IMG/VR virus record: IMGVR_UViG_3300046517_002304
Location: 124,001 to 188,000 of that record
Reading direction: 5' to 3' (one strand)
Length of the DNA stretch: 64,000 nucleotides
Shown here: positions 1 through 64,000 of the stretch, one piece after another
Position numbering within the stretch: position 1 is the first letter of the stretch
Layout: the number at the start of each line of letters is the position of its first letter
Position numbers and translations under genes: made by a program
Notes under the pieces: model-generated
What the model saw: only the letters and a program-made list of their open reading frames with translations
Told to the model about the DNA's origin: nothing
Database searches by the model: none

Positions 1-564
1 GCCGACCTGTTTGCAACGCCTAAAGAAAGAATGGTCCTCTGATAATGGATGAAGAATTGAAAAAGGCTCTTCATCTAGTTCTTTCTTGATTTTATCAAAC
101 ACGCATCGCCTAACCATTAAGGCACCCGCTCCAGCAGATCCGATTTCCATAATTTCTGCATCGCCATCCCAGCCACCTACGGGTTGATAAAGATGATTTG
201 TTGGATCTTCTAAGTACAATAATGGAGAATGTGGTGGACTTTTATAAGTATAAACGCCAACGATTACGTCAACTTTATGTGAGTCCATACGATGCAATAA
301 TCTAGCACAAAGATCTGGATCAAACGCATGATCGCAGTCAGTGAAGAACAACCAATCTCCTTTAAAGTTTTTTGCTATTTCATTTCGCGCGGCGCAATGA
401 TAGCTCATTCTGGTTCTCATATAATTGACATACTCGCCTTGCCTGCAAAGCATTTCTTGATTATATTGAATTAGATTTCCCCATGAATAGCAGAAATCCT
501 CTAGAACAGCGGGTACGCCGCCCATATAAGCACAAGTTCCCAGACATTTATTTTTAAATAGCAT
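1..564 (-). CDS. GT-A (GT2-like) glycosyltransferase, 3'-truncated by window edge
   Basis: Manual translation from ATG 564: MLFKNKCLGTCAY...ARNEIAKNFKGDWLFFTDCDH (DxD)...GAGALMVRR...SEDHSFFRRC; frame open to position 1. Confidence 0.75.
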   Translation of the reverse strand, partial: MLFKNKCLGTCAYMGGVPAVLEDFCYSWGNLIQYNQEMLCRQGEYVNYMRTRMSYHCAARNEIAKNFKGDWLFFTDCDHAFDPDLCARLLHRMDSHKVDVIVGVYTYKSPPHSPLLYLEDPTNHLYQPVGGWDGDAEIMEIGSAGAGALMVRRCVFDKIKKELDEEPFSILHPLSEDHSFFRRCKQVG

Positions 565-607
565 TAATTAATTATCCTTAAATTAAAAGTAATTTCTTAC
601 TAGTGGT

Positions 608-2221
608 TTAGCGTATTTTTTTAAATTTTTCTTTTAGGTCTTCGTTAGAAACAGCGATTTCTCCGATCCAAGCTTCATATTCATCTACAAACTTTTCCCA
701 ATCAAAGTATTTTCTTGCCCAAGGCATTGACTTCTGTCTGATTGCTTCTTGCATTTGCGGATTATTTGCTAAATTCACAATAGCATGAGCATATCTTAAA
801 CGAACTAACATATCTGACATAGGATCGCCCTCAATAATTATGCCGTTAGCAATGTTAGCTTCTAAAGCCCATAAATTATTTGTAACCGGGATTGCTCCTA
901 AAGCTTGTACTTCCATGCACGAAATACACGATGTCTCCGTAAAGGTTGAACTATAGCACCAAATTCCACTCTTCGCTATTTCGCCCCAAAGGGTTGGCTG
1001 ATTAGTTCTTCCGTGAAAGTAAACGCCGCCTTGCTTTGACAAGTCAACAATTGTTTTCTTCATTGTTTCTTGAACACAAGATGGCTTACCAAATTTAAAT
1101 TCAAGTAAATCTGTGTCTAAAAACTCATCCATCGCTACGGTTTCTGTAGAAATTGCTTTTTTAGTTTTTTTCTGTTCGCCACCTATAACTTTGTTCCAGT
1201 TATCAAAACCATAATAAATATGAAGGCTTAGTTTTGGTTCGTATTCTTTCGCTCTGTTAAAAATATGAAGTAGTGCTTCCAACCCTCTGTCTGGTGAACT
1301 CATCCATATAATCCTATATGGATCTCTATTAGGCATATTGTCCACGGGAAAACTTTCATCTATAGCATCTGTCTTAATTCCATTAGAACTTAGAAAAACT
1401 CTATCAGCCATAAATGGGAAAGATGTTTTTAAATAATCCATGTGAACCGGACACAGTGCAAGAACTTTGCTTAGCTTATTAGTTCGCTCTGGCCGATAAG
1501 CGCCACCTGCTCCATCCCAATAAACAACGTCCTGTGCCACCATCCACAAAGTTTGGTTTCTTTGTTCTTTTAAATCTTTATCTGTGCTATAGGAAAGAAT
1601 GGCATCAAATCCCGCTTCTTTAACAGCGTTTAAAATTGCTGGCTGGTCGTCATAAATGATAGCGCATCCTAGCTCTTTCATTTTTTCTACTTTTCTAGTA
1701 GCAGCTTCATCCCAGCTTTTCCCGAACAAAACAACGTTAATGCTCGTATAAGGAACATTTGCTTCTTTTAACATCTTTTCATATTGTTCATTTGGCGGGA
1801 CTTCTTTTTCGCCAGCGGCGGCAATAATGTGAACTCCCTTTCCAGCGGCATAGGCATTTCTTGCCATTTGCCTAAGCTCTTCATTACATTCTAATGAACC
1901 GCCCCAGTCAAATGCTATATGGCTATGATTCGGGACTTCAATCGGCAAATTAAATTTATCCGCAGCACCAGGTGATCTGAATATAATCCACAGCCCCGGC
2001 TGAGTTAAATCTGCATTTTTATAATGGCTCCACTTTACGCCATCGTGAATTTTTGGACAATCATCCGCTACTGGAGCATAAGAAACAACATTGTGCCCTC
2101 TTTTTGCCAATCGTTTAGCTAGCTCAATTTGTGCGGTTTCAGAGCCGCCAATTCCTACAGTATCTGGATTACGAAAGTCCCAAGGTTCAAAAGCATTGCA
2201 TGCGTAGAAGAATATATTCAT
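608..2221 (-). CDS. GT-B (GT4-like) glycosyltransferase with inserted HAD-like domain
   Basis: GIGGSET N-terminal motif, SSPDRGL, ETSCISCME...GAIPVT; insertion has IAFDWGGSL...K...IIYDD. Confidence 0.75.
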   Translation of the reverse strand: MNIFFYACNAFEPWDFRNPDTVGIGGSETAQIELAKRLAKRGHNVVSYAPVADDCPKIHDGVKWSHYKNADLTQPGLWIIFRSPGAADKFNLPIEVPNHSHIAFDWGGSLECNEELRQMARNAYAAGKGVHIIAAAGEKEVPPNEQYEKMLKEANVPYTSINVVLFGKSWDEAATRKVEKMKELGCAIIYDDQPAILNAVKEAGFDAILSYSTDKDLKEQRNQTLWMVAQDVVYWDGAGGAYRPERTNKLSKVLALCPVHMDYLKTSFPFMADRVFLSSNGIKTDAIDESFPVDNMPNRDPYRIIWMSSPDRGLEALLHIFNRAKEYEPKLSLHIYYGFDNWNKVIGGEQKKTKKAISTETVAMDEFLDTDLLEFKFGKPSCVQETMKKTIVDLSKQGGVYFHGRTNQPTLWGEIAKSGIWCYSSTFTETSCISCMEVQALGAIPVTNNLWALEANIANGIIIEGDPMSDMLVRLRYAHAIVNLANNPQMQEAIRQKSMPWARKYFDWEKFVDEYEAWIGEIAVSNEDLKEKFKKIR

Positions 2222-2235
2222 GAACTAAGGTAGTT

Positions 2236-3072
2236 TTAGTTCATGAAATTTTCTCCATGAATAGACCAGAACTTTTGGCCCGGATTTATTATCTTTTCTT
2301 TTTCCATGCTTTGCTGTAAAGGATGTTTTGTAGAGATGTTTCTGCTCAAAACCTTGTCAATGAACCATTTATATTTTGCTGAATCAGGCATAGATTTTAA
2401 CTTAAGTGCCATATTTTCTATTTCGCGAATTCTTGGACTTCCATGCGGCAGGAAGTGTAGTTCGCCAGCCATTCTGTTTAATTCATTAGTATTAATGTCA
2501 TTTTCGCCTTGTTTTCCGCTTATCTGGAACGGCGACAAAACTCCCATAGAAACAACGTAGTAATTTTTATTAATAGGTAGCATAATAGGCGAAAATCCTT
2601 TATATGTCCCTTTTGTTGCATTTAAAAGTTTTTTTACTGTTTTGTGTATTAATTCTGGCGTGTTGACCAGATTACTCCAATGATCCCACATGGCAACTAT
2701 ACCTATATCGGGGTATTCATCTCGTATGTTTGATAATATTTCATTATCATTGTTGTACCTATGTTTATCTAAATACCCTATTCTGCCGAATGTTGCTCTA
2801 GTTTCATCTGGACTATTTTGCGCTAACTCTGTTTTATTATAAGTTATGGGCCTTAACACTTCCCCCCATGTCATATAACCTAATTGTTCTCGTAGCATGT
2901 CTGCATGCGTTTCTTTCCCGATACCACAAAATAGCTTATCGCCATTTTCTAGGTATATGAAAGATGTGGTGTGTGGGTCTTGATAGAAGTCCTCCGCATT
3001 AACCTTACTTAACATTTTAAGTAAACTATTTTCACTTTCCACAAACATTTTAAAGCTATTGGTTTGCCACAT
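2236..3072 (-). CDS. hypothetical protein with capsid-targeting-like N-terminus
   Basis: 278 aa; SFKMFVESE near start; TAAATA 9 nt upstream of ATG. Confidence 0.6.
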   Translation of the reverse strand: MWQTNSFKMFVESENSLLKMLSKVNAEDFYQDPHTTSFIYLENGDKLFCGIGKETHADMLREQLGYMTWGEVLRPITYNKTELAQNSPDETRATFGRIGYLDKHRYNNDNEILSNIRDEYPDIGIVAMWDHWSNLVNTPELIHKTVKKLLNATKGTYKGFSPIMLPINKNYYVVSMGVLSPFQISGKQGENDINTNELNRMAGELHFLPHGSPRIREIENMALKLKSMPDSAKYKWFIDKVLSRNISTKHPLQQSMEKEKIINPGQKFWSIHGENFMN

Positions 3073-3084
3073 AATCTACTATAT

Positions 3085-6000
3085 TTACTGCGGTCTTTCA
3101 TTTCTCTCTACAACAATTTTTTCCCCACCTAATGGCGCAGGTACAAATATCTGATCATCTAAGAACTCAGGAATATTTAGTCCGTTTTGGTAAGCGCCCC
3201 AACTCTCTGATCTTTGAACATTCCATGGTCTTCCGTATTCTGGACTATTTGGATTTAATCTGTTTTCTTCCGAGATACTATCTGGCATAAACCCTATGGG
3301 GATATTTGGCGTAGGCGCTTTAAAGAAAGATGCATTTCCTATAATATGGGCCGCACATATTGCTTTCCATGACGCCTTTATATCATTTTTTGGAATAGCA
3401 GTTATATTAGATATTGAATTAAGATTTGTGTGAATTCCTCTAATTACCGTTTCGCTAAGCACGATTGATGAGTCGCATTTAATATGGTTATTGCTTAGGC
3501 GATCTATATTGGCCATTCTAGAAGTAGCGGCTATTATAGAATTAGCCATATGGTCAGCCTTAGCTATCGCCAACTCCGACATATCTGTCCGTAAGCTAGT
3601 ATTGCTGATATGGACAACCTTCCCGTTTGATGAGACGGACGAGTTAGGTTTTAAGGAGCATGCTGAGCGATGGCTTGATTTTCCTACCACAGACAATGTA
3701 GATTGACCATTTAACGAATCGCTGGCGCGATGATCGGTTTTGGCATGTAGCGGCACGTTGACTAGACAGATTAAATTACTGTTTGTTCTATGAGAAACAC
3801 TCCCGCTTGATATAGCCGTGCTTATTATCTTTGCCGATGTTGAATTAAGGTGTAATGCTTTAGCAGATAATGCTAAATTACAGTTATTAATAGTTCTTAT
3901 AGAAGATACGTGGGCGACCTTAGTTTGAGACACAGATACGTTGATGTTATTAGAAATGCTTGATGCTGCCTTAGCAGACGCTTTGCCGTTAGCAGACATA
4001 TTTGATGATGATGATAATCGGCAGGTAGACACATGCGCTACTCTAGCATTTGCGTTAACCGATGATGCATTTTTGACTGAGCATACGGCCTTATCTGTGT
4101 TACTAACAGAAGCAGTCAAATTAGATGAATTAAGGAGACTGCTTATTGCTTTGCTTATTATGCGAGGTAGTAATCGTATCGCACTTACAACAGACATAAG
4201 GCTTGTGGAAAGGTGCAATATTTTTGCAGTTGAATTAAAATTAGTAGAACCTATGTTTAGAGCATTAGATAAGTGAGTTGTTTTAGCATTAGCGCTTACA
4301 AATGCTTGGCATGTAGCTGCATATGTTGAGCGCTCGGCATTTCTCGCATTAATTAATATAATAGAATTACTTGATGCTTGATAGCTAGAGTTATTTAATA
4401 CTCTGGATGCAGCAACAATGTTACTAATTGATAATTCTTGAACAGATGATTTGTGTAAAACTTGAGCGCCTGCGCTGATGTGTGCTACTGTGTTAAAAGA
4501 AGAGGTATTAGTCGCAAGAACCTTACTGATCGCTGATAAGTTTGAAGCAGCGCTATTTGTGGATGTTGTTAAATGACTAGCTGTTGCCGCTGCCGAGCAT
4601 GAAGATATGCCAGTAATATGAATTGTATTTTCAACATGGGCAACCTTTGATGAAGGCAACATTGCAGCAAAAGGAAGCGCGATAGCTTCAGCGATATGAG
4701 CGACCTTTGATACCGATGCGATATTTGCTACAGCCGCTAATGGCCAGTTACTTTGTTGGATAATTGTATCAAAACTAAGTGTCTTATAGTCTCTAGCTAG
4801 AAGTGTATTGTATCCATTAATACTGTCTTGATAAAGAAGCGATGTTTCTTCTGCGCCCAGCGCTCGTCCATACACTTTTACGTCGTTGAGGTATCCGCTA
4901 AAGAACGTTCCTGATTGATTATTAAAACTACCTAAAATTAACGGTTGCCCGTCGTCTGATTTATGTGATCCTGATCCAGATGCCGTGGCCGAATAAACTT
5001 GCTCAACTCCGTTATAGTAAATTTTAATACTTGTTCCAGAACTGCTTCCGCCCCATGAACATGCTACGTGTGTCCAATATCCAATTTTTGGAGATGCGCA
5101 AGTTCTAGTACAGTCTGTAGTACTATGAACAACTAAGAAGGACAAATTGCTGCCGCCAAGCTGGCAATACCATCCGGCCGTAGTGTCTTGATCTGTTTTA
5201 TAAACTATTGTTCCTGTTGATGTCGGATTAATCCAAAAACTGACAGTAAAAGGATTGATGCCTGTTAAATTACTAATTTTTCCATTGACACTAGAACTTT
5301 TGGCAGCAGTAAAATGCATGCTACCAAGTCCACCCTTATGGCTTGAGAAGCTCCATCCATCAGACCCGGACGACATGTTGGTCAGAGAACCATGATTATT
5401 TCGTCCGGTTAAATCATACCATTTTAATCCACGACTAGTCTGGGGTAATGCTAATAGCCATAGATTTAAAGATTTGGATAAACAACTTTTCCTATTGACC
5501 GCATAATTAAATCTAATATTATTAGAAGTTATCGGGAAAGCGCGATTAATATATCCGGCGTTTTGGAGGATTATGCTGCCTACTTCCAGATGTTGGATTT
5601 TAGCTACAGATGCCAGACCGACAGACGAAGCTATATGTGCAGTTGATGTTGTGACAGATGTAGATGTAGCTCTTACCAACGATGCATCTAACACTAGTGA
5701 AGTTGACTTAGTGCTATTTTTAGAACTGGCCATTAGGCTAGACGAACAAATTATAGATGATGTAATATGAGCGGATATTCGTGAATTAGCGTTTACCACA
5801 CATATAGGCGATACGTTAGATGTGGCTTTGTGAGAGACTTTGGAGATTAATGATAATAAAGAAGATGCATTTAATACGGAACTTGTGGAAGCAGTGTTTT
5901 TGTCGCTGTTGGCTCCGAAAGCCGAATTACATTTTATGCCAATGTTTGCCTTAGTATTTAAATTAGCTCTTGCCACGATACTAGAAGATAGCGATATAGA

Positions 6001-9000
6001 TTCTGTGGCGATATGACCAACGCCTGCTGAAGCATTTTGCGATGCTGTGCATGTAAAGTGAGTAATTGATCCGGTCACAGATCTCATGAAGGTACTGCAT
6101 GCTACCGCACAAGAGGCAGTATGAGATACTTTAGAATTAGATGCAAGATTTACTGATGCTACAACTATTGCTTGTTCAGAATGGGAAATTTTGCTTGAAG
6201 CACTAATCAGTGAATTACAAAGTATGTTGATGCTATCTTTGTTTAAATTTCTACCCAAACCAGCTATGCTTGAATTACAAGATAGATGATTTATAGATTC
6301 AACGTGCGCCACTTTAGCGCTAGGGTTAATATTAGAGGTACATGATGTTAAACAAGTCGCTACATGAGCCACTTTAGATGAAGAGTTAAATAATGTTTGG
6401 CATATTACGCCACATATATCTTTGTGCACGATGCCAGAATTACTGCCGATACTTGAAGTACAATTTAGATTATTCGTAGATTCAACATGAGTGGTTTTAG
6501 CGCTAGCTATAATACTTGAGTTACATGACGTTAGGCAAGTGCCTACGTGTGCTACTCTGGCGTTAGCTATAATACTTGAGTTACATAATGCCAAGCAAGT
6601 ACCTGCGTGCACTACTTTAGTGCTAGCTATAATACTTGAGCTACATAATGCTAAGCAAGTACCTACGTGCACTACTTTAGCATTGGCGGTAATATTAGAC
6701 GCACAAGTTAAGTTATTCGTAGACTCAACATGGACGACCTTGGCACTAGGATTAATATTAGAAGTGCATGATGCTAAGTAAGTGCCTACATGCGCTACTT
6801 TTGTATTGCTAACTGTTGAACTACTAGTATTTGCGATTAGTGTTGTGGCAACGTGGGCGACTTGAATATTGGTAACAATTAATATGCCGCTATTTGCCGA
6901 TATGAATATGGATTTATGAGCCACTCGGCAATTAGCGGAAACTGAAGACGAGCATATAATGTCACTATTGCCTGTAGTGGTTCCATGTACTGATGCGTTA
7001 ATATTAGAAGTACAAGTTAAGTGATTCACAGACTCAACATGCGCCACTTTGGCGCTAGCTATGATACTTGAATTACACGATATTAAGCAAGTACCTACAT
7101 GAGCAACTTTAGTACTGGCTATAATATTAGAGTTACATGATGCTAGGCAGGTACCTACATGCGCGACTCTAGAACTAGCTGTAATATTAGAACCGCATAA
7201 TACACCGACCACGCCTACATGTGCTACTCTGGCACTAGCTATAATGCTTGATGCACAAGCTAAGATACTAGTAATCTCAATATGCGTCACATTAGCATTG
7301 CCGCCAATACTTGAGCTACAAGTTATATGATTCGTAGATTCAACATGTGCAACTTTAGAATTAGCTATAATACTTGAGCTACATGACGCTAGGCAAGTGC
7401 CTACGTGTGCTATTCTGGCGTTAGCTATAATACTTGAGCTACATGATACTAAACAAGTGCCTACATGGGCAACTTTGGCGTTAGCTATAATATTAGAACC
7501 GCATAATACGCCAACTGTTCCTACATGCGCAACCCTAGAGCTAGCCACAATGCCTGAACTACAATTTAGGTTATTTGTAGACTCAATATGCGCTACTTTA
7601 GAATTAGGGATAATACTTGAAGAGCATGACAACAAGCAGGTGCCTACGTGTGCTACTTTAGCATTGGCTATAATATTAGAGCTACATGATACTACAGAAG
7701 TAGCGCCCAAAACAGCTCTTATGTTACATACACAAGATATGTTAGTAGTCGCAATATGAGCAACCTTAGCACTACCGCTGATACTTGAAGTACAATTTAG
7801 GCTATTCGTAGATTCAACGTGTGCTACTTTAGAATTAGCCGTAATGTTTGAACTACATGATATGTTGATGGCTCCTATATGAGCAGCCTTAACGCTGGCA
7901 GTAATATTAGAACTGCATGACAATAAGCAGGCGCCTACGTGTGCTACTTTGGCATTGGCTATAATATTAGAGCCGCACAATACCCCAACTGTTCCTACAT
8001 GCGCAACCTTAGCACTAGCTAGAATACTTGAAGTATTCAATATTAAACAGGTGCCTACATGTGTAACTTTGGCACTACCGCTGATACTTGAAGTACAATT
8101 TAGGCTATTCGTAGATTCAACGTGTGCTACTTTAGAATTAGCCGTAATGTTTGAGCTACATGATACTAAACAAGTGCCTACGTGTGCAACTTTAGCATTA
8201 GCTATAATATTAGAAGTACATGATATTAAGCAAGTCCCTACATGTGCAACCTTAGCACTAGCTATAATGTTAGAACTGCATGATACTAAACAAGTGCCTA
8301 CGTGTGCAACTTTAGCATTAGCTATAATATTAGAAGTACATGATATTAAGCAAGTCCCTACATGTGCAACCTTAGCACTGGCGGTAATATTAGACGCACA
8401 AGTTAAGTTATTCGTAGACTCAACATGGACGACCTTAGCGCTGGCAATAATACTTGAATTACAAACTATATGATTTACAGATTCAACATGGTCAACTCTG
8501 GCGCTGGCTATAATGTTTGAGCTACATGATATTAAGCAAGTCCCTACATGTGCAACCTTAGCATTAGCCGTAATATTAGAAGTGCAAGTTAAATGATTTG
8601 TAGATTCAACGTGCGCTACTTTAACATTAGCTATAATATTAGAAGTACAAACTATAGAGCAAACTGAATTACGGGTAATTTTCCCTGTTGCCACTATTGC
8701 GGAAGAACAAATAATTGCACATGTGTCTAAGTGAGCAACTTTTGCATTTGGACTAATATTACTAGTACACGTTATTACCCATGTACTTGGTGAGTTAACC
8801 GTGCTAAAGTTTATGTATTTGTTAGATCTGTTTAGTAATCCAGGATATGAAGTAATGCTATTTTGGTAAAGTAAACTTGCTTCGCCTCTAGACAAGGCTC
8901 GGTTATAAACTCTAATATCATCCATATAACCAGTTAAGCCTTGAACTGATTGGTTATATGATCCTATGACCAATGGCGATGTTATATCGTCAAAGTGTGT

Positions 9001-10827
9001 GCCGGTTCCATCGGATGTGTTCTGATATCCTTGTTCTGCACCATTATAATAAATGTGAATACCTGAGCCTAAACTAGAACCATTCCATGTTAATGTTATG
9101 TGCACCCAGGTGTTAACTGGAGGCACCACAGAAGACCTGGTGCAATCTGAACTGTTAAAAACGACAGATAACGATAGTCCACCAGAATTATAGCTAACAT
9201 ACCAACCACGCTGAACGTCATTATCTGTTTTATAAATAAGAGTTGTGGTCACCGATACAGAAATATACGTCCAAAAACTAACTGTGAACGCCCCAGTACT
9301 GGTAAGCGACGTAGCTGGTCCTAATATGTAAGAAGTACTAGCTCCAGTAAAATGAAAGCTACCAAAACCGCCCTTGTGGCTTGATGGCTTGAAGCCATCA
9401 ACAGCCGAACTCATGTTTGTTAAAGTACCCGAATTTCTTCTACTAGTTAAATCATATATTTTTGATGCTTTACTAGTTTGCGCTTCTGCTAGATACCATA
9501 ATACTAGTCCTTTGGATAATGGATGCTTTAAATTTATACGATTACTAAATCTTTGATTATTGGCAGACGTAGTAAAAATTTTATTTATGTTCGGAGCAAA
9601 CCCAGCAAATTGGGTGATAAAAGAAGACACTAACAAATGGGCGACTTTGGCATTGTTAACAGTAGAATTACTGCTGCATATTATGCTGGTAGTGGCTTTT
9701 GTGGCATCTCTTCCTGCCGCTACAATACTACTATTACATCTTACCCCACAAGTGGCAACATGCGTAACCCTACAATTAGGCGTCGTAATGCTAGAATTAC
9801 ACTTAACATCACAAATACCAAAAACAAAGTTCTGTAATGCAAAGTAAGGTATAAGCGAAGGCTGAGAATAAAGTTCGTCAGGATAACGCCAAAGTTCAAA
9901 AACCTGTCCTGCCGTAAAAGGTTCAGCATATAACCTAAAGTCACGTATCGGTCCTATAAAATTATGGCTTGCACTAGCTCCGCTAGTGGCAACCTGCCCG
10001 CCGATGGTAATGGCTTGATTAGCGCACGATAACACTCCGGCAGCGTTTGCGCTGGCGGAGGTACTTGTGGCAATTAACTGTCCGTTAATATAAAAGTACT
10101 GCGGCCGTGTTGCCGGAAAAGGATTAAACCGGCTTACTACGCAAGCATGAATCCATTCGCCAGGATTATCGTCAATCCTAATAACAAAGTCATTACCAGC
10201 ATAAATGTTATCGATCCAGTGTAATTCACGAGTATGAGGATCATACCAGAGGTACCATCCTTGAATGGTCGCTGGCCCACTATCATGAGGAACATGATTG
10301 CCAACAATAACATAGGTAAAACCACCGGCGACTTGGTCAGGCGGTATCATAAACCAGATAGACATTGTCCAGCCGACTGATTCTGAATTTACAATTTGCG
10401 GAATAGAGCACTGGGTAGGTACAGTAATATAATTATCGCCTGCTATCCTGTTAAACACCATGCCGAAGTAAGAGTCATATATCCACTGTCCTGTTAGATG
10501 ACCTGTTAGTGCGCCGTTAAAGTGGTTTGGTCCTACGTCCCTAACTGGATAGAAACCAGATCCTCCCGTACCATTTGAATCTCCAGAACCATCATTCAAC
10601 GGCATAGCCAACACAAGTGTTGGCGTATACTGCGAGCTACCTTCGTTAATGCCAGGACACCAGAGTCCTCCCCATTCTGTATTTGTAATACATGGACGAA
10701 CGTCAGGTACTGAGCCAGAGAATGACTGGATAGAAACTAGGCTACCGTCGATAGAATATGATAACGTTGGATCTACATCGCTGAATGTAGGTAGCTTTCT
10801 TATTGTAGCTAACGGAGTTATCACCAT
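3085..10827 (-). CDS. giant fibre/adhesin-like virion protein with three LamG/ConA-like domains and His/Cys repeats
   Basis: 2580 aa; three LamG signatures (WTMSIWF..WIHACV..YING..IRDFRLY; FTVSFW..WVHIT..YYNG..MDDIRVYNRALS; FTVSFW..WTHVA..YYNG..LNDVKVYGRAL) separated by S/T/A-rich repeats. Confidence 0.8.
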   Translation of the reverse strand: MVITPLATIRKLPTFSDVDPTLSYSIDGSLVSIQSFSGSVPDVRPCITNTEWGGLWCPGINEGSSQYTPTLVLAMPLNDGSGDSNGTGGSGFYPVRDVGPNHFNGALTGHLTGQWIYDSYFGMVFNRIAGDNYITVPTQCSIPQIVNSESVGWTMSIWFMIPPDQVAGGFTYVIVGNHVPHDSGPATIQGWYLWYDPHTRELHWIDNIYAGNDFVIRIDDNPGEWIHACVVSRFNPFPATRPQYFYINGQLIATSTSASANAAGVLSCANQAITIGGQVATSGASASHNFIGPIRDFRLYAEPFTAGQVFELWRYPDELYSQPSLIPYFALQNFVFGICDVKCNSSITTPNCRVTHVATCGVRCNSSIVAAGRDATKATTSIICSSNSTVNNAKVAHLLVSSFITQFAGFAPNINKIFTTSANNQRFSNRINLKHPLSKGLVLWYLAEAQTSKASKIYDLTSRRNSGTLTNMSSAVDGFKPSSHKGGFGSFHFTGASTSYILGPATSLTSTGAFTVSFWTYISVSVTTTLIYKTDNDVQRGWYVSYNSGGLSLSVVFNSSDCTRSSVVPPVNTWVHITLTWNGSSLGSGIHIYYNGAEQGYQNTSDGTGTHFDDITSPLVIGSYNQSVQGLTGYMDDIRVYNRALSRGEASLLYQNSITSYPGLLNRSNKYINFSTVNSPSTWVITCTSNISPNAKVAHLDTCAIICSSAIVATGKITRNSVCSIVCTSNIIANVKVAHVESTNHLTCTSNITANAKVAHVGTCLISCSSNIIASARVDHVESVNHIVCNSSIIASAKVVHVESTNNLTCASNITASAKVAHVGTCLISCTSNIIANAKVAHVGTCLVSCSSNIIASAKVAHVGTCLISCTSNIIANAKVAHVGTCLVSCSSNITANSKVAHVESTNSLNCTSSISGSAKVTHVGTCLILNTSSILASAKVAHVGTVGVLCGSNIIANAKVAHVGACLLSCSSNITASVKAAHIGAINISCSSNITANSKVAHVESTNSLNCTSSISGSAKVAHIATTNISCVCNIRAVLGATSVVSCSSNIIANAKVAHVGTCLLSCSSSIIPNSKVAHIESTNNLNCSSGIVASSRVAHVGTVGVLCGSNIIANAKVAHVGTCLVSCSSSIIANARIAHVGTCLASCSSSIIANSKVAHVESTNHITCSSSIGGNANVTHIEITSILACASSIIASARVAHVGVVGVLCGSNITASSRVAHVGTCLASCNSNIIASTKVAHVGTCLISCNSSIIASAKVAHVESVNHLTCTSNINASVHGTTTGNSDIICSSSVSANCRVAHKSIFISANSGILIVTNIQVAHVATTLIANTSSSTVSNTKVAHVGTYLASCTSNINPSAKVVHVESTNNLTCASNITANAKVVHVGTCLALCSSSIIASTKVVHAGTCLALCNSSIIANARVAHVGTCLTSCNSSIIASAKTTHVESTNNLNCTSSIGSNSGIVHKDICGVICQTLFNSSSKVAHVATCLTSCTSNINPSAKVAHVESINHLSCNSSIAGLGRNLNKDSINILCNSLISASSKISHSEQAIVVASVNLASNSKVSHTASCAVACSTFMRSVTGSITHFTCTASQNASAGVGHIATESISLSSSIVARANLNTKANIGIKCNSAFGANSDKNTASTSSVLNASSLLSLISKVSHKATSNVSPICVVNANSRISAHITSSIICSSSLMASSKNSTKSTSLVLDASLVRATSTSVTTSTAHIASSVGLASVAKIQHLEVGSIILQNAGYINRAFPITSNNIRFNYAVNRKSCLSKSLNLWLLALPQTSRGLKWYDLTGRNNHGSLTNMSSGSDGWSFSSHKGGLGSMHFTAAKSSSVNGKISNLTGINPFTVSFWINPTSTGTIVYKTDQDTTAGWYCQLGGSNLSFLVVHSTTDCTRTCASPKIGYWTHVACSWGGSSSGTSIKIYYNGVEQVYSATASGSGSHKSDDGQPLILGSFNNQSGTFFSGYLNDVKVYGRALGAEETSLLYQDSINGYNTLLARDYKTLSFDTIIQQSNWPLAAVANIASVSKVAHIAEAIALPFAAMLPSSKVAHVENTIHITGISSCSAAATASHLTTSTNSAASNLSAISKVLATNTSSFNTVAHISAGAQVLHKSSVQELSISNIVAASRVLNNSSYQASSNSIILINARNAERSTYAATCQAFVSANAKTTHLSNALNIGSTNFNSTAKILHLSTSLMSVVSAIRLLPRIISKAISSLLNSSNLTASVSNTDKAVCSVKNASSVNANARVAHVSTCRLSSSSNMSANGKASAKAASSISNNINVSVSQTKVAHVSSIRTINNCNLALSAKALHLNSTSAKIISTAISSGSVSHRTNSNLICLVNVPLHAKTDHRASDSLNGQSTLSVVGKSSHRSACSLKPNSSVSSNGKVVHISNTSLRTDMSELAIAKADHMANSIIAATSRMANIDRLSNNHIKCDSSIVLSETVIRGIHTNLNSISNITAIPKNDIKASWKAICAAHIIGNASFFKAPTPNIPIGFMPDSISEENRLNPNSPEYGRPWNVQRSESWGAYQNGLNIPEFLDDQIFVPAPLGGEKIVVERNERPQ
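5900..8760 (-). repeat. coding tandem repeat, 60/63-bp units (AKVAHVGTCLISCSSNIIAS / SKVAHVESTNNLTCASNITAS)
   Basis: 8161-8259 is identical to 8281-8379 (120-bp higher-order duplication); ~7770-7850 recurs at ~8072-8150; degenerate copies extend to ~3350; boundaries approximate. Confidence 0.9.
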
Positions 10828-10831
10828 ATAC

Positions 10832-10837
10832 TATTTA
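10832..10837 (-). promoter_or_regulatory. T4-like late promoter element TAAATA, 4 nt before ATG
   Basis: CATAAATAGTATATG, identical 15-mer to that at 29759-29773. Confidence 0.65.
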
Positions 10838-10872
10838 TGGTGAATTTAGATAATGAAGAAAATTATCAAATA

Positions 10873-11271
10873 TTAAGAAATTGAGACTGTAAATTGCTTT
10901 GTATCTACCGTCGCCGTAACGCTTGCGCCAGAATTATTACTAATATAAACTTCAAATTTGCTAACCCTGTCGCCTGGAACATTAAATGTTCTATGGTAGG
11001 TTGTGCTAATCGCATATGGCATCGTGAATCCCCAAGGGGCATCATTGGTAGCAGATTCGTAGGTTGGAGTGTCGTCCACCATTCTTAATACATTAACAAT
11101 AACTCCCTGTGTTGCCGTTCCACCGTAAGCAATCGTAACAGAAACTTCAGTTCCTACTTTACCAGAATTTGAAATTGATGCTGTAGTGGAACTACTTGTA
11201 TTAGTAATAGTGGAACTTGCGATGCTTGTCGCTGTCCACGTTGAATCCCAATTAGTGCTGATTGTTGCCAT
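10873..11271 (-). CDS. small Ser/Thr-rich putative virion protein
   Basis: 132 aa, beta-rich composition, TAAATA 7 nt upstream, directly upstream of the fibre gene. Confidence 0.55.
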   Translation of the reverse strand: MATISTNWDSTWTATSIASSTITNTSSSTTASISNSGKVGTEVSVTIAYGGTATQGVIVNVLRMVDDTPTYESATNDAPWGFTMPYAISTTYHRTFNVPGDRVSKFEVYISNNSGASVTATVDTKQFTVSIS

Positions 11272-11307
11272 TATACATTATTTATTAATCTCCACTAATT
11301 TAATCTT

Positions 11308-12177
11308 ATGACTAAGATATTCGTCACCGCAGGAATCGGTGATTTTATAGCATCTGAATGCTTTTTTCCCGAAGATTTGAGGAAAAGCATTACCAAGATA
11401 TATTACGCAACTCCAGCGCAAAAAGAAATTATTCAGATCGTTTCAGCGCTACCTAATTATCCGAATCTTAAAGAACAAGTAATCATATGGAAAGAGTTTA
11501 ATAACCCAGCGCCATATTGCTTCTTTCACAAGAATCACTTTGAGGGATTTTCTAAAAATCATAATGGCGATCCACTTCCAGGTGATTGGAATGAGGTTGA
11601 AGATTGGAGTATCGCCATCAGGTTTAAGGCAGTTAATGAAACAAATGTCTTTAACTACTGGGAACTTTCAAAGACGTTAATTAAACAAGAAGATTTTACA
11701 GATTATACATATTCCAGTTTAATAAAACATAAGCTATGTGATGCGCCTAGCCCGCCGCTAAATGCAGTGGCAATCGCGCCAGTAACAAGTAGTTTTGGCA
11801 GTCCTCCAGAAAGAAATTTTAATGATGACGACTGGAGCACTATTTTATCATTACTAACTGAAAATAACCAGATAGGTGTAGTTTTAGGAACTGGTAATCT
11901 TTATGTTCCAAATCACGGCAGAATTATTAATTTGCTTAATCAAACTTCTATTTTGCAATCGATTGAAATATTAAAACAGTGCCACGGATATTATGGTATT
12001 GACTCTTTTATGTCGGTATTAGCAGCCAAGTTATTTGATAATATAAGAATTAAAAGTTTAAACTCTCACTGTTATCGCTACAAGCACATATATTATTATC
12101 CTAAAACAAATTTTGATTTTTTGTACGGAGCCAACAATCTTGTTCTTCACGCTTTTGGATTAACTGATTTAAAATGA
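11308..12177 (+). CDS. GT9/heptosyltransferase-like glycosyltransferase
   Basis: AGIGD N-terminal motif; INLLNQTSILQSIEILKQCHGYYGIDS C-terminal motif. Confidence 0.65.
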   Translation: MTKIFVTAGIGDFIASECFFPEDLRKSITKIYYATPAQKEIIQIVSALPNYPNLKEQVIIWKEFNNPAPYCFFHKNHFEGFSKNHNGDPLPGDWNEVEDWSIAIRFKAVNETNVFNYWELSKTLIKQEDFTDYTYSSLIKHKLCDAPSPPLNAVAIAPVTSSFGSPPERNFNDDDWSTILSLLTENNQIGVVLGTGNLYVPNHGRIINLLNQTSILQSIEILKQCHGYYGIDSFMSVLAAKLFDNIRIKSLNSHCYRYKHIYYYPKTNFDFLYGANNLVLHAFGLTDLK

Positions 12178-14231
12178 ACGTAATAAAAACATGTAAACAC
12201 GGCCAATTCATATACAATCCGAATGATGAATATATTGGTAGATCACTCACTAATTATGGCGAATATGAAGAAGAAGAGGTTAGGTTTTTTGAAAGCGTAA
12301 TCAAAGAAGGCGATTGGGTATTAGATATTGGGGCCAATATTGGCACGCATACCATAGCTTTTTCTAAGTTAGTTGGCAATGGTGCGGTATGGGCATTTGA
12401 ACCACAAAGACAGGTATATTATGCTCTTTGTGGCAATATAGCAATTAACAATTTGAGTAATGTGTACGCATTTCAACAAGTGGTTAGCAACAAAGATGGG
12501 CAAATGAAAATACCAGAACTTGATTTTAAAGTTCCAGGCAATTTCGGCGGCTTAGAGTTGCATAAAAAGTATGCGCCGAACAAGCCAAACACCATGGCAA
12601 GAATGACCACTATTGATTTAATGAAATTAAAGAGATGTAATTTCATTAAAATAGATGTAGAGGGAATGGAAATGAACGTGTTGGCTGGGGCCAGAAACAC
12701 TATCATTAAATTTCAGCCAATCCTATTCGTTGAAAACGATAGGTTGGACATGGCCAAAGATCTAACTGAATACATAATCAAATTAGGATATAAAACATAT
12801 ATTTATAAGTCATTGTTGTTTAACAAAAACAACTTTCATAAAAATCAGAATAACGTTTTTGGCTTTGTGGGATGTTTAAATTTGATTTGTATACCAAATC
12901 ACATGGCGGACCAATTTGAAGCGGCGTCAGATTTTAAGCCATTTGACGGAGTATTTGACGATAATGACAAGTCTAGTTCAGCAAATGCTATGAGTATTAT
13001 TCGTTGCGATTCTATAAATTATCTTCTTGAATCTGCTCAAAAATGTTCAAATATTCATGAATATGAAAAAGCAGAAGAGTACCTGAATATTGCTTTAAAA
13101 ATTAAAGATGATGAACATGCTGTTTATACTGGACTAGCGGCTTTGATGTATAAGAAAACGGACTTCTCCAGAGCTTTGACATACCTTGATAAATCATTGT
13201 CGCTAGAGCATTCTTTGGCTAATTTAAACTCCAAAGGACTGACGCTAGGGTTTTTAAATCGCCCGAAAGAAGCCATAGAGTGTTTCCGAGAATATTTAAT
13301 GCATAAAGAAAATGATGCACAGGTTCATTTTAATATGTCTTTGGATATGATAAAATCTGGAGATTTTAAAGAAGGCTTCCGAGAGTATGAGTGGAGGCTT
13401 CTATTGCCTAAATCGTCTGCTTATATGGAAAGGTTTGGTTCAAAGCCTATATGGGAAGGTTCGCCAAATAAAAAAGTTCTTTTGTTTATTGAGCAGGGTG
13501 TTGGTGATTTTATACAATTCGTTAGATACGCCAAGCTTCTAAAAGAAAGAGGCTGCTATGTTATTAGCGAAATGTGGGATGATGTAAAAGATTTATTTAA
13601 AGATTACCCTTATATTGATGAATTTGTAGCAATACGCAAATATGGCGAGGATGATTGTAAATTACCTGAATTTGACTGTATTGCATCTTGGTGCAGTTTG
13701 CCATACATTTTCAAAACAACTACAGAAACAATTCCTAGTGACGTACCTTATATTACTGTTAAAGATGGGTTTGATGATATTAATGGCGGAATAGGCATAG
13801 TTTGGGCAGGAAGCACCGTACACGACCATGATCATATAAGAAGCTGCTATTTGAGAGATTTAAAGCCATTAGATGGTCTTAAGTTATACTCCTTACAAAA
13901 AGGCAGTATGCAGAGAGTATGGAACAATACTGGTCCAGTTGATTTAATGGATGGATCTGATGTTAAGTATACAGATCTAGCGCCAAGAATTAATGATTTC
14001 AATGATACTGCTAAAATAATATCTAAATTAGATGCTGTGGCTACTGTTGATACGTCGGTGGCTCATTTAGCGGCGGCTATGGGTAAGCCAGTTTACTTGG
14101 CTCTTGGAAAATCTAATGACTTTCGTTGGTTTGATAAGGGATCTAGCTCACCTTGGTATCCGACTGTTCAGATTTTTCGGCAGGAATCGTCTTGGCTTCA
14201 GGTTTGGGAGCAAGTTCGGCAGAAACTATAA
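12174..14231 (+). CDS. FkbM-family methyltransferase + TPR + GT9-like fusion
   Basis: VLDIGANIG, AFEP, IKIDVEGME; TPR helices; EQGVGDFIQFVRY, GIVWAG, TVDTSVAHLAAAMGKP, SPWYP. Confidence 0.85.
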   Translation: MNVIKTCKHGQFIYNPNDEYIGRSLTNYGEYEEEEVRFFESVIKEGDWVLDIGANIGTHTIAFSKLVGNGAVWAFEPQRQVYYALCGNIAINNLSNVYAFQQVVSNKDGQMKIPELDFKVPGNFGGLELHKKYAPNKPNTMARMTTIDLMKLKRCNFIKIDVEGMEMNVLAGARNTIIKFQPILFVENDRLDMAKDLTEYIIKLGYKTYIYKSLLFNKNNFHKNQNNVFGFVGCLNLICIPNHMADQFEAASDFKPFDGVFDDNDKSSSANAMSIIRCDSINYLLESAQKCSNIHEYEKAEEYLNIALKIKDDEHAVYTGLAALMYKKTDFSRALTYLDKSLSLEHSLANLNSKGLTLGFLNRPKEAIECFREYLMHKENDAQVHFNMSLDMIKSGDFKEGFREYEWRLLLPKSSAYMERFGSKPIWEGSPNKKVLLFIEQGVGDFIQFVRYAKLLKERGCYVISEMWDDVKDLFKDYPYIDEFVAIRKYGEDDCKLPEFDCIASWCSLPYIFKTTTETIPSDVPYITVKDGFDDINGGIGIVWAGSTVHDHDHIRSCYLRDLKPLDGLKLYSLQKGSMQRVWNNTGPVDLMDGSDVKYTDLAPRINDFNDTAKIISKLDAVATVDTSVAHLAAAMGKPVYLALGKSNDFRWFDKGSSSPWYPTVQIFRQESSWLQVWEQVRQKL

Positions 14232-14412
14232 CCTTTCCATTATCTAAAGTTAAGGTAAAGTTGGTTATTAGTTTATTGTTTTTTAACTTTGTAAAGAGAT
14301 TATTAATCTGGATGTGCGCATCAGAATTATCTTGAATATCGGCTGGACTGTCAGGAAAGAATAACTTTCTCGGAAGCGTAATGTGGACTTTTCCACCATC
14401 TACTATAGGCAT
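14143..14412 (-). CDS. hypothetical protein
   Basis: 89 aa; AGGAG upstream; 3' end overlaps convergent gene. Confidence 0.5.
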   Translation of the reverse strand: MPIVDGGKVHITLPRKLFFPDSPADIQDNSDAHIQINNLFTKLKNNKLITNFTLTLDNGKVIVSAELAPKPEAKTIPAEKSEQSDTKVS

Positions 14413-14477
14413 AATTGTCTCCTAAAATTCTTAGCTTGAAGCCTATATAAATTAGTTAACTAAAAGGAAAATTCACA

Positions 14478-14915
14478 ATGGCAGCAATGTCTACTTATCT
14501 TGAAGGTCAGTTTATTACCCATGTGTTCCGCACTGGAACATTTACTAAACCGACAGTATTGGCCCTAGCTCTTTGTACTACGACCCCGATTGCAAGCGAT
14601 TCAGGAACGCTAAGCGGTGCAGGTTCAACTGGTATTGAAGTAGCAAACAGTAATGGCTATACCCGAGTCACCTACAATCCACTTGACGCTAACTGGGCTG
14701 TTGCCAGCAATGGTACAACTAGCAACTCAAGCTCTATTACTTGGGCGTCAGCTACGGGTAACTGGGGGACAGTAACGTCACTCGCTATATGCGATAACAT
14801 TACTTATAATACCGGGCAAATGTTCTTTTTTTCGACGCTTGCACAAAATAAAGTTCTCAGTGCGAACGATACTTTCTCCTTCGCATCATCAGGCTTGACG
14901 GTTTCGTTTAGCTAA
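14478..14915 (+). CDS. small phage tail/fibre-associated protein
   Basis: MAAMSTYLE..LALCTT.P..EVANSNGYTRV..ATGNWGTVT..NDTFSF pattern typical of a widespread small phage tail-protein family. Confidence 0.65.
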   Translation: MAAMSTYLEGQFITHVFRTGTFTKPTVLALALCTTTPIASDSGTLSGAGSTGIEVANSNGYTRVTYNPLDANWAVASNGTTSNSSSITWASATGNWGTVTSLAICDNITYNTGQMFFFSTLAQNKVLSANDTFSFASSGLTVSFS

Positions 14916-14938
14916 CTTTTTATTATATTGTTTTATCC

Positions 14939-14970
14939 AAACCCACGTCAAAATTTGACGTGGGTTTTTT
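14939..14970. terminator. intrinsic terminator between convergent genes
   Basis: AAACCCACGTCAAA-A-TTTGACGTGGGTTT followed by T tract. Confidence 0.85.
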
Positions 14971-15002
14971 ATTTTGATTAACTTGCTTTCATACTATCAT
15001 TA

Positions 15003-16460
15003 TCATTGCTGTTCTTTATTTCCATTACTTTTTCTTTTGCTAATTTTATTTTTATTTATATGCTTTTTACTGATTACTTCGTGCGTTATTTGTTTTAATG
15101 TTTGTTGTCCAGGAAATCCGTTAAATCCTCGCCGTAAATTTTGATCTAAGTTTTTCCAAGATATTCCTAATTCATCATATATTATTGAGGATGTGTCAAT
15201 ACAAGACGGCAGTTTATCATTATCATTAATAAACATTTTAATCCAACTTTTTACTTGTTCAGTTGTAATTTTCCTATTTGTAATTCCTAATCTTCCGTTT
15301 TTTGGATCATTTATATTATATCCTAGGTCGTCATTTTTGCTGCCGAAGTAATTGATCCAGAAGCACTCTCTTTGGGTTGCCGTATCTGGAGTTACTTCTT
15401 TAAAAGTTTCTAACATTAAAAATGCAAAAGCATGATCTCCTCGTTTATTCCATGATCGCTGTAAATGAATATTATCATGTTGGTTTTTTTCTAGATCCCA
15501 TTGATGTTCGCTCAATCTTCCGCCTATGCCGTCCTTACTTATTGCTTGCCCTACATATATTTTACCGCTAATAGTATTAAAGATTCCGTAAATTCCGCTC
15601 ACGCCATAAAATTCACTGAATTCTCCGACTACTGCGTACGTGCCACCCAATAATTCATTACACTTATCTTTAATTTGTTTTAAAGTAAGTTCGCAAGAAG
15701 ATTTACGATACGTCAAATGATTATTAGTAGCCATTGCCATTTCTGGATCAGTAAAATTTCTAAACACTCTATCCACTAATTTATAATAACTCACTTTACA
15801 CCGAAAATCTAGTGACCACTCTTTTGCAGTCTTAGTTTCACCGAATGCAGTAATCTCTTTATTTAAGTTCCTAAATGCTTCGGGAGCGTAGTCTTTAGAC
15901 AATGACTTTTCTGGACTCATTCCATATTGAAATATCCTATTAGACAAAATGTCATAACCTACTTCGCAATTTGGGTGTTGCGATAGTTCTTTTAACGTAT
16001 ATTCTTTGCCTTTATAGGATACTACAGCATCCACTCTATTATTATGTGTACATTCTTCATAATAGCAATTTTCTGGTGAATACGGCTTATTATTATCTTT
16101 ACGATACATCCTGTAACTTTTTTGCCATCCTGCTTTAATTGCCCAATCCTTAAATACATCAAAGCTTGTCCACTCCGAACATACATTTTCCTTGTATTCA
16201 CTGCGCATTGCATTCCAGCACTTATACAGAGGATCTTTTTCTCTAGTTGCCTTAATAAAATGATAGCAATTATCTGGCGAAAAAGGCTTACTATTATCTT
16301 TTCTTTTGATAATTTGGCCGTCTTCCCATCCACCGTCAATCGCCCATTTTTCAAAAATCTTAAAATCTAGCCATTCCGGACAAACGCCAACATTTCCCTT
16401 AGCGCCAATCCAGGATTTGTAAAGCCGATTTGTTCTTCTGTTTTGATTAAAGTCATACAT
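15003..16460 (-). CDS. GIY-YIG homing endonuclease with N-terminal degenerate HNH-type modules
   Basis: SGIYGIFNTISGKIYVGQA..R..H..N.HLQRSWNK..RE..WI..GYN; two N-terminal R.DN.KP.SP.NC modules. Confidence 0.8.
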   Translation of the reverse strand: MYDFNQNRRTNRLYKSWIGAKGNVGVCPEWLDFKIFEKWAIDGGWEDGQIIKRKDNSKPFSPDNCYHFIKATREKDPLYKCWNAMRSEYKENVCSEWTSFDVFKDWAIKAGWQKSYRMYRKDNNKPYSPENCYYEECTHNNRVDAVVSYKGKEYTLKELSQHPNCEVGYDILSNRIFQYGMSPEKSLSKDYAPEAFRNLNKEITAFGETKTAKEWSLDFRCKVSYYKLVDRVFRNFTDPEMAMATNNHLTYRKSSCELTLKQIKDKCNELLGGTYAVVGEFSEFYGVSGIYGIFNTISGKIYVGQAISKDGIGGRLSEHQWDLEKNQHDNIHLQRSWNKRGDHAFAFLMLETFKEVTPDTATQRECFWINYFGSKNDDLGYNINDPKNGRLGITNRKITTEQVKSWIKMFINDNDKLPSCIDTSSIIYDELGISWKNLDQNLRRGFNGFPGQQTLKQITHEVISKKHINKNKISKRKSNGNKEQQ

Positions 16461-16503
16461 ATTTCACCTTATACGTATTAATCGTCAAATCAAAGCCAAA
16501 ACA

Positions 16504-16719
16504 TTAAGAAAAATCACTTCTAGTCAGTCGTGCTACAACGACATTCTCAGATCCAAGAGCAATTTCTGGTAAAGCGCCTATATCGTTAATAGCTCCAAAT
16601 GAACGACAAGTTGAGCAATTCCCTGCCGCTGTAGGATCATATGGTTTTTGAAATTCTGGCTGACTAGAAAGCCTTTGGTTAATAGATAAGCCGCAACAAC
16701 CCGGGGGAACTAAAGTCAT
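16504..16719 (-). CDS. small Cys-rich protein (PEFQKPY family)
   Basis: 71 aa; paralog of 16716-16901. Confidence 0.6.
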   Translation of the reverse strand: MTLVPPGCCGLSINQRLSSQPEFQKPYDPTAAGNCSTCRSFGAINDIGALPEIALGSENVVVARLTRSDFS

Positions 16720-16901
16720 CTTGTATTTCTTTCAATCAAGATAACTGGCTGCTCCACTATTTCTGGAACAACTACTGGTTTGTCTATCCAAGTAAACATA
16801 TCTCCGCATGAATTACAAGACGGAATAAAGTTATAAGGCCGTTGAAATTCTGGTGCATCAGGCACATTTTGATTACTTTGATTTGGGTCGCAACAGCTCA
16901 T
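16716..16901 (-). CDS. small Cys-rich protein (PEFQRPY family)
   Basis: 61 aa; ATGA overlap with the next gene. Confidence 0.6.
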   Translation of the reverse strand: MSCCDPNQSNQNVPDAPEFQRPYNFIPSCNSCGDMFTWIDKPVVVPEIVEQPVILIERNTR

Positions 16902-16916
16902 ACACTATATATCAAT

Positions 16917-17456
16917 ATGATACGAGACGCTTGTGGAAAACCATATCAGTTATCTGGTTCGCTTCAGATGTTTGATCAGAATAATCCTGATTTGGCCATG
17001 CTTCACTCTATAAATGCCGAGCTATATCGCATATATGGTAGCCCGGCTTTATTCTTTCCTATTTTAATTAATGTTGATAACGTAGACAAGCTTTGGATTG
17101 AAGATAGAACTAAGCTTTGGGCACCAGGCATAGAAATATTTGTTCTATATACGCCACTCCCAGCAGTGTTTCAACAAGGCCAATTTGGTATTGATGGGCC
17201 GATGGATTTGGTTCTTGAAACTCACAACCAATCTTTAATCGCTGCATTGGGACAAGCGCCAAGAATAGGATCTAAAATATTTTTACCACTTAAGCGTGAA
17301 TGGTTTGTCTTAACTGCCGCACAGAACGAAAACTTTGCTCTATGGAATCAATTTGGTATAAATTTAATTTGTCAGAGATTCCAGGAAACGGTTACGGATG
17401 CTAGCGGCTCTCCATCTTTGGCAAACCAAACTACTACTACTTTTAATATTGATTAA
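16917..17456 (+). CDS. T4 gp14-like neck/head-closure protein
   Basis: Start revised to ATG 16917; ELYRIYGSP..DKLWIEDRTK..QFGID pattern resembles gp14. Confidence 0.6.
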   Translation: MIRDACGKPYQLSGSLQMFDQNNPDLAMLHSINAELYRIYGSPALFFPILINVDNVDKLWIEDRTKLWAPGIEIFVLYTPLPAVFQQGQFGIDGPMDLVLETHNQSLIAALGQAPRIGSKIFLPLKREWFVLTAAQNENFALWNQFGINLICQRFQETVTDASGSPSLANQTTTTFNID

Positions 17457-17459
17457 GTC

Positions 17460-17951
17460 ATGGCTATTATAAATAAAGACGGAACCCCATATAGATTAAC
17501 TCATCCTAATCAACTGATGCTTGACCAAAACTTATCAGATGAAAAGTATGAATTACATAACTTTAATGTAAAAGAAATGCCTAAAAAAACACAAATTAAA
17601 CATGAAGTAAGACAGGTTATAATTGAAAAAATTGACCCTGCTACACCACCCGAGTACCAGTTAACTATGTTGAATTGCCTGCCGGCAAAAACGATCCAAG
17701 TAAAAGATGATCTATACGATGAAGTAAAAGTAAAGGTTCAATACGACAAGCCATCTAAAATTAGTTTTTTTATATCTAAGGTAGATGATATTTTATTTCA
17801 GTGCTGGAGCAAAACGCAAATAGGAAAAGATTCTATAATTCATCAAGCTAGGGAAAGGCGCTGGTGGATGGTAAAAGAAATAGGCGAGCAAGAGGGATGG
17901 TATTTTTATTCCTGTATACCTTCTTCAATTACGCCTTACTTTGAGGCATAG
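17460..17951 (+). CDS. putative virion protein
   Basis: 163 aa; N-terminus (NKDGTPYRL) resembles the upstream gene; DDLYDE motif. Confidence 0.5.
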   Translation: MAIINKDGTPYRLTHPNQLMLDQNLSDEKYELHNFNVKEMPKKTQIKHEVRQVIIEKIDPATPPEYQLTMLNCLPAKTIQVKDDLYDEVKVKVQYDKPSKISFFISKVDDILFQCWSKTQIGKDSIIHQARERRWWMVKEIGEQEGWYFYSCIPSSITPYFEA

Positions 17952-18186
17952 AAACGTCCGCTTTTATTCCTAGTCTTGCTAGTTCTGCTTTATTTTGTTC
18001 TATGCAAGCTAGATAAGCCGCGCCGTAGAGGTCTGCTATCATTTGGCATAAATTTGTCACATCTTTTTCAGTCACGAATTGCGTTGCCATTCGTTCTATT
18101 AGTTCAGCGTGCGCCGGATACTTATCTTTTAGAATTTCTTTTATGAATTTATGAAGATGTGGCTTATATGGTAGATGAGAAAGCAT
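17929..18186 (-). CDS. hypothetical protein
   Basis: 85 aa helical ORF. Confidence 0.55.
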   Translation of the reverse strand: MLSHLPYKPHLHKFIKEILKDKYPAHAELIERMATQFVTEKDVTNLCQMIADLYGAAYLACIEQNKAELARLGIKADVSMPQSKA

Positions 18187-18952
18187 TTATTCGTTCTATT
18201 CCTTTGTTAAAGTATTCTTCGTTTTTTTCTATGCAGATAAAGTTTCTTTTAGTGCCTATACAAGCTACGGCGGTTGTCATAGAGCCAGCAGTATTATCTA
18301 GAACTAAATCACCTTCGTTAGTATAGGTTTTAATTAACCACTCAAATAATTCTACTGGTTTTTGTGTTGGAACAGTTGGCCTTGCTTCAGATTTAAACGG
18401 AAGTACGCTGATTGGGTTTTTTAAAGACGTATCTTTGTCCGTAGTCATTTTGTAGACTCCGGTAGACATATTGTTAAATTCACCGACTTGTTTATCCTTA
18501 AATTTTCTCTTATATCTTTTAATAGTTTGCTCTGATGCCGGCAACATTTGTGGGTTATATGTTGGGCTTTGCTTATAAAATATACAGATATTTTCATGCA
18601 TTTTCATTGGCATATACTTAGCTAATTGGAATGAACCACATTTAGTTTTTTGCCATATTAGTTCATATTTGAAATTCTCAATATTACTATTAATTAGCTT
18701 AGTCGTAAACGGTTGCGATGCAGTAAATGCCATAACCCCATTTGGTTTAATCAATCTGTTATAATGCTCCCATAAGCTATGCATAGGTATATTTTCATCC
18801 CATTTTACCCAGGTGGTGCCGTATGGAAGATCACATAAGATGAAATCTATGCTTTTTTCCTGTATATAATGCATAACATTGAGACAATCGCCTAAGCATA
18901 AAGAATTAGGCTGTATGGGGCTTTCCGATGTGTAATCTTTAATTATTTGCAT
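18164..18952 (-). CDS. DNA methyltransferase, N4C/N6A beta class
   Basis: GDCL..ILCDLPYG (motif IV) ...PTQKPVEL..VLDNTAGSMTT (motif I); start revised to ATG 18952. Confidence 0.9.
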   Translation of the reverse strand: MQIIKDYTSESPIQPNSLCLGDCLNVMHYIQEKSIDFILCDLPYGTTWVKWDENIPMHSLWEHYNRLIKPNGVMAFTASQPFTTKLINSNIENFKYELIWQKTKCGSFQLAKYMPMKMHENICIFYKQSPTYNPQMLPASEQTIKRYKRKFKDKQVGEFNNMSTGVYKMTTDKDTSLKNPISVLPFKSEARPTVPTQKPVELFEWLIKTYTNEGDLVLDNTAGSMTTAVACIGTKRNFICIEKNEEYFNKGIERINAFSSTI

Positions 18953-18988
18953 TATATATAAGGTACAACATATCATAGGGTAAATTGC

Positions 18989-20539
18989 ATGAACTTTACT
19001 GATTTTATACAAGAGACAGATTCGGAATTTTTGTTAGAGGCGAACCCACGTAAGGGCGTCACCGACAAAGCTTTAAGAGTTAAGCTAGTTCCGGACAATA
19101 CTGACCGAGAATTGTTTATGCGATTTTCTGCATCTTTCCCAGATGAAGGGCGTAATCAGAAGGCAAGACAACAATTAGAGAGCATGGGATTGAAGCCGTC
19201 AACTCAGTTGGCCGCGAAAGTCGTGAGGGCCAGATATGCAGTCGCAGCGGCGCACGGCGCAGGCGCTAACCCGCAATTACAGAAAGATGCATCAGAACAT
19301 AATGTATATTTCACACAGCCAAGCGGCGAAACAGCAACTCTAGTTGTTGGAAGCAATGAAATTCCTAATATTAACATCGGGTTTGAATCATTGAAGCATA
19401 AATTAGAAAACTACCCCGTTTCCGATACCGAAACCGGCAATGTTAAAAAGGAATTACCTAGGTTTACGCATCCTACTGTTCAGGGTAAGATTTCGCCACG
19501 AGACACAGAAGGTAATCCTACAAAGGGCAAGCAGACCAATGGTATTAATAAGGCAACATTAGGTATTTCTGGTCATCCATCAGAAGTAGGTTGGTCAATC
19601 GCTTATCACAGAACTGGTGTTAAGGCTAATAAAATGACTCCAGAGGAAGAAAAGTATGCGGAAAAGCCTAGTTCTGTAGACACATCGCAATCGCCAGAAA
19701 TGGGCGATGAAGAGGAGCGAACTAGAGTTAAGAAATTAACCGCTGCCGGTAATAACTACGTTGATAATGTTCTCTTCAACCCAACTGAAATGCCGTCTGA
19801 AATGAATGACTCTGAAGGGAATGAATTAACCAATAAGCAGGTATTGGGAATGATCAAGAATGCTATCCGCAGACAAAATCTAAAGAATGTAGATCCACAA
19901 GACGTTTTGTCAGCATTCGCAATGCAGGTTCGCAATAAGTATGGTGAATTTGAAAATTATGAAAATGCTGAAAAGATGATTAATTCTTTAATTCCTATTG
20001 CGATCCATGATGCGAGAGAAGCATCGGGACATGGTAGAAAAGCCGGGGAAGACTTGACTCACGGTAAAAAATATCAGATGAAGGCAGGAAGCATTGAAGG
20101 CGAAGAAGATCAGGAAACCGGCAAGTTTAAAGGCAAGATGGTTTCTACTGATGATCTTAAGAAGAGACTTGATCTAAGAACTCCTGAATATCAAGGTGAG
20201 CCAGTTCAAGGCGCTGATAAGGAAGCTGAAGTTCCTTACGAACCTCGTCCTCAAAATATTAGAACTTATAAAGCATCTCATAGAAGTCCTGATCAACCTG
20301 ATCAAATAGCGGCAGATATGGCCGCAGAAAAAGAAAATAAGCGAACCAAGGACTTGTATGGAGCCGCTAAGCCAGAAATGCCCAAAGATGACATTGAACG
20401 CGCATCGCCAGAAGAAATGGCCGCACGCCGACAAGAATTTTTGGGTAAGGTGCGCAATCTAGCTGCATCTAATCAGCCAGCGGCAACTCAGCCATCTTCT
20501 GTCCTACAGAGATTGCGACAGAAGTTTAAAGTTGCTTAA
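18989..20539 (+). CDS. hydrophilic putative internal head protein
   Basis: 516 aa; MNFTDFIQE..LLE N-terminus. Confidence 0.6.
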   Translation: MNFTDFIQETDSEFLLEANPRKGVTDKALRVKLVPDNTDRELFMRFSASFPDEGRNQKARQQLESMGLKPSTQLAAKVVRARYAVAAAHGAGANPQLQKDASEHNVYFTQPSGETATLVVGSNEIPNINIGFESLKHKLENYPVSDTETGNVKKELPRFTHPTVQGKISPRDTEGNPTKGKQTNGINKATLGISGHPSEVGWSIAYHRTGVKANKMTPEEEKYAEKPSSVDTSQSPEMGDEEERTRVKKLTAAGNNYVDNVLFNPTEMPSEMNDSEGNELTNKQVLGMIKNAIRRQNLKNVDPQDVLSAFAMQVRNKYGEFENYENAEKMINSLIPIAIHDAREASGHGRKAGEDLTHGKKYQMKAGSIEGEEDQETGKFKGKMVSTDDLKKRLDLRTPEYQGEPVQGADKEAEVPYEPRPQNIRTYKASHRSPDQPDQIAADMAAEKENKRTKDLYGAAKPEMPKDDIERASPEEMAARRQEFLGKVRNLAASNQPAATQPSSVLQRLRQKFKVA

Positions 20540-20541
20540 AT

Positions 20542-21006
20542 TTAGTGTAGTTGGGCCATAGATGAGCGTGAATTAAAAGGCATTACTTTAGATTTAGCTA
20601 ATTTACAAGATTCGATACGGTGAAATCTTCTAGTATCTCCCTTGTATTCGCGAGCAGTAATTCCTATTTCACCAGAAATTAGATCGTGATTTTTAGAGTT
20701 TTCGTGCCATAAGGTTGAGTATGCATTTAAATACCAAAGATCTTTGAAAATTGCGAGAGCATCTGTTTCATTAAATTTAATTATATTTATGCTAAAATAC
20801 GGAACCAAATCTTCCAACTGCTTAAAGGATTGAAACTGTTTTGCATGAGACAAAAGATATCTAAGATTGGTTATAGTCCCATATTCACTGTACTCAATTT
20901 CGGGTAAGTTATTCGGATTATCTGGATTAAATGTTTTGGCATCTAGTCCAGATACTAGTGGTAATGCAGCCAAGCCAGTTAAAATAGCATTTCTTCTAGT
21001 AATCAT
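20542..21006 (-). CDS. protein with twin-arginine-like signal peptide
   Basis: MITRRNAILTGLAALPLVSGLDA. Confidence 0.55.
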   Translation of the reverse strand: MITRRNAILTGLAALPLVSGLDAKTFNPDNPNNLPEIEYSEYGTITNLRYLLSHAKQFQSFKQLEDLVPYFSINIIKFNETDALAIFKDLWYLNAYSTLWHENSKNHDLISGEIGITAREYKGDTRRFHRIESCKLAKSKVMPFNSRSSMAQLH

Positions 21007-22057
21007 AATTTTCTCCAGAACTTGTATTTTGGTGTATCTTACTCACTTGGACAAATGTTGCACACTTGCCCATATCTTTAATTGACGTAGAGCCTATATA
21101 AGCGCAAGATGAACGAAGTCCACCTAAAACTTCTTGTATAATTTTATTAACAGAACCTTTATACTTTATATTCATTACTGCGCCCTCTGATGCCCGGTAG
21201 TCTTTAATTGAACCATATTTAGATTGCGCATAATGCGTTGACATGCCATACCATGTCATTTCTTTTTTAGAACCATCAGGATTAAGTATCCAGTCAGCGG
21301 ATGAACATTCGTCTGTTCCGGAAAGCATAGTTCCGACCATTACGAAGTCGCCGTTCCCGCCAAACACCTTGCATATATCGCCGGGATACTTGCATCCTCC
21401 GTCACTGCATACTAGTCCTAGTCTTTTTTCACCAGACTTAAGGCCATGAGCAACTTGCGAACATTCTTGTACTGCACTGAATGTTCCATATCCTACGCCG
21501 GTAACTAACCGAGTGCGACATGCCGCCCCAGGGCCTATTTGTATTTTTACTATATCAACACCACCATGAATAATTAACTCTTGGACCATTTCGGGAGTTG
21601 TGATATTTCCTGCGCATATAATAGATTCTGGAAAATGATTTCTCACATCTCTACAGAACCCAACAAAACTTTCCATATATCCATTGGGGACATCAATTAC
21701 AATATTTGGTTGGACCCCAGTTAACTTACGATATGTGATTAACTTGTCAAGTCCTTCTTGTTCTTTGCCTATAGACATCCATAGGTAATCGGTCCCGATT
21801 TCGTTGATATAATCTGCTAGAACTTCAGGATTATAATACTTGTGTAGAACTGTAATAATTTTGTTTTTAGAAAGCTCCCTTGCCATGTCAATAGTCGCAA
21901 TGGGAACCATATTAGATGACATAATTGGAATACAGGTTAGCTCTCTTGGCGAGTGGTAAAACCTAAGCTTGCGCTCCAACGATACATCACTTCTACTATT
22001 TAATGTTGACCTTTTTGGTACCATGAGAACGTCATCAAAGTCAAGCTTAAATTCCAT
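20996..22057 (-). CDS. guaC: GMP reductase
   Basis: KLDFDDVLMVPKRSTLNSRSDV, IDVPNGY, IGPGAACRTR, SDGG, YGMS, YRASEG, GGLRSSCAYIG. Confidence 0.92.
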   Translation of the reverse strand: MEFKLDFDDVLMVPKRSTLNSRSDVSLERKLRFYHSPRELTCIPIMSSNMVPIATIDMARELSKNKIITVLHKYYNPEVLADYINEIGTDYLWMSIGKEQEGLDKLITYRKLTGVQPNIVIDVPNGYMESFVGFCRDVRNHFPESIICAGNITTPEMVQELIIHGGVDIVKIQIGPGAACRTRLVTGVGYGTFSAVQECSQVAHGLKSGEKRLGLVCSDGGCKYPGDICKVFGGNGDFVMVGTMLSGTDECSSADWILNPDGSKKEMTWYGMSTHYAQSKYGSIKDYRASEGAVMNIKYKGSVNKIIQEVLGGLRSSCAYIGSTSIKDMGKCATFVQVSKIHQNTSSGENYDY

Positions 22058-22059
22058 TG

Positions 22060-22413
22060 TTATTCCTTATTCGATTCTGAATTGTATAACTTTTCTATTT
22101 CAGAGATTTGGCTGGTTGTCATCCACATAGCCTTGATCCATCTCTTTAGCCGCACATCTTCTATCGGATTTTCTTGCCATTCGGCTAAACGCTTTTTACA
22201 TATCTTTATTAACTTAGAGAATCCGTTTGGAACTCTCTCATAGAAAGATGGGCGTTCCCGATTGATAGGTCCGCTTGTTTTAAGGGTACAGCAATGCTGC
22301 CAAGCAGGATACCAATCCTCATCCTCCATTCTATTCGCGGTTATTTTTTCTCCATTATGGTAGTGAGTATGTTTCGGCGAGACAAAGTCTGAGTATTTTT
22401 TTGCCCATTTCAT
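22060..22413 (-). CDS. hypothetical protein
   Basis: 117 aa in minus-strand run. Confidence 0.55.
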   Translation of the reverse strand: MKWAKKYSDFVSPKHTHYHNGEKITANRMEDEDWYPAWQHCCTLKTSGPINRERPSFYERVPNGFSKLIKICKKRLAEWQENPIEDVRLKRWIKAMWMTTSQISEIEKLYNSESNKE

Positions 22414-22536
22414 TTTGTCACCCAGAACATCAGCATCGTGGAGCCGGAGAATTAATTACGTCAATCATAGCTATGATGAAGTATATTAACATGGCGATTT
22501 CTAAGATTAGTGTATTGCTGTCGCTCATATTATACC

Positions 22537-22761
22537 TCAAGCCTTAGGCTTGCTCTTACTATCATTTAAAATTTTGTTTAAATGATAAATGATAGTAGAT
22601 GCAGTGTCTACGAGCACGAAGGGCAAAATAGCGTGAACCATTAAAATGACTGCTGTTATAACCAGCACAACTACTATCTTAAAGGCAAAGATAAGGTGCT
22701 GGAAGTATGTCATTTTTACTTCGTTAAGATGGTTCATTTGCATTATTTGGTCTTTCTTCAT
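22537..22761 (-). CDS. DUF6356-like small membrane protein
   Basis: HLNEVKMTYFQHL..FA..hydrophobic..VHAILPF. Confidence 0.6.
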   Translation of the reverse strand: MKKDQIMQMNHLNEVKMTYFQHLIFAFKIVVVLVITAVILMVHAILPFVLVDTASTIIYHLNKILNDSKSKPKA

Positions 22762-23021
22762 TCACAGGATGCGTTTTGTACAATCTTTCACATTGTCTGC
22801 ATTCTCCGTTTGTTCTGGAGAAGTTGCAGAATATGTGATGCGGGGTACCGCCAATTCCGTAAAGCGTTTTTTCTTTTACAGATATTTCAGCTTTCATTTT
22901 TTGTTCCCTAAGCTTTTCCAGTATTTCATTGCAGACGACGAATACAACGGCGATCCCAAGACCATAATTGTAATGATGATCCCCAGCCCCAATAAAAGTT
23001 TAAGCATAATTTTGCTTTCTT

Positions 23022-23264
23022 TTAAAGATAAATTCTTAAAACAGTGCCGATAATCATGGGCAGAGAAACGATAATCGCTATAGACGCTACGATTGCTGCT
23101 GCGTATTTGCCACTTCGGTATGGTGGATTATGGGAAACATAAGTATACGGAATTTTGGGTTTGGAATAACCCGATTTTCGTATACTTTTACTTCTGATCC
23201 AGCCATTTCCGCGTGAAACAGACGCAATAAGATTAGAATCAATGAACTTCATAGACTTTTTCAT
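23022..23264 (-). CDS. small protein, LIxSL-module family, C-terminal TM
   Basis: MKFIDSNLIASVSRGNGWIRSK; hydrophobic C-terminus. Confidence 0.6.
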   Translation of the reverse strand: MKKSMKFIDSNLIASVSRGNGWIRSKSIRKSGYSKPKIPYTYVSHNPPYRSGKYAAAIVASIAIIVSLPMIIGTVLRIYL

Positions 23265-23670
23265 ATTTATTTCTAAAACTTTTATCAGAATTGCTCCAGT
23301 AAACTTCAGTTATACCGAGAGCATCTAAAATCTGTTGGCAGTCATCACACGGCTTGCTATCCCCAAGTTCCAAGAAGCGGTTTAAGCGAATAATAACAAA
23401 CTTTATGCGATGGTTTATATAAGTGTGTCCCCATAGACGACTTATCGCGTCAATTTCAGCGTGAGTGAAAAGATATTTGGGTTTTGTGTTAAACCTCTTG
23501 GCAAATTTCAAAACACGAGCAGATTCGGTGCTCATGTCATTATATCCAATCGTCAAAAGTTTGTTTTTGCGATAGGTAAACGCAAAATGCCAATTCCGGT
23601 TTAGGGACGTATCGTAAATTTTAGGCAGTAAATTCTGTGCCAGCGTAAGGGATTTCTCAATAATGTACAT
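23239..23670 (-). CDS. zinc-dependent deaminase (cytidine/dCMP deaminase fold)
   Basis: HAE and SKPCDDC motifs. Confidence 0.8.
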   Translation of the reverse strand: MYIIEKSLTLAQNLLPKIYDTSLNRNWHFAFTYRKNKLLTIGYNDMSTESARVLKFAKRFNTKPKYLFTHAEIDAISRLWGHTYINHRIKFVIIRLNRFLELGDSKPCDDCQQILDALGITEVYWSNSDKSFRNKYEKVYEVH

Positions 23671-23677
23671 AAGCGAG

Positions 23678-23749
23678 ATAATAGCATAAAAATAAGGTTA
23701 CGTCAATGTGAGTTTTGGTCTTGACCAGGCGAATGTTTTGTGATAAAAA
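23678..23749. promoter_or_regulatory. divergent sigma70-like promoters
   Basis: Minus strand: TTGACG-N17-TATTAT, 7 nt before the deaminase ATG. Plus strand: TTGACC-N17-TAAAAA with TGn, before prs. Confidence 0.6.
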
Positions 23750-23758
23750 GGTCGTAGT

Positions 23759-24739
23759 ATGAATGAAATCAAATTATTCGGAATGCCTGGGACGATCCCT
23801 TTTGCGGAAAAAGTCGCCGCACAACTGGATTTATCGCTAGGCAGATACACCTACAAGCTTTTTGACGACAAAGAGCCGTACATTCGGTCTGACGAGAATG
23901 TACGGAATATGGATGTTTATATCATTAGCTCTCTTTGTTTTACTAAAGATTTTACTCCGTCAGAAAAATTCATGCAGTTATTGATGTTTATCGGTTCATT
24001 GAGGGATGCCTCCGCCGGCAAGATAAACGTGGTCGTGCCGTTTATGGCCTTTTCAAGGATGGATAGGAAAACACAGCCGAGAGAACCAATCGCCACAAAG
24101 TATGTCGCCCAACTCTTAGAATCTGTAGGCACAAATCGTATTATCTGCTGTGATATTCACAACTTAAGTTCTTTCCAGTGCAGTTTTCGTATTAATACAG
24201 ACAATCTAGAAGCCAAAAATTTATTTGCTAAACACGTAGCTGCAACAATAAAAAACCACAAAAACATTGCTGTTCTTAGCCCTGATTCAGGCGGAATGTC
24301 AAGAGCGTCTAGATTCCGTAATGCACTGAACAATATTTTAAAGGAAAATGTTGGACTTGCTTATTTAGATAAAAGTAGAAGTCAGGCGGGTGACGTAAGC
24401 GGAAATCATATCGTTGGTGATGTTAAAGACAAGCAAGTAGTGATTATTGACGACATGATTTCAAGCGGCAAAACAATTAAGCAGTGTGTTGATACAGTCA
24501 AATCACACGGCGGTACAGTTTGGGCAATTTGCGCCACTCATGGTTTATTTGTTGGAAAAGTTAATGATTATCTTGCTGGCGTAAATAAGATAATCATTAC
24601 TGATACGATAAATCATTTTGATGATTTAGATAAAAGTATACTTGAGAAAATTGAAATTGTGTCAACTACGGAAATGTTCGCCAAAGCTATTCGCAGAACG
24701 AATCAGGGCGGTTCTATTAGTTCTTTATTAAAAGACTAA
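23759..24739 (+). CDS. prs: ribose-phosphate pyrophosphokinase (PRPP synthetase)
   Basis: F.DKE, ENVRNMDV, SRMDRK, DIH, SPDSGG, IIDDMISSGKT, ATHGLF, TDTI. Confidence 0.92.
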   Translation: MNEIKLFGMPGTIPFAEKVAAQLDLSLGRYTYKLFDDKEPYIRSDENVRNMDVYIISSLCFTKDFTPSEKFMQLLMFIGSLRDASAGKINVVVPFMAFSRMDRKTQPREPIATKYVAQLLESVGTNRIICCDIHNLSSFQCSFRINTDNLEAKNLFAKHVAATIKNHKNIAVLSPDSGGMSRASRFRNALNNILKENVGLAYLDKSRSQAGDVSGNHIVGDVKDKQVVIIDDMISSGKTIKQCVDTVKSHGGTVWAICATHGLFVGKVNDYLAGVNKIIITDTINHFDDLDKSILEKIEIVSTTEMFAKAIRRTNQGGSISSLLKD

Positions 24740-24764
24740 ACCTTAAAATATAAGAAAGAAAAAA

Positions 24765-25136
24765 ATGAAGCTCATCAACGCAAATCTAATCGCATCCCTC
24801 AGTTATGGTGGGAAGGGCTATATTAAAACTAAAAATTACTATAGCGATTTTTCTGTTCAGGTTATGGTCCAGCCAAATGGTGGTGGGGAAAAGCATCTTA
24901 TTACAGGATATAATATAAAAATGGATGCGCAATCACAGGCCAACTACGATAACAAAAGCTCCAAGCCAATTATACTGAATTATGACTTTGTTATGCCTAT
25001 CGCTGGTATTATTGTAGGATGCAACACTTTTTATCGTGGCGAACTTATTAATAAGGGTAGCGTAAACGATAAAATCAATCACGCTATAGGCGATAAGTGC
25101 TCTATTAGAGCAGAGCTAAAGATACTTGAGTGGTAA
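24765..25136 (+). CDS. LIxSL-module family protein
   Basis: MKLINANLIASLSYGGKGYIKTK. Confidence 0.6.
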   Translation: MKLINANLIASLSYGGKGYIKTKNYYSDFSVQVMVQPNGGGEKHLITGYNIKMDAQSQANYDNKSSKPIILNYDFVMPIAGIIVGCNTFYRGELINKGSVNDKINHAIGDKCSIRAELKILEW

Positions 25137-25139
25137 TAG

Positions 25140-25715
25140 TTATCTTTCTTCCAGTATCTTCCATACTTCATAAACATCTGGGCCAAATAGCTTAGATGGA
25201 ACGGGCAAGACTACACGTTTTTCGGTGAATACATCTGAAATCACGGACTCAATAGGCTCAATTGTTTGATAGCTCGTCAATCCGCCGTTTTCTTGAACAA
25301 TGCTTTCGTTGATCTTGCCATAATAATAAAAGCCAGCAACTAATGCTGCCTTCACTCTGATTTCTTTAAATATTCTTTCATATAATTCATAATTTTCTTT
25401 TACCGTAGCCGTTATTTCTGATGAAAATAGGCTTACGAATGAAAGCGGTTTAAACCCTCCTAAAACTTGCTTTAAATCACAATTTCTATAATCTATTTTT
25501 TTGACGTTGACGCCCTCAAAATTTTTGTCTAGTCCTAGATATGCTCTAGGGCGGGTATACCTCTTGAATTCTCCCAGCCCACACCCCAAATCAACCGTAT
25601 ACTCAAAACAAGAATTGAATTTAATAATATCAAAAATCCAGTCATGCGCCTTTCTAACTGTAGGCTCATGTAAGTATTCGTCGTACATTTTATAAAATTC
25701 GGTGTTGTATGGCAT
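25140..25715 (-). CDS. SAM-dependent methyltransferase-like protein
   Basis: VDLGCGLG..YLGLD; start revised to ATG 25715 with GGAG. Confidence 0.65.
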   Translation of the reverse strand: MPYNTEFYKMYDEYLHEPTVRKAHDWIFDIIKFNSCFEYTVDLGCGLGEFKRYTRPRAYLGLDKNFEGVNVKKIDYRNCDLKQVLGGFKPLSFVSLFSSEITATVKENYELYERIFKEIRVKAALVAGFYYYGKINESIVQENGGLTSYQTIEPIESVISDVFTEKRVVLPVPSKLFGPDVYEVWKILEER

Positions 25716-25771
25716 AATTATTCTCCATATATTAATCGGCAAATTAGAGTAGTCATATGAGTAAATAAAGC

Positions 25772-26254
25772 ATGTCTATTAGATGGTTAATCTCAAGGGA
25801 TATTGAAAACGCGATAGATGTTGCCCGCACCGACATGGGACTGGTAACATGGAGCGAGAAAGACATTAAAGATGCTCTTAGACAACGTAATTATATCGGA
25901 TATGTGGCAGAAAATCCGTCGTTTCATATAAATGGAGTTATGATATACGAATTAAATCAAAGTTATCTAGATGTAAAAATGCTATACTCAAATGATCCAA
26001 TATCCACTAATGAGCTGGTGGATAAATTAATATCTACATTACGTCCGAATGGCAGAAATAAGATCTTTGTAAGAATTCAAGAAAACCAGGCCAACGAATC
26101 GCAGATATTGTCTGTATTAGCCAGGAAAGGATTTGGGACTAGACAAGAGGGGCGCGAAATAATAGCGGAGTATCCGCCGATGGACCAAAAAAGAAAAGTA
26201 TCGTCCTTTAAAACATTTCTGGGCAATAATCCATCAGAAAAAATAGGCCACTAA
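25772..26254 (+). CDS. degenerate RimI-like GNAT protein
   Basis: IRWLISRD..WSEKD...LRQRNYIGYVAE..GVMIYEL; acetyl-CoA loop absent. Confidence 0.65.
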   Translation: MSIRWLISRDIENAIDVARTDMGLVTWSEKDIKDALRQRNYIGYVAENPSFHINGVMIYELNQSYLDVKMLYSNDPISTNELVDKLISTLRPNGRNKIFVRIQENQANESQILSVLARKGFGTRQEGREIIAEYPPMDQKRKVSSFKTFLGNNPSEKIGH

Positions 26255-26637
26255 GGCGTATGTTCTTGAGCATCTGAAAATCTGCGGAATTCATTTGCTA
26301 ATGTTATATCGGTAGATGTTAATGTTCCATTCTCAAAACAAACTTTGCATACTTTAAGCAATTCTTCAGTATGATCGTTTTTTACTTCCATAGTATAATT
26401 GTTATCAGTTACCCATTCATTACCAAGGCACATTCCACATTTACAAATGGGTAGCCCCGACCTTTTGGTCAACTCAAAGTAAAATTCTTGCTTTTTACTT
26501 TCATCTTTAGGAGCATTAAAGTAAAAAATCGCAGATGACTTAGCGTTCGTTTCATAAGAGTTTAAAAAGTCTGACATGGCTTTAAATGTCGGGCACTGAG
26601 GATCGCTACAACAAACATGCATTGTATGACATTTCAT
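26251..26637 (-). CDS. Cys-rich hypothetical protein
   Basis: 128 aa, several Cys pairs. Confidence 0.55.
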   Translation of the reverse strand: MKCHTMHVCCSDPQCPTFKAMSDFLNSYETNAKSSAIFYFNAPKDESKKQEFYFELTKRSGLPICKCGMCLGNEWVTDNNYTMEVKNDHTEELLKVCKVCFENGTLTSTDITLANEFRRFSDAQEHTP

Positions 26638-26640
26638 AAT

Positions 26641-26826
26641 TTATTCTTTCTTAATTTCTAAACCATCTAAATTCACCATTAACTTTGCGGGTATTGGTAA
26701 GCCGACAATACCACAATGATTATTTTCGTTTGTTATATTCCAAAATTTGCAAATAGTGCATTGTTCAAAGTACTTGCCTTTATCATAGCAAGCCGCAATT
26801 ACAAAACTATGCTTACATTCGCTCAT
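26641..26826 (-). CDS. small hypothetical protein
   Basis: 61 aa, CKH..CTIC. Confidence 0.5.
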   Translation of the reverse strand: MSECKHSFVIAACYDKGKYFEQCTICKFWNITNENNHCGIVGLPIPAKLMVNLDGLEIKKE

Positions 26827-27281
26827 TAGAACTCCTCTACTTTGCCATCACTAAGATAATTAAATACTTTTAATATGTCGTCTTCTTGCGTTTTTCTGCT
26901 ATTTGTAGTTGGTCTTAGTATGTTCTTTTCAAGACTCCATTCACCAGCATAAAAAGTAATGCTAAATGCCGTGCCTTTTTCGCTTGTTAGAAATAATGTA
27001 GATGTTTTTTCTGGTGTGTTAATAGAAACATTTCCGGCATAAGTGCTGCCATTCCGACGCAATGTTAATTTACATTTTGTTTTTTCTGAAATAACCCTTC
27101 TTGTGTTTTTAGGGCCATAGTACATAGCCACCCACAAATCATCGTCTATCTTTACCGTTGTGGATGATGTATCTTCAGGTATTGTAAATTTTATTGTTGT
27201 CTCTAGTTGCGATTCCGGTGACCAAAGGCGCGGGCCGTCATTAAAGCATAGAAATGCTAACGCCAATATTAGTGTATTCAT
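26826..27281 (-). CDS. putative exported protein
   Basis: Hydrophobic N-terminus MNTLILALAFLC. Confidence 0.55.
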   Translation of the reverse strand: MNTLILALAFLCFNDGPRLWSPESQLETTIKFTIPEDTSSTTVKIDDDLWVAMYYGPKNTRRVISEKTKCKLTLRRNGSTYAGNVSINTPEKTSTLFLTSEKGTAFSITFYAGEWSLEKNILRPTTNSRKTQEDDILKVFNYLSDGKVEEF

Positions 27282-27313
27282 AATATGTTATTCGGTAAAT
27301 GATTTGTTAAACT

Positions 27314-27937
27314 TTAGGATTTATTACTATTTTCTAGTTCGGTGTTCCAGTAAAGTTCAGACAGGAATGCATCCCATGACTTCGGCATAACTCTACGATC
27401 AATGTTAAATATACTAAATTTTGGTTTAAATGGTTGTCTAATAAGCTTCATCCCGATTTCATCAGGCGTATTGTTGGCCTTGTACCTATTGCATTTGGTG
27501 CAAGCGATTACGCAATTAAACCAATTAGTTTTTCCATTTCTTGATACCGGTATAATGTGATCTATAGACAGCTCTTTGGTCCCAGGTGTAGCCCCACAAT
27601 ATTGACATTGATTGTTATCTCTGTTGTAGATAGCTCTACGATTAAACGGCACCTGTCTATTGGGAAAGCCATCGTATCTGGTTAAGAGTATGACCTCTGG
27701 AATTCTATATGCGGTACTTCTAGTTTTAATAACACTTTCATTATCGTTAGGACGAATTTGCGACCAATCATTCCATGTATAGGTGGAAAAACCGTTAATC
27801 GCGTCAACTATTCTTGCTTTTGGCTCATTGTTCTTATAGGTGCTGAACAGCTTGGAAATAGCCGACTCTAGAGGATTAATGCCAATAGGCATCCATGACT
27901 TATTGAGAACTAAAACCGGATGAGCGGCGACATACAT
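27314..27937 (-). CDS. HNH endonuclease (McrA-like)
   Basis: VLVLNKSW, PEVI, RD...CQYCG, SIDHIIPVSRNG...W.NCV.AC..CN..K. Confidence 0.9.
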   Translation of the reverse strand: MYVAAHPVLVLNKSWMPIGINPLESAISKLFSTYKNNEPKARIVDAINGFSTYTWNDWSQIRPNDNESVIKTRSTAYRIPEVILLTRYDGFPNRQVPFNRRAIYNRDNNQCQYCGATPGTKELSIDHIIPVSRNGKTNWFNCVIACTKCNRYKANNTPDEIGMKLIRQPFKPKFSIFNIDRRVMPKSWDAFLSELYWNTELENSNKS

Positions 27938-27967
27938 AGCATATTTATAATAGCGACGAACGTATTA

Positions 27968-28213
27968 TTATATGACAGGATCTGTTTCCGGTTGTTTAAC
28001 GATAACTGCTTTTTTATAGTCCAATAAAAGAGATTTATTACTAAAATAGGGAGTTCCATATTTTGTATTTAGAGTAGAATTTTTTACATACTTTTCTGCT
28101 TTGTGCTTTGTCGTGAAGTGAGCCAACAAAGTCCTAACTTCTTCATATATGTCCATGTCGGCTTCATCATCAAATCCGACAGACACTTTTTTGACTCCAT
28201 ATAAATCGTACAT
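27968..28213 (-). CDS. hypothetical protein
   Basis: 81 aa. Confidence 0.5.
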   Translation of the reverse strand: MYDLYGVKKVSVGFDDEADMDIYEEVRTLLAHFTTKHKAEKYVKNSTLNTKYGTPYFSNKSLLLDYKKAVIVKQPETDPVI

Positions 28214-28233
28214 GTTCTAATTTCTTTCTCAAC

Positions 28234-28509
28234 CTATGTTAACTCATCGCCATAATAGCCCGCGGGAATTTCAGTCCATTTCATTCCTGACACCGGCACA
28301 TCTTTTGCCTTCTTCTTATTCTTTGCTTTCTTAGCAGTTATTTTTTTCACTGGCGCGAAATCAAAGGCAGACAACGGCTTTAATCCCACGAATGCTTTTC
28401 TTGGATCGTTTCGGTTACGAAAGCATTTGTCGCATATGTCATAGTTACACGCAACATCTTCAACGGTATTTGCGTTTGACATAGGTTGTCCACAGTAATC
28501 GCACTTCAT
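28234..28509 (-). CDS. zinc-ribbon protein
   Basis: MKCDYCG...ICDKC; N-terminus shared with 29483-29728. Confidence 0.6.
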   Translation of the reverse strand: MKCDYCGQPMSNANTVEDVACNYDICDKCFRNRNDPRKAFVGLKPLSAFDFAPVKKITAKKAKNKKKAKDVPVSGMKWTEIPAGYYGDELT

Positions 28510-28727
28510 GATCGCTCCTTTATTTCTGCTAATCTTTGTTTTCTATGAGGCTCTAGATGTCTTTCGTGCCAGCTTTTGTCTCTCTGGCTGCTAAGGTCAA
28601 TCCAATGTTGAAAATTTTCTGGCTCTACCGGCTCCTCTCCATCGGCAAATTCCACAAAATCAGGCACACATTCTCCCCCTTTAATGTTTGGGTAATACTT
28701 AAGTTTTATATAATACTTCAATTTCAT
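28506..28727 (-). CDS. hypothetical protein
   Basis: 73 aa. Confidence 0.5.
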   Translation of the reverse strand: MKLKYYIKLKYYPNIKGGECVPDFVEFADGEEPVEPENFQHWIDLSSQRDKSWHERHLEPHRKQRLAEIKERS

Positions 28728-28729
28728 TT

Positions 28730-29467
28730 TTAGCTCCTGAGTTTATTAAAAATTGATTCGCTTAATCGTTCTTTTAACTCTAGGTTCATAGACGGAATCT
28801 CGCCGCCCACAAAGCAAGAGTATAAATAACACAAATTATCCATACCGTTTTTATCGGTGGTTGCCTTCTTTAACTTTAAACTAATTTCTTCATAACTGTC
28901 GTCTAAAAACAAACAACCGCCTGGATTTGATTTTGACATTTTAACAGATGGATTTTTTAAATCCTTAATTCTTCCCACTACAATCTCTGGTTCAGGTATA
29001 ACAAAATCTTCGCTGAAAACTCTGTTATATTTTTTTAGTAGCTTAGATGCATACTGAAGATGCTGTGTTTGATCTTCCCCAACAAGTACTTTTTTAAATC
29101 CTGCTACGTCGTGCGTCATCAAAACTGGATACGTTAATAAATGGGCGCTTGGATTAGACGACGACTTGTATTGTGTCATTCTTTCTAAATCGCCCATTGC
29201 GGATATTGAAAGAAGTTTGAAGTAAAATTCGGCATTAAAAACATCCTTTTGAATTATGATTTTAGAAACGCCAAATTTGTTCAGTAGCTCAATGCTATTC
29301 TTGATTTCCTGCCCAGGCGCATGATAGTTAGCAACTAAAACGCTAGCTCCAGCTTTTCCTGGCAGTATTACCGAGAAATAGTGACCAAGATGCAATTTGC
29401 CTGTTGGCCTGAACCCGCACAATTTATCACCAAAGACACACCATGTTTCTTCTCCTGAAAACCCCAT
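28730..29467 (-). CDS. trpS: compact tryptophanyl-tRNA synthetase (true start may be ATG 29444 via +1 frameshift)
   Basis: GFRPTGKLHLGH (HIGH), LERMTQYK, LLTYPVLMTHD, VGEDQTQH, KMSKS. Confidence 0.88.
   Translation of the reverse strand: MGFSGEETWCVFGDKLCGFRPTGKLHLGHYFSVILPGKAGASVLVANYHAPGQEIKNSIELLNKFGVSKIIIQKDVFNAEFYFKLLSISAMGDLERMTQYKSSSNPSAHLLTYPVLMTHDVAGFKKVLVGEDQTQHLQYASKLLKKYNRVFSEDFVIPEPEIVVGRIKDLKNPSVKMSKSNPGGCLFLDDSYEEISLKLKKATTDKNGMDNLCYLYSCFVGGEIPSMNLELKERLSESIFNKLRS
29427..29456 (-). promoter_or_regulatory. SD + 5-codon ORF (MVCLW*) with candidate +1 frameshift site CUU-UGG
   Basis: AGGAG-N7-ATG GTG TGT CTT TGG TGA; +1 slip at CTT.T joins the trpS frame (GGT GAT AAA TTG). Confidence 0.55.
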
Positions 29468-29493
29468 TTTACACTAAAAACTTTACTTGTCAA
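29466..29493 (-). promoter_or_regulatory. sigma70-like promoter for trpS
   Basis: TTGACA (29493-29488)-N16-TAAAAT (29471-29466). Confidence 0.55.
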
Positions 29494-29728
29494 GGCCCTT
29501 AGATGCAGAATAGCGACAGCGCAAGTAGTAAATCAATCCCGTTGGACCAAGTAATGGCTGCACACTTACAAGCTTATTGGCTATGGATGCCGTATTTAAA
29601 TTTTTAAATAGGGGAATAGACATATGAGAAAACATGTTAATATTTTTCCCGCTACACTTTGCGCATACCTGATGTTCATTTAATGGAACCAGTTTATCGG
29701 ATTTATTTCCACAGTAATCGCATATCAT
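29483..29728 (-). CDS. zinc ribbon fused to a major-capsid-protein segment
   Basis: MICDYCG..CAKC followed by 42 aa with 27 identities to MCP residues 71-112. Confidence 0.8.
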   Translation of the reverse strand: MICDYCGNKSDKLVPLNEHQVCAKCSGKNINMFSHMSIPLFKNLNTASIANKLVSVQPLLGPTGLIYYLRCRYSASKGLDK

Positions 29729-29770
29729 AATATACTTATCGTATTATGCTTTAAGACACATAAATAGTAT

Positions 29771-31204
29771 ATGCGATTTCGTGCCTACCTAGAGTCGTTC
29801 GGCTCGTTTAATTATAGGGTTCCCAATGACCCAGAAGAGCAATTATACGACTTCTATATGCTTAATTGGCTTAGGGGCAGAAATTCGCTTTATAACAAAG
29901 CTAATCAACATGGGTTGGCTATCTCACCTAAAAAGCCAGAATATGGCGGTGACATGGGCCATGAAGACAAAATAGATTATATGTTAGATGAAGTCGCACA
30001 TACTCTAATCCCCAAGCTTAAATCCGACTTCCTTAAGGCAGTGCTATTCGGCATTACTGCGGAAATGCGGCATGTGCCTCGTGAAATGGGAGATTATAAA
30101 AATTTTTCGGCTAATATAGCAGACGGCGTCGGCGAGAGATACGCAAAAATATACAATGATTTTTTTAGTTATTATAATTATGATAATTTTAAAGACAAAA
30201 TGGCAGAATTTAATAAATCTGTTCCTGTAAAAGACAGAATGTTTAGAAATGTTAAAAATTTCGTAGATCCGCATAATGCCGATTTTCTTCATTATAATAT
30301 GACCGGTAGAATGGCCGCTTATCGCAGTATGTTAAAAGGCGGCTCTACTGAGAGAGATTTCGTAGAAATGGCTAAATTTACGTTTGCGAACGGTAGTTGG
30401 CAGGCTAGCTATGGTGGCCAACCATGGGCAAATGCTTGTGATGGATGGCTGCAATTATATGATTCAAAAGGTGAAAATTCTGATATAGTCGCCATTGATC
30501 ACATTTATGATCTACAGCATAATAATGGTTCTGTTTTAAATAAAGTAGCTAAGTATATTAAGGGGGGAAATACTACATGGCTCAAAACTGCTTTGGATGA
30601 TAAGGCGCAGTCTAATGGTCCGATGGATATAGTGGATAAAGTATCGTCAAGCATGAGAGAACTAGCTTTGCCGGCCATAAAATTAAAATTTGGAACAACG
30701 TATCAAGACAAGGCATCTGCGGAAATTTCACCATATAAAGGCTCTTATGAAAACCAATATTTTTTGACTGGCCATGACTGGAGTGCCTACGAAGGAGCTT
30801 ATCATAGTTCTTCAATTCCTGAATTAAAGTTAGTGCGACTTGGGCTATATCTTGGTTGGTCGCCTAAAAAGGTTACATTAAAGGATATTGAAAGGTTAAA
30901 AAATACTTTAAAAGTTCCTCAGTTAGATGACGCGCGGATAAAGAAAGTGCTTACATCTGAATACAATAATAAAAGAAACATAGAAACTGGTAACTTTAAA
31001 TATGTAAAGGTTAAATTAAGTAGTGATTTAATACGGGAAATAGACAAATTTATAAGGCTAAAAGACACCTGGCTATATGAAGCAGTAGTTAAAAAAATAG
31101 ACAGTGAAACTCATTATGGATATGCAGCATCAAAATACTTATATGGCTACTGCGCATCATTAGTCGGTAAACAAAGAAGTATAGATGAGGTCGTAGAGCC
31201 ATGA
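29771..31204 (+). CDS. putative internal head protein, paralog 1
   Basis: 477 aa; MRFRAYLES; YGGQPW..ACD.W, IDHIYDLQHNNG; TAAATA 4 nt upstream. Confidence 0.7.
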   Translation: MRFRAYLESFGSFNYRVPNDPEEQLYDFYMLNWLRGRNSLYNKANQHGLAISPKKPEYGGDMGHEDKIDYMLDEVAHTLIPKLKSDFLKAVLFGITAEMRHVPREMGDYKNFSANIADGVGERYAKIYNDFFSYYNYDNFKDKMAEFNKSVPVKDRMFRNVKNFVDPHNADFLHYNMTGRMAAYRSMLKGGSTERDFVEMAKFTFANGSWQASYGGQPWANACDGWLQLYDSKGENSDIVAIDHIYDLQHNNGSVLNKVAKYIKGGNTTWLKTALDDKAQSNGPMDIVDKVSSSMRELALPAIKLKFGTTYQDKASAEISPYKGSYENQYFLTGHDWSAYEGAYHSSSIPELKLVRLGLYLGWSPKKVTLKDIERLKNTLKVPQLDDARIKKVLTSEYNNKRNIETGNFKYVKVKLSSDLIREIDKFIRLKDTWLYEAVVKKIDSETHYGYAASKYLYGYCASLVGKQRSIDEVVEP

Positions 31205-32607
31205 GATTCTCTCAATTTATAGAATCTTTTGGTTCATTTAATTATCGTGTTCCCGATGATCCAGAAGAACAATTATATGACTTCTATATGTTGAATTTGC
31301 TAAGAGGCAGAAATTCGCTTTATAACAAGGCTAATCAACATGGCTTAACCATAATGCCTAAGAAGCCAGAGTACGGCGGCGAAATGAATCATGAAGATAA
31401 AGTAGACTACATGCTGGATGAAGTGGCAAAAGTTCTTATACCAAAACTTAAATCAGATTTATTAGAAGCGGTTCTTTTTAGTATAACGGCAGAATTTAGA
31501 CATGGTGGCGACCGAGATACGCAAGAAATACCAATGAGCCATATGACAGATATGATTCGTAGACAAATGGGCGCTAAATATTCTAGAATATTTAGCGATT
31601 TTTTTAACCATTTAGACTCTTCTTTTGATGCATCGTTTAGGCCAAAAATTCAAGCAAATTCTCAATTGATGAAAAACACTATTAACAGTACTCCTATCTA
31701 TAACAGTAGAAGATTGGCATCTTATTCATCGATGGAAAAAAGTACCCATAATGAAAAAGACTTTGTAGAAATGGCTAAATTTGTTTTTGGGGAGGGGGAT
31801 TGGGACAAAGATTACGGTGGTCCTTCATGGGAACAGGCTTGTGATGCATGGCTCCAACTGTATAATTCTAAATCAGAAGATTCAGACATTATAGCGATTG
31901 ATCATATGTACGATATAGAGCACAATACAGGGAACATTCTTGACAAGAGCAATCACTTTTTAAAGAACGGGCAATTTACATGGCTCAGTAATGCCCTTAA
32001 TAAAAAAGCTAGAATTACTTCTCCGATGCAAATCATTGACGATATTTCTCCAGCAATGACACAAATAGCCTTGCCTGCCATAAAGTTAAAGTATGGCCAA
32101 ACATTAGAAGATAAAATGAAGGCTGATACATTTAAAACACAGATCCCAGGAGCTGGGTTTGATGACTTAATTAAAAAGGAATTTGACGAAAATCAAGGAA
32201 TATATGATGCAGGTATTCCTGAACTAAAAATGGCTAGAACTCTTAGGGGAATTTTAGCTGCTTATAAAGTGCGTAGAATTGACTTTAGAATCATTGAATT
32301 AGCTAAGTCTAAAATTAGAGTCCCATTAGACAGTCAAAAAATTAAACAGTTCTTTCAGCAAGAGTATCAAAATTGCAGAAATATAGAAACTGGTAACTTT
32401 GGTCATGTTAAGGTGCTTATGACTAAAGATTTAATATACGAAATACAAAAAAATTTAGAAGATCCATATGGCCATAGATCAGGAATAAAAGACAGAATAG
32501 CCGGTGAAACAAATTATGACGATGAAGTTATTAAGAGTTTAGTAGATTACTGTGAAAAGTTAGTTGAAGATGGCGGAAATGTTAGCTCAATATTAGCGGT
32601 TCGCTAA
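31201..32607 (+). CDS. putative internal head protein, paralog 2
   Basis: 468 aa; MRFSQFIES; first ~100 aa very similar to paralog 1. Confidence 0.7.
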   Translation: MRFSQFIESFGSFNYRVPDDPEEQLYDFYMLNLLRGRNSLYNKANQHGLTIMPKKPEYGGEMNHEDKVDYMLDEVAKVLIPKLKSDLLEAVLFSITAEFRHGGDRDTQEIPMSHMTDMIRRQMGAKYSRIFSDFFNHLDSSFDASFRPKIQANSQLMKNTINSTPIYNSRRLASYSSMEKSTHNEKDFVEMAKFVFGEGDWDKDYGGPSWEQACDAWLQLYNSKSEDSDIIAIDHMYDIEHNTGNILDKSNHFLKNGQFTWLSNALNKKARITSPMQIIDDISPAMTQIALPAIKLKYGQTLEDKMKADTFKTQIPGAGFDDLIKKEFDENQGIYDAGIPELKMARTLRGILAAYKVRRIDFRIIELAKSKIRVPLDSQKIKQFFQQEYQNCRNIETGNFGHVKVLMTKDLIYEIQKNLEDPYGHRSGIKDRIAGETNYDDEVIKSLVDYCEKLVEDGGNVSSILAVR

Positions 32608-33137
32608 GCTTCATTACCCCAGCAATACCAGCCTTCTCTTTTAGCTCTAGCATACATGTCTAATCGTGGTTCTGGCGATAGCTTTTCTACTAGCTTATAG
32701 AAATCATCTGGTTTCTCGCTATGCCTGCCTCTATCCCATGAAAAGCATGTTCCACTAGTAGCCTGTGAATGCCGTCCACCCATTCCAAAAGGATTTCCGT
32801 GTCTACTTCCTACCCGAGACACAAGTATATGTTCTGTATTACATCTAAAACGTCCTACGCCAAGCCCTGGCTTCTTCCAAGTCCAAAGTATGATTGGTTT
32901 AGCCTTCCATGCGCCAGCGACCGTATAGGCCCAATCTACGTGTTGTGCAAGGCACCATATGTATAAGTGTGCCTGTTTGGCAATCGGCGGCTTGATAGAA
33001 CAGATTTCGTCTAAGCTTAATGTGTTATAATGAGATTGTGGACTGCCCTTGGGCGCTTTTCCATTAATAATTGACATTTCTGGTGTCCAAGGCGGGTCAA
33101 CCACTATTGTGCGAAACTCTACATCAGGAAATTGCAT
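32604..33137 (-). CDS. MT-A70 family adenine methyltransferase
   Basis: IVVDPPW, LYIW, W.KPGLGVG..R.NTEH, HSEKP, MYAR..REGW..WGNE. Confidence 0.9.
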   Translation of the reverse strand: MQFPDVEFRTIVVDPPWTPEMSIINGKAPKGSPQSHYNTLSLDEICSIKPPIAKQAHLYIWCLAQHVDWAYTVAGAWKAKPIILWTWKKPGLGVGRFRCNTEHILVSRVGSRHGNPFGMGGRHSQATSGTCFSWDRGRHSEKPDDFYKLVEKLSPEPRLDMYARAKREGWYCWGNEA

Positions 33138-33166
33138 ATTTTAAGTTAGTTTACTAAATAACTTAT

Positions 33167-33394
33167 ATGAAAACCTGGACCCAATACTGCGAAAATATGC
33201 CAAATTATGCTACCTCTGCTCGTCCGATGACGGCAGGTGGATTTAATGGAACAGTTAACCTAGGGCAGGCTAACTTACAATTAGTTGGGCAAGCATTGCA
33301 GATAGATAGCGGAACTCACAGCATAAGGCTTCCGCTAACATCACAACAGGTTCAGCAGATACAAAAAGAAGTAGGATCAGGATTAGGTAGATAA
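33167..33394 (+). CDS. small putative internal protein (IP-like)
   Basis: MKTWTQYCE; TAAATA 6 nt upstream. Confidence 0.65.
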   Translation: MKTWTQYCENMPNYATSARPMTAGGFNGTVNLGQANLQLVGQALQIDSGTHSIRLPLTSQQVQQIQKEVGSGLGR

Positions 33395-33395
33395 T

Positions 33396-33614
33396 ATGAA
33401 AACTTGGACTCAATATCTAGAGGCTGTAGGCACACCAGCACCAGCAATTTTTATGCCAGGACTCTTTAATGGTCTAACAAACTTGGGGCCAGTAAGCGTA
33501 AGGGTAGTTGGCAATATACTACAAATACAAACCAATAGGGATGCGTCTAATCTAGTTCTTACAATGCCACAGATTCAGCAGCTTAAGCGAGATTTTAACT
33601 TAACGGTTATTTAG
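33396..33614 (+). CDS. small putative internal protein (IP-like), paralog
   Basis: MKTWTQYLE; G.FNG..NLG..VG..LQI..LT..Q.QQ shared with the previous gene. Confidence 0.65.
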   Translation: MKTWTQYLEAVGTPAPAIFMPGLFNGLTNLGPVSVRVVGNILQIQTNRDASNLVLTMPQIQQLKRDFNLTVI

Positions 33615-33821
33615 CTTTTTAATCTTTTCCAGACAATCTGTAACTTCATCTAATTTTTTGCTGGGATACTTACAAGTACCTAGTAGCAGCAAAAGGGCGT
33701 CCTCAACAAAGATCATATCCTTGTTACTTAACTTTTCGTCCTTAGTTGGAGAGCATACAATAAAAAACCAAAGAGCAGCTTCTATGAGTATATAAGCGAT
33801 AATGGCAGCGGCTAATGTCAT
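33600..33821 (-). CDS. small membrane protein
   Basis: N-terminal TM segment. Confidence 0.5.
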   Translation of the reverse strand: MTLAAAIIAYILIEAALWFFIVCSPTKDEKLSNKDMIFVEDALLLLLGTCKYPSKKLDEVTDCLEKIKKLNNR

Positions 33822-34177
33822 CGGAAAGCCTTAGTTGTAGTTTTAATGAAAGATTGATTTTCGCTATAAGATAAGGATTTAATGAGGTTTAAATCTAAGT
33901 ACTTAGTTTTCTTTAAAGGATGAATTGTTCCAACGTGTATTTTAAGAGTATCACCAGCCATGACGTAGACCGTACTGGCAAAATATGATATTGTTATATC
34001 TCCGCATCCTGCAAGCGGCAAAGAACAATACTTACTTACAAATAGAGATGTAGCACTCCAAGCAGATTTTGGGTTGAATATGGCATACATCTTGCCGTCA
34101 TCATCTTTCACTAAATTTACTCTGCGATAATCAGCGTTTGATAATTCTTTGTGACCGTTTAATAGTCCTGCGTACAT
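33818..34177 (-). CDS. tail-protein-like domain + C-terminal LIxSL module
   Basis: ELSNADYRRV..W.ATSL..AGDT resembles 14478-14915; ends KYLDLNLIKSLSYSENQSFIKT. Confidence 0.6.
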   Translation of the reverse strand: MYAGLLNGHKELSNADYRRVNLVKDDDGKMYAIFNPKSAWSATSLFVSKYCSLPLAGCGDITISYFASTVYVMAGDTLKIHVGTIHPLKKTKYLDLNLIKSLSYSENQSFIKTTTKAFR

Positions 34178-34261
34178 AATTGTTCTCCTGATATTTTATC
34201 GGCTCTCATGCAAATCAATCTTAATGACGATAGATTATTGTTATGAAAAGGAGATGCTGGA

Positions 34262-34582
34262 ATGACCGATAAAGAACTTATTGATTGGGCGCGGTTGATG
34301 TTAGGCGAACCGATTATAAAATTAGAGATAGATGATGAGCAAGTTCAATTTATAATTGACACAGCTAGAACTAACATTAAAGATGCTCAGTTTAAAACTA
34401 ATAAAATGGTTAAGAAAGCAGTATACAACGATTTGGTCCGTGAAGGCGTTCTAGCGTTATCTTGTTTGATGCTGGATAGGATCAATGGAGCATTTGCTCA
34501 TCCAGTGGAAGAAGAATGGTATCGGGGCGGCAAAGAAAAAGTTGAAGCATGGAAAGAGAAGTTAAAGGAGATTAAGGAATAA
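34262..34582 (+). CDS. miniature T4 gp13-like neck protein
   Basis: LIDWARLMLGEPIIKLEIDDEQV and EGVLAL..LML.RI match gp13-family terminal helices; 106 aa. Confidence 0.55.
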   Translation: MTDKELIDWARLMLGEPIIKLEIDDEQVQFIIDTARTNIKDAQFKTNKMVKKAVYNDLVREGVLALSCLMLDRINGAFAHPVEEEWYRGGKEKVEAWKEKLKEIKE

Positions 34583-34583
34583 C

Positions 34584-34946
34584 ATGAAGGAAGTTAAATC
34601 AGTAGAAGAAATAAAGTGTACCGACGACTTCAATAAGGAAGTGATTGTCAGCAAGCAATGTCTGCACACTGGTGTGATTTATTACTTTCTTAAAGGTGCT
34701 TGGACACCAGTTTATCCGCAAGAGGATGGCACATTCAGGTATCCATATAATTGCAATACAGTTATGCAGATAATGACATTGACGCCTGTAGTGGAGCGAA
34801 AGTCTTTGGTTGAAAGGCTCAGGGATCAGTCTAATAGTCCATCTTGGATTGTAAGACTTAGTAGTCGTCTTATGATTTTTAAATTGAAATGCGAATCTTT
34901 ATTAGATTCAGAAAAACCTTGGGTTGAAAGGTGGTTGGGGGAATGA
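34584..34946 (+). CDS. hypothetical protein
   Basis: 120 aa, SD AAGGA. Confidence 0.55.
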   Translation: MKEVKSVEEIKCTDDFNKEVIVSKQCLHTGVIYYFLKGAWTPVYPQEDGTFRYPYNCNTVMQIMTLTPVVERKSLVERLRDQSNSPSWIVRLSSRLMIFKLKCESLLDSEKPWVERWLGE

Positions 34947-35134
34947 TTGTAATTAGTGCTGAGTATAAGGAAATACCTATTAGCCAACCTATGGCTGAAT
35001 TTAAAAGAATTAGCATTCCTTTGATAAGAAGGATTTATCCTAGTTTAATTGACATGAGAAGTGATCTTTTCAGTATTAGAGGAGATTATGTTATTAGAAC
35101 GATAGATAGCGCTTATGAACATGGCTATGATTGA
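34943..35134 (+). CDS. small protein carrying major-capsid residues 65-83
   Basis: AEFKRISIPLIRRIYPSLI vs MCP ANFKRISIPLVRRIFPQLI (15/19); ATGA coupling with the upstream gene. Confidence 0.75.
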   Translation: MIVISAEYKEIPISQPMAEFKRISIPLIRRIYPSLIDMRSDLFSIRGDYVIRTIDSAYEHGYD

Positions 35135-35146
35135 TCGTATGATATT

Positions 35147-35365
35147 ATGAAGCTAAAAACAACTTGGAAATTTTGCGAAGAAATGAAAGAGATTCCAGAT
35201 AATACACGGCGGGATTTATTGCGCAATCTACTAAAGGACGAAGATGCATCATGGGGAACATCTAGAAGCGCAGAAGAAATGGAAAAACAATTAGATTATT
35301 TAATGGGATGTGGCGACAATCCTAGCGTAGCTCCAGTCAATGAAGAAATCAAAATCGGGACTTGA
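35147..35365 (+). CDS. small protein resembling the MCP N-terminus
   Basis: Ungapped K...TW-x8-I.D.T.R.....L alignment to MCP residues 17-48. Confidence 0.5.
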   Translation: MKLKTTWKFCEEMKEIPDNTRRDLLRNLLKDEDASWGTSRSAEEMEKQLDYLMGCGDNPSVAPVNEEIKIGT

Positions 35366-35665
35366 ACTATAATCAAGGTAGCCGAAGTCCATTCTACTTG
35401 GCCAGATGCCTTCTAGTGTGTAGGACTTTTCTCCGAATGATAGGACGCCGGTGCCAGTCGTCTTCTCTCCGTTATAATGATAGCAGTGAGACATAATCTC
35501 AAATATGCACTTAGGTTCGCCCATTTGATCACCATCATCGTGGAATTTGGTCTTTAGGCTTTCTCCAGAGTTGTTCTCAAGAATTTCTGGGTTAATGACT
35601 TGGAAGTTGTCTATGTGGCATTCTAGGCCATTAGGGAACGTAAGCTCCAATGTGTAATTGTTCAT
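35300..35665 (-). CDS. miniature T4 gp19-like tail tube protein
   Basis: GTGVL..YTLEGIWPSRMDFGYLDYSSS...WSY matches the gp19 C-terminal motif; 121 aa. Confidence 0.6.
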   Translation of the reverse strand: MNNYTLELTFPNGLECHIDNFQVINPEILENNSGESLKTKFHDDGDQMGEPKCIFEIMSHCYHYNGEKTTGTGVLSFGEKSYTLEGIWPSRMDFGYLDYSSSPDFDFFIDWSYARIVATSH

Positions 35666-35768
35666 GATTAGTTGTTGTGGGGGGGGTAGTGTATATAGGG
35701 GGAAATGATGGGTTTCTCTTATGATATGTGGGTTTTAAGCCGATAAAGTACTATAGCGCGGTGATACT

Positions 35769-37616
35769 ATGGGAAAAGAACGAGTAAGAACAACGATAGA
35801 ATATATTGCCAAGGCCAAAAATAAATGGAATGGATATTTTACATATCCGAATACTATTTTTATTGGCCGGTTTGGCAAAATTGAATTTGAGTGTCCAGTA
35901 CATGGCGCTATGACAATGACGGCTAGAGCACATCTAGATTCTGGTTGTAACAAATGTAATGGATATTTTAAGCACACTGGGGCAACGGCAAAAGCCAAAA
36001 TGCTCCAAATACATGGGTATTTTTGCGACTATTCTAAAATACCCGATGAATTAGAATTCGGAGTCAATACTATTGTAGAAATAGGTTGCCCTAAACATGG
36101 ATTCTTTAAAATCAAAATTGAAGACCATTTTAATGCGGTGCATCCATGCCGTAGCTGTGCCAATGAAGCTAGGGGAATTGCTAATAAAAAAACAACAGAA
36201 GAATGGATATCTGAAGCAAAACTTAAATGGGGCCAAACGTGTAATTATGACAAATCGGTTTATGTAAATAAAGAAACCTATATTGATATTTATTGTATTT
36301 ATCATGGGTGGATAAAACAGAAACCGAATAATCATGTAGAAAATGGATGCCATCATTGTAGCGGCCGTGGTATTGGCAAGCATGACAGATATAGCTTTAT
36401 TAAAAGGGCGATACAAATTAATGGATATATTTATGATTACTCTAAAGTATTAGATAATTTTAGTGGATTAAACTCTGTTATAGAACTAGGATGTCCAACG
36501 CATGGGTGGTTTAAAGTTGTAGCGGCTAATCATCTTACAGAAGGACGAGGATGCTCAAAATGTAATGGTGGTGTTTTTTATACACATAATGACTTCTTAG
36601 AAAAGGCAAATAAAAAGCATAATAATAAATTCAAATATCTATCAAAATATACTAGATCACATGATCCAATTACGATAGAGTGCTCTAAGCACGGTGTATT
36701 TGAACAGTTGGCCTATGTCCATCTTCAGTCAATCCATGCTTGCCAGAAGTGTGCTGCTGAATTAGGGCAATCCGCTGGCGAAAACGAGGTAGCGGATTAT
36801 ATCGCCAATTTAGGCATTAATATTATTAGAAATGACAATACTTTTCTTGGGAAGTCAAAAGAAATAGATATTTACTTACCCGATCAAAAGGTTGGAATTG
36901 AATATTGTGGCCTTTATTACCATAGGGAAGGCATGCAGACATATAAATTTAACCATAATATTAAAACTAATTTAGCAGATGAAAAAAATATATTTTTAAT
37001 TCATTTGTTTGACAAGGAATGGAAAGAGCAAAAAGAAATTGTTAAATCTAGGATATCTGGCATATTGGGGAAAAATAAGACGATATATGCTAAAAACACA
37101 GAGATAGTTCAATTACATAAATACGAAAAAGATAAATTTTTACAGGAAACGCATATACAAGGAAAAGATAATTCCAGTATTTATTTCGGCTTAAAATATA
37201 AGGATCAGATTGTTTCATGCATGACATTTGGGCACCCAAGATTTAATAAAAACTATAACTGGGAAATGCTTAGGTTTAGTTCTATTTTGTATACCCATAT
37301 AGTGGGCGGAGCTAGCAAGCTGTTGTCTCACTTTAGAAAAATTTATCCAGGAACAATTATTTCTTACGCTGACAGGAGATGGTCACAAGGAAAGTTGTAT
37401 TACATATTAGGATTTAACTTAGATAAAGTTACAGAGCCTAGTTATCATTATTATAATGTTTCTACACATGCATTTCATAATCGTCTAAAATTTCAAAAGT
37501 ATAAGCTTAAAGATATGCCTTATTATGATGAAAAATTAACCGAAGAAGAAATTATGATGTTAAATGGATATGATAGAGTTTGGGATGCAGGACAAATGCG
37601 GTTTGTTCTTAAGTAA
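35769..37616 (+). CDS. Hef-like/DUF723-repeat homing endonuclease
   Basis: Repeated YDYSK..CP.HG.F...H...CxxC modules; EIDIYLP..GIEYCG.YYH nuclease; C-terminal GGASKLL..ISYADRRWS domain. Confidence 0.8.
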   Translation: MGKERVRTTIEYIAKAKNKWNGYFTYPNTIFIGRFGKIEFECPVHGAMTMTARAHLDSGCNKCNGYFKHTGATAKAKMLQIHGYFCDYSKIPDELEFGVNTIVEIGCPKHGFFKIKIEDHFNAVHPCRSCANEARGIANKKTTEEWISEAKLKWGQTCNYDKSVYVNKETYIDIYCIYHGWIKQKPNNHVENGCHHCSGRGIGKHDRYSFIKRAIQINGYIYDYSKVLDNFSGLNSVIELGCPTHGWFKVVAANHLTEGRGCSKCNGGVFYTHNDFLEKANKKHNNKFKYLSKYTRSHDPITIECSKHGVFEQLAYVHLQSIHACQKCAAELGQSAGENEVADYIANLGINIIRNDNTFLGKSKEIDIYLPDQKVGIEYCGLYYHREGMQTYKFNHNIKTNLADEKNIFLIHLFDKEWKEQKEIVKSRISGILGKNKTIYAKNTEIVQLHKYEKDKFLQETHIQGKDNSSIYFGLKYKDQIVSCMTFGHPRFNKNYNWEMLRFSSILYTHIVGGASKLLSHFRKIYPGTIISYADRRWSQGKLYYILGFNLDKVTEPSYHYYNVSTHAFHNRLKFQKYKLKDMPYYDEKLTEEEIMMLNGYDRVWDAGQMRFVLK

Positions 37617-37627
37617 TATTAGTCGAA

Positions 37628-37655
37628 TAAAAAACCCCCGATTTCTCGGGGGTTT
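37628..37655 (-). terminator. intrinsic terminator of the capsid gene
   Basis: AAACCCCCGA-GAAA-TCGGGGGTTTTTT on the minus strand. Confidence 0.9.
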
Positions 37656-37683
37656 AGTCGTCTTCCAAGTCTAATTATTAAAA

Positions 37684-39135
37684 TTAGATGCTGAAATTGT
37701 TGATAGCGATGGTAGCGTAGAAGCGTGCACCGTTATTTAGTAATTTAAGTCCGTATCTTGTCATCAAGCCTCTACGTGGGCAGAAGCTATTAGGGTCAAG
37801 TACCAGTGGAGTCTGCATTAAAGGAACGTATGGGCAATAGAAGAACCCTGAATCCATATAAGTATCACCCTTATAACCCATGAGTAGGTTATTGGTTGGG
37901 AACTGTGGATCCTTATAAAGCTTCCAACGGTTGCTGACAGTACCGACATACTGAACGCCTAGCGAGCTAGTGAACGATTCTGAAGGTGCTGGAGCGAAAC
38001 CTGCTGTGGCTGTCTCAAAGATTGAGGCAACTTCAGGTGAGCAGATAATCCAGTTTGCACCGCTACGTAGCGTTTTCTTATGGATGATGTTGCTAACCTG
38101 TGAAACCTTAACGAATAGGGCTTCGTACTTTTCCTTAACGGTATCACCTAGGGCAGTGTTGTAATCCCAAGTGACGTTAGTACCAGCGTTGTTACGGAGG
38201 TTGGTGATGATTTCACGGTCAATTTCAAGATTGATTTCTTGAGCAAGAACGGTCGTCAATTCCTGTTCCGCATCTAGCGAATACTGTGAACGTAAGTCCT
38301 GTTGAGCTTCAAAGCTCCAGACAGCGCGTAGCTTACGGGTAACGGCGGTAATGGTTTCCTGTTCAACCGTTAGATTAACTTCGGGCTGATCAGTATTGCA
38401 TTCCATGTTATAGTCGTAAGTGACGACGATGCTGTTAGTGCTAGGATCGCTTGACCAAGTTAGAGTGATGGCACCAGTCGTGAGATTGATGCTACCAGCG
38501 GTAACGTTTGGTGAATTGCTCGTAGAACTAATAGTAAAGGTACCCGACGCATCAATGGTGAAGGTCTGAATGGCAGTGCTACCCTGGTAGATAGTACCTG
38601 ATTCAGTTCCAGCAAGAATTGGCGTGTGCTTTAGAGTGTAAGTAAGAGTAGTTGTACCACCAGCGTTGGTGACGGTTTCAAGACTGACAGTCTGGCTAGA
38701 ATAGAAAATATCAAGATTTACTAGACCGCTTGAGAGCTGTTGTAGTGAAAGAGCATCGTCTGTTGGGAAACTAGACTTGTTAGTCGCACCTAGTGTAGCA
38801 CCCTTGTCAGTCGCATAGCGAAAGCGGAGGTAATAAACTAGACCGACTGGACCGAGTAATGGCTGAACAGAAACGATCTTGTTAGCGATTAGCTGTGGGA
38901 AAATACGACGAACGAGGGGGATACTAATACGTTTGAAGTTAGCGACATCGCCTGCGGTCGTGCTTGAAGATTCGTTGAGGTTGCATGATAGTTCCTGATT
39001 TTCCATTAGGATGGCAGTGTTCTGACGAACTGTCTTATCCTTAATGTCGTTCAGGAGACCACGGTCGCCCCAAGTTTTTTCGCACTTGGCACCTTCGTGT
39101 AAAAATTCCCCTTTGGCTGTACCAAAATTTGACAT
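37684..39135 (-). CDS. gp23: major capsid protein, T4 gp23 family
   Basis: ENQE, VRR..P.LIA...VQP..GP.G, RKLRAVWSFEAQQDL, EINLEIDREI, FYCPYVPL, F.P..GLMTRYG; probable cleavage at LNE55. Confidence 0.96.
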   Translation of the reverse strand: MSNFGTAKGEFLHEGAKCEKTWGDRGLLNDIKDKTVRQNTAILMENQELSCNLNESSSTTAGDVANFKRISIPLVRRIFPQLIANKIVSVQPLLGPVGLVYYLRFRYATDKGATLGATNKSSFPTDDALSLQQLSSGLVNLDIFYSSQTVSLETVTNAGGTTTLTYTLKHTPILAGTESGTIYQGSTAIQTFTIDASGTFTISSTSNSPNVTAGSINLTTGAITLTWSSDPSTNSIVVTYDYNMECNTDQPEVNLTVEQETITAVTRKLRAVWSFEAQQDLRSQYSLDAEQELTTVLAQEINLEIDREIITNLRNNAGTNVTWDYNTALGDTVKEKYEALFVKVSQVSNIIHKKTLRSGANWIICSPEVASIFETATAGFAPAPSESFTSSLGVQYVGTVSNRWKLYKDPQFPTNNLLMGYKGDTYMDSGFFYCPYVPLMQTPLVLDPNSFCPRRGLMTRYGLKLLNNGARFYATIAINNFSI

Positions 39136-39223
39136 AATATTTCTTTATCCTTTGTTTAATTATTTTTAGTTGTTAATTTCTATAACTTATCAGCAACAAG
39201 CTTTAGAGTTATAAAAATTGGTT

Positions 39224-40135
39224 CTATTTATTATCGTAAGCGAGTTTGCGCCATTGAGCTTCAATAGAAGTTGTATCTTCATCAATTCTGGTTGGTTCTT
39301 CTGTCGCTACCGCTTCTTTAAGAACGACAACTTCTTGTCGGCTCTTATCGTTAACAACAACGCCCTTACCCTCTACTGTCTTCTTCTTTTCGCTTCTTAC
39401 CTTTTCAGTGCCTTCGGAAATAACCTGTGCTGAGGCACGAACTTGTTCATTTAGCTTATCGCGTTCCGCTGTTAGGCGGTTAGCTCTGGCTTCTAATACC
39501 TTGACCTGTTGCTTGGCTTCAGTTACCTGACGGCCTAGCTCTTCGGCTTTGCTAGCTGTTACGCTGGCGTAATCTTCGTCGCTGAGCCAATCAGATGCTA
39601 GATTGAGAACTTTGTCCCAAGCTAGTTTGTGCTCAAGCATGTATGGGTCATTAAGAATCTGTGCTTTGGCCATTTCGTGTAGCTCTTCTTCCTTGACGCT
39701 TAGGAACTGGTCAATCTTGTCAACTAGGTCAGTCTTAACTGCGTGTAGTTCACGTTCTTTGGCTTCGTTGATGGTTAGCTCAAGCTCTTCGTTCTTCTTG
39801 CGTTCGGCAAGAATTAGATCTTTGGCTTGTTCATGAGCCTCTTCTAGCTGTACTTCAAACTCTTCGCGCTGTGTTTCAAGACGATTCTTGAAGTCAACGA
39901 TAATTTCATAAGCTTCGTTATATCCCTTTAGGGCAACCTTCTCAGCTTCAAGCTTCTCAGCTTCAACTGTCTTATAGGCTGATTCAAGATTAGCATTATA
40001 TTCGGTTTCTAGTTCAGCTCTCGCTCCGTCTAGGAATTCGCTGACAGCTTCAGTAAGCTTGGCGCGATCACCTTCTGGTACTAGGGCTTCTAGAGCCTGG
40101 AAAACTTTGCTTTTTGCGTCTGTATTCTTAGTCAT
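39224..40135 (-). CDS. prohead scaffold/core protein (gp22-like)
   Basis: Acidic coiled-coil protein between protease and MCP. Confidence 0.8.
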   Translation of the reverse strand: MTKNTDAKSKVFQALEALVPEGDRAKLTEAVSEFLDGARAELETEYNANLESAYKTVEAEKLEAEKVALKGYNEAYEIIVDFKNRLETQREEFEVQLEEAHEQAKDLILAERKKNEELELTINEAKERELHAVKTDLVDKIDQFLSVKEEELHEMAKAQILNDPYMLEHKLAWDKVLNLASDWLSDEDYASVTASKAEELGRQVTEAKQQVKVLEARANRLTAERDKLNEQVRASAQVISEGTEKVRSEKKKTVEGKGVVVNDKSRQEVVVLKEAVATEEPTRIDEDTTSIEAQWRKLAYDNK

Positions 40136-40814
40136 TGTTTAGGTTCTCTCTAATTAATTGTGATTCCTTGTTAATCATATGTCCCATAAAGGAAATTAAA
40201 GTATTAACATTTACTTTATTTAGGGATGCTGTCTCATTTTTTATTTGTATATTCTCTGAATTAATGGTTGAAACTGACTCAACTTTACGTGCAATAGCAC
40301 GAATTTCAGATGGGTTGTTGACAATATCAAAGGTTACTAGGTTATAATTGTCGTTGATTTCAAGAACTCCGTCTGCATTAGTAGTTCCCGAACCTACACC
40401 TCTTGTGCTCACACCAACCGTAATATTTGATTCTAGTAAAGCCTTAAGAACCTTACCGTTTGGAGTATTTAGAACTTCAGCATTGCCCCAAAGTTCATTC
40501 CCCTCCCACCATAGCTTGGTTACAACCGCGCAAGCTGTTTCAAGCTTAACTACACTTGTATCTGGATGGTCAAGACTAGAGATTAAAGCTCTCTGATCTA
40601 TGAATTTCTGTAGACGATTTACATTCTGTTCTAGAATTGATTTCTTATACTTACGCTTATTCTGATTAACGGTCTCGGCGACACTAAAAATGCCTGTAAA
40701 GACGGTTGGTCCACCCTTGTGGGACTCATTTAAATTCAGTGTGGCATAGCCGCCGTTGTCTAGAAGGAGATAATCGCTCATATGTTTTTGATCTTTACAA
40801 AAAGGGTCTGACAT
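40128..40814 (-). CDS. gp21: prohead protease, T4 gp21 family (start possibly 40781)
   Basis: NQNKRKY, LDHP, LNTPNG, GVSTRGVGS, TFDIVNNPS. Confidence 0.92.
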   Translation of the reverse strand: MSDPFCKDQKHMSDYLLLDNGGYATLNLNESHKGGPTVFTGIFSVAETVNQNKRKYKKSILEQNVNRLQKFIDQRALISSLDHPDTSVVKLETACAVVTKLWWEGNELWGNAEVLNTPNGKVLKALLESNITVGVSTRGVGSGTTNADGVLEINDNYNLVTFDIVNNPSEIRAIARKVESVSTINSENIQIKNETASLNKVNVNTLISFMGHMINKESQLIRENLNND

Positions 40815-40842
40815 ATTTATGGTTTAATATTGTAAATATATC

Positions 40843-41100
40843 ATGCTTAAAAAATATTCCGAACATAAGCTAAACAAACTGGGCGGTACAGACCCTCATA
40901 CACCAGAAGAAGCTAAGATTTACAAGAAAGTAGACCTGGTAACTCTTCCTGAAGATGTAAAAGGAACCAACTGTTTTAACTGTCGTTTTGTTAAAAATGG
41001 ATTCTGCGAAAATAAGCAAGTCCTACAAAAGGTCACAGATAGAAACTGCTGTGCTTTGTGGGACAATAAAGATGCTTATAGAAAATGGGTAAATGAATAA
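40843..41100 (+). CDS. small Cys-motif (HiPIP-like pattern) protein
   Basis: CFNCRF...C...V....CCALW; TAAATA 4 nt upstream. Confidence 0.55.
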   Translation: MLKKYSEHKLNKLGGTDPHTPEEAKIYKKVDLVTLPEDVKGTNCFNCRFVKNGFCENKQVLQKVTDRNCCALWDNKDAYRKWVNE

Positions 41101-41389
41101 TTTTTATCATTATCTAGAGTCCAAGCATTTCATCGGCGATTGCATTAATGGCTTAGATGACGACCGTTTCTGCAATCACATAGCATATGATGCTACAGAC
41201 ATGGCTCAGTTAGTAGGGGGTGGGGAAGAGGTAAGTTTACAGCATTTTTCCAAAGAATGCTCTGTAGAACCTCAAGTTTTATATCAGGTTTCTAATTCCC
41301 CGAGCCGATATCATTTTTTCATTAATAAAGACCGAGATATTGCTTGGATTTACGATGATGAAAAAGATATTCATTACTTTTACGGTTGA
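41093..41389 (+). CDS. small protein with capsid-targeting-like N-terminus
   Basis: MNNFYHYLES; ends YDDEKDIHYFY. Confidence 0.6.
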   Translation: MNNFYHYLESKHFIGDCINGLDDDRFCNHIAYDATDMAQLVGGGEEVSLQHFSKECSVEPQVLYQVSNSPSRYHFFINKDRDIAWIYDDEKDIHYFYG

Positions 41390-41422
41390 TGCCGATAAAG
41401 ATTCATGTAAACGGAGAATTGC

Positions 41423-41887
41423 ATGAATCTTTGGACGAATTTTATAAAACTTGAGAAACAATTAGAGAAGCACAAGGATAGAATTGTGCGTGAATGTGAC
41501 TTTATCACATATCCAACATTAGCAATGATAGGTAAGGATATAGTATTTCTAACAAGTTACTGGCGCAATCACGTTGACAACCCTATTCTTTTCAATTACA
41601 TGATTTTTAGTGTCCTTGGACGAACCATTAATGAACAGGAACTTAGTAATATCTGTCATTTTGCATATCTCCATAAATTAGCAGAAGTAAATCATGCTAT
41701 CGCTAAAGACGCAGGAGATTGTCTTTGTAAAATTCATACTTTTGATTACAAGAAGATGCAAATGGTTATTACCCTTCACCCGGATGCTGTTGGTAAAGCC
41801 GTAATTGTCGATAGCACATTTGATTTGCCCGTATCAATGAAGAAAATAATGGAACAAGTGATTGATAGCATAGGAGATATAAAATGA
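41423..41887 (+). CDS. hypothetical protein, paralog of 42231-42722
   Basis: W..F/L..LEK...KHKD.I..ECD shared. Confidence 0.6.
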   Translation: MNLWTNFIKLEKQLEKHKDRIVRECDFITYPTLAMIGKDIVFLTSYWRNHVDNPILFNYMIFSVLGRTINEQELSNICHFAYLHKLAEVNHAIAKDAGDCLCKIHTFDYKKMQMVITLHPDAVGKAVIVDSTFDLPVSMKKIMEQVIDSIGDIK

Positions 41888-42234
41888 TAGAAGCCGCTGT
41901 TATGGCTAGTATTATGTTAACTGCGATTGGAGTTTACTTTTTATCTAGCGTAGGAATGATTGTTAGAAAAAGTCAACCGATCTTGTCGTTATTTTGTACT
42001 TTAGGTTCCGGACTTTGTTCGATATACTGGCCATTTAGAACTGGCGATTGTCTTAAGGGCATGGTATGGGGAGATTGCCCTGTATGCCCGCATATAAGTA
42101 TTTGGCAGTGTATCGGAGAATACACATCTGGCGCTACGATGGCACTTGCTTATATATTTGTGATAATGAGTGTAGTTTATACTGTCTATGGAGCCTTCTT
42201 TTGTCTGATGAATCCTAACGTTGGTGATGAATGA
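41884..42234 (+). CDS. membrane protein
   Basis: Three hydrophobic segments. Confidence 0.55.
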   Translation: MIEAAVMASIMLTAIGVYFLSSVGMIVRKSQPILSLFCTLGSGLCSIYWPFRTGDCLKGMVWGDCPVCPHISIWQCIGEYTSGATMALAYIFVIMSVVYTVYGAFFCLMNPNVGDE

Positions 42235-42722
42235 GTTATTGGTCTAGATTATTAGAACTAGAAAAAGGAATCAAGAAGCACAAAGATCAGATAATCTGCG
42301 AATGCGATTTGATTGACTTGTCTACAGACGTGCGAGCCGTACGGTGCAGAAAAGATTTAGGCATAGCTCATGTAGATTATACTTATAAATCTTTTGACGG
42401 GCAAAAAACTGAATGCTGGTGTCCTTTTTCGTATTGGTTTGACCATAATAATAAGTTTAGTGATTGGGATATGTTCAATTTTGTTGAGCAAACCTATAAC
42501 TATAAAATATCAACAATTAGACATTCATTTTGCGAGAACGGATACGGCTTATCTTGTTGGCTTACCGGAGTAGACTATAGTCGTAAAAAAATACGGTGCG
42601 GTCTTACAAAAGGTTATGACTGGACAGGGAAATTTATACAAAAGACACAGATTGACATTCCTTGCTCCACTCAGAATACTGCCCTTGAGTGCGTCAATAT
42701 GATAACTAGAGCAGGATTATAG
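42231..42722 (+). CDS. hypothetical protein, paralog of 41423-41887
   Basis: MSYWSRLLELEKGIKKHKDQIICECD. Confidence 0.6.
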   Translation: MSYWSRLLELEKGIKKHKDQIICECDLIDLSTDVRAVRCRKDLGIAHVDYTYKSFDGQKTECWCPFSYWFDHNNKFSDWDMFNFVEQTYNYKISTIRHSFCENGYGLSCWLTGVDYSRKKIRCGLTKGYDWTGKFIQKTQIDIPCSTQNTALECVNMITRAGL

Positions 42723-42724
42723 AA

Positions 42725-44044
42725 GTGCCTAAAAAACTTACTACTGAACAGTTCGTTGAAAAAGCTATAAAAGTGCATGGGGAGCGGTACGATTATAGTT
42801 TGGTGGAGTATATTAGCAATAAGGTGATGGTGCAGATAATTTGTCCATTACACGGTATTTTTGAACAAAGACCCGATGGACATTTATCTAGCATTGTTGG
42901 CGGGTGTCCCGAATGTGGGCGGATACAAGTCATACAAACCAAAAAAGACCATGGCTTAAGTCATACCGTAGAATATCAAACGTGGCATAGAATGATGAGC
43001 AGATGTTATAATAAAAACCATCATCATTATTTGGACTATGGAGCACGAGGTATTATGGTTTGTGAAAGGTGGCATGATTTTTTAAACTTTTTAGAAGACA
43101 TGGGACTAAGACCAGTAAATTTATCTTTAGATAGGATTGATTGTAATGGCAATTATTGTCCTGAAAATTGTAGATGGTCAAGCAATAAAGAACAACTTAA
43201 TAATAGAAGAAATGTTAAAAAATATACCGTTAATGGCATGACCAAAACGCTTACTGGATGGTGTGAAGAAACTGGATTATCTTATAAATGTTTAAGTAAT
43301 AGGTTTCGCAACGGGTGGAGCATTGAAGATGCTATTAATACGCCTAAAATTACCTATAACAAGAAGGATGGCAATGAAGTTAAAAAGAAAAAATCTTCAT
43401 CTAAAGAGGTAATAATTATTAAAGAAAAAACACTTGAAGATTTTAAAAATAAATGTAATTTTAAAGATATATCTGGCAAAAAAATCGGCACTTTGACTGC
43501 GATTAAGCCGCTTGGAATTAATTGCTACGGACAAGTGGTATGGCTTTTTACATGTGAGTGCGGAGATAAAATTAATTATATATGCAGAGGCCGCCTATGC
43601 GAAAGATGTAATTCACCAAGGTTTGCCAAGATTACTAATCCCAAAGAGTATGGCACATGGTGTCGTATGATTGAGAGATGTAAAAATGACATAGATTATA
43701 TTAATAAAAACGTTACTGTTTGTCCAAGATGGCTAGATGGTTTTGATAACTTTCTTGCCGACATGGGGATGTCGCCTCATTATAAATGTAGTCTAGATAG
43801 AATTAATAATAACTTAGGTTATTACAAAGGAAATTGTAGGTGGGCTACCGATGAGCAGCAACAAAGAAATAAAAGCGATACTATCATGCTTACAGTTAAT
43901 GGCGAAACCAAACCGCTTGTTGAATGGTGTGAAATTACGGGAATGTCCAGATCTTGCCTAAGGTCAAGAATTCAATCCGGCTGGTCTGTAGAAGATGCTG
44001 TACTAACTCCTTTTCGTAAAATTAAAAGAAAAAACCCTGTATAA
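42725..44044 (+). CDS. homing endonuclease: DUF723-like + two HNH modules
   Basis: VHGERYDYS..CPLHG; SLDRIDCNGNYCPENCRW and SLDRINNNLGYYKGNCRW. Confidence 0.85.
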   Translation: MPKKLTTEQFVEKAIKVHGERYDYSLVEYISNKVMVQIICPLHGIFEQRPDGHLSSIVGGCPECGRIQVIQTKKDHGLSHTVEYQTWHRMMSRCYNKNHHHYLDYGARGIMVCERWHDFLNFLEDMGLRPVNLSLDRIDCNGNYCPENCRWSSNKEQLNNRRNVKKYTVNGMTKTLTGWCEETGLSYKCLSNRFRNGWSIEDAINTPKITYNKKDGNEVKKKKSSSKEVIIIKEKTLEDFKNKCNFKDISGKKIGTLTAIKPLGINCYGQVVWLFTCECGDKINYICRGRLCERCNSPRFAKITNPKEYGTWCRMIERCKNDIDYINKNVTVCPRWLDGFDNFLADMGMSPHYKCSLDRINNNLGYYKGNCRWATDEQQQRNKSDTIMLTVNGETKPLVEWCEITGMSRSCLRSRIQSGWSVEDAVLTPFRKIKRKNPV

Positions 44045-44062
44045 TTAATTATACAGGGTTTT
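44031..44062. terminator. perfect 32-bp palindrome, bidirectional terminator
   Basis: AAAACCCTGTATAATT/AATTATACAGGGTTTT between convergent genes. Confidence 0.85.
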
Positions 44063-44084
44063 AAATCTTACTTTATCTTAAAAA

Positions 44085-46004
44085 TTACTTGCTCCAGTGG
44101 TCGGAACCCATTTCTGGACGACCAGGAATTAGGTTTCGTGGGAGGTAGACATTTTTCAAGCCACTCTCCTCATCGTTCCACGTTTCTCCGCTAACATTCT
44201 TACTGGCCATTCCAGCATCAGAATTCACATCATCAGACTCGCCCTTGGGGCCAACATACTTAATGCTTGATGGGAGGTATGGATTCTTCGTCTGTGGCCA
44301 AATATCACTATGGAAGTTCTGCCAGCCGAAGCCAGGAGAGCCTTGATCAATTTTCTCGCCGTCCAGCTTCATTGAATCTGGAGTAATCTCGTGTGAGCGA
44401 GTTCCAGCTTCAAGGTCAGACTTAGGAGAGTATCCGAAGCCACTGTTGGCGCGAACCTTGCTTGTTTCGCCATTAGCAGTTTCTTCTGGATTGTCAACAT
44501 AACCCCATCCGTTTTCGGAATCTAGATTGCTCTCAAAGAAGTTGACTAGCCACTCTGCGGCGATTTCAACATCGTTAAGATTAATAGAACCGCTTTCAAG
44601 TGATGGCTCTAGTTCGTAAAGAATTACACCGGCTTCTGATTTTAGTTCATTGTCCTGAAGGCTTTCGGCCATCTGAGCAACATCAGAAATCGCATTGTAA
44701 ACATCAGCAGTTAGCTTAACTTCCTTAGCGATTGATTCATCAATTTTGCTATAGAAGCCAGCGATGCGTGATTGGAAGTCAAGATAAGAATCTTCATTGT
44801 CTGACTTGCTTGTTTCGGATAGTCTTAGGATTGCTTCAACTTTCTCTGGGAAAGATTCAAAAGCAGTGCGTAGAATACCTTCACTCATAAATCCGCAAGT
44901 AGCGTCGTCAAAGTTGACTTCGCCAGCAAACTTAAGAGCCTTTGAAACGGCTTCCGCTAGTTCGGTCTGAGAAAGAGCGATTAGGCTTGGGAAACGACCA
45001 ACGATGTTTCCAAGGCACTCTTCTAGGCCGTCATTGTCAGAAATGTTGTTTAATCTCTTGAGTTGGGCGACTGCCTTGCAGAATTCTGGGCTATTAACGA
45101 CTCGGTGAGCCGCTTCACGCAACACTTTAACGTCTGCTTTCAGAACGTCCAACTTAATTTGTATTACCTTACCTTCATTACGAACTTGTCGTGTAGGAAT
45201 AACAACGCTAACTACATCACCCTGTTCATTATGAACAACGTTTGATTCGTTAAGATAAATTCCGCCGACATAATTATAAAAGTTATCAAGAACTGATGCC
45301 CACTCATTTACCTTAGCTTTTGGAGCGCGGGTGAAATAAGCGCGAGCGGATAGACCTGATTTCTTAAGGGTCTTGGCCTTGCTACCTAGAGCAGACTGAC
45401 GCTTACGATTGCTGCGATAGAAGTCTAGCTTGCTGGACATCTTAGCGCGAATACCTGGCTCTTTATGGCGTCTCTTGCCCCAACCGCGTTTCGCGGCGAG
45501 TGATTTGCCCATGTTCTTAGCGCCACGACGAACGAAGACACCGCCAGCAGCTTCCTGCATTTTGCCCATCTTCTTAAAGTTGTCGTCAAACTTGTCAACC
45601 ATACTCTTCTTAGCGCGGCCACGCTTCATGACTCGTTCAAGCATTAGCTTAACCTTGTCCCAGCTTAGATCGGCTGAATCTGTATCATTACTAGCAAGAG
45701 CATCAACCATTTCGGCGATAGCTACTTTGCGAGCTTCGGTTTCTGACTCTGCGTCAACAACCAGCTCTTCAATATTAGTAAATTTAACTTCTTTATCATT
45801 AAAATTGTAGTTGGCCTTTACGAACGTGCCATCAGCACATTCATAAACAACAGAACTACCATCATAACAATGCACAGAAACTAAATCAATGTCCAGTGCC
45901 TTTCCTAAAATCCCTGTAGCTTCATCAAGCTCTTTTAGGGCGTTAAATAAAGAATTCTTTTCAATTGTTTCAAAGACATCAAAACTAACGAGTTTTCTTT
46001 GCAT
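44085..46004 (-). CDS. putative prohead core protein
   Basis: 639 aa, acidic with an internal Arg/Lys block; several gp21-type xxE sites (MQE, VNE, LNE, LRE, IDE); TAAATA and GGAG upstream. Confidence 0.55.
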   Translation of the reverse strand: MQRKLVSFDVFETIEKNSLFNALKELDEATGILGKALDIDLVSVHCYDGSSVVYECADGTFVKANYNFNDKEVKFTNIEELVVDAESETEARKVAIAEMVDALASNDTDSADLSWDKVKLMLERVMKRGRAKKSMVDKFDDNFKKMGKMQEAAGGVFVRRGAKNMGKSLAAKRGWGKRRHKEPGIRAKMSSKLDFYRSNRKRQSALGSKAKTLKKSGLSARAYFTRAPKAKVNEWASVLDNFYNYVGGIYLNESNVVHNEQGDVVSVVIPTRQVRNEGKVIQIKLDVLKADVKVLREAAHRVVNSPEFCKAVAQLKRLNNISDNDGLEECLGNIVGRFPSLIALSQTELAEAVSKALKFAGEVNFDDATCGFMSEGILRTAFESFPEKVEAILRLSETSKSDNEDSYLDFQSRIAGFYSKIDESIAKEVKLTADVYNAISDVAQMAESLQDNELKSEAGVILYELEPSLESGSINLNDVEIAAEWLVNFFESNLDSENGWGYVDNPEETANGETSKVRANSGFGYSPKSDLEAGTRSHEITPDSMKLDGEKIDQGSPGFGWQNFHSDIWPQTKNPYLPSSIKYVGPKGESDDVNSDAGMASKNVSGETWNDEESGLKNVYLPRNLIPGRPEMGSDHWSK

Positions 46005-46132
46005 AGTTCACTCCTGGAGTATTATTAAAATATGTATTATATTCTTCGCAAAATTATTTAGTCTGATATAGTAATTATTTTGACTAAACACTAATTTAAC
46101 ATACATTAAGGTTATAGGGAGTATATAGAATT

Positions 46133-46297
46133 ATGAGCAATTATTGGATTGATTTGATAAAAAGAGAAGAAGAATTAGAAAAATTACGCAAAGAACAAGA
46201 ACGCCGCGATTTTGAGATAATTTATCAAGAACTTCAAATGCGAGAAAAGCTAAAGGCCCTTTGGAACTCACAAAGGAAACAAGGCCAGAAAGTTTAG
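46133..46297 (+). CDS. 54-aa coiled-coil protein (not in ORF track)
   Basis: MSNYWIDLIKREEELEKLRKEQERR...; TATATA 5 nt upstream; stops 2 nt before the terminase ATG. Confidence 0.55.
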   Translation: MSNYWIDLIKREEELEKLRKEQERRDFEIIYQELQMREKLKALWNSQRKQGQKV

Positions 46298-46299
46298 TA

Positions 46300-48027
46300 A
46301 TGGGTGGGATAGACTACGCCGCTGAATATAAAAAGTGCGCAAAAGACTTTGTTTACTTTTGTGAAACCTATGTTAAAATTCGGCATAGCACTAAAGGCAA
46401 GGTGCCTTTTAAGCTATATGATTACCAAAAGCGCACTCTTGAAGATTTTGAAAATCATAGGTACAACATAGTATTAAAATTTAGACAGGGCGGTTTAACT
46501 ACGCTTGCCGTTATATGGGCCGCTTGGAAGGCAATGTTTAACACAAAGCAGAATCAAATCTCTTTCGTGTCTAGAACTGATCGCGAAGCAAAAATTTCTG
46601 CTCGTATCGTTACATTTTTTCTTCATGAGTTGCCGGATTGGTTAAAACCAGAAATGGAAGCGCGTCCAGCAGCACATGAAAAGAAATTCATGGAAACTGG
46701 TGGATCTATAATATTTTCTACTGTTAAGGCGGTTCGCGGTCGTTCATTGGCATTATTAATTATAGACGAAGCGGCATTCATTTCAGATATGGAAGAAAAC
46801 TGGGCTGACTTACAGCCTGCTCTTTCTGGTGGCGGTAGATGCATTGTAATTTCTACGCCTAAGGGAAAAGGTAATTGGTATGCTGTTGAATATCATAAGG
46901 CTCTTAACAATGAAAATCAGTTTCATGTAATTGATATTGACGTATCAGAACATCCAGATTACAATAACCCAAAGTGGATAGCAGAACAAAAATCTGCTCT
47001 AGGAGAAAAAAGATTCGGTCAAGAAGTTTTACGCCAATTCTTGGCTCCAGGCGAAACATTTCTTTCCAATAGTTTAATTAATGACTTAGATCTTGCCACT
47101 AGGGGAACGCCACCGATGGCTAGAAGATTTCCGCTGTGGGACACGACCACTAGAGATGGGGAAAAAGGCGCTTTATGGATATGGAAAGCGCCTGTTGAAG
47201 GCAAAGATTATATTATTGCTGCGGATAGCGGTGAAGGCGTAGGCGAAGAGGGAGACTTTAGTGCCTTCCAAGTTTTTGACGTTGCGGAATGTGAACAAGT
47301 TGCTGAATTTTATAGCAACTCTATTCCACCATATACGTATGCCCAAATCCTTAGTCAGATTGCTACATCTTATAATTACGCAAATTTAGTGGTTGAAGGC
47401 AACGGTCCTGGTATTGCTACGCTGGCTGAATTAACAAGCAAATTATTTTATACACATCTATATGGAAAAAGAGTTAGAGACGGTTTTAAGCCAGGATATT
47501 TAACAGGTGGCACAAATAGAGTCGCAATGTTTGATACGCTCCAAGCAGCGCTTATGAATAAAACAGTTGTGTTAAAAAGCACAAGATTGATCAAAGAGTT
47601 CAATACATTTATTTTTAATGCATCTAAGAAACGTCCTGAAGCCGCAAAGGGAACTCATGATGATTTAATCATGGCCTTAGCGATTGCGCTGCAAGTGCGC
47701 AGTGAGTTATATGCTAACATAGCTAGGTATACTCCATCAGCCGAACATATTAAGGATATTGCTCCGAATGCCTTATCTATAAGCGCAATCAAAGCAGAGT
47801 TAGAAACTTTATTTAGCTCAAGCTACCCATCTTACAAAGATGGACCTCCGCCAATTATAGATCCAAATGAAGAAATATTTGGTAAAGATATAAATGAAGC
47901 AATGTTTAAACAACATCAGGCCGCGCGCTTTGGAAATGATGTCTTAAAAGAATTTGGATGGGCCGTTTTGCCGTTTATTTTTACTGCTTGTGAAGTATTA
48001 ACAAATTCGGTTAGTGGACTAGCCTAG
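46300..48027 (+). CDS. terL: terminase large subunit, T4 gp17 family
   Basis: YF...YVKI..F.LYDYQ, KFRQGGLTT, LLIIDEAAF, ISTP.G, IIAADSGEG..DFS, HDDLIMA; start revised to ATG 46300. Confidence 0.93.
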   Translation: MGGIDYAAEYKKCAKDFVYFCETYVKIRHSTKGKVPFKLYDYQKRTLEDFENHRYNIVLKFRQGGLTTLAVIWAAWKAMFNTKQNQISFVSRTDREAKISARIVTFFLHELPDWLKPEMEARPAAHEKKFMETGGSIIFSTVKAVRGRSLALLIIDEAAFISDMEENWADLQPALSGGGRCIVISTPKGKGNWYAVEYHKALNNENQFHVIDIDVSEHPDYNNPKWIAEQKSALGEKRFGQEVLRQFLAPGETFLSNSLINDLDLATRGTPPMARRFPLWDTTTRDGEKGALWIWKAPVEGKDYIIAADSGEGVGEEGDFSAFQVFDVAECEQVAEFYSNSIPPYTYAQILSQIATSYNYANLVVEGNGPGIATLAELTSKLFYTHLYGKRVRDGFKPGYLTGGTNRVAMFDTLQAALMNKTVVLKSTRLIKEFNTFIFNASKKRPEAAKGTHDDLIMALAIALQVRSELYANIARYTPSAEHIKDIAPNALSISAIKAELETLFSSSYPSYKDGPPPIIDPNEEIFGKDINEAMFKQHQAARFGNDVLKEFGWAVLPFIFTACEVLTNSVSGLA

Positions 48028-48038
48028 AGATTAATCTA

Positions 48039-48299
48039 ATGAATTACGAAAAAACTATCGATGTTATTAACCAAGCGGCCCGCATGCTATCTGGAGATAT
48101 TGCCTCAATAGAAGCTAAGTCATATCTTGCAATGGCCGCCGGTTCATTACTTAAACTAATTAAGAAAAACAACAATATTACTGCTGCACATCAAAAAATG
48201 CAAGAAGCTGGTAAAAAGAAGAATGAAGAATGGCAGGCGCAGTTAAAGGCCATCACAGAATTACATAAAATTCCCGGAGTTCCGCCTGATAGCGTTTAG
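48039..48299 (+). CDS. hypothetical protein
   Basis: 86 aa helical ORF. Confidence 0.55.
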   Translation: MNYEKTIDVINQAARMLSGDIASIEAKSYLAMAAGSLLKLIKKNNNITAAHQKMQEAGKKKNEEWQAQLKAITELHKIPGVPPDSV

Positions 48300-48878
48300 G
48301 TATCTTTCATATTTGTTAGATTGAATTACTGGCACATAAACATTTGGCTGTTTTATATTTCTTAATATCTTGCCTTCTGATAACTCACCGCCATCTGTTG
48401 GCCAAGCTTCATAATAATCACTAATTGGGTCTTTTATATTAAGGAATGACTCTATTAATGGAAAACATTGTCTGTTGACAATTTCATCATAAGTAATGCA
48501 TATTGAGTTTTTTGCTTTTTTAGAATACTCATATAATCTTCGTAAACGAAACCTGTAATAATTATATGCATTCTTAGTTGCGATTGCTTTTAAAGTTGGT
48601 TCTGGTTGTCGTGTGAGAAATATAATTTTACAAAAATCAAATAAATTGTTGTAGTATAAATCAGTATTGTGATTAAGTGTATCGCAATAAATCGGGAGAT
48701 CATCATTGATACAGGGATGATTTTTTATTACATAATTTAACGTTTCTAGGGATTCAGGCCCAGCATAGGCTATGTGGCTATCAGTCAAACAAGCAACTTT
48801 TTTAGTTGAGTTTAATATACGAGCGAGCAAATGAGATCCAGCTCCTTCATGAGATAAGATAAAACAGTAGGTTTTCAA
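48261..48878 (-). CDS. sulfotransferase-like protein
   Basis: FILSHEGAGSHLLARILN (5'-PSB-like loop), IIFLTRQP, ITYDEI..FLN. Confidence 0.55.
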   Translation of the reverse strand: MKTYCFILSHEGAGSHLLARILNSTKKVACLTDSHIAYAGPESLETLNYVIKNHPCINDDLPIYCDTLNHNTDLYYNNLFDFCKIIFLTRQPEPTLKAIATKNAYNYYRFRLRRLYEYSKKAKNSICITYDEIVNRQCFPLIESFLNIKDPISDYYEAWPTDGGELSEGKILRNIKQPNVYVPVIQSNKYERYLNAIRRNSGNFM

Positions 48879-48934
48879 GGATATTTTTCAACAAATATAT
48901 AACTTATAACTAAGTTAGTTCGGAGAATAATTTT

Positions 48935-51430
48935 ATGGCAGATTGGCTACAACCATTTAAAGCATTCAGCGGTTCTTTTACAGAACCACCTGTTGCGCAG
49001 ATCACAAGTTTAGACAGAATACAACCCGCTGGTATTACTCAGCCCGATGCATTGTCTTTAAAAGATAATTCTGCCCTACAGGGCAATCGCTTTATTGCCC
49101 TTAGAGACACAACCGACCTAGTGGATCTATCTGTAAGTAATCAGGCACGCAACGGCAGGTATATGGAACTTGAGCGTCTTAGAAATATGGTAGAAATTGA
49201 AACTGCCTTAGCCATATATGCTGATGAATGTTGTGTATCTGGGGACACAAAGGTTTATACTCCATTTGGAAAGATTAAAATTAAACAACTGGCACAGGAA
49301 AAACAGCCAGATGAACTGTTCCTTGTATATTGCTATGATTTTAAGAAGAAGGATTATACTCTTGGATGGGCATTTCATCCAAGACTTGTTAAGAGAGCCG
49401 AAACAGTCCAAGTAATTTTTAGTAATGGCAGAAAAGTCGTTCTAACACCAGATCATCGTATATTAAAAACAGATGGAACGTGGTGCATGGCAGGAGATTT
49501 GCAGTTCGGCGATGAGACGATGCAATTCAACAGAGTCCAACCATTTGTTAGTATGAAGAAGTTGACTCAAAATAGATTTCCAAGAATTAAGAGCGCTAGA
49601 TTTGGATGGCAGACAGAAAAATTACTAGTGGCAGAGTGGGAAGCAGGAGGTGTGCCTCAGGAATTTATCAGAGAGCATCAGATTACGCAAGGGCTTACTA
49701 AAGGAATGTCGTTGCAGGAAGTTGCAGATTCTATAGGAATTCATGTAAGAGGACTTAGAGAACAAGTTCGCAATAAGAATATTTCGCTACAAGAAATTCG
49801 TAGACTTAACGATACTTATCCAGACAAACTAAGGGTAGCTAAAGTTATACCACATGATGTGATGGATGTATATGATCTATCTGTGCAAGAGCATGAAAAT
49901 TTTTGCACCAATGGTGGTATTATGCATAACTGTCAGTTAGGCGAGAACGGTCGCTGCTTAGAAATACACACGGCGAATAAGGATGTTAAAAGACTTTGCG
50001 AAAGATTATGTCATGAAGATTTAGAAATGGACGATGCTTTGTGGGGATCGCATCGCAATCTATGCTTATATGGCGATGAATTCTGGGAACTAGTTATTGA
50101 CCCAACATCACCAAAAGACGGTATTCTCAAAGTACAGTCCTTACCAGCAGCAACAATGTATAGAATTGAAACCATTAGAGGAAAGCTTCTAGAGTTTCAG
50201 CAGAGTGGAACTGGCGCAGATATTCAGGCATTAGCCAATCCAGACTTGGCACAAAGCACAAGCGGAGCGATTAGATTCACTCCGCAACAGATTGTACATT
50301 TTCGTTTAGGCGGCGATAGAAGAATGTTTTATCCATATGGAGAATCTATTCTAGAATCAGCTAAATCAGCAGCGCACCAACTGCGATTAATGGAAGATGC
50401 AATGACCGTTTATAGGCTTACCCGCAGCCCATCCAGACGTATTTTCTATATTGATGTTGGTCAAATGCCACCGGCAAAACAAGAATCTGCCATTGAAAGA
50501 GTCATGGCGCAATTTCGTAAAAAGAAAGTATTTAATAATAGAACAGCATCTGGTCTTAATTCATCTGGCGTAGAAGAACGCTGGAATCCGGTTTCATTTG
50601 ATGAAGATTTTTGGATTCCACTAAAGACCGGAGACAATACCAGAATTGATACATTAAACGAAGGCGTTTCCTGGAATCAGATTGATGATATTCTATATTT
50701 TAGAAATAAACTTTTGATTGCGCTAGGATTGCCCAAGAGTTATTTGGCACAAGAAGATCCTGCGTTAACACGATTAAATTTATCATCACAGGACATTAGA
50801 TTTGCTAAGCGAATTGAGCGACATCAAATGGTCGTCGCGCAGGGTATCCGACAGTTATGCAAGAGACACTTGGAGTTACTAGGTTTTCCTGCTCATGAAT
50901 TTTCTGACTTAAGAATTAAGATTACCCCATCTTCTGACTGGCGCGAAATTAGCAGAAATGAAGTTACTGAAGCAAGATTCAATAGAGCGTCTGCCATAAA
51001 AGGCGCAGGATTAATGAGCGACTACGATATTTTGGTTGAAGTTCTAAAAATAGAACCAGAAAAATCAAAAGAACTAGTGTCCAGACTCAAGATGCAAAAA
51101 CTGGATGAAATGAAGCTTGCTGCAATGGCTGCTAATCCTAGATTTTTGGGACTTGCGGAAGAATCTCCGACTAATGAAATCGGCACAGAAGCAGGAGGTC
51201 CGATGACAGACTTATCTCCAGAGAGCGGTGCCGAAGCACAGGGACAGGGGCAAGAAATGGGACAAGAATCCCAAGGCGAACAAAATCCACAACAAGGCCA
51301 AATGTCACTATTGCCCGAGCCTTCAGATGACGATATAGTTAAGTATAACATGCATATATCGAATTATGCTCGTGAAATGGACTCTGAGGATATTGACGCC
51401 GGGGAATTAAATGAAGATAATCAATCTTGA
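48935..51430 (+). CDS. gp20: portal protein, T4 gp20 family, intein-containing
   Basis: ALAIYADE, YGD.F, PYGESILE.A....QLRLMEDAM..YR..R.P.RRIFYIDVG, EDFWIP, D.RF...IER.Q. Confidence 0.93.
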   Translation: MADWLQPFKAFSGSFTEPPVAQITSLDRIQPAGITQPDALSLKDNSALQGNRFIALRDTTDLVDLSVSNQARNGRYMELERLRNMVEIETALAIYADECCVSGDTKVYTPFGKIKIKQLAQEKQPDELFLVYCYDFKKKDYTLGWAFHPRLVKRAETVQVIFSNGRKVVLTPDHRILKTDGTWCMAGDLQFGDETMQFNRVQPFVSMKKLTQNRFPRIKSARFGWQTEKLLVAEWEAGGVPQEFIREHQITQGLTKGMSLQEVADSIGIHVRGLREQVRNKNISLQEIRRLNDTYPDKLRVAKVIPHDVMDVYDLSVQEHENFCTNGGIMHNCQLGENGRCLEIHTANKDVKRLCERLCHEDLEMDDALWGSHRNLCLYGDEFWELVIDPTSPKDGILKVQSLPAATMYRIETIRGKLLEFQQSGTGADIQALANPDLAQSTSGAIRFTPQQIVHFRLGGDRRMFYPYGESILESAKSAAHQLRLMEDAMTVYRLTRSPSRRIFYIDVGQMPPAKQESAIERVMAQFRKKKVFNNRTASGLNSSGVEERWNPVSFDEDFWIPLKTGDNTRIDTLNEGVSWNQIDDILYFRNKLLIALGLPKSYLAQEDPALTRLNLSSQDIRFAKRIERHQMVVAQGIRQLCKRHLELLGFPAHEFSDLRIKITPSSDWREISRNEVTEARFNRASAIKGAGLMSDYDILVEVLKIEPEKSKELVSRLKMQKLDEMKLAAMAANPRFLGLAEESPTNEIGTEAGGPMTDLSPESGAEAQGQGQEMGQESQGEQNPQQGQMSLLPEPSDDDIVKYNMHISNYAREMDSEDIDAGELNEDNQS
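49232..49930 (+). mobile_element. intein (233 aa) in portal
   Basis: CVSGDT block A, LTPDHRI block B, VYDLSVQEHENF...MHN followed by Cys +1. Confidence 0.92.
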
Positions 51431-51809
51431 CTTAATAAAATCACTAGCGAATAGCGGTACGTCGTGGATTAGGAGCCGAACAAAGATAGATGTCAAGGTG
51501 CCTAGGCGAAATGCCATAGGTGGATATGCGTCAGATATATTGTATGATTATTTAGATATACCGACTATATCAACGCCATATCCATATCCAGTTGGCTATA
51601 CAAGCAATAAGCCTGTCAAAAAAGTAAATTCAAATGCGAATATTTATACGGTTAATGTAAACTCTTACACAATCGGCACGGGATGGGGATCCACTTCATC
51701 TACTTCGGCTACCCTAACGCCAACTTGTACGACAAACGCATATTATGCGCCAGTATCAATTACGGGTTATTGCCAGCATGCCGGTTATACTTCTACTTTA
51801 GGAAATTAA
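51411..51809 (+). CDS. LIxSL-module family protein, Ser/Thr/Tyr-rich tail
   Basis: MKIINLDLIKSLANSGTSWIRSR. Confidence 0.6.
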   Translation: MKIINLDLIKSLANSGTSWIRSRTKIDVKVPRRNAIGGYASDILYDYLDIPTISTPYPYPVGYTSNKPVKKVNSNANIYTVNVNSYTIGTGWGSTSSTSATLTPTCTTNAYYAPVSITGYCQHAGYTSTLGN

Positions 51810-51810
51810 A

Positions 51811-52251
51811 ATGAATCAATCTCAAATGATAAATTTACTAATCGGTGATTTAAAAAACGAATACCATCACATGAATTTTTACTTGTGGGCGTCGGTCGCG
51901 GTTTCTGGACTACATAGGGAAGAATTTTCTGAATTTTTCTCCGAAGCGGCTAAAAGCGAAATGAGTCATGTTAGGGAATTTTATAATGCATTGCTTACAT
52001 TAGGGTATATGGCCGTTCCGCCAGATCAACAGGCGGCAGATTATATAGAAGCCACTACATTAACTGATGTTACGTCATTATTAAAATATGCCATAGGCAT
52101 GGAAGAACAGGTTGTGGCAAATTATACCCAGAGAATAAAGGATGCCGAACAACTAGGCGGATCGGACGGGAAATATCTGGAAATATTCTTAGAGAATCAA
52201 CTTTTAGATTCTAAGAATGATTCTACTCATATGCAGCAGATGATGAAGTAA
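51811..52251 (+). CDS. ferritin-like (bacterioferritin-type) protein
   Basis: E..H..Y, E...EMSH, MEEQVVANY four-helix pattern. Confidence 0.75.
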   Translation: MNQSQMINLLIGDLKNEYHHMNFYLWASVAVSGLHREEFSEFFSEAAKSEMSHVREFYNALLTLGYMAVPPDQQAADYIEATTLTDVTSLLKYAIGMEEQVVANYTQRIKDAEQLGGSDGKYLEIFLENQLLDSKNDSTHMQQMMK

Positions 52252-52311
52252 TTTGTATGAAATCCTTACTATAGTAATAAATAAACTATACCGCTTAAGG
52301 AATCTATAGAA

Positions 52312-53136
52312 ATGCCGTTTTTTCAAAATGTGTTTAATGCTGATTATACCGGAGTCATGGTACTCGGGGATAGGAACTTACTTTTAAATTTTAATGTTCC
52401 TGGTAATAGAAATAATCGTCACGATTTCGTAAGCTGGAACACCCAGACATACAATGTATCGTCTAACAAGACTCTTACCATCAATTATTCATTTGACACC
52501 AAAAACTATGTAACCTTGGCCATAGATGTGTCTACAACTGCGGCAAGCGCAGCGGCAGCACAGGCCAAAGAAATTGTTAGCGCCCTAACAGCCAATGCCA
52601 CTTTTGCGACATATTTTACTGCGGCAGTAACAAATGCTAACGCCGTTCGAATTCAAGTTGCAAATCAGCATATGGAAACCATAATAAGAACTTATATTTC
52701 CAATACTGGGGCCGAAATTGCGCTTAAGTTCAACACCTACGCTGGCGTAGCCGAAATTCCTACTTATTTTGCCAGACATACGGTAGCCAACGCTAATGCT
52801 TACCCCGATTCTGCCGCAACACTAATACAGTTGGACGGTAGCGTTCCTGCTGACCTTGCTATCATAAGAAATGCGATTAATAACCAAAGTTGGACGACCG
52901 CCAACTTACTAAGCGATTATCAGATGTTTAAGGGTCGTTCTGGAATATTTAATTTCCAGAAAATTACTATTGATGGATCTAATAGAATTACTCAGATCAT
53001 TGAATATCCTGCTGGCGCAGTTGCCGGGGATTTTGCTAAACGAACCACATATATATATTCAGGCAGCAACACTAATCCGAGTCAGATTACTGAAGAGCCT
53101 TATACGTTAATAACAAGCGATTTAATTATTCCTTAA
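52312..53136 (+). CDS. putative virion structural protein
   Basis: 274 aa, Ala/Thr/Asn-rich; TAAATA and AAGGA upstream. Confidence 0.55.
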   Translation: MPFFQNVFNADYTGVMVLGDRNLLLNFNVPGNRNNRHDFVSWNTQTYNVSSNKTLTINYSFDTKNYVTLAIDVSTTAASAAAAQAKEIVSALTANATFATYFTAAVTNANAVRIQVANQHMETIIRTYISNTGAEIALKFNTYAGVAEIPTYFARHTVANANAYPDSAATLIQLDGSVPADLAIIRNAINNQSWTTANLLSDYQMFKGRSGIFNFQKITIDGSNRITQIIEYPAGAVAGDFAKRTTYIYSGSNTNPSQITEEPYTLITSDLIIP

Positions 53137-53147
53137 GGAACAATACA

Positions 53148-53525
53148 ATGACAGACAAAGAAGTAGAAACAAGAGTTAGAGAAGTTAAAGACGAACAAGG
53201 AAATGTCATTGAACGGATTACTGAAACTTGGGTAGAAAAAGTTCCAATGGAACTTAAGAACCGAGTTGTGGAGAAAATCTCTGCTGTTCCAGTTGTTCTA
53301 GAAACCAAACTTGAAGTCTATGAAGACGGCAAGATGGTTGACTCTAAGCAAGAGTCACTTACTGGCATGGTCAAGGTATGCGAAGGCAAGAAAGAAAAAT
53401 TTAAGGGACTTGCAGATATGCAGGATCGTGTATCCGATTCTATGTCAAAAAAAGGAATGAATATCGGATTGATTGCCATTATACTTGGACTAGTGGGCTA
53501 CATTGTATACACAGTAGTTGTCTAA
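53148..53525 (+). CDS. protein with C-terminal TM anchor
   Basis: IGLIAIILGLVGYIVYTVVV. Confidence 0.6.
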   Translation: MTDKEVETRVREVKDEQGNVIERITETWVEKVPMELKNRVVEKISAVPVVLETKLEVYEDGKMVDSKQESLTGMVKVCEGKKEKFKGLADMQDRVSDSMSKKGMNIGLIAIILGLVGYIVYTVVV

Positions 53526-53553
53526 CTAGCGAATGGCATGAGCTGCATAATTT

Positions 53554-54720
53554 TTAAAGATTGAGTAATTGTCTCAATTCTTTATTTGCAGCTCTCATTT
53601 TTCCTTTTAGGTATTCTACAGATCCCAATACTTCATCGCCGTATTTTTTACTAATGTCTTTCATTATTACGGTATGGCCGGTGACTTTTTTAACGTAGAA
53701 CTTAGTGCCTTTATGAGCGACAACTCCATATCCCCCATTGGTGCACATAAGGTTGAGCTTAGTCATAGAAACATATATTGTTCCCGCTTGTATGGCATTA
53801 CTATGCCTTTCGTCAAAATTGCTGCCAACGAACGCATCTTTTAATTCATCTAATTTAGCGTACCACTCTGCTCCTGTTGGTTGAGTTTTAACAAGAACGC
53901 ATAGAACATTTGATACTTTAACCGCTTTAATATTGGGTATTGCTATTTCCGCTCCCTTTAACATGGTGATGTAATCACCGTTAAAATGGATTTGCGCTTT
54001 TTCGCGCTTATCGTGATGAGTAATAACAAAATCATATGCCTTTATATCTTTGGCAAGCATAAAGACATATTGGTCTACCTTAGTAGTAGCATTTTCTGGA
54101 TAAGACTCACTGCTTGATCGATTAATCTTTTTGACCTGGCATCCATCAGATATATTTGGTAAAGTGATTTTTTCTATAGATACAGAAACAGTTTTTTCTT
54201 CTTCGCATTCTTCTGGTTTTTCATCGTCGCTGGCAACGACTTTGAGAGGAACAAATTCCTGAAATACTGCATTGGAGTGAAAATAACATTCCCATAAGAG
54301 GAACCTTCTTATGACAAATGCATTTTTATAATCTTCAATAATAATCTTATCTTTAAATTTCCCTATTCCTTTACAAATAACACGATATAAACCAGGCTCA
54401 GCAATGGACTTTACTACTCCTGCTCCAGCCCACACAACATCTAATGGTTTTTTAACTTTATACACTTTGCCTGTATTAACGCATTCGCTGTGTTCATTTG
54501 TTTTTTTTGTAAAACTGAAAAAATTATCTACGGGCATAGGGGGGAGAATTTCAGTATCGTAGTTAAGAGAGCAAACAACCTTAATGCCAGACTGCTCGTT
54601 TCTTATTTTTCTAACATATAGAACATCATTGCGCTCAACAGTATGTCCCATACAATGGGATTTGAGCGTGGCTATGTAGTAAGCGCCAACCTTCGGAAGT
54701 TTAGTCTCGTGTCTTGACAT
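53554..54720 (-). CDS. multi-repeat beta-domain protein, paralog of 54701-57517
   Basis: Start revised to ATG 54720; VGAYY..DVLYV..EC..GK.YK; ISDGC. Confidence 0.6.
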   Translation of the reverse strand: MSRHETKLPKVGAYYIATLKSHCMGHTVERNDVLYVRKIRNEQSGIKVVCSLNYDTEILPPMPVDNFFSFTKKTNEHSECVNTGKVYKVKKPLDVVWAGAGVVKSIAEPGLYRVICKGIGKFKDKIIIEDYKNAFVIRRFLLWECYFHSNAVFQEFVPLKVVASDDEKPEECEEEKTVSVSIEKITLPNISDGCQVKKINRSSSESYPENATTKVDQYVFMLAKDIKAYDFVITHHDKREKAQIHFNGDYITMLKGAEIAIPNIKAVKVSNVLCVLVKTQPTGAEWYAKLDELKDAFVGSNFDERHSNAIQAGTIYVSMTKLNLMCTNGGYGVVAHKGTKFYVKKVTGHTVIMKDISKKYGDEVLGSVEYLKGKMRAANKELRQLLNL

Positions 54721-57517
54721 TCCTGTATCTTTTCGGGATGGCATCAAAGATTTCTTTGGTTTTGACAAAGGCCCATTTTGATTTTTCGCCGTTGCCATTT
54801 CTCCAGAAAGCAGCACTCCAAGAGTCAGAATTTGTCGCAAATATGTCAACCATAGTTCCTTTTTTAATAGGATGTTTTAAGTGCATTATAAGGTCATCTT
54901 CTCTGCTGTATGAAGGCGTGTCTTCCAGCAAGACAACATCTTCTAATATCGGACGCCCCAATGGGCAATGAATAAATTCATCTTCTGCTACATTTCCATC
55001 TTCTAGTTTGATTTTTACTGTTTTACACCCTTCAGATATTTTACCATCTATTTTGTCAATTACAACGTCAAATTTTTGGTCTGTTGCGTGATATTCTGTG
55101 CACCAATTAAAATCATCAGCATAACAATATACCGGAGTAGGGAATGAAGGTACCGTGATACCTAGAATGTCTTTTGACTGATGCCTAAAGCTTACAAATA
55201 TTATGTCGCCGATTTCGGCAAAAGTCAGCGGAGATGTATAATTTGTAGGGGTCCGACGAATCCCGTCTAAATACTTCCAATATTGGAATTTGTGAGTGAC
55301 AAGATAACTGCGCCCAACGACTATATCTTCATAATCAAACGGCGGCTCTTCCGTGGTGGAGCCGTATATTGCTTTTAAAAATTCGTTTTTACTCACCCAC
55401 TGATAAAAAAGTCTATTTTCAAAATCATGTGTAGAAATTTTTACTGCACAAGTATCATAAACTTCATGAACTAGTATCAATGATCCAGCAGGATGCAGAA
55501 TCGCTCCGTTCAATGTCGGTAATTGGGTTTTTAACTTATACTCTCGGCCAATTTCGATAACTGTTTCGGTATTCGTTTTTATTTCTTTCTTCTCAATTAT
55601 TCTAGAAAAAAGAGACTTGGTAACAAAAAACGGCGATTTCAGTGTTGGATAATCGCATGAAACATCATACCCAGATGAATGATATTTAATTACTGTAAGC
55701 GTTCTATTTTCTTTGTGCGGGAATCCAAAATATCTAGCGCCAAATTCATTTATATTATAAACGCTTCCTTCTGAAAATTTACTTTGTTTTTTTGTTTTTA
55801 CTTGCCATGCTTTCGTTGTATGCGCTAATAAAACGTCCTTTTCTATATCGCTTCGTAGAACTTTTTTATTTATAACATTCAGCCATGTTACATATTGAAC
55901 TGCCACCAAATTATTTTTTATTTCTACAACATCTAGTACTGTCCCAAGTTCAATGCACTCATACGGCTTATTTTTTAAAACTATTACCTTAGCGACCCGG
56001 TATAGTTCTCCTATTTTTATTTCATGATTTGGTTTTACTTTTGATTTATCTATTTTTACTGAGTGTGCATGTAAAACTGCCGTAGCTACGCTAATAGGCG
56101 TAATTTTAGATGATACAGATTGCACCAGAACAAAACTATTTTGTATTTTTATAACTTCTAGTATAACTCCAGCGATGACATAGTTATTATCACACAGCGC
56201 CATCTCTTTTATAACCTGGTATTTGTCTCCGACCATTACGCTACTATCATACTGGATTGTTTGTAGAGCAGATGACGCTAAAAATATTTTCTTTTCAAAA
56301 ACTAAAACACGGCCCTTTTTATTGCTACCGTCATCAGAAAGCATATATGTCACAACATTGTAATCGTCAACGCTTTCTATGCGCAGCAAGTTTCCTACTT
56401 GTGTGGTTAAGCCACTTTGGATATCGCTTATGCTCTTAGTTAAAGCATAAGTTTGGCCTACTATTAAGCGTTTGGCCAATGGAGGAAGCATAACAGTATG
56501 CATTTCTTGCAGATGACCGTCTTTTATAGCCGACAGTAAACTACCTAACGAAGCATCAAGAAAGAATCTAGAGTTTTCGTCTCTTTTATTACTTGACACG
56601 GACGCAATTAAGTTGTTTTTTATTTTTAAAACTGTGATTGTATCAAGACAGCTAGCTAACAGATTGCGGCCTGAATCAGCGCCGAGTCCATTTAGTCCTA
56701 TGCCACTTTTTGGAATTACTAAAAATTCACTGCCAACCAAATGTTCATGGTCTGGCTTTACATCGTTGCCTTTGGGAGCGGCTTTGTTTTTGGATTTCGG
56801 CGATGACTTGTGATGGTGTTCCCAAAATTCATCTTCATCACGCCATGCGAAAGAAATATACCGATCCCTTTCGCTGGTTAAATAACATCTTGTTGATATT
56901 CTGGCATCTTTATTGGACCCAATAGCATGTATTTCCACCATGCTATTTGCTTGAACAATTCCGTCTATTGCGTTGATGGTCTTGTTTGTTATATAAACTT
57001 GCCCGACTTTCAGAGCAGATTTCTTTTTGCCTGATATTAAAGCGAAGTTTTTAGTAAATTCACTTTTATCTACAAAGATATTGTGGATAGTATCTTTGCC
57101 GCGTTTTGTAAGCTTTAGATATTTTGACCACTTTCCTTGACATTGCTCTATTACGCTAAATGTGGAATCTTTATGATCGTCTACAGATAATATTTTTGAA
57201 CTATTTTTAGGAGGTAACCGTCTAGAGCATATAGTATCATGAATTATTTTATAAGACTTGCCTACGTATTCACACTCTATTTCGGGAATCCCCTCTGTAT
57301 TTTCGTCAAATACCCTATATGGGATTGTTGTGGGACAGTATGTCTCATGGTTGCGATATACAAGCGCTTTAATAGCATCACTTTTGATTCTTACTTCATC
57401 TACGTATAGAACATCGCCAGGTAAAAATTTGTGCTTTTTCCCTGTACTAAACTCTTTGGTGACCTTGAAGTAGTCGCCAATTAAGTAAAGAGCGTCTTGT
57501 TGGATAGCAATGTTCAT
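54701..57517 (-). CDS. 938-aa protein with ~10 SH3/KOW-like repeats
   Basis: Recurrent [IV]GxxYxV motifs. Confidence 0.65.
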   Translation of the reverse strand: MNIAIQQDALYLIGDYFKVTKEFSTGKKHKFLPGDVLYVDEVRIKSDAIKALVYRNHETYCPTTIPYRVFDENTEGIPEIECEYVGKSYKIIHDTICSRRLPPKNSSKILSVDDHKDSTFSVIEQCQGKWSKYLKLTKRGKDTIHNIFVDKSEFTKNFALISGKKKSALKVGQVYITNKTINAIDGIVQANSMVEIHAIGSNKDARISTRCYLTSERDRYISFAWRDEDEFWEHHHKSSPKSKNKAAPKGNDVKPDHEHLVGSEFLVIPKSGIGLNGLGADSGRNLLASCLDTITVLKIKNNLIASVSSNKRDENSRFFLDASLGSLLSAIKDGHLQEMHTVMLPPLAKRLIVGQTYALTKSISDIQSGLTTQVGNLLRIESVDDYNVVTYMLSDDGSNKKGRVLVFEKKIFLASSALQTIQYDSSVMVGDKYQVIKEMALCDNNYVIAGVILEVIKIQNSFVLVQSVSSKITPISVATAVLHAHSVKIDKSKVKPNHEIKIGELYRVAKVIVLKNKPYECIELGTVLDVVEIKNNLVAVQYVTWLNVINKKVLRSDIEKDVLLAHTTKAWQVKTKKQSKFSEGSVYNINEFGARYFGFPHKENRTLTVIKYHSSGYDVSCDYPTLKSPFFVTKSLFSRIIEKKEIKTNTETVIEIGREYKLKTQLPTLNGAILHPAGSLILVHEVYDTCAVKISTHDFENRLFYQWVSKNEFLKAIYGSTTEEPPFDYEDIVVGRSYLVTHKFQYWKYLDGIRRTPTNYTSPLTFAEIGDIIFVSFRHQSKDILGITVPSFPTPVYCYADDFNWCTEYHATDQKFDVVIDKIDGKISEGCKTVKIKLEDGNVAEDEFIHCPLGRPILEDVVLLEDTPSYSREDDLIMHLKHPIKKGTMVDIFATNSDSWSAAFWRNGNGEKSKWAFVKTKEIFDAIPKRYRNVKTRD

Positions 57518-57524
57518 GAGCGCT

Positions 57525-57998
57525 CTATTTGCGGGGGCGAATTTTGATCTGTAGCTCTATGCCGCTCAACTTATGTTCATTATAAAAAACATCCATGGCG
57601 TCAATTTTTGCTTGCACATCATCTACAGAGTCTACTTCGCAGGTTTGGTATTCTTCGCCAAGGCCGCGATTGTACATAGCTGTCGCGACGAATTTCTTTT
57701 TCGGCACGAAGCTCATAAATGTGTCTATGCGATCTTCTACATCTATCATAGACGAATACTCTTCTACGTCAAATGTTTTTGAATTCATGGGTGTGGCATA
57801 CTTTTGTAAAAAGAAGTTGCCTTCGTGTTCGTAAACCAAAAACCCTTTATTGTTAATATCTTGCCAGAATGCAACGTCGTATTTCGGTTTAACCGCAGCA
57901 ATTTCGGGTACCTTATGAGCTATCGCACTATCATCACCCCTGTCCTCGGTACTTTGGTATCTTTCCATTTTACTGAAAAAGTCGTCAAGTTCATTCAT
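57525..57998 (-). CDS. hypothetical protein
   Basis: 157 aa. Confidence 0.55.
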   Translation of the reverse strand: MNELDDFFSKMERYQSTEDRGDDSAIAHKVPEIAAVKPKYDVAFWQDINNKGFLVYEHEGNFFLQKYATPMNSKTFDVEEYSSMIDVEDRIDTFMSFVPKKKFVATAMYNRGLGEEYQTCEVDSVDDVQAKIDAMDVFYNEHKLSGIELQIKIRPRK

Positions 57999-58037
57999 GG
58001 CACACCTTGTTAAGAAACAAAAATCTGTTTACGATTA

Positions 58038-58526
58038 TCAGAGGCCCCAGTTTTTCTGCAAAAACTCCACTGTTCTCTTTACCCATCCTTGCACTTCTTT
58101 TCCTTCTTCTTGCTTCTGTGTTTCTAAATACCTGATTTCCGCCTTAGCCGCAATAGCATACATCTTTTCCATGAAAGCCTCCCATTCGTCGCCTGGGACG
58201 AAAGTTGTGGCGATACCGTCGCTTTCTACGTACACTTTATCAGAAAACCAAGTTACTGTCAATGTCTCTGCGTCGGACAAATACATTATTTCAAACTCTT
58301 TTCCGTATGGATACGCCTGAAACAACCATCCCATTTGCCGGGATGATTCGTCAGACTCAAAAATTTCTTGCGTCATCAATTCCCATTCTGCATGAGTGTA
58401 TTCGCCTTGGTCAATAATTGGCTTCCCGATGTGCTTAACAATACTTCTTGCCTTTATAGAAATTTTTTTCTGCGTTGCTTCTTCCCGCCGCTTTTGAATA
58501 ATCTGATTAATCTTTGTACTATCCAT
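58038..58526 (-). CDS. hypothetical protein
   Basis: 162 aa. Confidence 0.55.
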   Translation of the reverse strand: MDSTKINQIIQKRREEATQKKISIKARSIVKHIGKPIIDQGEYTHAEWELMTQEIFESDESSRQMGWLFQAYPYGKEFEIMYLSDAETLTVTWFSDKVYVESDGIATTFVPGDEWEAFMEKMYAIAAKAEIRYLETQKQEEGKEVQGWVKRTVEFLQKNWGL

Positions 58527-58980
58527 CTGTTAAATCCTTTATGCAATATGGACAACGTGTGGCGCGAACATTAATGATCATCTGACAATACTGGCACGTT
58601 TTCTCTATATCTGACTTAGGGCATATTTTGTTTAATAGAGGGGTGAAAAGCTTCATGTAAAAAACATATAAGCACACAGAAATAATCAAAAAATCTAAAG
58701 TAGACCCAACAAATTTGCCGGCTTCTATGGTTAGACCATCGTAAATTTTGAACTCTAGATTTCTCCAATTTCGTTCTATCGAGCTATTGGTTAAAAAGCC
58801 TATTACCGGCATTAGAATGTTTTCTGATAACGCCGTTACCATTTTATTAAAGGATGTTGCCAACATTAAGGCAACAGAAATTTCTAACATGTTTTTCTTA
58901 AGAGCAAATTCACGATACTGCTTGATTTCATCCTTTATTTTTTCAGGGTCAAATGCGTGTTGGACGTGGTGGTGGCTCAT
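58519..58980 (-). CDS. mscL: large-conductance mechanosensitive channel with C-terminal zinc ribbon
   Basis: EFALKKNMLEISVA...SFNKMV.AL...ILMP, GKF....DFLI, CQYC...RATRCPYC. Confidence 0.8.
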   Translation of the reverse strand: MSHHHVQHAFDPEKIKDEIKQYREFALKKNMLEISVALMLATSFNKMVTALSENILMPVIGFLTNSSIERNWRNLEFKIYDGLTIEAGKFVGSTLDFLIISVCLYVFYMKLFTPLLNKICPKSDIEKTCQYCQMIINVRATRCPYCIKDLTDG

Positions 58981-59020
58981 GATTTATCTATGAATTAACG
59001 TATATTAACTATATTAGTGC

Positions 59021-59881
59021 ATGTTTCGCATATTTCAAAGATACACTGATCCGATAACCCGAGCAATTAAAAGAAAAGACATTACATTATGCCTAGAAGA
59101 GCGCAGGATGGAAGATGCGATATCTATTACTAGCGCTCCAGCATTAATAGCATACACTAATGATAAAGAAGGAGAAGATACTGTTTATCTTAATCCTGAT
59201 GAATATTTAATGTATCTTGTAGATGCTAAAAGAACATCACCGCCTATTGGGTGCAGTCAAACATATTTAACTGATATTTATGATGGTGGGGCTACCATAA
59301 GCATATTTGACGCCAAGCATCTAAAAGCGTTTGTGGGATGCCCAGTGGCGATTCTAAGCGATCTAGATGGCAAGGTGGTTGATTATGCTATTATTAAAGA
59401 AATAAACCAAAACCAATTGATTTTGTCAAATGAATTAAAAAATAAATACTACGCCGGAGCATTTGTCCATAACCTATCTAATCGATGGTGGAAATACCCT
59501 TTAAAAAAGGAATTTATAGGAATTAAGGCTGGCGCTTGCCGTCCAAGTAGCTTGCAGTTTTACGCAAGGTTTGACGGAAATGAAATTGAGATTATGATTA
59601 GCGATATTTTAAATAGAGGAACAATGGTGTCTTGTGATGTTTATGTAAGATTGGAGTCATTCTCTTTTATAGAGCCGCATTGGATGCCTGATGCAGCAGA
59701 CCTATCTTTAGACACGACTAATATTAAATTAGCAACATATGGCGGTGGAATAAAATGTGGTGGAGGGAAATTAAGTGATAAAGAATATTGTGTTGGTATT
59801 GTATCAAAGGATAAAATAGGCAGAGTAGATGTAAATGAATCTATTCCCTTCATTCAAGTGGTTAAAGTAGGATGCGCTTAA
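59021..59881 (+). CDS. hypothetical protein
   Basis: 286 aa. Confidence 0.55.
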   Translation: MFRIFQRYTDPITRAIKRKDITLCLEERRMEDAISITSAPALIAYTNDKEGEDTVYLNPDEYLMYLVDAKRTSPPIGCSQTYLTDIYDGGATISIFDAKHLKAFVGCPVAILSDLDGKVVDYAIIKEINQNQLILSNELKNKYYAGAFVHNLSNRWWKYPLKKEFIGIKAGACRPSSLQFYARFDGNEIEIMISDILNRGTMVSCDVYVRLESFSFIEPHWMPDAADLSLDTTNIKLATYGGGIKCGGGKLSDKEYCVGIVSKDKIGRVDVNESIPFIQVVKVGCA

Positions 59882-60545
59882 TGTCATCGTCGTCCTCTTT
59901 ATCGTTCTTATCCGAATACGCTTTTTGAAATACAAGTTCTGTAGCTACAACGTCCTGAAAGTCTAACATATATTTTTTCCATATGCCCCAGTTGGCCCAT
60001 AAGTGTTTGGACTTTTCTTTTACTTTTGCGCGTTGGGTTTCTAACAAATCGGAAATGTTATTATATCCAAAGTATGGATAAGAATATGGATTATCATATT
60101 GCTTCATTTCACTTTTATGAACAGCAGCAAATGCCTCCCATAACCAGTTTGTTTTCTTGACCACATGCGCCACTGGATTAAAGAATGTAGTCATATAATC
60201 CTGATATTCTTCTGCTTGCACTAGTCCATATCCGGCGTCAGAGTATTGCTTCCTACCATACAGGTATGGATTTGGTGTAAATTTTAAAATATAATAATCA
60301 CTTAATATTACACGATCATCATTGAATATATCGCTTACGTTAAATTCTAAAAAGTTTGGTAGGTATTGGCCTTTGCACCTGGATACAAACCAATGCTTAA
60401 TGCAGAAAGTGCCGTCTGGTCTTTTAGCTATAGTAATTACTATTTTATCATTCCACCTTCTATGCTCTATAAAGATAGAAGTGGGAAAATTAACACAGGT
60501 TTTTAGGACGCCTGTTCTGAGCACATATTCAAGAGCCAGTATCAT
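59862..60545 (-). CDS. hypothetical protein
   Basis: 227 aa; TATATA 5 nt upstream. Confidence 0.55.
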   Translation of the reverse strand: MILALEYVLRTGVLKTCVNFPTSIFIEHRRWNDKIVITIAKRPDGTFCIKHWFVSRCKGQYLPNFLEFNVSDIFNDDRVILSDYYILKFTPNPYLYGRKQYSDAGYGLVQAEEYQDYMTTFFNPVAHVVKKTNWLWEAFAAVHKSEMKQYDNPYSYPYFGYNNISDLLETQRAKVKEKSKHLWANWGIWKKYMLDFQDVVATELVFQKAYSDKNDKEDDDDIKRILL

Positions 60546-60570
60546 GATAATATATACTAGTTAGAACCAT

Positions 60571-60960
60571 ATGAAGAAACTCATCTTATTATTCTTAATG
60601 TGCCTTTCGGGCTGCGCCATCAGTCCTTTTTTAGGCCCAGCAGGGGATGCTATTGTTGCTTGGAAAGATGGGGAAGCGGACAGATACTATAATGCTAGTT
60701 CCGAAGCAATCTACAAAGCTACTAAGAGTAGTCTCATAAAATTAGGTATACCCATACTGAAAGATGAAGCCGTACGACCTGGAACTTATAATTTAGTTGC
60801 GGGCCATGGCGATAAGTTTAAGATTAATATAACAAATAAAAATATTCACATAACTTGCGTTAAGATAAGAGTTAATTTTATGGGCGATCATGATTACGCT
60901 GAGTTAATTTTTGGCACTATATCTAAAGAAATATATGTGATTAATTTTCCGAAAACCTAG
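60571..60960 (+). CDS. lipoprotein (DUF3568-like)
   Basis: Lipobox LSGC; T.VKIRV.F.GD. Confidence 0.65.
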   Translation: MKKLILLFLMCLSGCAISPFLGPAGDAIVAWKDGEADRYYNASSEAIYKATKSSLIKLGIPILKDEAVRPGTYNLVAGHGDKFKINITNKNIHITCVKIRVNFMGDHDYAELIFGTISKEIYVINFPKT

Positions 60961-61315
60961 GTCGCCATATCATAGTTGGCCCAAACATACTTGATAATCT
61001 ATAGTCCTTATTTCTGCCCTTATTGTGCACAAACCCTAATTTAGTATAAAATCTAAGTAGTGCCGCTTTTTTACCTGGTCCTGGTTCAGGACTCAAAACT
61101 ATCGGCTGGTTGATTCTCTTGGCGAAGTTTTGGATTTGCTGCATTACAGCAGTGCCTATACCTTCGCCGTGACGAGGGGTCTCAATATTGGAAATATGTA
61201 TCACCCCATCTTGTGACTGGAATACCCATAGATCTAATCCAGTGTATTTAGCTATTAGCTGTTGACGCAGAGCCTCCAGCTCTGCGTTTTCTTCTAAGAA
61301 TAACTTAAAATTCAT
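60941..61315 (-). CDS. GNAT acetyltransferase with capsid-targeting-like N-terminus
   Basis: Start revised to ATG 61315, MNFKLFLEE; RHGEGIGT motif A; LRFYTKLGF motif B. Confidence 0.75.
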   Translation of the reverse strand: MNFKLFLEENAELEALRQQLIAKYTGLDLWVFQSQDGVIHISNIETPRHGEGIGTAVMQQIQNFAKRINQPIVLSPEPGPGKKAALLRFYTKLGFVHNKGRNKDYRLSSMFGPTMIWRPRFSEN

Positions 61316-62750
61316 TAAAGTATAGCCTATGAAGCTTTCCGCCAGACACGGCATGGGTTTTGGTGTGGAATTTTGAATAATCGATTGAATCAACAAATTC
61401 AACATCATTTTCAGCAACCAATTTATTGACCATAAACATAGCTGAATCCATAGCGCTGTCTTGATCTACGCTTAGCTCCTGTATCATACATCCAACTTTA
61501 TTAAATTCCATATAATGCTCGCTGGCAATTTCAATCTCAACGCCAGCCATACTAGCATTAAGAGCCACAAGACCATGCGCCTCTGGAATTTTAAAGCTAC
61601 AAACGCCCTTTTTTCTGACAATAGTTGTATCATTTAGCTGCCAAACTGTGTCCATGTCGTTAATTTCAATATCATCAATGTTTTTTTCACTTAACATTTT
61701 AATAGCAGGCTTTAGTATTTTACGACGAACGAAGGCGCTTTTAATTACAGCCTCGTATTTTGGAAAGTAGCTTCTAGCAGAAACCACCATTGCATTAGCA
61801 ATAGCTGCATAAAATCTATTGGTCAATGGAGCTAGTGTTAGGCACTTAAAATATATAGACGCCATTGCATCCCTGGCAGAAACAAGAGCATCATGAGCGG
61901 TCACGCCGTTTTTACGGTCTAGATTATACATTCCAACAAATGCTTCGTACCAGGCTCCGGTAAACACTCTGCTGAAACTATGGCATTCTCCACCGAGTTT
62001 CCCGTCGCCAGATGTATTATATGGTAGAGATTCTGGTATTGTATACATAAAATCATTGACTGCATTTCTAAGCGCGTCAGATAACCCTGCTCTCCCATCG
62101 GTCATACGATTAATCGCTACGCCCATTTGTTCCGCAAGACGAGAAATAAGATTACTTTTACTTAAGTCATCTCCAGTTTCAACCAAAGCATCTTTTATTA
62201 GTTCTTCGTGTTGTAGCGCGCTAAGGATTGCCATGGTATCGCCAAATGCTTCGTGAAACGCCGCAGTTTCTAAACATTGAACATTCCATAGGTCTGGACG
62301 AACTCCGTCTAATATAGCATGGCCAAGCTCGTGCGCGACAATGTCAGGTGACTCACAAGTATAGACTGTTTTGCCGTCTTTGTCTTTATCATAGAAAAAC
62401 TTTAAAGCTTGACGATCATAATAAGCATTAAATTGAACGCCTGCGCGAGGGAATACACTCAAGTTATTTATAGACGACCAACGATGCAGAGCGTGCATTA
62501 AATTAGGTTGAACAAATCCAAGAGTAAAGGCTAGAGTAGAATATACCTGCATAACTTGTGGGTCATTTTTATCACCGACGAGCGTAAAGACTGGGCACGG
62601 ATTAGGAAGGTTAGGAATATTAATCTTAACTTTTTCTGGAACCGATGGATCATCTAGAATATAATCAAAGTCCGAACCAATTGTTGGATTCATTGATTTT
62701 ACATTTGATTGTCGGTTAAAAAAATTGCCTAAGAATTTAAAGAATTGCAT
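61305..62750 (-). CDS. zinc metalloprotease (M4/M36-like)
   Basis: NAYY, DIVAHELGHAILD, AFHEAFGD, ECHSFSRV. Confidence 0.85.
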   Translation of the reverse strand: MQFFKFLGNFFNRQSNVKSMNPTIGSDFDYILDDPSVPEKVKINIPNLPNPCPVFTLVGDKNDPQVMQVYSTLAFTLGFVQPNLMHALHRWSSINNLSVFPRAGVQFNAYYDRQALKFFYDKDKDGKTVYTCESPDIVAHELGHAILDGVRPDLWNVQCLETAAFHEAFGDTMAILSALQHEELIKDALVETGDDLSKSNLISRLAEQMGVAINRMTDGRAGLSDALRNAVNDFMYTIPESLPYNTSGDGKLGGECHSFSRVFTGAWYEAFVGMYNLDRKNGVTAHDALVSARDAMASIYFKCLTLAPLTNRFYAAIANAMVVSARSYFPKYEAVIKSAFVRRKILKPAIKMLSEKNIDDIEINDMDTVWQLNDTTIVRKKGVCSFKIPEAHGLVALNASMAGVEIEIASEHYMEFNKVGCMIQELSVDQDSAMDSAMFMVNKLVAENDVEFVDSIDYSKFHTKTHAVSGGKLHRLYFNEF

Positions 62751-62801
62751 ATTATTTTTTCCATAAGTGTATTATAGAATATTTATTCAATCAAGTCTTA
62801 A

Positions 62802-63857
62802 TTAACTTGTAGCAGCAGTAAATTCCGCAATTTGGGCGGGCTTTTTAAACTGAGATGCTACTGCTCTAAGAACCGTCATCCATTCAGGGCTTCCTTTAGG
62901 CAGCGCTCTCCAGTCATCAATCGTCATCATAGTCCCACGGGGGGCCTTTGGATCAATGTATCTTTTTGCTATATGAACAATGTACTTATTAATTATTGCT
63001 TCTTTTGGCGTCATTGTGCCTGGCGCTGGGGGCGGAGCCGGGCCTGTTGGAGTTGCCCCTTTTGCTATTTCATCGTCTATTCTTTGAGCTTCTTGTTCTA
63101 CTATTGCATTATTACCTATATCATAATGATGCGTAAGATGCTGAACAAAGTCTAGGGCGCTTTCTGGTCTGCCTCCCATTGCTCCCATTTCCGCTCTATA
63201 GGTTGCATATAATTTTTTAAGCATGCTTTGCCAAGGAGCGGATTTACGCAAATATAGAGAGATGATAAATATTGACAGCAAATCTCTAATTGCCTTGTCT
63301 TTTGGCTTCCATCTAGCCCTTTTTTCAAATCCATCAATTATGAACTGATGCTCCGCTTTATCCTTGCTTGATGCATGCGGAGTATGGGTCTTAGGCGGTG
63401 TTGGAACTTGACGATGCTGTTCCCAGTTATCATCTAAAGTATTGTTAATAACCTGCGGATCATGAACTCCGGGAGGGAATCGGTATATCTTTGGATTTAA
63501 ATCATGTGCTTGTACATACAATCCAATTAATTCTCTTGGATTAAATTGATGCTGATTTACTTTATTGATACTATTTGTTAAGTCAATTAGGGTTTTATCT
63601 GGAATAATTTGATTTAAAGCCAAGGACTTTACGACATTAGTAAGATTTTTCTTAGCAAATAGGTCGGCTTTGTTCCACTTAACATTATGCTCACTTTGCA
63701 AAAACTTTATAAACTCATCCGCCGCTTTATTAAAATCTGCATCTGTAGGCTTGCCTTGTGTAATTCCCTGCATCATTCCTTGTGCGAATTGATTCACACC
63801 AGATAAGAATCCAGCTTCATCGTACTGATTGCTCCACTCTTTAAACCTTAATGCCAT
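62802..63857 (-). CDS. putative internal head protein
   Basis: MALRFKEW...YDEAG; TAAATA 5 nt before ATG 63857. Confidence 0.55.
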   Translation of the reverse strand: MALRFKEWSNQYDEAGFLSGVNQFAQGMMQGITQGKPTDADFNKAADEFIKFLQSEHNVKWNKADLFAKKNLTNVVKSLALNQIIPDKTLIDLTNSINKVNQHQFNPRELIGLYVQAHDLNPKIYRFPPGVHDPQVINNTLDDNWEQHRQVPTPPKTHTPHASSKDKAEHQFIIDGFEKRARWKPKDKAIRDLLSIFIISLYLRKSAPWQSMLKKLYATYRAEMGAMGGRPESALDFVQHLTHHYDIGNNAIVEQEAQRIDDEIAKGATPTGPAPPPAPGTMTPKEAIINKYIVHIAKRYIDPKAPRGTMMTIDDWRALPKGSPEWMTVLRAVASQFKKPAQIAEFTAATS

Positions 63858-64000
63858 AAACATATTTAGAGTTTGGCACGATATTATTAGTATATGGAAA
63901 GAAAAGAATTAGTCATTAGTCATCATATGTTTTTGACGCAAAAACAAAGGTATAGCTTATCCGAAGATGACACCACCCTTGAAGTTAGCGGAAGTAGTCT

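What the first reader, a model, noticed from the sequence alone, without database searches (positions are those of the whole stretch)
2236..63857. About nine dispersed genes with T4 capsid-targeting-like N-termini: a large injected-protein cargo
Seen: MKTWTQYCE (33167), MKTWTQYLE (33396), MRFRAYLE (29771), MRFSQFIE (31201), MNFTDFIQE (18989), MNNFYHYLE (41093), MNFKLFLEE (61315), SFKMFVE (3072) and LRFKEW..YDE (63857). Several lie directly behind TAAATA. Established: T4 internal proteins use MKTYQEFIAE for packaging, are cleaved after Glu by gp21 and are injected (IPI* is anti-restriction). Inference: these are packaged effectors, mostly of unknown function.
Basis: partly seen in the sequence, partly recalled or inferred. 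Interest (0 to 1): 0.6.

Follow-up and report, generated by a model that had tools for sequence, protein, structure and literature searches.

The report
T4-style capsid-address tags, expanded
A 511-kb uncultivated T4-like phage puts the same short N-terminal "address label" that T4 uses to load proteins into its head on about 35-40 unrelated proteins, so its probable packaged (and perhaps injected) protein cargo can be read from sequence alone; packaging itself is not yet shown.

Summary
Seven are robust, one (2236-3072) is plausible and one (62802-63863) is not significant.

The window is part of a complete 511-kb phage genome with a T4-type head module. This includes a gp21-type (Peptidase_S77) prohead protease with its catalytic residues aligned to T4's.

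Genome-wide, M-x(1,2)-[FWY]-xx-[FWY]-[LIVCM]-x?-E sits on 21 of 682 ATG gene starts against 12 of 19,924 other ATGs (odds ratio 53, p = 1.5e-23). A profile raises the set to about 30-39 proteins, and almost all are unrelated to each other.

The conserved positions are the ones mapped by experiment in the T4 capsid-targeting sequence: residues 4 and 7 for targeting, 8 and 10 for processing.

The tag recurs in the nearest relative (595 kb) and in T4. It is absent from a composition-matched 484-kb phage. In one cargo family the Glu sits at the junction with the conserved body in about 30 metagenomic homologues.

Tagged genes avoid the putative early region and often follow TAAATA.

The cargo includes small polylysine-tailed peptides, a mini-GNAT resembling AcrVA5, a RelA/SpoT-like protein and a NUDIX protein.

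Packaging, cleavage and injection remain inferred.

The parts
33167..33394 (+). 75-aa tagged protein, MKTWTQYCE|N. The mature part is basic (pI about 10). It is the closest analogue of a T4 internal protein.
   Evidence: TAAATA lies 6 nt upstream. Paralogue of 33396.
33396..33614 (+). 72-aa tagged protein, MKTWTQYLE|A. Mature pI 10.7. Tandem paralogue of 33167.
29771..31204 (+). 477-aa tagged protein, MRFRAYLE|SFGSFNY.... All-alpha, with no known fold. Member of a metagenomic phage family whose conserved body starts right after the Glu.
   Evidence: TAAATA-N4-ATG.
31201..32607 (+). 468-aa tagged paralogue (47% identity), MRFSQFIE|SFGSFNY.... Its start overlaps the stop of 29771.
18989..20539 (+). 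516-aa tagged ORFan, MNFTDFIQE|T.
   Evidence: No family, PDB or Atlas match.
41093..41389 (+). 98-aa tagged protein, MNNFYHYLE|S. Second gene of a two-gene unit divergent from the prohead protease gene.
   Evidence: The upstream gene 40843-41100 has TAAATA-N4-ATG.
60941..61315 (-). 124-aa tagged mini-GNAT acetyltransferase-like protein, MNFKLFLEE|N. The true start is the ATG at 61315.
   Evidence: The model matches GNAT folds; AcrVA5 (6iuf) is rank 2. Homologues elsewhere lack this leader.
2236..3072 (-). 278-aa protein with the motif offset from the N-terminus (MWQTN-SFKMFVE|S). A plausible member only.
   Evidence: p about 0.001 per protein. TAAATA lies 9 nt upstream.
62802..63863 (-). 353-aa protein, M(FM)ALRFKEWSNQYDE|A. 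Weak resemblance; not counted as a member.
   Evidence: p about 0.007 per protein, about 6 expected by chance genome-wide.
40128..40814 (-). gp21-type prohead protease (Peptidase_S77), the presumed enzyme that cuts after the Glu of the tag.
   Evidence: His/Ser/Asp aligned with T4 gp21; the only copy in the genome.
39224..40135 (-). 303-aa acidic helical protein between the protease and capsid genes, with 14 [LIV]-x-E sites. Presumed gp22-like scaffold core, the likely docking partner of the tag.
   Evidence: for position and composition. No family match and no tblastn similarity to T4 gp22. 40% identical to the gene at the same place in the relative.
37684..39135 (-). gp23-type major capsid protein, with L-x-E sites in its N-terminal propeptide (ILME45, NLNE55).
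48935..51430 (+). gp20-type portal protein (carries an intein), the exit channel for DNA and any ejected proteins.

Best explanation
The shared N-terminus is a T4-type capsid-targeting propeptide. Its form is M-[KRNS]-(x)-F/W-x-x-[FWY]-[LIV]-(x)-E, 8-12 residues, predicted helical, with hydrophobic residues at i, i+3 and i+4.

Inferred mechanism:
1. The tagged proteins are made together with the head proteins.
2. The two aromatic residues dock them onto the scaffold core of the assembling prohead.
3. The gp21-type protease (40128-40814) then cuts after the Glu and frees the mature proteins inside the shell.
4. They stay there with the DNA, and at least some leave through the portal and tail at infection.

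Shown here: the tag exists. It is strongly and specifically enriched at gene starts, and selection acts on the peptide rather than the nucleotides. It sits on unrelated proteins and co-occurs with a T4-type head and protease. It matches the functionally mapped T4 positions and is conserved in a relative. In one family it ends exactly where the conserved body begins.

Inferred, not shown: docking, cleavage, retention in the virion and injection.

The cargo is mixed. It includes small basic peptides with polylysine tails (probably DNA counter-ions), enzyme-like proteins (mini-GNAT, RelA/SpoT-like, NUDIX) that could act on the host on arrival, and many ORFans up to 704 aa.
For: 1. Enrichment. 21 of 682 ATG starts carry the motif against 12 of 19,924 other ATGs (OR 53, p = 1.5e-23). 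The leave-one-out matrix gives 28-32 against 1-2 expected.

2. Unrelated carriers. All-against-all BLASTP of 39 carriers finds only two paralogue pairs.

3. Peptide-level selection. F is TTT or TTC, L uses five codons, E is GAA or GAG, and the second aromatic is F, W or Y. Other TAAATA-N4 genes do not carry the motif.

4. T4-type head module with an S77 protease. His/Ser/Asp are aligned with gp21 and there is a single copy.

5. Match to T4 experiments. T4 CTS residues 4 and 7 direct targeting; 8 and 10 direct processing; gp21 cuts after L/I-X-E (PMC9026906). The same regex finds T4 ipII and ipIII, and the gp23 cleavage site FGSFLTE|A fits the core.

6. Controls in other genomes. The nearest relative, LR756511.1 (MCP 61% identical), shows 13 of 764 against 13 of 21,207 (p = 7e-13). 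T4 shows 3 of 144 against 1 of 4,948. LR756508.1, of similar size and GC, shows 1 of 499 against 10 of 13,333 (not significant).

7. Junction. In the 477-aa family the leaders vary in length (MRFKLFME, MGFKEWLNLLE, MINFKQYFTLNE...). All end in Glu just before the conserved [IM]FGSFNY. One homologue starts directly at MFGSFRY. Glu8 is at least 90% conserved. The leader has low model confidence (pLDDT about 51, against 88-98 for the next residues).

8. Modularity. The NUDIX and mini-GNAT homologues elsewhere lack the leader.

9. Timing. 8 of 22 carriers have TAAATA within 12 nt of the ATG, against 48 of 849 other genes. TAAATA-N4 also precedes tail tube, sheath stabiliser and virion protein genes. 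Only 1 of 39 carriers lies in the 255-410 kb block that holds 45% of genes and a different upstream motif (p = 1.4e-9).

10. Cargo character. Median mature pI is 9.0 against 7.8 for the genome. 4 of the 9 proteins with polybasic C-tails are carriers, and the same class exists in the relative.
Against: - There are no virion, N-terminal or expression data.
- About 14 of 39 carriers have aromatic-[LIV]-E, with Leu at P2, rather than the T4 rule of L/I at P3. The protease specificity would therefore have to differ slightly.
- T4 gene 61.1, an early-region gene, has MKTFKEFIKE, and I do not know it to be packaged.
- LR756508.1 has a gp21-like protease but no enrichment, so protease and tag are not strictly coupled.
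- The scaffold assignment rests on position and composition only.
- Only about a third of carriers have a clear TAAATA. Five have a TATATA-type signal of unknown timing.
- No homology to T4 IPI, IPII, IPIII, gp22, gp67 or gp68 was found.
- The complex prediction could not be run.
Confidence: 0.66

Rival explanations
1. The tag does direct proteins into the prohead, but most carriers are assembly-core components. Like T4 gp67, gp68 and most of gp22, they would be cut up and expelled before DNA enters, so they would not be injected effectors.
For: T4 core proteins are also gp21 substrates and mostly leave the head (PMC9026906). Many carriers are ORFans with no sign of enzymatic function. A very large capsid may need extra size-determining core proteins.
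Against: The carriers are diverse, mostly unrelated and poorly conserved even in the nearest relative (5 of 39 have a homologue). That is unusual for assembly parts. Enzyme-like members (mini-GNAT, NUDIX, RelA/SpoT-like) and polylysine-tailed peptides fit retained or ejected cargo better.
Confidence: 0.15
2. The motif is a shared N-terminal module with another role. Candidates are a short amphipathic helix that binds a common phage or host partner (a chaperone, a hub protein, a membrane), or a feature favoured by translation of near-leaderless mRNAs. On this view its likeness to the T4 CTS is coincidental.
For: Many carriers have the upstream signal only 4-6 nt from the ATG, so the first codons could be under special constraint. 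K, N, F, I, L, Y and E all use A/T-rich codons. T4 61.1 carries the motif without known packaging. A gp21-bearing huge phage lacks the motif.
Against: Synonymous codons vary freely and W (TGG) is common at the second aromatic position. The 24 other TAAATA-N4 genes have unrelated N-termini. The conserved positions match the four functional positions of the T4 CTS one for one. The Glu marks the start of the conserved body across about 30 homologues with leaders of different length.
Confidence: 0.12
3. Chance or compositional artefact of an A/T-rich genome, or of wrong start-codon calls.
For: Short degenerate motif. My gene calls are simple longest-ORF calls.
Against: Same-genome six-frame control gives OR 53, p = 1.5e-23. 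A 484-kb phage of the same GC content shows no enrichment. The motif recurs in homologues from independent metagenomes.
Confidence: 0.01

Closest known systems
[quoted passage not shown]
   Same: - An N-terminal tag of about 10 residues, with aromatics three residues apart, then L/I, then Glu.
- The tag sits on otherwise unrelated, often small and basic proteins.
- The genome has a gp23/gp21/gp20-type head.
- The genes are scattered, and some are tandem paralogues.
   Different: - About 35-40 carriers instead of 3-4.
- Carriers reach 704 aa and include enzyme-like domains.
- Two registers occur (aromatic at residue 3 or 4).
- Leu is often at P2 rather than P3.
- The mature parts show no sequence homology to T4 IPs.
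- Packaging is not shown.
T4 Alt (packaged ADP-ribosyltransferase injected with the DNA)
   Same: A host-modifying enzyme carried in the head behind a short gp21-cleaved propeptide. This is the precedent for enzyme cargo such as the tagged mini-GNAT, RelA/SpoT-like and NUDIX proteins.
   Different: Different enzyme families. No Alt homologue was tested, because the Alt N-terminus lay outside the T4 stretch I fetched.
Ejection or inner-body proteins of phiKZ-like giant phages (phiKZ, 201phi2-1, SPN3US), processed by a diverged gp21 homologue at S/A-X-E
   Same: A large, diverse set of head-internal proteins cut after Glu by a gp21-type protease in a giant capsid (PMC9026906).
   Different: Those phages are not reported to use a common N-terminal address tag that can be read from sequence. 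Their propeptides are long and varied, and the cleavage motif differs.
AcrVA5, an anti-CRISPR mini-GNAT acetyltransferase
   Same: The tagged 124-aa protein models as a minimal GNAT. AcrVA5 is the second-best PDB match (TM 0.64 by target, rmsd 3.7 A over 92 columns, 20% identity).
   Different: This is fold-level resemblance only. The other top hits are ordinary GNATs. No target is known. AcrVA5 is not known to be packaged.

Membership tests
T4-type capsid-targeting sequence / internal head proteins | N-terminal propeptide of about 10 residues with the targeting determinants at residues 4 and 7 (Tyr4 and Phe7 in T4) | tested here: met
   Aromatic at residue 3 or 4 and again three residues later in all strict carriers; F is at the first position in 20 of 22. 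The T4 mapping is from PMC9026906.
T4-type capsid-targeting sequence / internal head proteins | Processing determinants: L/I at P3 and Glu at P1 (the gp21 motif L/I-X-E) | tested here: inconclusive
   Glu is present in 36 of 39. About 20 have [LIVM]-x-E and about 14 have aromatic-[LIV]-E, with Leu at P2. In the 477-aa family, longer leaders obey L-x-E at the same junction.
T4-type capsid-targeting sequence / internal head proteins | Co-resident gp21-type (Peptidase_S77) prohead protease with catalytic residues | tested here: met
   PF03420 at 88 bits, phrog_207. His/Ser/Asp align with T4 gp21. Single copy.
T4-type capsid-targeting sequence / internal head proteins | The tag is modular: shared by proteins whose mature parts are unrelated | tested here: met
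   Only two paralogue pairs among 39 carriers. NUDIX and GNAT homologues elsewhere lack the tag.
T4-type capsid-targeting sequence / internal head proteins | Synthesis while proheads assemble (late or continuous expression) | tested here: inconclusive
   TAAATA lies close upstream of 8 of 22 carriers and also precedes tail and virion genes. Carriers are excluded from the putative early block. There are no transcript data.
T4-type capsid-targeting sequence / internal head proteins | Physical presence in virions with the N-terminus removed after Glu | not testable with these tools
   Uncultivated phage (an IMG/VR record). No proteome is available.
T4-type capsid-targeting sequence / internal head proteins | Ejection into the host with the DNA | not testable with these tools
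   Needs infection experiments.
T4-type capsid-targeting sequence / internal head proteins | Sequence homology of the mature parts to T4 IPI, IPII or IPIII | tested here: not met
   tblastn of T4 ipI, ipII, ipIII, 22, 67 and 68 against the genome gave no hit at E <= 1e-3. T4-even IPs are themselves mutually unrelated, so this does not bear on the mechanism.
GNAT acetyltransferases (for 60941-61315) | GNAT fold with the acetyl-CoA loop (Q/R-x-x-G-x-G/A) | tested here: met
   The GEGIGTA loop is conserved. Homologues carry PF13508. The model has pLDDT 77.8 and matches GNATs at probability 1.00. The protein's own Pfam score is below the cut-off (21.2 against 27).

The most novel reading that the evidence does not exclude
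A clade of huge T4-like phages uses a sequence-readable address tag to load an injected proteome of 35 or more proteins, about 4% of its genes. The load would include ready-made host- or defence-modifying enzymes (an AcrVA5-like mini-GNAT, a RelA/SpoT-like nucleotide pyrophosphokinase, a NUDIX hydrolase). It would also include a new class of tag-linker-polylysine peptides that condense the DNA. If so, the first-minute arsenal of uncultivated giant phages could be listed by a simple N-terminal scan.
Probability: 0.4. Interest if true: 0.78.

Novelty: new variant of a known kind. Interest (0 to 1): 0.62.

Why it matters
- T4 internal proteins are first-response anti-defence factors: IPI* blocks GmrSD, and IPIII is needed on strain ECOR17 (PMC3012670, PMC9391042).
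- If the same tag marks cargo here, it gives a cheap and specific rule for finding candidate injected effectors in huge uncultivated phages, where about 90% of genes are ORFans.
- It suggests that cargo number grows with capsid size: 3-4 in T4, about 20-30 in a 595-kb relative, about 35-40 here.
- It points to testable new effector types: a packaged mini-GNAT, a RelA/SpoT-like enzyme, a NUDIX hydrolase and polylysine-tailed peptides.
- I found no paper in the held library that links capsid-targeting sequences with huge phages.
- At least one public gene call starts downstream of the tag, so such tags can be missed by annotation.

Tried and rejected
- **DNA similarity.** Megablast of 12 kb against the phage collection found nothing.
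- **Family scans.** Pfam and PHROGs on the carriers gave almost all blanks.
- **PDB by sequence.** Nothing useful for four carriers.
- **477-aa family.** The AF2 model is good (pLDDT 82.5), but Foldseek against PDB and BFVD and VIA-align wide gave no convincing fold (best Z 4.7). Its function stays open.
- **ESM Atlas for the 516-aa ORFan.** No lead.
- **The search for related loci for the GNAT and RelA/SpoT-like proteins.** Only self-like hits.
- **Hypervariability.** I tested whether carriers are more variable than other genes between this genome and its relative. They are not distinguishable: 13% have a homologue against 19% of all genes (p = 0.41). I make no such claim.
- **Late sigma factor.** T4 gp55 was not detected by phmmer, so the reading of TAAATA as a late promoter rests on gene content only.
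- **Complex prediction (protease with tag).** There is no result either way.
- **Kin search.** The genome search 'relatives' is not available for a virus record.
- **Not used or not met.** No reads tool was used. No alternative genetic code was invoked.


Full report
**What the window is.** The window is bases 124,001-188,000 of a single 511,233-bp contig whose ends overlap by 127 bp. It is an IMG/VR virus record with direct terminal repeats, rated 100% complete. GC content is 39%.

The window holds a T4-type head module:
- gp23-type major capsid protein (37684-39135, minus strand; PF07068, 291 bits);
- gp21-type prohead protease (40128-40814, minus strand; PF03420, 88 bits);
- gp20-type portal with an intein (48935-51430);
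- gp17-type terminase (46261-48027).

Between the protease and capsid genes lies a 303-aa acidic helical protein with 14 [LIV]-x-E sites (39224-40135). It sits where T4 has the scaffold gp22, but it matches no family. The protease aligns with T4 gp21 through ...DHP......GVSTRG... and ...FDIV..., which keeps the His, Ser and Asp of gp21.

The nearest record in the phage collection is LR756511.1, an unannotated 595-kb 'uncultured phage' whose capsid protein is 61% identical.

**Check of the observation.** All nine N-termini are in the sequence. MNFKLFLEE at 61315 is an internal ATG of a TTG-extended ORF that would otherwise overlap the upstream gene. I take 61315 as the true start, so the gene is 60941-61315.

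I wrote the shared pattern as M-x(1,2)-[FWY]-x-x-[FWY]-[LIVCM]-x?-E.
- Among 871 greedy ORF calls on the whole genome, 22 N-termini fit. The rate of the core inside proteins predicts about 0.8.
- In a six-frame control within the same genome, 21 of 682 ATG gene starts fit, against 12 of 19,924 other ATG codons (odds ratio 53, p = 1.5e-23). Four of the 12 are probably true starts that my longest-ORF rule missed.
- A leave-one-out position matrix finds 28-32 N-termini above thresholds at which internal Met positions predict 1-2.
- With looser variants I list 39 carriers, 8,044 residues in all.

The motif in 2236-3072 is offset by five residues and has p of about 0.001 per protein, so about one such case is expected by chance in this genome. 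The motif in 62802-63863 is not significant.

**It is a peptide signal on unrelated proteins.**
- All-against-all BLASTP of the 39 carriers finds only two paralogue pairs, 29771/31201 and 33167/33396, plus two marginal hits.
- The codons vary at the conserved positions: TTT or TTC, five Leu codons, GAA or GAG, and F, W or Y at the second aromatic.
- The 24 other genes with the same TAAATA-N4-ATG arrangement have unrelated N-termini.

So the motif is neither an RNA element nor a by-product of near-leaderless starts.

**Match to T4.** A review of the T4 work states three relevant points (PMC9026906). The first 10 residues of IPIII suffice for encapsidation. Targeting depends mainly on residues 4 and 7 and processing on residues 8 and 10. 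gp21 cuts after Glu in L/I-X-E. In MKTYQEFIAE these residues are Tyr4, Phe7, Ile8 and Glu10, which are the four positions conserved here.

As a positive control I ran the same regex on T4 bases 1-125,000. It returns ipII and ipIII, plus gene 61.1 (MKTFKEFIKE) and one 21-codon ORF. ipI starts MKTFKEF. The gp23 maturation site FGSFLTE|A also fits the core.

**Other genomes.** The start-versus-other-ATG test gives the following:

| Genome | Hits at ATG gene starts | Hits at other ATGs | Result |
|---|---|---|---|
| This genome | 21 of 682 | 12 of 19,924 | OR 53, p = 1.5e-23 |
| T4, bases 1-125,000 | 3 of 144 | 1 of 4,948 | p = 9e-5 |
| LR756511.1 (595 kb) | 13 of 764 | 13 of 21,207 | p = 7e-13 |
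| LR756508.1 (484 kb) | 1 of 499 | 10 of 13,333 | p = 0.33 |

LR756511.1 shows about 20-31 carriers with looser rules. LR756508.1 is a huge phage with GC 39.6%, a capsid protein about 30% identical and a gp21-like protease. The tag is therefore not a property of large or A/T-rich phage genomes. Nor is it present in every phage with this protease.

**The junction.** The 477-aa protein (29771) has 39 relatives in the large protein collection. Most begin with a leader of the same type but of varying length, for example MRFKLFME, MSFTRYLE, MGFKEWLNLLE, MINFKQYFTLNE and MNFKDYIQLFE. In each, the Glu is followed at once by the conserved [IM]FGSFNY..VP.DKE.QLYDFYM. One homologue starts directly at MFGSFRY.

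In the alignment Glu8 is at least 90% conserved. In the longer leaders the junction obeys L-x-E. In the AF2 model (pLDDT 82.5) residues 1-10 have a mean pLDDT of 51, against 88-98 for the next 20 residues. This is what a removable propeptide would look like.

The tag also appears to be modular. The tagged NUDIX protein has a homologue in the relative that starts without it. The four homologues of the tagged mini-GNAT have other N-termini or none.

**Timing.**
- TAAATA lies within 12 nt of the start of 8 of 22 strict carriers, against 48 of 849 other genes. The spacing is sharply fixed at 4 nt, in 30 genes.
- Non-carrier genes with this arrangement include a tail tube protein, a sheath stabiliser, two virion structural proteins and the 2,580-aa ORF. 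It behaves like the T4 late promoter core.
- A different motif, TAGTTATCCRT about 11 nt upstream, marks about 56 small genes in the 260-400 kb block.
- Only 1 of 39 carriers lies in 255-410 kb, which holds 394 of 871 genes (p = 1.4e-9). That one carrier has TAAATA.

So the carriers avoid what looks like the early region. No transcript data were used.

**What the cargo is.** Most carriers are ORFans.
- One carrier passes Pfam's cut-off for NUDIX (genome 235397-235840).
- One passes the cut-off for RelA_SpoT (genome 490246-490788).
- The 124-aa protein at 60941-61315 is a minimal GNAT. Its homologues carry PF13508 and the acetyl-CoA loop is conserved. Its model (pLDDT 77.8) matches GNATs, and the anti-CRISPR acetyltransferase AcrVA5 is the second-best hit (TM 0.64 by target). 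This is a lead, not an assignment.
- Five small carriers (56-77 aa) have a Gly/Ala-rich middle and a polylysine C-terminus. Four of the nine polybasic-tailed proteins in the genome are carriers, and the relative has the same class.
- Mature parts are more basic than the genome as a whole: median pI 9.0 against 7.8.
- The tandem 75-aa and 72-aa proteins in the window (pI 10-10.7) are the closest analogues of T4 IPs.
- The 477/468-aa pair is all-alpha with no known fold.

**Mechanism and rivals.** The best-supported reading is a T4-type capsid-targeting propeptide. It would dock on the scaffold core through the two aromatic residues. The S77 protease would cut it after the Glu. The mature proteins would stay in the head and be at least partly ejected. 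I put this at 0.66.

Docking, cleavage, retention and injection are all inferred. The main rival (0.15) keeps the targeting but makes most carriers disposable core proteins. A different shared function of the helix gets 0.12. Chance is excluded by the controls.

Points against the main reading:
- About a third of carriers have Leu at P2 rather than P3.
- T4 61.1 carries the motif without known packaging.
- LR756508.1 has the protease without the tag.

**Comparison and novelty.** The kind of system is known from T4 (CTS, IPs, Alt). Large processed ejection proteomes are known from phiKZ-like phages. Three things are new here:
- the scale, at about 35-40 carriers or about 4% of genes;
- the cargo classes;
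- the fact that in a clade of uncultivated huge phages the probable head cargo can be listed from sequence.

A full-text search found no paper that links capsid targeting with huge phages. I rate it a new variant of a known kind.

**Limits.**
- Gene calls are my own longest-ORF calls.

Noticed in passing
window 10828-10843 (before the 2580-aa ORF), 29755-29770, 40827-40842; genome-wide in G000: TAAATA sits exactly 4 nt before the ATG of 30 genes. These include tail tube, sheath stabiliser and virion protein genes, and most have no Shine-Dalgarno sequence. This suggests late promoters that give leaderless or nearly leaderless mRNAs.
   Followed up: partly
G000:C1 about 260,000-400,000 (outside the window): A third upstream signal, TAGTTATCC(G/A)T, ends about 11 nt before the start of about 56 small, mostly minus-strand genes packed in one block. 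It is probably a separate (early?) promoter class. TAAATA genes and tagged genes are almost absent from this block.
   Followed up: partly
window 48935-51430 (+): The gp20-type portal gene carries an intein (Intein_splicing domain at residues 130-332) ahead of the portal domain.
   Followed up: no
window 35769-37616 (+), 42725-44044 (+), 27314-27937 (-), 15003-16460 (-): Several homing-endonuclease-like genes (HNH, GIY-YIG) are scattered around the head module. One of them (27314-27937) has TAAATA-N4-ATG.
   Followed up: no
window 3085-10827 (-): A 2,580-aa ORF behind TAAATA-N4 matches no PHROG family. Its N-terminus (MVITPLATIRKLPTFS) resembles that of a 1,645-aa ORF at G000 459148-464085 (MALVRTLPTFS), which also follows TAAATA-N4. 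Both are probably giant virion or fibre proteins.
   Followed up: no
window 61305-62750 (-): A 481-aa ORF just upstream of the tagged mini-GNAT has HELGH at residue 140 and a weak thermolysin (Peptidase_M4) hit, so it may be a zinc metalloprotease. Its N-terminus (MQFFKFLGNFF) is only vaguely tag-like and is not counted.
   Followed up: partly
window 20996-22057, 23759-24739, 28730-29467, 32604-33137, 51811-52251, 12174-14231: Auxiliary genes typical of huge phages are present: IMPDH/GMP reductase, PRPP synthetase, a short class-I Trp/Tyr tRNA-synthetase-like protein, an MT-A70 methyltransferase, a ferritin-like protein, and an FkbM methyltransferase-TPR-glycosyltransferase fusion.
   Followed up: no
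L013:18966-19130 (T4 gene 61.1): The T4 54-aa hypothetical protein 61.1 begins MKTFKEFIKE, a near-perfect capsid-targeting sequence. I know of no report that it is packaged. It is either an overlooked T4 head peptide or a warning that the motif alone is not proof.
   Followed up: no
LR756508.1 (L041-L050), about 156,570-158,070: The gp21-like protease of this 484-kb control phage is hit in two pieces about 1.1 kb apart, so it may be interrupted by an intein or intron. This phage shows no enrichment of the tag.
   Followed up: no
window 29771-31204; protein P0001: The public gene call for this protein starts at Met30 (448 aa instead of 477), so it omits the tag. Such leaders can be lost in automatic annotation.
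   Followed up: no
G000 347097-347375, 363914-364216, 399786-400079, 495256-495540: A small paralogue family of 92-100-aa proteins begins MEDD(I/V)xYLxE(x)GF. This is a different conserved N-terminus that scored moderately in the matrix but is not the tag.
   Followed up: no

What the first reader, a model, noticed from the sequence alone, without database searches (positions are those of the whole stretch)
29427..29493. Candidate Trp-sensing +1 ribosomal frameshift controlling phage TrpRS (prfB-like CUU-UGG)
Seen: the in-frame ATG (29467) has no SD and lies inside the -10 box of a TTGACA-N16-TAAAAT promoter, so that transcript would not contain it. The only SD-led start is AGGAG-N7-ATG (29444), which reads ATG GTG TGT CTT TGG TGA (MVCLW*). 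A +1 slip from CUU to UUU continues GGU GAU AAA UUG in the TrpRS frame and gives MVCLGDKLCGFRPTG, a normal-length TrpRS N-terminus. The layout AUGGUG-UGU-CUU-UGG parallels prfB AGGGGG-UAU-CUU-UGA, with the Trp codon in place of the stop. Established: RF2 autoregulates by this slip, and hungry codons promote frameshifting. Inference: the synthetase is made only when charged tRNA-Trp is scarce, for example under starvation or host attack on TrpRS (HipT-type kinases target TrpS).
Basis: partly seen in the sequence, partly recalled or inferred. Interest (0 to 1): 0.88.

Follow-up and report, generated by a model that had tools for sequence, protein, structure and literature searches.

The report
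Frameshift switch on phage tryptophan-tRNA synthetase
A huge soil phage, and most of its relatives, appear able to make their miniature tryptophanyl-tRNA synthetase only if the ribosome slips forward one base at CUU just before a tryptophan codon, which would be a built-in gauge of charged tRNA-Trp and a design not described before for any synthetase gene.

Summary
On the minus strand, AGGAG-N7-ATG (29444) opens ATG GTG TGT CTT TGG TGA, and the synthetase frame is +1 of it.

I recovered DNA for 18 other family members at about 46-64% protein identity.
- Fourteen carry the same element: an SD-led ATG, then GGTG-NNN-CTT-TGG one base behind the synthetase frame.
- Seven of these have no ATG/GTG/TTG in the synthetase frame before the catalytic HIGH motif. 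Five of the seven have no table-11 start of any kind.
- The four relatives without the motif each have a plain in-frame ATG four codons before the core.
- Across 14 motif genes the coding body has no invariant nucleotide run longer than 3 nt, and none of 71 conserved degenerate codons is fixed. Yet A-GGTG-NNN-CTTTGG is invariant.
- Stops in the two frames confine the shift to NNN-CTT-TGG.

The geometry matches prfB (SD-like, 3 nt, CUU_U) with a sense A-site codon as in Ty1.

The protein is a compact TrpRS-like core (HIGH, KMSKS, GEDQ, indole-binding Asp) with a reduced C-terminal domain.

The frameshift itself is strongly supported. Its dependence on tryptophan is inferred, not shown. I found no published precedent.

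The parts
29488..29493 (-). -35-like hexamer TTGACA
   Evidence: Sequence. Part of the best sigma-70 consensus match (11/12) in 27000-31500. Function unverified and not conserved in relatives.
29466..29471 (-). -10-like hexamer TAAAAT, overlapping the annotated in-frame ATG (29467-29465)
   Evidence: A transcript from this promoter would start near 29459 and would lack that ATG.
29452..29456 (-). Shine-Dalgarno AGGAG, 7 nt before the ATG at 29444
   Evidence: Every motif-bearing homologue has a purine-rich SD 4-10 nt before its 0-frame ATG.
29427..29444 (-). 0-frame mini-ORF ATG GTG TGT CTT TGG TGA (MVCLW*)
   Evidence: Equivalent mini-ORFs of 5-11 codons occur in 14 homologues. Their sequence is not conserved after TGG and the stop position varies.
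29439..29442 (-). Invariant GGTG, a candidate internal SD-like stimulator 3 nt before CTT
   Evidence: Invariant in 15/15, including genes where the ATG lies 1-2 codons further upstream (L126, L127). Predicted pairing to a generic anti-SD is -5.4 kcal/mol, in the top ~5% of gene-body 8-mers. The spacing equals that of prfB.
29430..29435 (-). Shift site CTT_TGG: P-site CUU slips to UUU while the A-site UGG awaits Trp-tRNA
   Evidence: Invariant in 15/15. The shift window is bounded on the left by a +1-frame TGA in L108 and on the right by the 0-frame TGA in the window. The Gly codon that follows is GGT/GGC/GGG/GGA, so +1-frame coding starts here.
28730..29434 (-). +1-frame body of the TrpRS-like gene (TTT GGT GAT AAA TTG TGC ... 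TAA). Predicted product MVCL+GDKLCGFRPTG..., 237 aa
   Evidence: Pfam PF00579 1e-28. Best PDB sequence hits are bacterial TrpRS at 4e-20. AF2 pLDDT 88.7 with the fold starting at residue 15 of the annotated ORF. Foldseek top 50 are TrpRS except one design built on a TrpRS scaffold.
29420..29422 (-). TTG Leu codon before CGFRPTG, the alternative start used by gene callers in some homologues
   Evidence: TTG in 7/15 motif genes. It is CTG, CTT, CTC or ATT in the rest, so it is not a conserved start.

Best explanation
Proposed mechanism. The TrpRS-like gene is expressed by a programmed +1 ribosomal frameshift.
1. Ribosomes start at the SD-led ATG 29444 and read Met-Val-Cys-Leu.
2. With peptidyl-tRNA-Leu on CUU in the P site and UGG in the A site, the tRNA re-pairs one base forward on UUU.
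3. GGU (Gly) is then decoded, and translation continues in the synthetase frame to give a 237-aa enzyme, MVCL-GDKLCGFRPTG...
4. Ribosomes that decode UGG normally stop at once at UGA and release a pentapeptide.

The invariant GGUG 3 nt upstream probably pairs with the anti-Shine-Dalgarno tail of 16S rRNA, as the SD-like element of prfB does, and promotes the slip.

The competing event is delivery of Trp-tRNA-Trp to UGG. The fraction of ribosomes that shift should therefore rise when charged tRNA-Trp is scarce and fall when it is plentiful. That is negative feedback on an enzyme that makes Trp-tRNA-Trp.

Shown by comparative sequence analysis: the element, its frame relations, its invariance, and the lack of any other start in many homologues.
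Inferred: the P-site CUU slip (by analogy with prfB and Ty1), the role of GGUG, and above all the Trp dependence.

My split of confidence is about 0.9 that the +1 frameshift at CUU_UGG is the route of expression, and about 0.65-0.7 that it is tuned by Trp-tRNA supply.
For: Conservation:
- Fifteen family genes at a median 61% aa identity carry SD-ATG...GGTG-NNN-CTT-TGG one base behind the synthetase frame.
- The coding body of the 14 canonical ones has no invariant nt run longer than 3, and 0 of 71 conserved degenerate codons are fixed. A-GGTG-NNN-CTTTGG is invariant.
- CTT is fixed although Leu has six codons. In the +1 frame, the wobble C of the preceding codon and the wobble T of TTT are fixed, so neither frame's coding explains it.

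The frameshift is obligatory in many:
- 7/15 have no ATG/GTG/TTG in the synthetase frame upstream of the core. L007, L008, L109, L126 and L127 have no table-11 start of any kind.
- 69/120 family proteins were called truncated after HIGH.

Complementary pattern and boundaries:
- All 4 motif-less relatives have an in-frame ATG 4 codons before the anchor.
- Stops in the two frames (L108 and the window) confine the shift to NNN-CTT-TGG.
- The next codon is GGN with all four synonymous forms, while the 0-frame codon there is stop/Leu/Val/Lys/Phe.

Phylogeny: the basal lineages are in-frame. A crown clade of about 108 rows holds all verified motif genes and only 3 apparent reversions, although a 1-nt deletion would fix the frame.

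Mechanistic background and other support:
- The geometry equals prfB: SD-like, 3 nt, CTTT. CUU_U is the most efficient +1 site and hungry A-site codons drive +1 shifts, as in Ty1 CUU_AGG_C.
- No RNA structure is needed or found.
- Residues 1-12 of the annotated ORF have pLDDT below 50 and homology starts at residue 16-18.
- The site is identical in four independent runs.
- The enzyme keeps TrpRS signatures, including the indole-binding Asp, which matches the Trp codon at the site.
Against: - No experimental or expression data. No RNA run was listed, and there is no proteomic junction peptide.
- In this window the synthetase frame also has an upstream ATG (29467) and a TTG (29422) with a weak SD-like GGTGAT, so here the shift is not strictly obligatory.
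- GGUG is only a 4-bp anti-SD match (-5.4 kcal/mol). The host and its 16S tail are unknown.
- One variant (L114) has GGTG directly next to CTT and also has an in-frame ATG.
- UGG might be conserved only because the +1 frame needs U then GGN. However, Gly is absent from the in-frame homologues, so that constraint looks weak.
- The protein scores below NCBIfam's trpS cut-off (91.6 against 176.75 bits) and has a reduced C-terminal domain. Its substrate, and therefore the feedback loop, is unproven.
Confidence: 0.74

Rival explanations
1. The +1 frameshift is real but constitutive. It would be a fixed-ratio or 'frozen' shift, for example a tolerated ancestral indel or a way to set low expression, with no meaningful response to Trp-tRNA levels.
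For: All the comparative evidence for the frameshift is equally compatible with this. UGG is a single, generally slow codon, so a basal shift would occur anyway. GGN after the slip also constrains two of the three bases of UGG.
Against: A Trp codon in the A site of a Trp-specific enzyme's own shift site is exactly what an autoregulatory design predicts. Any U-starting slow codon or a stop would serve a fixed-ratio device, yet UGG is invariant in 15/15. The frame could be repaired by a single-base deletion, yet only about 3 of 108 crown-clade members appear to have done so, which argues that the device itself is selected. Gly at the junction is absent in the in-frame homologues, so GG is not imposed by protein function.
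Confidence: 0.15
2. The mini-ORF is a leader peptide. The synthetase would be started independently at the Leu codon before CGFRPTG (TTG 29422 here) by termination-reinitiation coupling, with TGA/TAA lying 1-5 nt from the TTG.
For: The window, L106, L108, L110, L115, L125 and L117 have TTG at that codon, often as TAA-A-TTG. Gene callers use it. The window has GGTGAT 3 nt upstream of it.
Against: The codon is CTG (L005, L006), CTT (L007, L008, L109), CTC (L126, L127) or ATT (L114) in the others. In L005, L006, L117 and L109 the leader stop lies beyond it. This model does not explain the invariance of GGTG-NNN-CTT or the fixed wobble bases.
Confidence: 0.06
3. In this particular phage the gene is simply translated from the annotated in-frame ATG 29467 (245 aa), and the motif is a vestige.
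For: The frame is open from 29467. Read-through transcripts from the upstream gene would contain this ATG.
Against: There is no SD before it and it overlaps the -10 hexamer. Residues 1-15 have no homologue support and pLDDT below 50. The motif is perfectly intact here, with a strong AGGAG-N7 serving the other ATG.
Confidence: 0.04
4. Artefact or pseudogene: a sequencing or assembly indel, or a decaying gene.
For: None beyond the fact that there is a frame break.
Against: The site is identical in contigs of four independent runs. The same break sits at the same place in 15 diverged genes from unrelated samples. The downstream frame is under strong purifying selection (183 invariant nt and 71 conserved degenerate codons with free wobble).
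Confidence: 0.01

Closest known systems
prfB (release factor 2) autoregulatory +1 frameshift, AGGGGG-UAU-CUU_UGA_C
   Same: Short SD-led 0-frame ORF. CUU_U slippery P-site codon. SD-like element exactly 3 nt upstream. Functional protein entirely in the +1 frame with no start of its own. The A-site codon is one whose decoding depends on the gene's own product. No downstream RNA structure. In-frame versions occur in a minority of homologues.
   Different: The A-site codon is a sense codon (UGG) read by an aminoacyl-tRNA, not a stop read by a protein factor. The shift is at codon 4-6 rather than 25. The SD-like element is GGUG rather than AGGGGG. The 0-frame stop is not part of the site and lies 0-6 codons later. 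The gene is a phage synthetase, not RF2.
Yeast Ty1 / ABP140 +1 frameshift, CUU_AGG_C ('hungry' sense codon)
   Same: P-site CUU slips +1 while a slowly decoded sense codon waits in the A site. The heptamer differs by one base (CUU_UGG_C in 9/15 here). The +1 codon is GGC Gly in both. No RNA structure is required.
   Different: The system is eukaryotic. tRNA-Leu(UAG) re-pairs on UUA, not UUU. Slowness comes from a permanently rare tRNA-Arg(CCU), not from the charging state. It sets a Gag:Pol ratio and is not feedback on the decoding machinery. There is no SD-like stimulator.
Amino-acid-sensing control of bacterial synthetase and biosynthetic genes (T-box riboswitch on trpS, trp/pheST leader-peptide attenuation)
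   Same: The physiological logic is the same: expression rises when the cognate charged tRNA is scarce, and a short leader containing the cognate codon acts as the sensor.
   Different: Those act on transcription termination through alternative RNA hairpins or direct tRNA binding. Here no conserved structure exists, there is a single Trp codon, and the read-out is the reading frame itself.
Bacterial tryptophanyl-tRNA synthetase (TIGR00233, e.g. PDB 1i6k, 5v0i)
   Same: Class Ic Rossmann core. HIGH-type motif (HLGH), KMSKS, GEDQxQH, and the Asp aligned with the indole-binding Asp132 of the B. stearothermophilus enzyme. Foldseek TM 0.80 over the query, and the top 50 hits are all TrpRS apart from one design built on a TrpRS scaffold.
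   Different: About 230 aa against about 330. The C-terminal helical (anticodon-binding) domain is reduced to three helices, and the connective region is shortened. It scores below the NCBIfam equivalog cut-off. It is encoded in huge-phage tRNA arrays.

Membership tests
prfB-type autoregulatory +1 programmed frameshift | Short SD-led 0-frame ORF, with the functional protein in the +1 frame and no initiation codon of its own | tested here: met
   7/15 have no ATG/GTG/TTG in the synthetase frame, and 5 have no table-11 start at all. An SD lies 4-10 nt before the 0-frame ATG in every case.
prfB-type autoregulatory +1 programmed frameshift | CUU_U slippery sequence | tested here: met
   CTTT is invariant in 15/15 and is not explained by coding in either frame.
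prfB-type autoregulatory +1 programmed frameshift | Internal SD-like element 3 nt upstream of CUU | tested here: inconclusive
   GGTG is invariant at exactly 3 nt in 14/15 (0 nt in L114). It is only a 4-bp match, -5.4 kcal/mol to an assumed E. coli-type anti-SD, and the host 16S is unknown.
prfB-type autoregulatory +1 programmed frameshift | The A-site codon is an in-frame stop (UGA) decoded by the gene's own product RF2 | tested here: not met
   The A-site codon is the sense codon UGG in 15/15. A stop follows immediately only in the window. So it works like prfB but is not a member of the 'shifty stop' class, and the gene is not prfB.
prfB-type autoregulatory +1 programmed frameshift | Frameshift efficiency inversely related to the product's activity | not testable with these tools
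   Needs reporter assays under Trp-tRNA limitation or excess.
Hungry-codon +1 frameshift (Ty1 type) | P-site tRNA able to re-pair in +1, plus a slowly decoded sense codon in the A site, with no RNA structure | tested here: met
   CUU_UGG_N. No conserved structure (-3 kcal/mol, no covariation). Background. That UGG is slow is inferred, not measured.
Tryptophanyl-tRNA synthetase (class Ic) | HIGH and KMSKS signatures, the GxDQ motif, and the Trp-specific Asp | tested here: met
   HLGH, KMSKS (K176-K179), G130/D132/Q133/H136 and D120 are invariant in the family and align with B. stearothermophilus TrpRS.
Tryptophanyl-tRNA synthetase (class Ic) | Score above the curated equivalog threshold (TIGR00233) | tested here: not met
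   91.6 bits against a cut-off of 176.75. I therefore file it as TrpRS-like.
Tryptophanyl-tRNA synthetase (class Ic) | Full C-terminal anticodon-binding helical domain | tested here: not met
   About 230 aa against about 330. Foldseek TM over the target is only 0.61. The model has three short helices after KMSKS.
Tryptophanyl-tRNA synthetase (class Ic) | Trp activation and tRNA-Trp charging | not testable with these tools
   Needs a biochemical assay.
Leader-peptide transcription attenuation / T-box | Alternative terminator/antiterminator hairpins or a tRNA-binding leader RNA | tested here: not met
   No conserved structure. No terminator-like site near the gene.

The most novel reading that the evidence does not exclude
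A large clade of huge-phage TrpRS-like genes may use the ribosome itself as a sensor of charged tRNA-Trp. A single UGG placed in the A site of a prfB-like CUU_U slip site would turn synthetase production on when Trp-tRNA-Trp runs short during infection, whether through starvation, host shut-off, or host defences that hit TrpRS or tRNA-Trp. This would be the first natural synthetase gene autoregulated by frameshifting at its own cognate codon. It would also be a second, independently evolved bacterial-type autoregulatory +1 frameshift besides prfB.
Probability: 0.6. Interest if true: 0.9.

Novelty: new variant of a known kind. Interest (0 to 1): 0.84.

Why it matters
Among bacterial chromosomal genes, prfB is the textbook case of an autoregulatory +1 frameshift, and the recoding review searched here names no other. 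Sense-codon 'hungry' frameshifting is known mainly from yeast elements and from laboratory starvation experiments.

If this reading is right, there are four consequences.
- It is a naturally selected, deeply conserved case (over 100 diverged genes) in which the charging level of one tRNA is read directly by the ribosome and converted into synthesis of the enzyme that restores it. This is a new solution to synthetase homeostasis, alongside T-boxes, attenuators and operator mimicry.
- It shows that huge phages regulate their imported translation apparatus rather than merely carrying it.
- It gives a compact (about 30 nt) portable Trp-tRNA sensor that can be tested directly in reporters.
- It exposes a systematic annotation error. 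More than half of the family is called N-terminally truncated, without the HIGH motif, so pipelines would score these genes as fragments.

Tried and rejected
Searches that gave little:
- The megablast of the region against GenBank phages found nothing. tblastn there gave only hits below 37% identity.
It gave only one near-family locus, L026. Those 80 loci did serve as a motif-free negative control.
- A motif-independent degenerate DNA pattern for CG[FL]RPTGxLHxGHYF found only the six viral contigs already known and one MAG contig.
- One look-up (P0021, JGI) returned no DNA.
- No RNA-seq run was listed, so TSS and expression could not be examined.

Explanations rejected:
- A downstream stimulatory RNA structure. 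RNAalifold gives -3 kcal/mol and no covariation.
- Protein-level conservation of 'WCVFG' in the synthetase frame. L108 has TGA inside it. L007, L126 and L127 have a stop immediately before it. The fixed wobble bases are not explained by coding.
- Transcriptional slippage, because there are only three Ts.
- A P-site slip of tRNA-Trp from UGG to GGN. The re-pairing is poor and the following 0-frame codon is not conserved.
- Reinitiation at the Leu codon, because it is not a start codon in 8/15.

Literature: searches and the Atkins 2016 recoding review showed no synthetase example. I recall an E. coli study (Sipley and Goldman, PNAS 1993) that replaced the RF2 UGA with UGG, but I could not retrieve it, so I do not rely on it.
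Full report
WHAT IS IN THE WINDOW.

The finding lies on the minus strand. The ORF 28730-29467(-) encodes 245 aa with a class-I W/Y synthetase domain (Pfam PF00579, 1e-28).

- TTGACA 29493-29488, 16 nt, TAAAAT 29471-29466, overlapping the in-frame ATG 29467.
- AGGAG 29456-29452, 7 nt, ATG 29444.
- Then GTG TGT CTT(29435-33) TGG(29432-30) TGA(29429-27).
- The synthetase frame is +1 of this mini-ORF. A CUU-to-UUU slip gives MVCL|GDKLCGFRPTG..., 237 aa in all.

The promoter is the best consensus match (11/12) in 4.5 kb. Promoter-like hits overall are at chance level.

Contigs of four independent soil and rhizosphere runs are identical across the site, with no indel. No RNA run was listed.

WHAT GENOME THIS IS.

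The window belongs to a contig of about 511 kb from a huge phage (IMG/VR). It has a Gp23-type capsid gene at 37684-39135(-), IMPDH-like and PRPP-synthetase genes, and an MT-A70 methylase. GC is about 38%. GenBank phages contain no close relative.

THE FAMILY.

The large protein collection holds thousands of relatives. The top 120 are 48-64% identical (apart from the window's own protein), 200-286 aa long, and many sit on contigs of 200-670 kb.

Their called N-termini are very uneven.
- 69/120 start after the HIGH motif (MHLGHY..., MIKPGQ..., MLVANYHAP...).
- 14 start exactly at the Leu before CGFRPTG.
- 9 extend upstream through 'W-C-x-F-G'.
- About 14 have a tidy MK[TSRAV][LI]CG start.

THE COMPARATIVE TEST.

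I obtained DNA for 18 further family members.

Fourteen carry an SD, an ATG, and then GGTG-NNN-CTT-TGG in the frame one base behind the synthetase frame. These are L005, L006, L007, L008, L106, L108, L109, L110, L115, L117, L125, L126, L127, and L114 as a variant with GGTG abutting CTT.

In the GC-rich L126 and L127 the ATG lies one or two codons further upstream (ATG ACG GTG..., ATG ACT ACG GTG...), yet GGTG-TGT-CTT-TGG is unchanged. So the conserved core is GGTG-N3-CTTTGG and not merely 'ATGGTG'.

The four members without the motif (L118, L112, L009, L026) all have an in-frame ATG exactly four codons before the CG/VG anchor: MKTLCGF, MKSLCGL, MKTIVGI and MKTLVGI.

Of the 15 motif genes (window included), seven have no ATG/GTG/TTG in the synthetase frame between its upstream stop and the catalytic core. 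Five of those (L007, L008, L109, L126, L127) have none of the rarer table-11 starts either. In those genes a change of frame is the only route to a protein with a HIGH motif.

IS THE CONSERVATION MORE THAN CODING?

The 14 canonical motif genes have a median 61% aa identity (range 54-98%). From the junction Gly codon to the stop, the longest invariant nucleotide run is 3 (ATG codons). None of the 71 columns with an invariant residue and a degenerate codon keeps one codon. Against that saturated background, A-GGTG-NNN-CTTTGG is invariant.

Neither frame's coding accounts for this.
- In the 0 frame, Leu is always CTT out of six codons.
- In the +1 frame, the wobble C of the preceding codon and the wobble T of TTT never vary.
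- The 'Cys' codon of the apparent W-C-x-F-G is TGA in L108.
- L007, L126 and L127 have a stop immediately before that stretch.

Directly after the site, the +1 codon is GGT, GGC, GGG or GGA, which is synonymous variation. The 0-frame codon there is stop, Leu, Val, Lys or Phe. Selection therefore changes frame exactly at CTT_TGG.

The +1-frame TGA of L108 and the 0-frame TGA of the window together confine the shift to NNN-CTT-TGG.

The bare motif occurs once in the 64-kb window (0.10 expected). It occurs once per family locus, always at the 5' end, and in none of 80 ordinary bacterial trpS loci.

PHYLOGENY.

On a tree of 125 rows rooted on L009/L026, the basal lineages are in-frame. A crown clade of about 108 rows (SH-aLRT 93) contains every DNA-verified motif gene, in all of its sub-clades. 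It has only three apparent in-frame reversions: P0009 (verified by DNA), P0017 and P0071.

This was a quick tree and the rooting is an assumption, so 'one gain, few losses' is an inference. Even so, a one-base deletion would repair the frame, so its rarity argues that the device itself is selected.

MECHANISM.

The geometry equals that of prfB: an SD-like element, 3 nt, then CTTT. According to the recoding review, CUU_U is by far the most efficient +1 site, and slow-to-decode 'hungry' A-site codons drive +1 shifts, as in Ty1 CUU_AGG_C. The element here is CUU_UGG_C in 9/15, one base away from Ty1, with the same +1 codon GGC.

No conserved RNA structure exists around the site. GGUG pairs with a generic anti-SD at -5.4 kcal/mol, which is in the top ~5% of gene-body 8-mers and similar to several of the initiation SDs. 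That makes it credible but modest, and its role is inferred.

A slip of tRNA-Trp itself is unlikely, because it re-pairs poorly on GGN and the following 0-frame codon is not conserved.

The A-site codon is the single Trp codon and the gene encodes a Trp-specific-looking synthetase. The simplest reading is negative feedback: scarce Trp-tRNA-Trp leaves the A site empty for longer, more ribosomes slip, and more enzyme is made. This last step is inference.

THE PROTEIN.

- Sequence searches hit only TrpRS (PDB 4e-20).
- The family keeps HLGH, KMSKS, GEDQxQH and the Asp aligned with the indole-binding Asp of the Bacillus enzyme.
- The AlphaFold model is confident (pLDDT 88.7). Residues 1-12 of the annotated ORF are below 50, and the first strand is at residue 15.
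- Foldseek's top 50 are TrpRS apart from one design built on a TrpRS scaffold. TM is 0.80 over the query but 0.61 over the target.
- It scores below NCBIfam's trpS cut-off.

It is therefore a miniaturised TrpRS-like enzyme with a reduced anticodon-binding domain. Its activity is untested.

In all relatives the gene lies within same-strand tRNA arrays, six of them with tRNA-Trp(CCA) nearby. The window has no tRNA at all, and here the gene has what looks like its own promoter.

RIVALS.

- A constitutive shift cannot be excluded without experiments (0.15).
- Reinitiation at the Leu codon fails in 8/15 genes (0.06).
- Direct initiation at ATG 29467 lacks an SD, homology and structural support (0.04).
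- Artefact or pseudogene is excluded by the independent assemblies and by purifying selection (0.01).

COMPARISON AND NOVELTY.

It works like prfB (architecture, feedback logic) and like Ty1 (sense hungry codon). It is a member of neither: the A-site codon is not a stop, and the system is bacterial and SD-assisted.

Full-text searches and the 2016 recoding review revealed no synthetase gene controlled in this way. The library lacks most subscription journals, so absence is not proof.

I rate it a new variant of a known kind, of high interest.

Noticed in passing
window 29483-29728 (-): The 81-aa ORF just upstream of the synthetase gene is a CxxC...CxxC zinc ribbon fused to a copy (49% identity, E 5e-18) of residues 53-112 of the phage's own Gp23-type major capsid protein (37684-39135, -). 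This may be a decoy, a regulator, or a remnant of a capsid-gene duplication.
   Followed up: partly
window 29771-31204 (+) and 31201-32607 (+): Two tandem paralogues (477 and 468 aa, 47% identical, with nearly identical first 100 residues) overlap by ATGA. Neither has a Pfam match.
   Followed up: partly
L005-L008, L106-L127 (flanks of the homologous genes); window 1-64000: In every relative with DNA, the TrpRS-like gene is embedded in a same-strand tRNA gene array, often starting 30-45 nt after a tRNA. tRNA-Trp(CCA) lies within 2.5 kb in L005, L006, L007, L108, L115 and L126. The window has no tRNA in 64 kb, so here the gene has been moved out of the array.
   Followed up: partly
Family proteins P0001-P0120: Gene callers mis-annotate the family. 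69 of 120 are called with starts after the HIGH motif and 14 at the Leu codon, because the true start is in another frame. These would look like fragments in databases.
   Followed up: yes
L005 1316-1390, L006 1769-1843 and 1941-2013, L108 785-856: ARAGORN reports tRNA-like genes with two-base 'anticodons' (tg, ca, tc) inside the phage tRNA arrays. These may be unusual anticodon loops or mis-folded predictions.
   Followed up: no
window 27314-27937 (-): An HNH endonuclease (Pfam HNH_5, 5e-14) lies about 0.8 kb downstream of the synthetase gene on the same strand, after four small ORFs, one of which has a ZZ-type zinc-finger hit.
   Followed up: no
window 20996-22057 (-), 23759-24739 (+), 32604-33137 (-): Auxiliary metabolism and modification genes: IMPDH/GMP-reductase-like (4e-54), ribose-phosphate pyrophosphokinase (PRPP synthetase), and an MT-A70 family methyltransferase.
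   Followed up: no
L114 1990-2030 (P0096): A variant leader, ATG AAT GCG AGG GTG CTT TGG CTC TAA, has GGTG directly next to CTT (no 3-nt spacer). An in-frame ATG lies four bases after the first ATG. This may be an intermediate between the frameshift state and the in-frame state.
   Followed up: partly

Follow-up and report, generated by a model that had tools for sequence, protein, structure and literature searches.

[quoted passage not shown] Gol is described as a 29-residue region with a 20-residue core, which binds EF-Tu domains II/III as a free peptide, makes the bound EF-Tu cleavable by Lit, and is the most conserved part of gp23 (PMC3014915). It lies at about residues 93-122 of gp23. The binding has been known for decades, yet the only role assigned to it is the accidental one of triggering the Lit suicide protease. 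The gp23 N-terminus also directs fusion proteins to GroEL (Snyder & Tarkowski 2005, as cited in PMC3012670), and gp23* residues 66-105 are flexible and interior in the prohead, where they probably touch the scaffold core before becoming the external N-arm/N-fist, with capsid-length mutations mapping there (PMC9546572). Other short peptides with a targeting role include the capsid-targeting sequences (CTS) of T4 internal proteins and the cargo-loading peptides of encapsulins, while small phage proteins such as DSAD1, acting against DSR2 (PMC11087589), blunt sensors of structural proteins.

Here we describe a small gene of a huge phage that carries a copy of this capsid segment. The window analysed is a 64,000-nt stretch (positions 124,001 to 188,000) of the 511-kb IMG/VR virus record IMGVR_UViG_3300046517_002304, for which the nearest GenBank genome is the 595-kb uncultured phage LR756511.1 (61% MCP identity). 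It contains a T4-like head module consisting of an S77 prohead protease (T4 gp21 type, 40128-40814), a scaffold-like gene (39224-40135), the MCP and a large terminase (46261-48027). The features discussed below are as follows.

29483..29728 (-), 81-aa mini-protein (mini81; ATG start, TAA stop), a putative zinc knuckle plus an MCP N-arm/Gol-region segment
29654..29722 (-), mini81 residues 3-25, CxxC-x15-CxxC, a putative zinc knuckle pair
29585..29620 (-), mini81 residues 37-48, degenerated first part of the segment (A-part; SIPL kept, VRRIYPQL replaced by FKNLNTAS)
29495..29584 (-), mini81 residues 49-78, conserved second part of the segment (B-part; IANK..VSVQPLLGPTGLIYYLR.RY..KG), equivalent to about T4 gp23 107-136
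37684..39135 (-), MCP of the T4 gp23 type, 483 aa
38800..38925 (-), MCP residues 71-112, the source-type segment, equal to T4 gp23 95-136
34943..35134 (+), second mini-protein, 63 aa, with the A-part only (FKRISIPLIRRIYPSLI, 35000-35050) plus a tag-like end (RTIDSAYE, 35096-35119)
28730..29467 (-), TrpRS-like class I aminoacyl-tRNA synthetase core, 245 aa, 15 nt downstream of mini81
28506..28727 (-), 73-aa ORF between the TrpRS-like gene and the 91-aa ORF, with overlapping stop/start codons and no family hit
28234..28509 (-), 91-aa ORF with the same N-terminal M.CDYCG...CxxC start as mini81, then a polybasic C-terminal part, in the same operon-like run of genes
27314..27937 (-), HNH endonuclease, orthologue of the HNH gene that follows mini-PTH2 in other huge phages
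31169..31201 (+), C-terminus (..KQRSIDEVVEP) of the 477-aa protein encoded divergently from mini81, carrying the RSID[DE] tag motif

Residues 37-78 of mini81 align without gaps to residues 71-112 of the window's own MCP, with 27/42 identical, and BLASTP extends the match to 31/63 with E 5e-18. The 483-aa ORF is identified as a T4-type MCP by Pfam Gp23 (E 2.8e-86) and by matches to T4 gp23 PDB chains (E about 3e-31), and the HMMER alignment to full-length T4 gp23 is ungapped across this region, placing window MCP 54-113 opposite T4 78-137. mini81 itself reaches 33.9 bits against Gp23, above the curated cut-off of 24.4, but matches only model positions 4-47 of 376, and positions 53-104 of 444 in phrog_138. 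It is therefore a fragment-derived protein and not a capsid protein, since T4-type MCPs (about 400-520 aa) cover the whole HK97 fold (P and A domains, E-loop and spine helix). Fifteen of the 27 identical residues use different codons, nucleotide identity is 59%, and Nei-Gojobori analysis gives pN 0.30 and pS 0.72. The VRRIFPQL block of the MCP is fully replaced in mini81 (0/8 identical).

The observation made in the earlier note from the sequence alone is thus confirmed. The note had reported the match to the phage's own capsid protein, its equivalence to the T4 Gol region, the use of different codons as a sign of selection on the peptide, the replaced VRRIFPQL block and the position directly upstream of trpS, and each of these descriptive statements holds. 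The "zinc ribbon" of the note remains a motif-level call, as all zinc-ribbon Pfam hits are below their cut-offs (DUF4428 19 bits vs 27.8; Zn_ribbon_8 14.6 vs 34.4) and AF2 is not confident there (pLDDT 54-58 over residues 1-30). The only other ORF in the 64 kb that begins M.CDYCG and has a second CxxC is the 91-aa gene two positions downstream (Pfam ZZ 20.3 bits, just under the cut-off), suggesting that the putative zinc-knuckle start was acquired locally. The trpS of the note is TrpRS-like (Pfam tRNA-synt_1b E 1e-28, with HLGH and KMSKS motifs), but it scores below the trpS equivalog cut-off (TIGR00233, 92 vs 176.75 bits) and matches only model positions 80-223 of 328, so that it is probably a catalytic core without the usual C-terminal anticodon-binding part.

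Recent duplication or gene conversion from the phage's own MCP was rejected, because nucleotide identity is low, synonymous sites are saturated, and mini81 is no closer to its own MCP (27/45) than to the MCPs of other phages (29/45). A split or interrupted MCP gene was also rejected, since the MCP is intact and aligns to T4 gp23 across the whole fold. Divergence of mini81 from the family/MCP consensus is sharply uneven, with 4/15 residues kept in the A-part (consensus KRISIPLVRRIYPQL) and 25/30 in the B-part (IANKIVSVQPLLGPTGLVYYLR.RY..KG), that is, 11/15 against 5/30 changed, a pattern that neutral decay would not give.

A word-indexed search restricted to short proteins first found four stand-alone relatives without a zinc knuckle. 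A profile built from these found 211 short hits, and an exhaustive profile search of 1.84 billion cluster representatives found 217 hits at E<=1e-10. A rough sorting of the 244 retrieved sequences gave 12 full-length MCPs, about 60 truncated MCP N-termini, 65 minis with a C-terminal polybasic run followed by [WY]R[SD]I[DT][DE]PWE, 18 minis ending ..DWKKEGF, 37 other minis of 110 aa or less, and several dozen proteins in which the segment is N- or C-terminal to unrelated sequence. Part of the signal is therefore artefactual, as three of the truncated sequences (P0002, P0003 and P0044; P numbers denote retrieved proteins) are MCP N-termini that read through into an Illumina adapter (..IGRAHV) and inflate the count of short Gp23 hits. 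The minis on long contigs are complete genes, many on contigs of 345-673 kb, and at least 120 short proteins remain, of which 83 of about 120 have one of the two tags. The ESM Atlas independently holds several clusters of 63-74-aa viral "Gp23 domain-containing" proteins. The typical member is 70-100 aa, comprising the segment, a polybasic linker and the C-terminal tag. mini81, which ends ..SKGLDK, has neither the linker nor a tag.

Over 45 residues the consensus of the minis equals the MCP consensus except at one position (H for F), and typical members keep the VRRIYP block almost unchanged. The minis are more variable than the MCP segment but keep the residues shared with T4. Between minis of different phages, as for mini81 against its own MCP, pS is saturated at 0.56-1.1 while pN is 0.11-0.33. 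A tree of the 45-aa segment, built to ask whether the minis form one clade and where mini81 falls, gave no resolution (best split support 0.64). No autonomous fold was predicted by AF2 for mini81 (pLDDT 63.6, pTM 0.23) or for a typical mini (65.7, 0.24). Megablast of the region against GenBank phages gave nothing, and tblastn of 50,697 GenBank phage records with mini81 and with a typical mini hit only MCP genes, one place per record, including LR756511.1. PHROGs and NCBIfam have no dedicated family for the minis, cluster members carry only the name "hypothetical protein", and no mention was found in the papers searched.

The segment also occurs in other architectures. In P0188, P0217, P0219, P0222, P0241, P0244, P0171, P0174, P0193 and P0215 it is fused N- or C-terminally to unidentified domains of ~90 aa, and in P0224 a domain of about 115 aa is inserted in the loop between ..VQPMTG and ..LVYYLRYRY, suggesting that the two flanking pieces pair with each other. 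A Pfam search of the partner domains gave no identity apart from one weak Phage_VG64 hit. A few segment-bearing proteins start with Tat-signal-like (RR.FLK leaders; P0099, P0100, P0155, P0212) or transmembrane-like hydrophobic sequences (P0111, P0132, P0141, P0149), which is odd for a cytoplasmic ligand; the context of P0099 (locus L025) looks phage-like. A second conserved ending (..[VI][DN]W[KR][KT]EGF) defines another subfamily (P0101, P0111, P0113, P0118, P0128, P0131, P0132, P0138, P0143 and others), one member of which (locus L026) lies 4 kb from its phage's MCP among SIR2, ClpP, Peptidase_C92 and Metallophos genes.

In seven contigs with tail-type minis the gene order is mini, then none or one small tagged ORF or a second mini, then the peptidyl-tRNA hydrolase PTH2, then a tagged TM plus coiled-coil protein of ~160 aa, and then HNH. 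The outer flanks differ, some having MetRS-, GluRS-, ArgRS- or HisRS-like genes and RF-1, and others Metallophos, OGFr_N or Macro. The window's HNH (Pfam HNH) is 42-51% identical to the HNH genes of loci L016, L019, L020, L022, L023 and L024 and lies 1.5 kb downstream of mini81, which therefore occupies the family's position. PTH2 and the ~160-aa gene are missing from the window, being replaced by the TrpRS-like gene and two small ORFs. Adjacency to PTH2 is constant in this one lineage of related phages, but the contexts of other subfamilies (L021, L025, L026 and the P0219 contig) show no translation genes next to the mini, and the PTH2 link may therefore be lineage-specific, inherited synteny. 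A promoter and terminator scan performed no better than on shuffled sequence.

The second small gene of the window (34943-35134) starts within the stop of the upstream 120-aa ORF (ATGA), to which it is translationally coupled, and matches the minis of 7 loci by tblastn (E 3e-7 to 4e-5). It lacks the B-part, and has the same architecture as the 58-aa mini of L016; this A-only plus tag form sits in tandem with a full mini in L016 and L022. In this phage the two halves of the segment are therefore on two proteins, about 5 kb apart.

The motif [basic]..[WFY]R[SD]ID[DE](PWE) ends many unrelated proteins around the minis, in L016, L019, L020 and L022-L024 (4-5 in each of L016 and L019, and 3 in L020), as well as the 477-aa protein of the window. 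Its codons vary and it hardly occurs away from C-termini, indicating a protein-level C-terminal signal, which could serve in docking, sorting or protease recognition. The 477-aa protein (29771-31204) and its tandem paralogue of 468 aa (31201-32607, +) share 47% identity and have no informative family hit (one weak PHROG of unknown function), and only the first ends with the RSIDE motif. The window further contains a 2580-aa ORF (3085-10827, -), an MT-A70 methyltransferase (32604-33137, -), a PRPP synthetase (23759-24739, +) and two DUF723/zinc-ribbon-rich proteins flanking the head module (35769-37616 and 42725-44044, +).

It is well supported that mini81 is a real, selected gene, a divergent member and the positional orthologue of a large, apparently undescribed family of stand-alone proteins built around an old copy of the MCP N-terminal arm, the stretch just after the maturation cleavage site. 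The fold family (Gp23) and the peptide (Gol) are already known, and what is apparently undescribed is the segment as free-standing genes with their own tags and fusions. In this phage the family member lost the tag and the A-part, kept the B-part, and acquired the putative zinc-knuckle N-terminus. The analysis itself shows the homology to the MCP N-arm/Gol region, purifying selection on the segment, its portability across protein architectures, the conserved genomic position and the lack of a predicted autonomous fold, whereas a role of the minis as trans-acting ligands of EF-Tu or another of the partners known from T4 is inferred, and any activation or blocking of Lit or another sensor by them is hypothetical. 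Selection refers here to the segment and not to the fusion, as the exact architecture of mini81 was found in one genome only.

Since the segment is not predicted to fold on its own, and the minis conserve the residues conserved in MCPs from this clade to T4, we read it as a portable peptide ligand that would engage, in trans, whatever partner the MCP N-arm engages before it is locked into the capsid. The only biochemical activities shown for this stretch of T4 gp23 are binding to EF-Tu and directing fusion proteins to GroEL, the former being the only activity demonstrated for the isolated peptide. Together with the tRNA/translation neighbours (PTH2 or TrpRS-like next door; aaRS and RF-1 nearby), this makes EF-Tu, or the translation-folding hand-off, our leading candidate, with the zinc knuckle or the tag as a possible second contact. 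We give this reading a probability of roughly 0.4 including the identity of the gene, and about 0.3 for the partner itself, which is inferred from a distant relative (about 30% MCP identity) without binding data of any kind. mini81 lacks the VRR..P..L residues that lie inside the T4 Gol stretch, so that EF-Tu binding in the T4 manner is doubtful for this particular protein, and it may bind more weakly, differently, or together with the A-only protein. The PTH2 adjacency is seen only in one subfamily of related phages and could be inherited synteny, and the variants with TM- or Tat-like leaders fit a cytoplasmic EF-Tu ligand poorly.

Less likely is a role in capsid assembly or head targeting, in which the N-arm copy would bind the scaffold core, the prohead protease or neighbouring MCP subunits, as the MCP's own arm does inside the prohead, so that minis would be recruited into proheads or would regulate assembly or maturation, with the shared tag as a head-targeting or protease-recognition peptide. 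This is suggested by the interior location in T4 of the equivalent of the A-part (gp23* 66-105, PMC9546572), by the retention in some minis of the piece of propeptide around the predicted cleavage site (LLENQRLMNE), by the S77 protease and scaffold-like gene next to the MCP, by the presence in many tags of I-x-E, the T4 protease motif, by the location of the second mini 2.5 kb from the head module, and by the resemblance of one tag shared by unrelated proteins to cargo-loading peptides. However, the tail-type minis are never adjacent to head genes but sit beside PTH2/HNH, many tags have D rather than E at the would-be P1 position, typical minis carry no cargo domain, and mini81 has lost both the A-part and the tag.

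The earlier note proposed a non-activating Gol decoy on a small scaffold, and its interpretation is only partly supported: the homology and the selection on the peptide stand, while no evidence obtained here supports the decoy itself, which we consider improbable but not excluded. In this reading the fragment would mimic the MCP epitope read by a host sensor (Lit-like with EF-Tu, CapRel-like or Avs7-like) and occupy it without activating it. MCPs are bona fide immune triggers, EF-Tu is part of two MCP-sensing systems (Lit/Gol, PMC3014915; Avs7, preprint 10.64898/2026.01.04.697583), the replaced block of mini81 could uncouple binding from activation, and the greater variability of minis than of the MCP segment might be expected in an arms race. 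The note had named non-conservation of the segment in orthologues as a ground for refutation, and this did not occur, the segment being conserved in well over 100 stand-alone relatives. However, loss of the VRRIYP block is a peculiarity of this one ORF and not the family's design, and because the isolated T4 peptide with EF-Tu suffices to make EF-Tu a Lit substrate (PMC3014915), faithful copies would be expected to trigger such a sensor and not to blunt it. In addition, the minis do not co-vary with their own genome's MCP, the neighbourhood consists of tRNA/translation enzymes and an HNH gene without recognisable anti-defence genes, conservation is deep with saturated synonymous sites and does not show rapid turnover, and no MCP-fragment decoy was found in the literature searched.

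Least likely is that mini81 is a decaying or neutral chimera, which lost its tag and A-part after PTH2 was replaced, was fused by accident to a neighbouring zinc-knuckle start and has no function of its own, since despite its unique architecture, the loss of two of the family's three conserved elements and the absence of the canonical neighbours, its reading frame is intact, its divergence is strongly uneven, its spacing to the downstream genes is tight and operon-like, and its pN/pS is far below 1 against every relative.

The maintenance of this stretch by selection as a free-standing gene in many huge phages, with a conserved place next to tRNA/translation enzymes, means that it has a function separable from building a capsid, for which the minis provide natural minimal constructs. 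It also bears on immune sensors that read capsid proteins (Lit, CapRel and Avs7, the last of which incorporates EF-Tu), for which such fragments could act as triggers, decoys or neither, while the shared tags point to an unrecognised sorting or docking signal in these phages. A broader hypothesis, doubtful on present evidence, is that the Gol/N-arm stretch is an ancient, portable interaction module that huge phages have copied out of the MCP gene many times and use, alone or fused to tags and unrelated domains, to hook proteins onto EF-Tu or the EF-Tu-to-chaperonin hand-off. The mini-PTH2 block would then be a phage translation-control unit, giving a physiological meaning to the unexplained EF-Tu binding of gp23 and supplying natural stand-alone ligands with which to study it.

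Among the described systems, phage proteins such as DSAD1 (PMC11087589) represent the class proposed in the earlier note, a small phage protein acting on a pathway that reads a virion protein, although these examples are not known to be fragments of the sensed structural protein, and for the minis such a sensor is hypothetical. The T4 CTS and the encapsulin cargo-loading peptides resemble the RSID[DE]PWE tag in being short terminal peptides shared by otherwise unrelated proteins, and a shell-protein-related interaction is possible, but the T4 CTS is N-terminal and unrelated in sequence, packaging of the tagged proteins would be inferred by analogy only, and mini81 itself has no tag. The GroEL-directing N-terminus of gp23 (PMC3012670) is a portable function of the same general region of the MCP, to which the natural fusions of the segment to unrelated domains may be compared, although most minis carry no cargo domain. 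In T4 the Gol stretch exists only as part of the MCP, with no natural stand-alone gene described, and mini81 has FKN..T.SIA..L..VQP in place of the conserved core VRR..P.LIA..I..VQP, which typical family members keep. Nevertheless, mini81 occupies the position homologous to Gol, and window MCP 71-112 and mini81 37-78 align ungapped to T4 gp23 95-136 and share the pan-T4-like residues IA..I..VQP...PTG.V..LR..Y.
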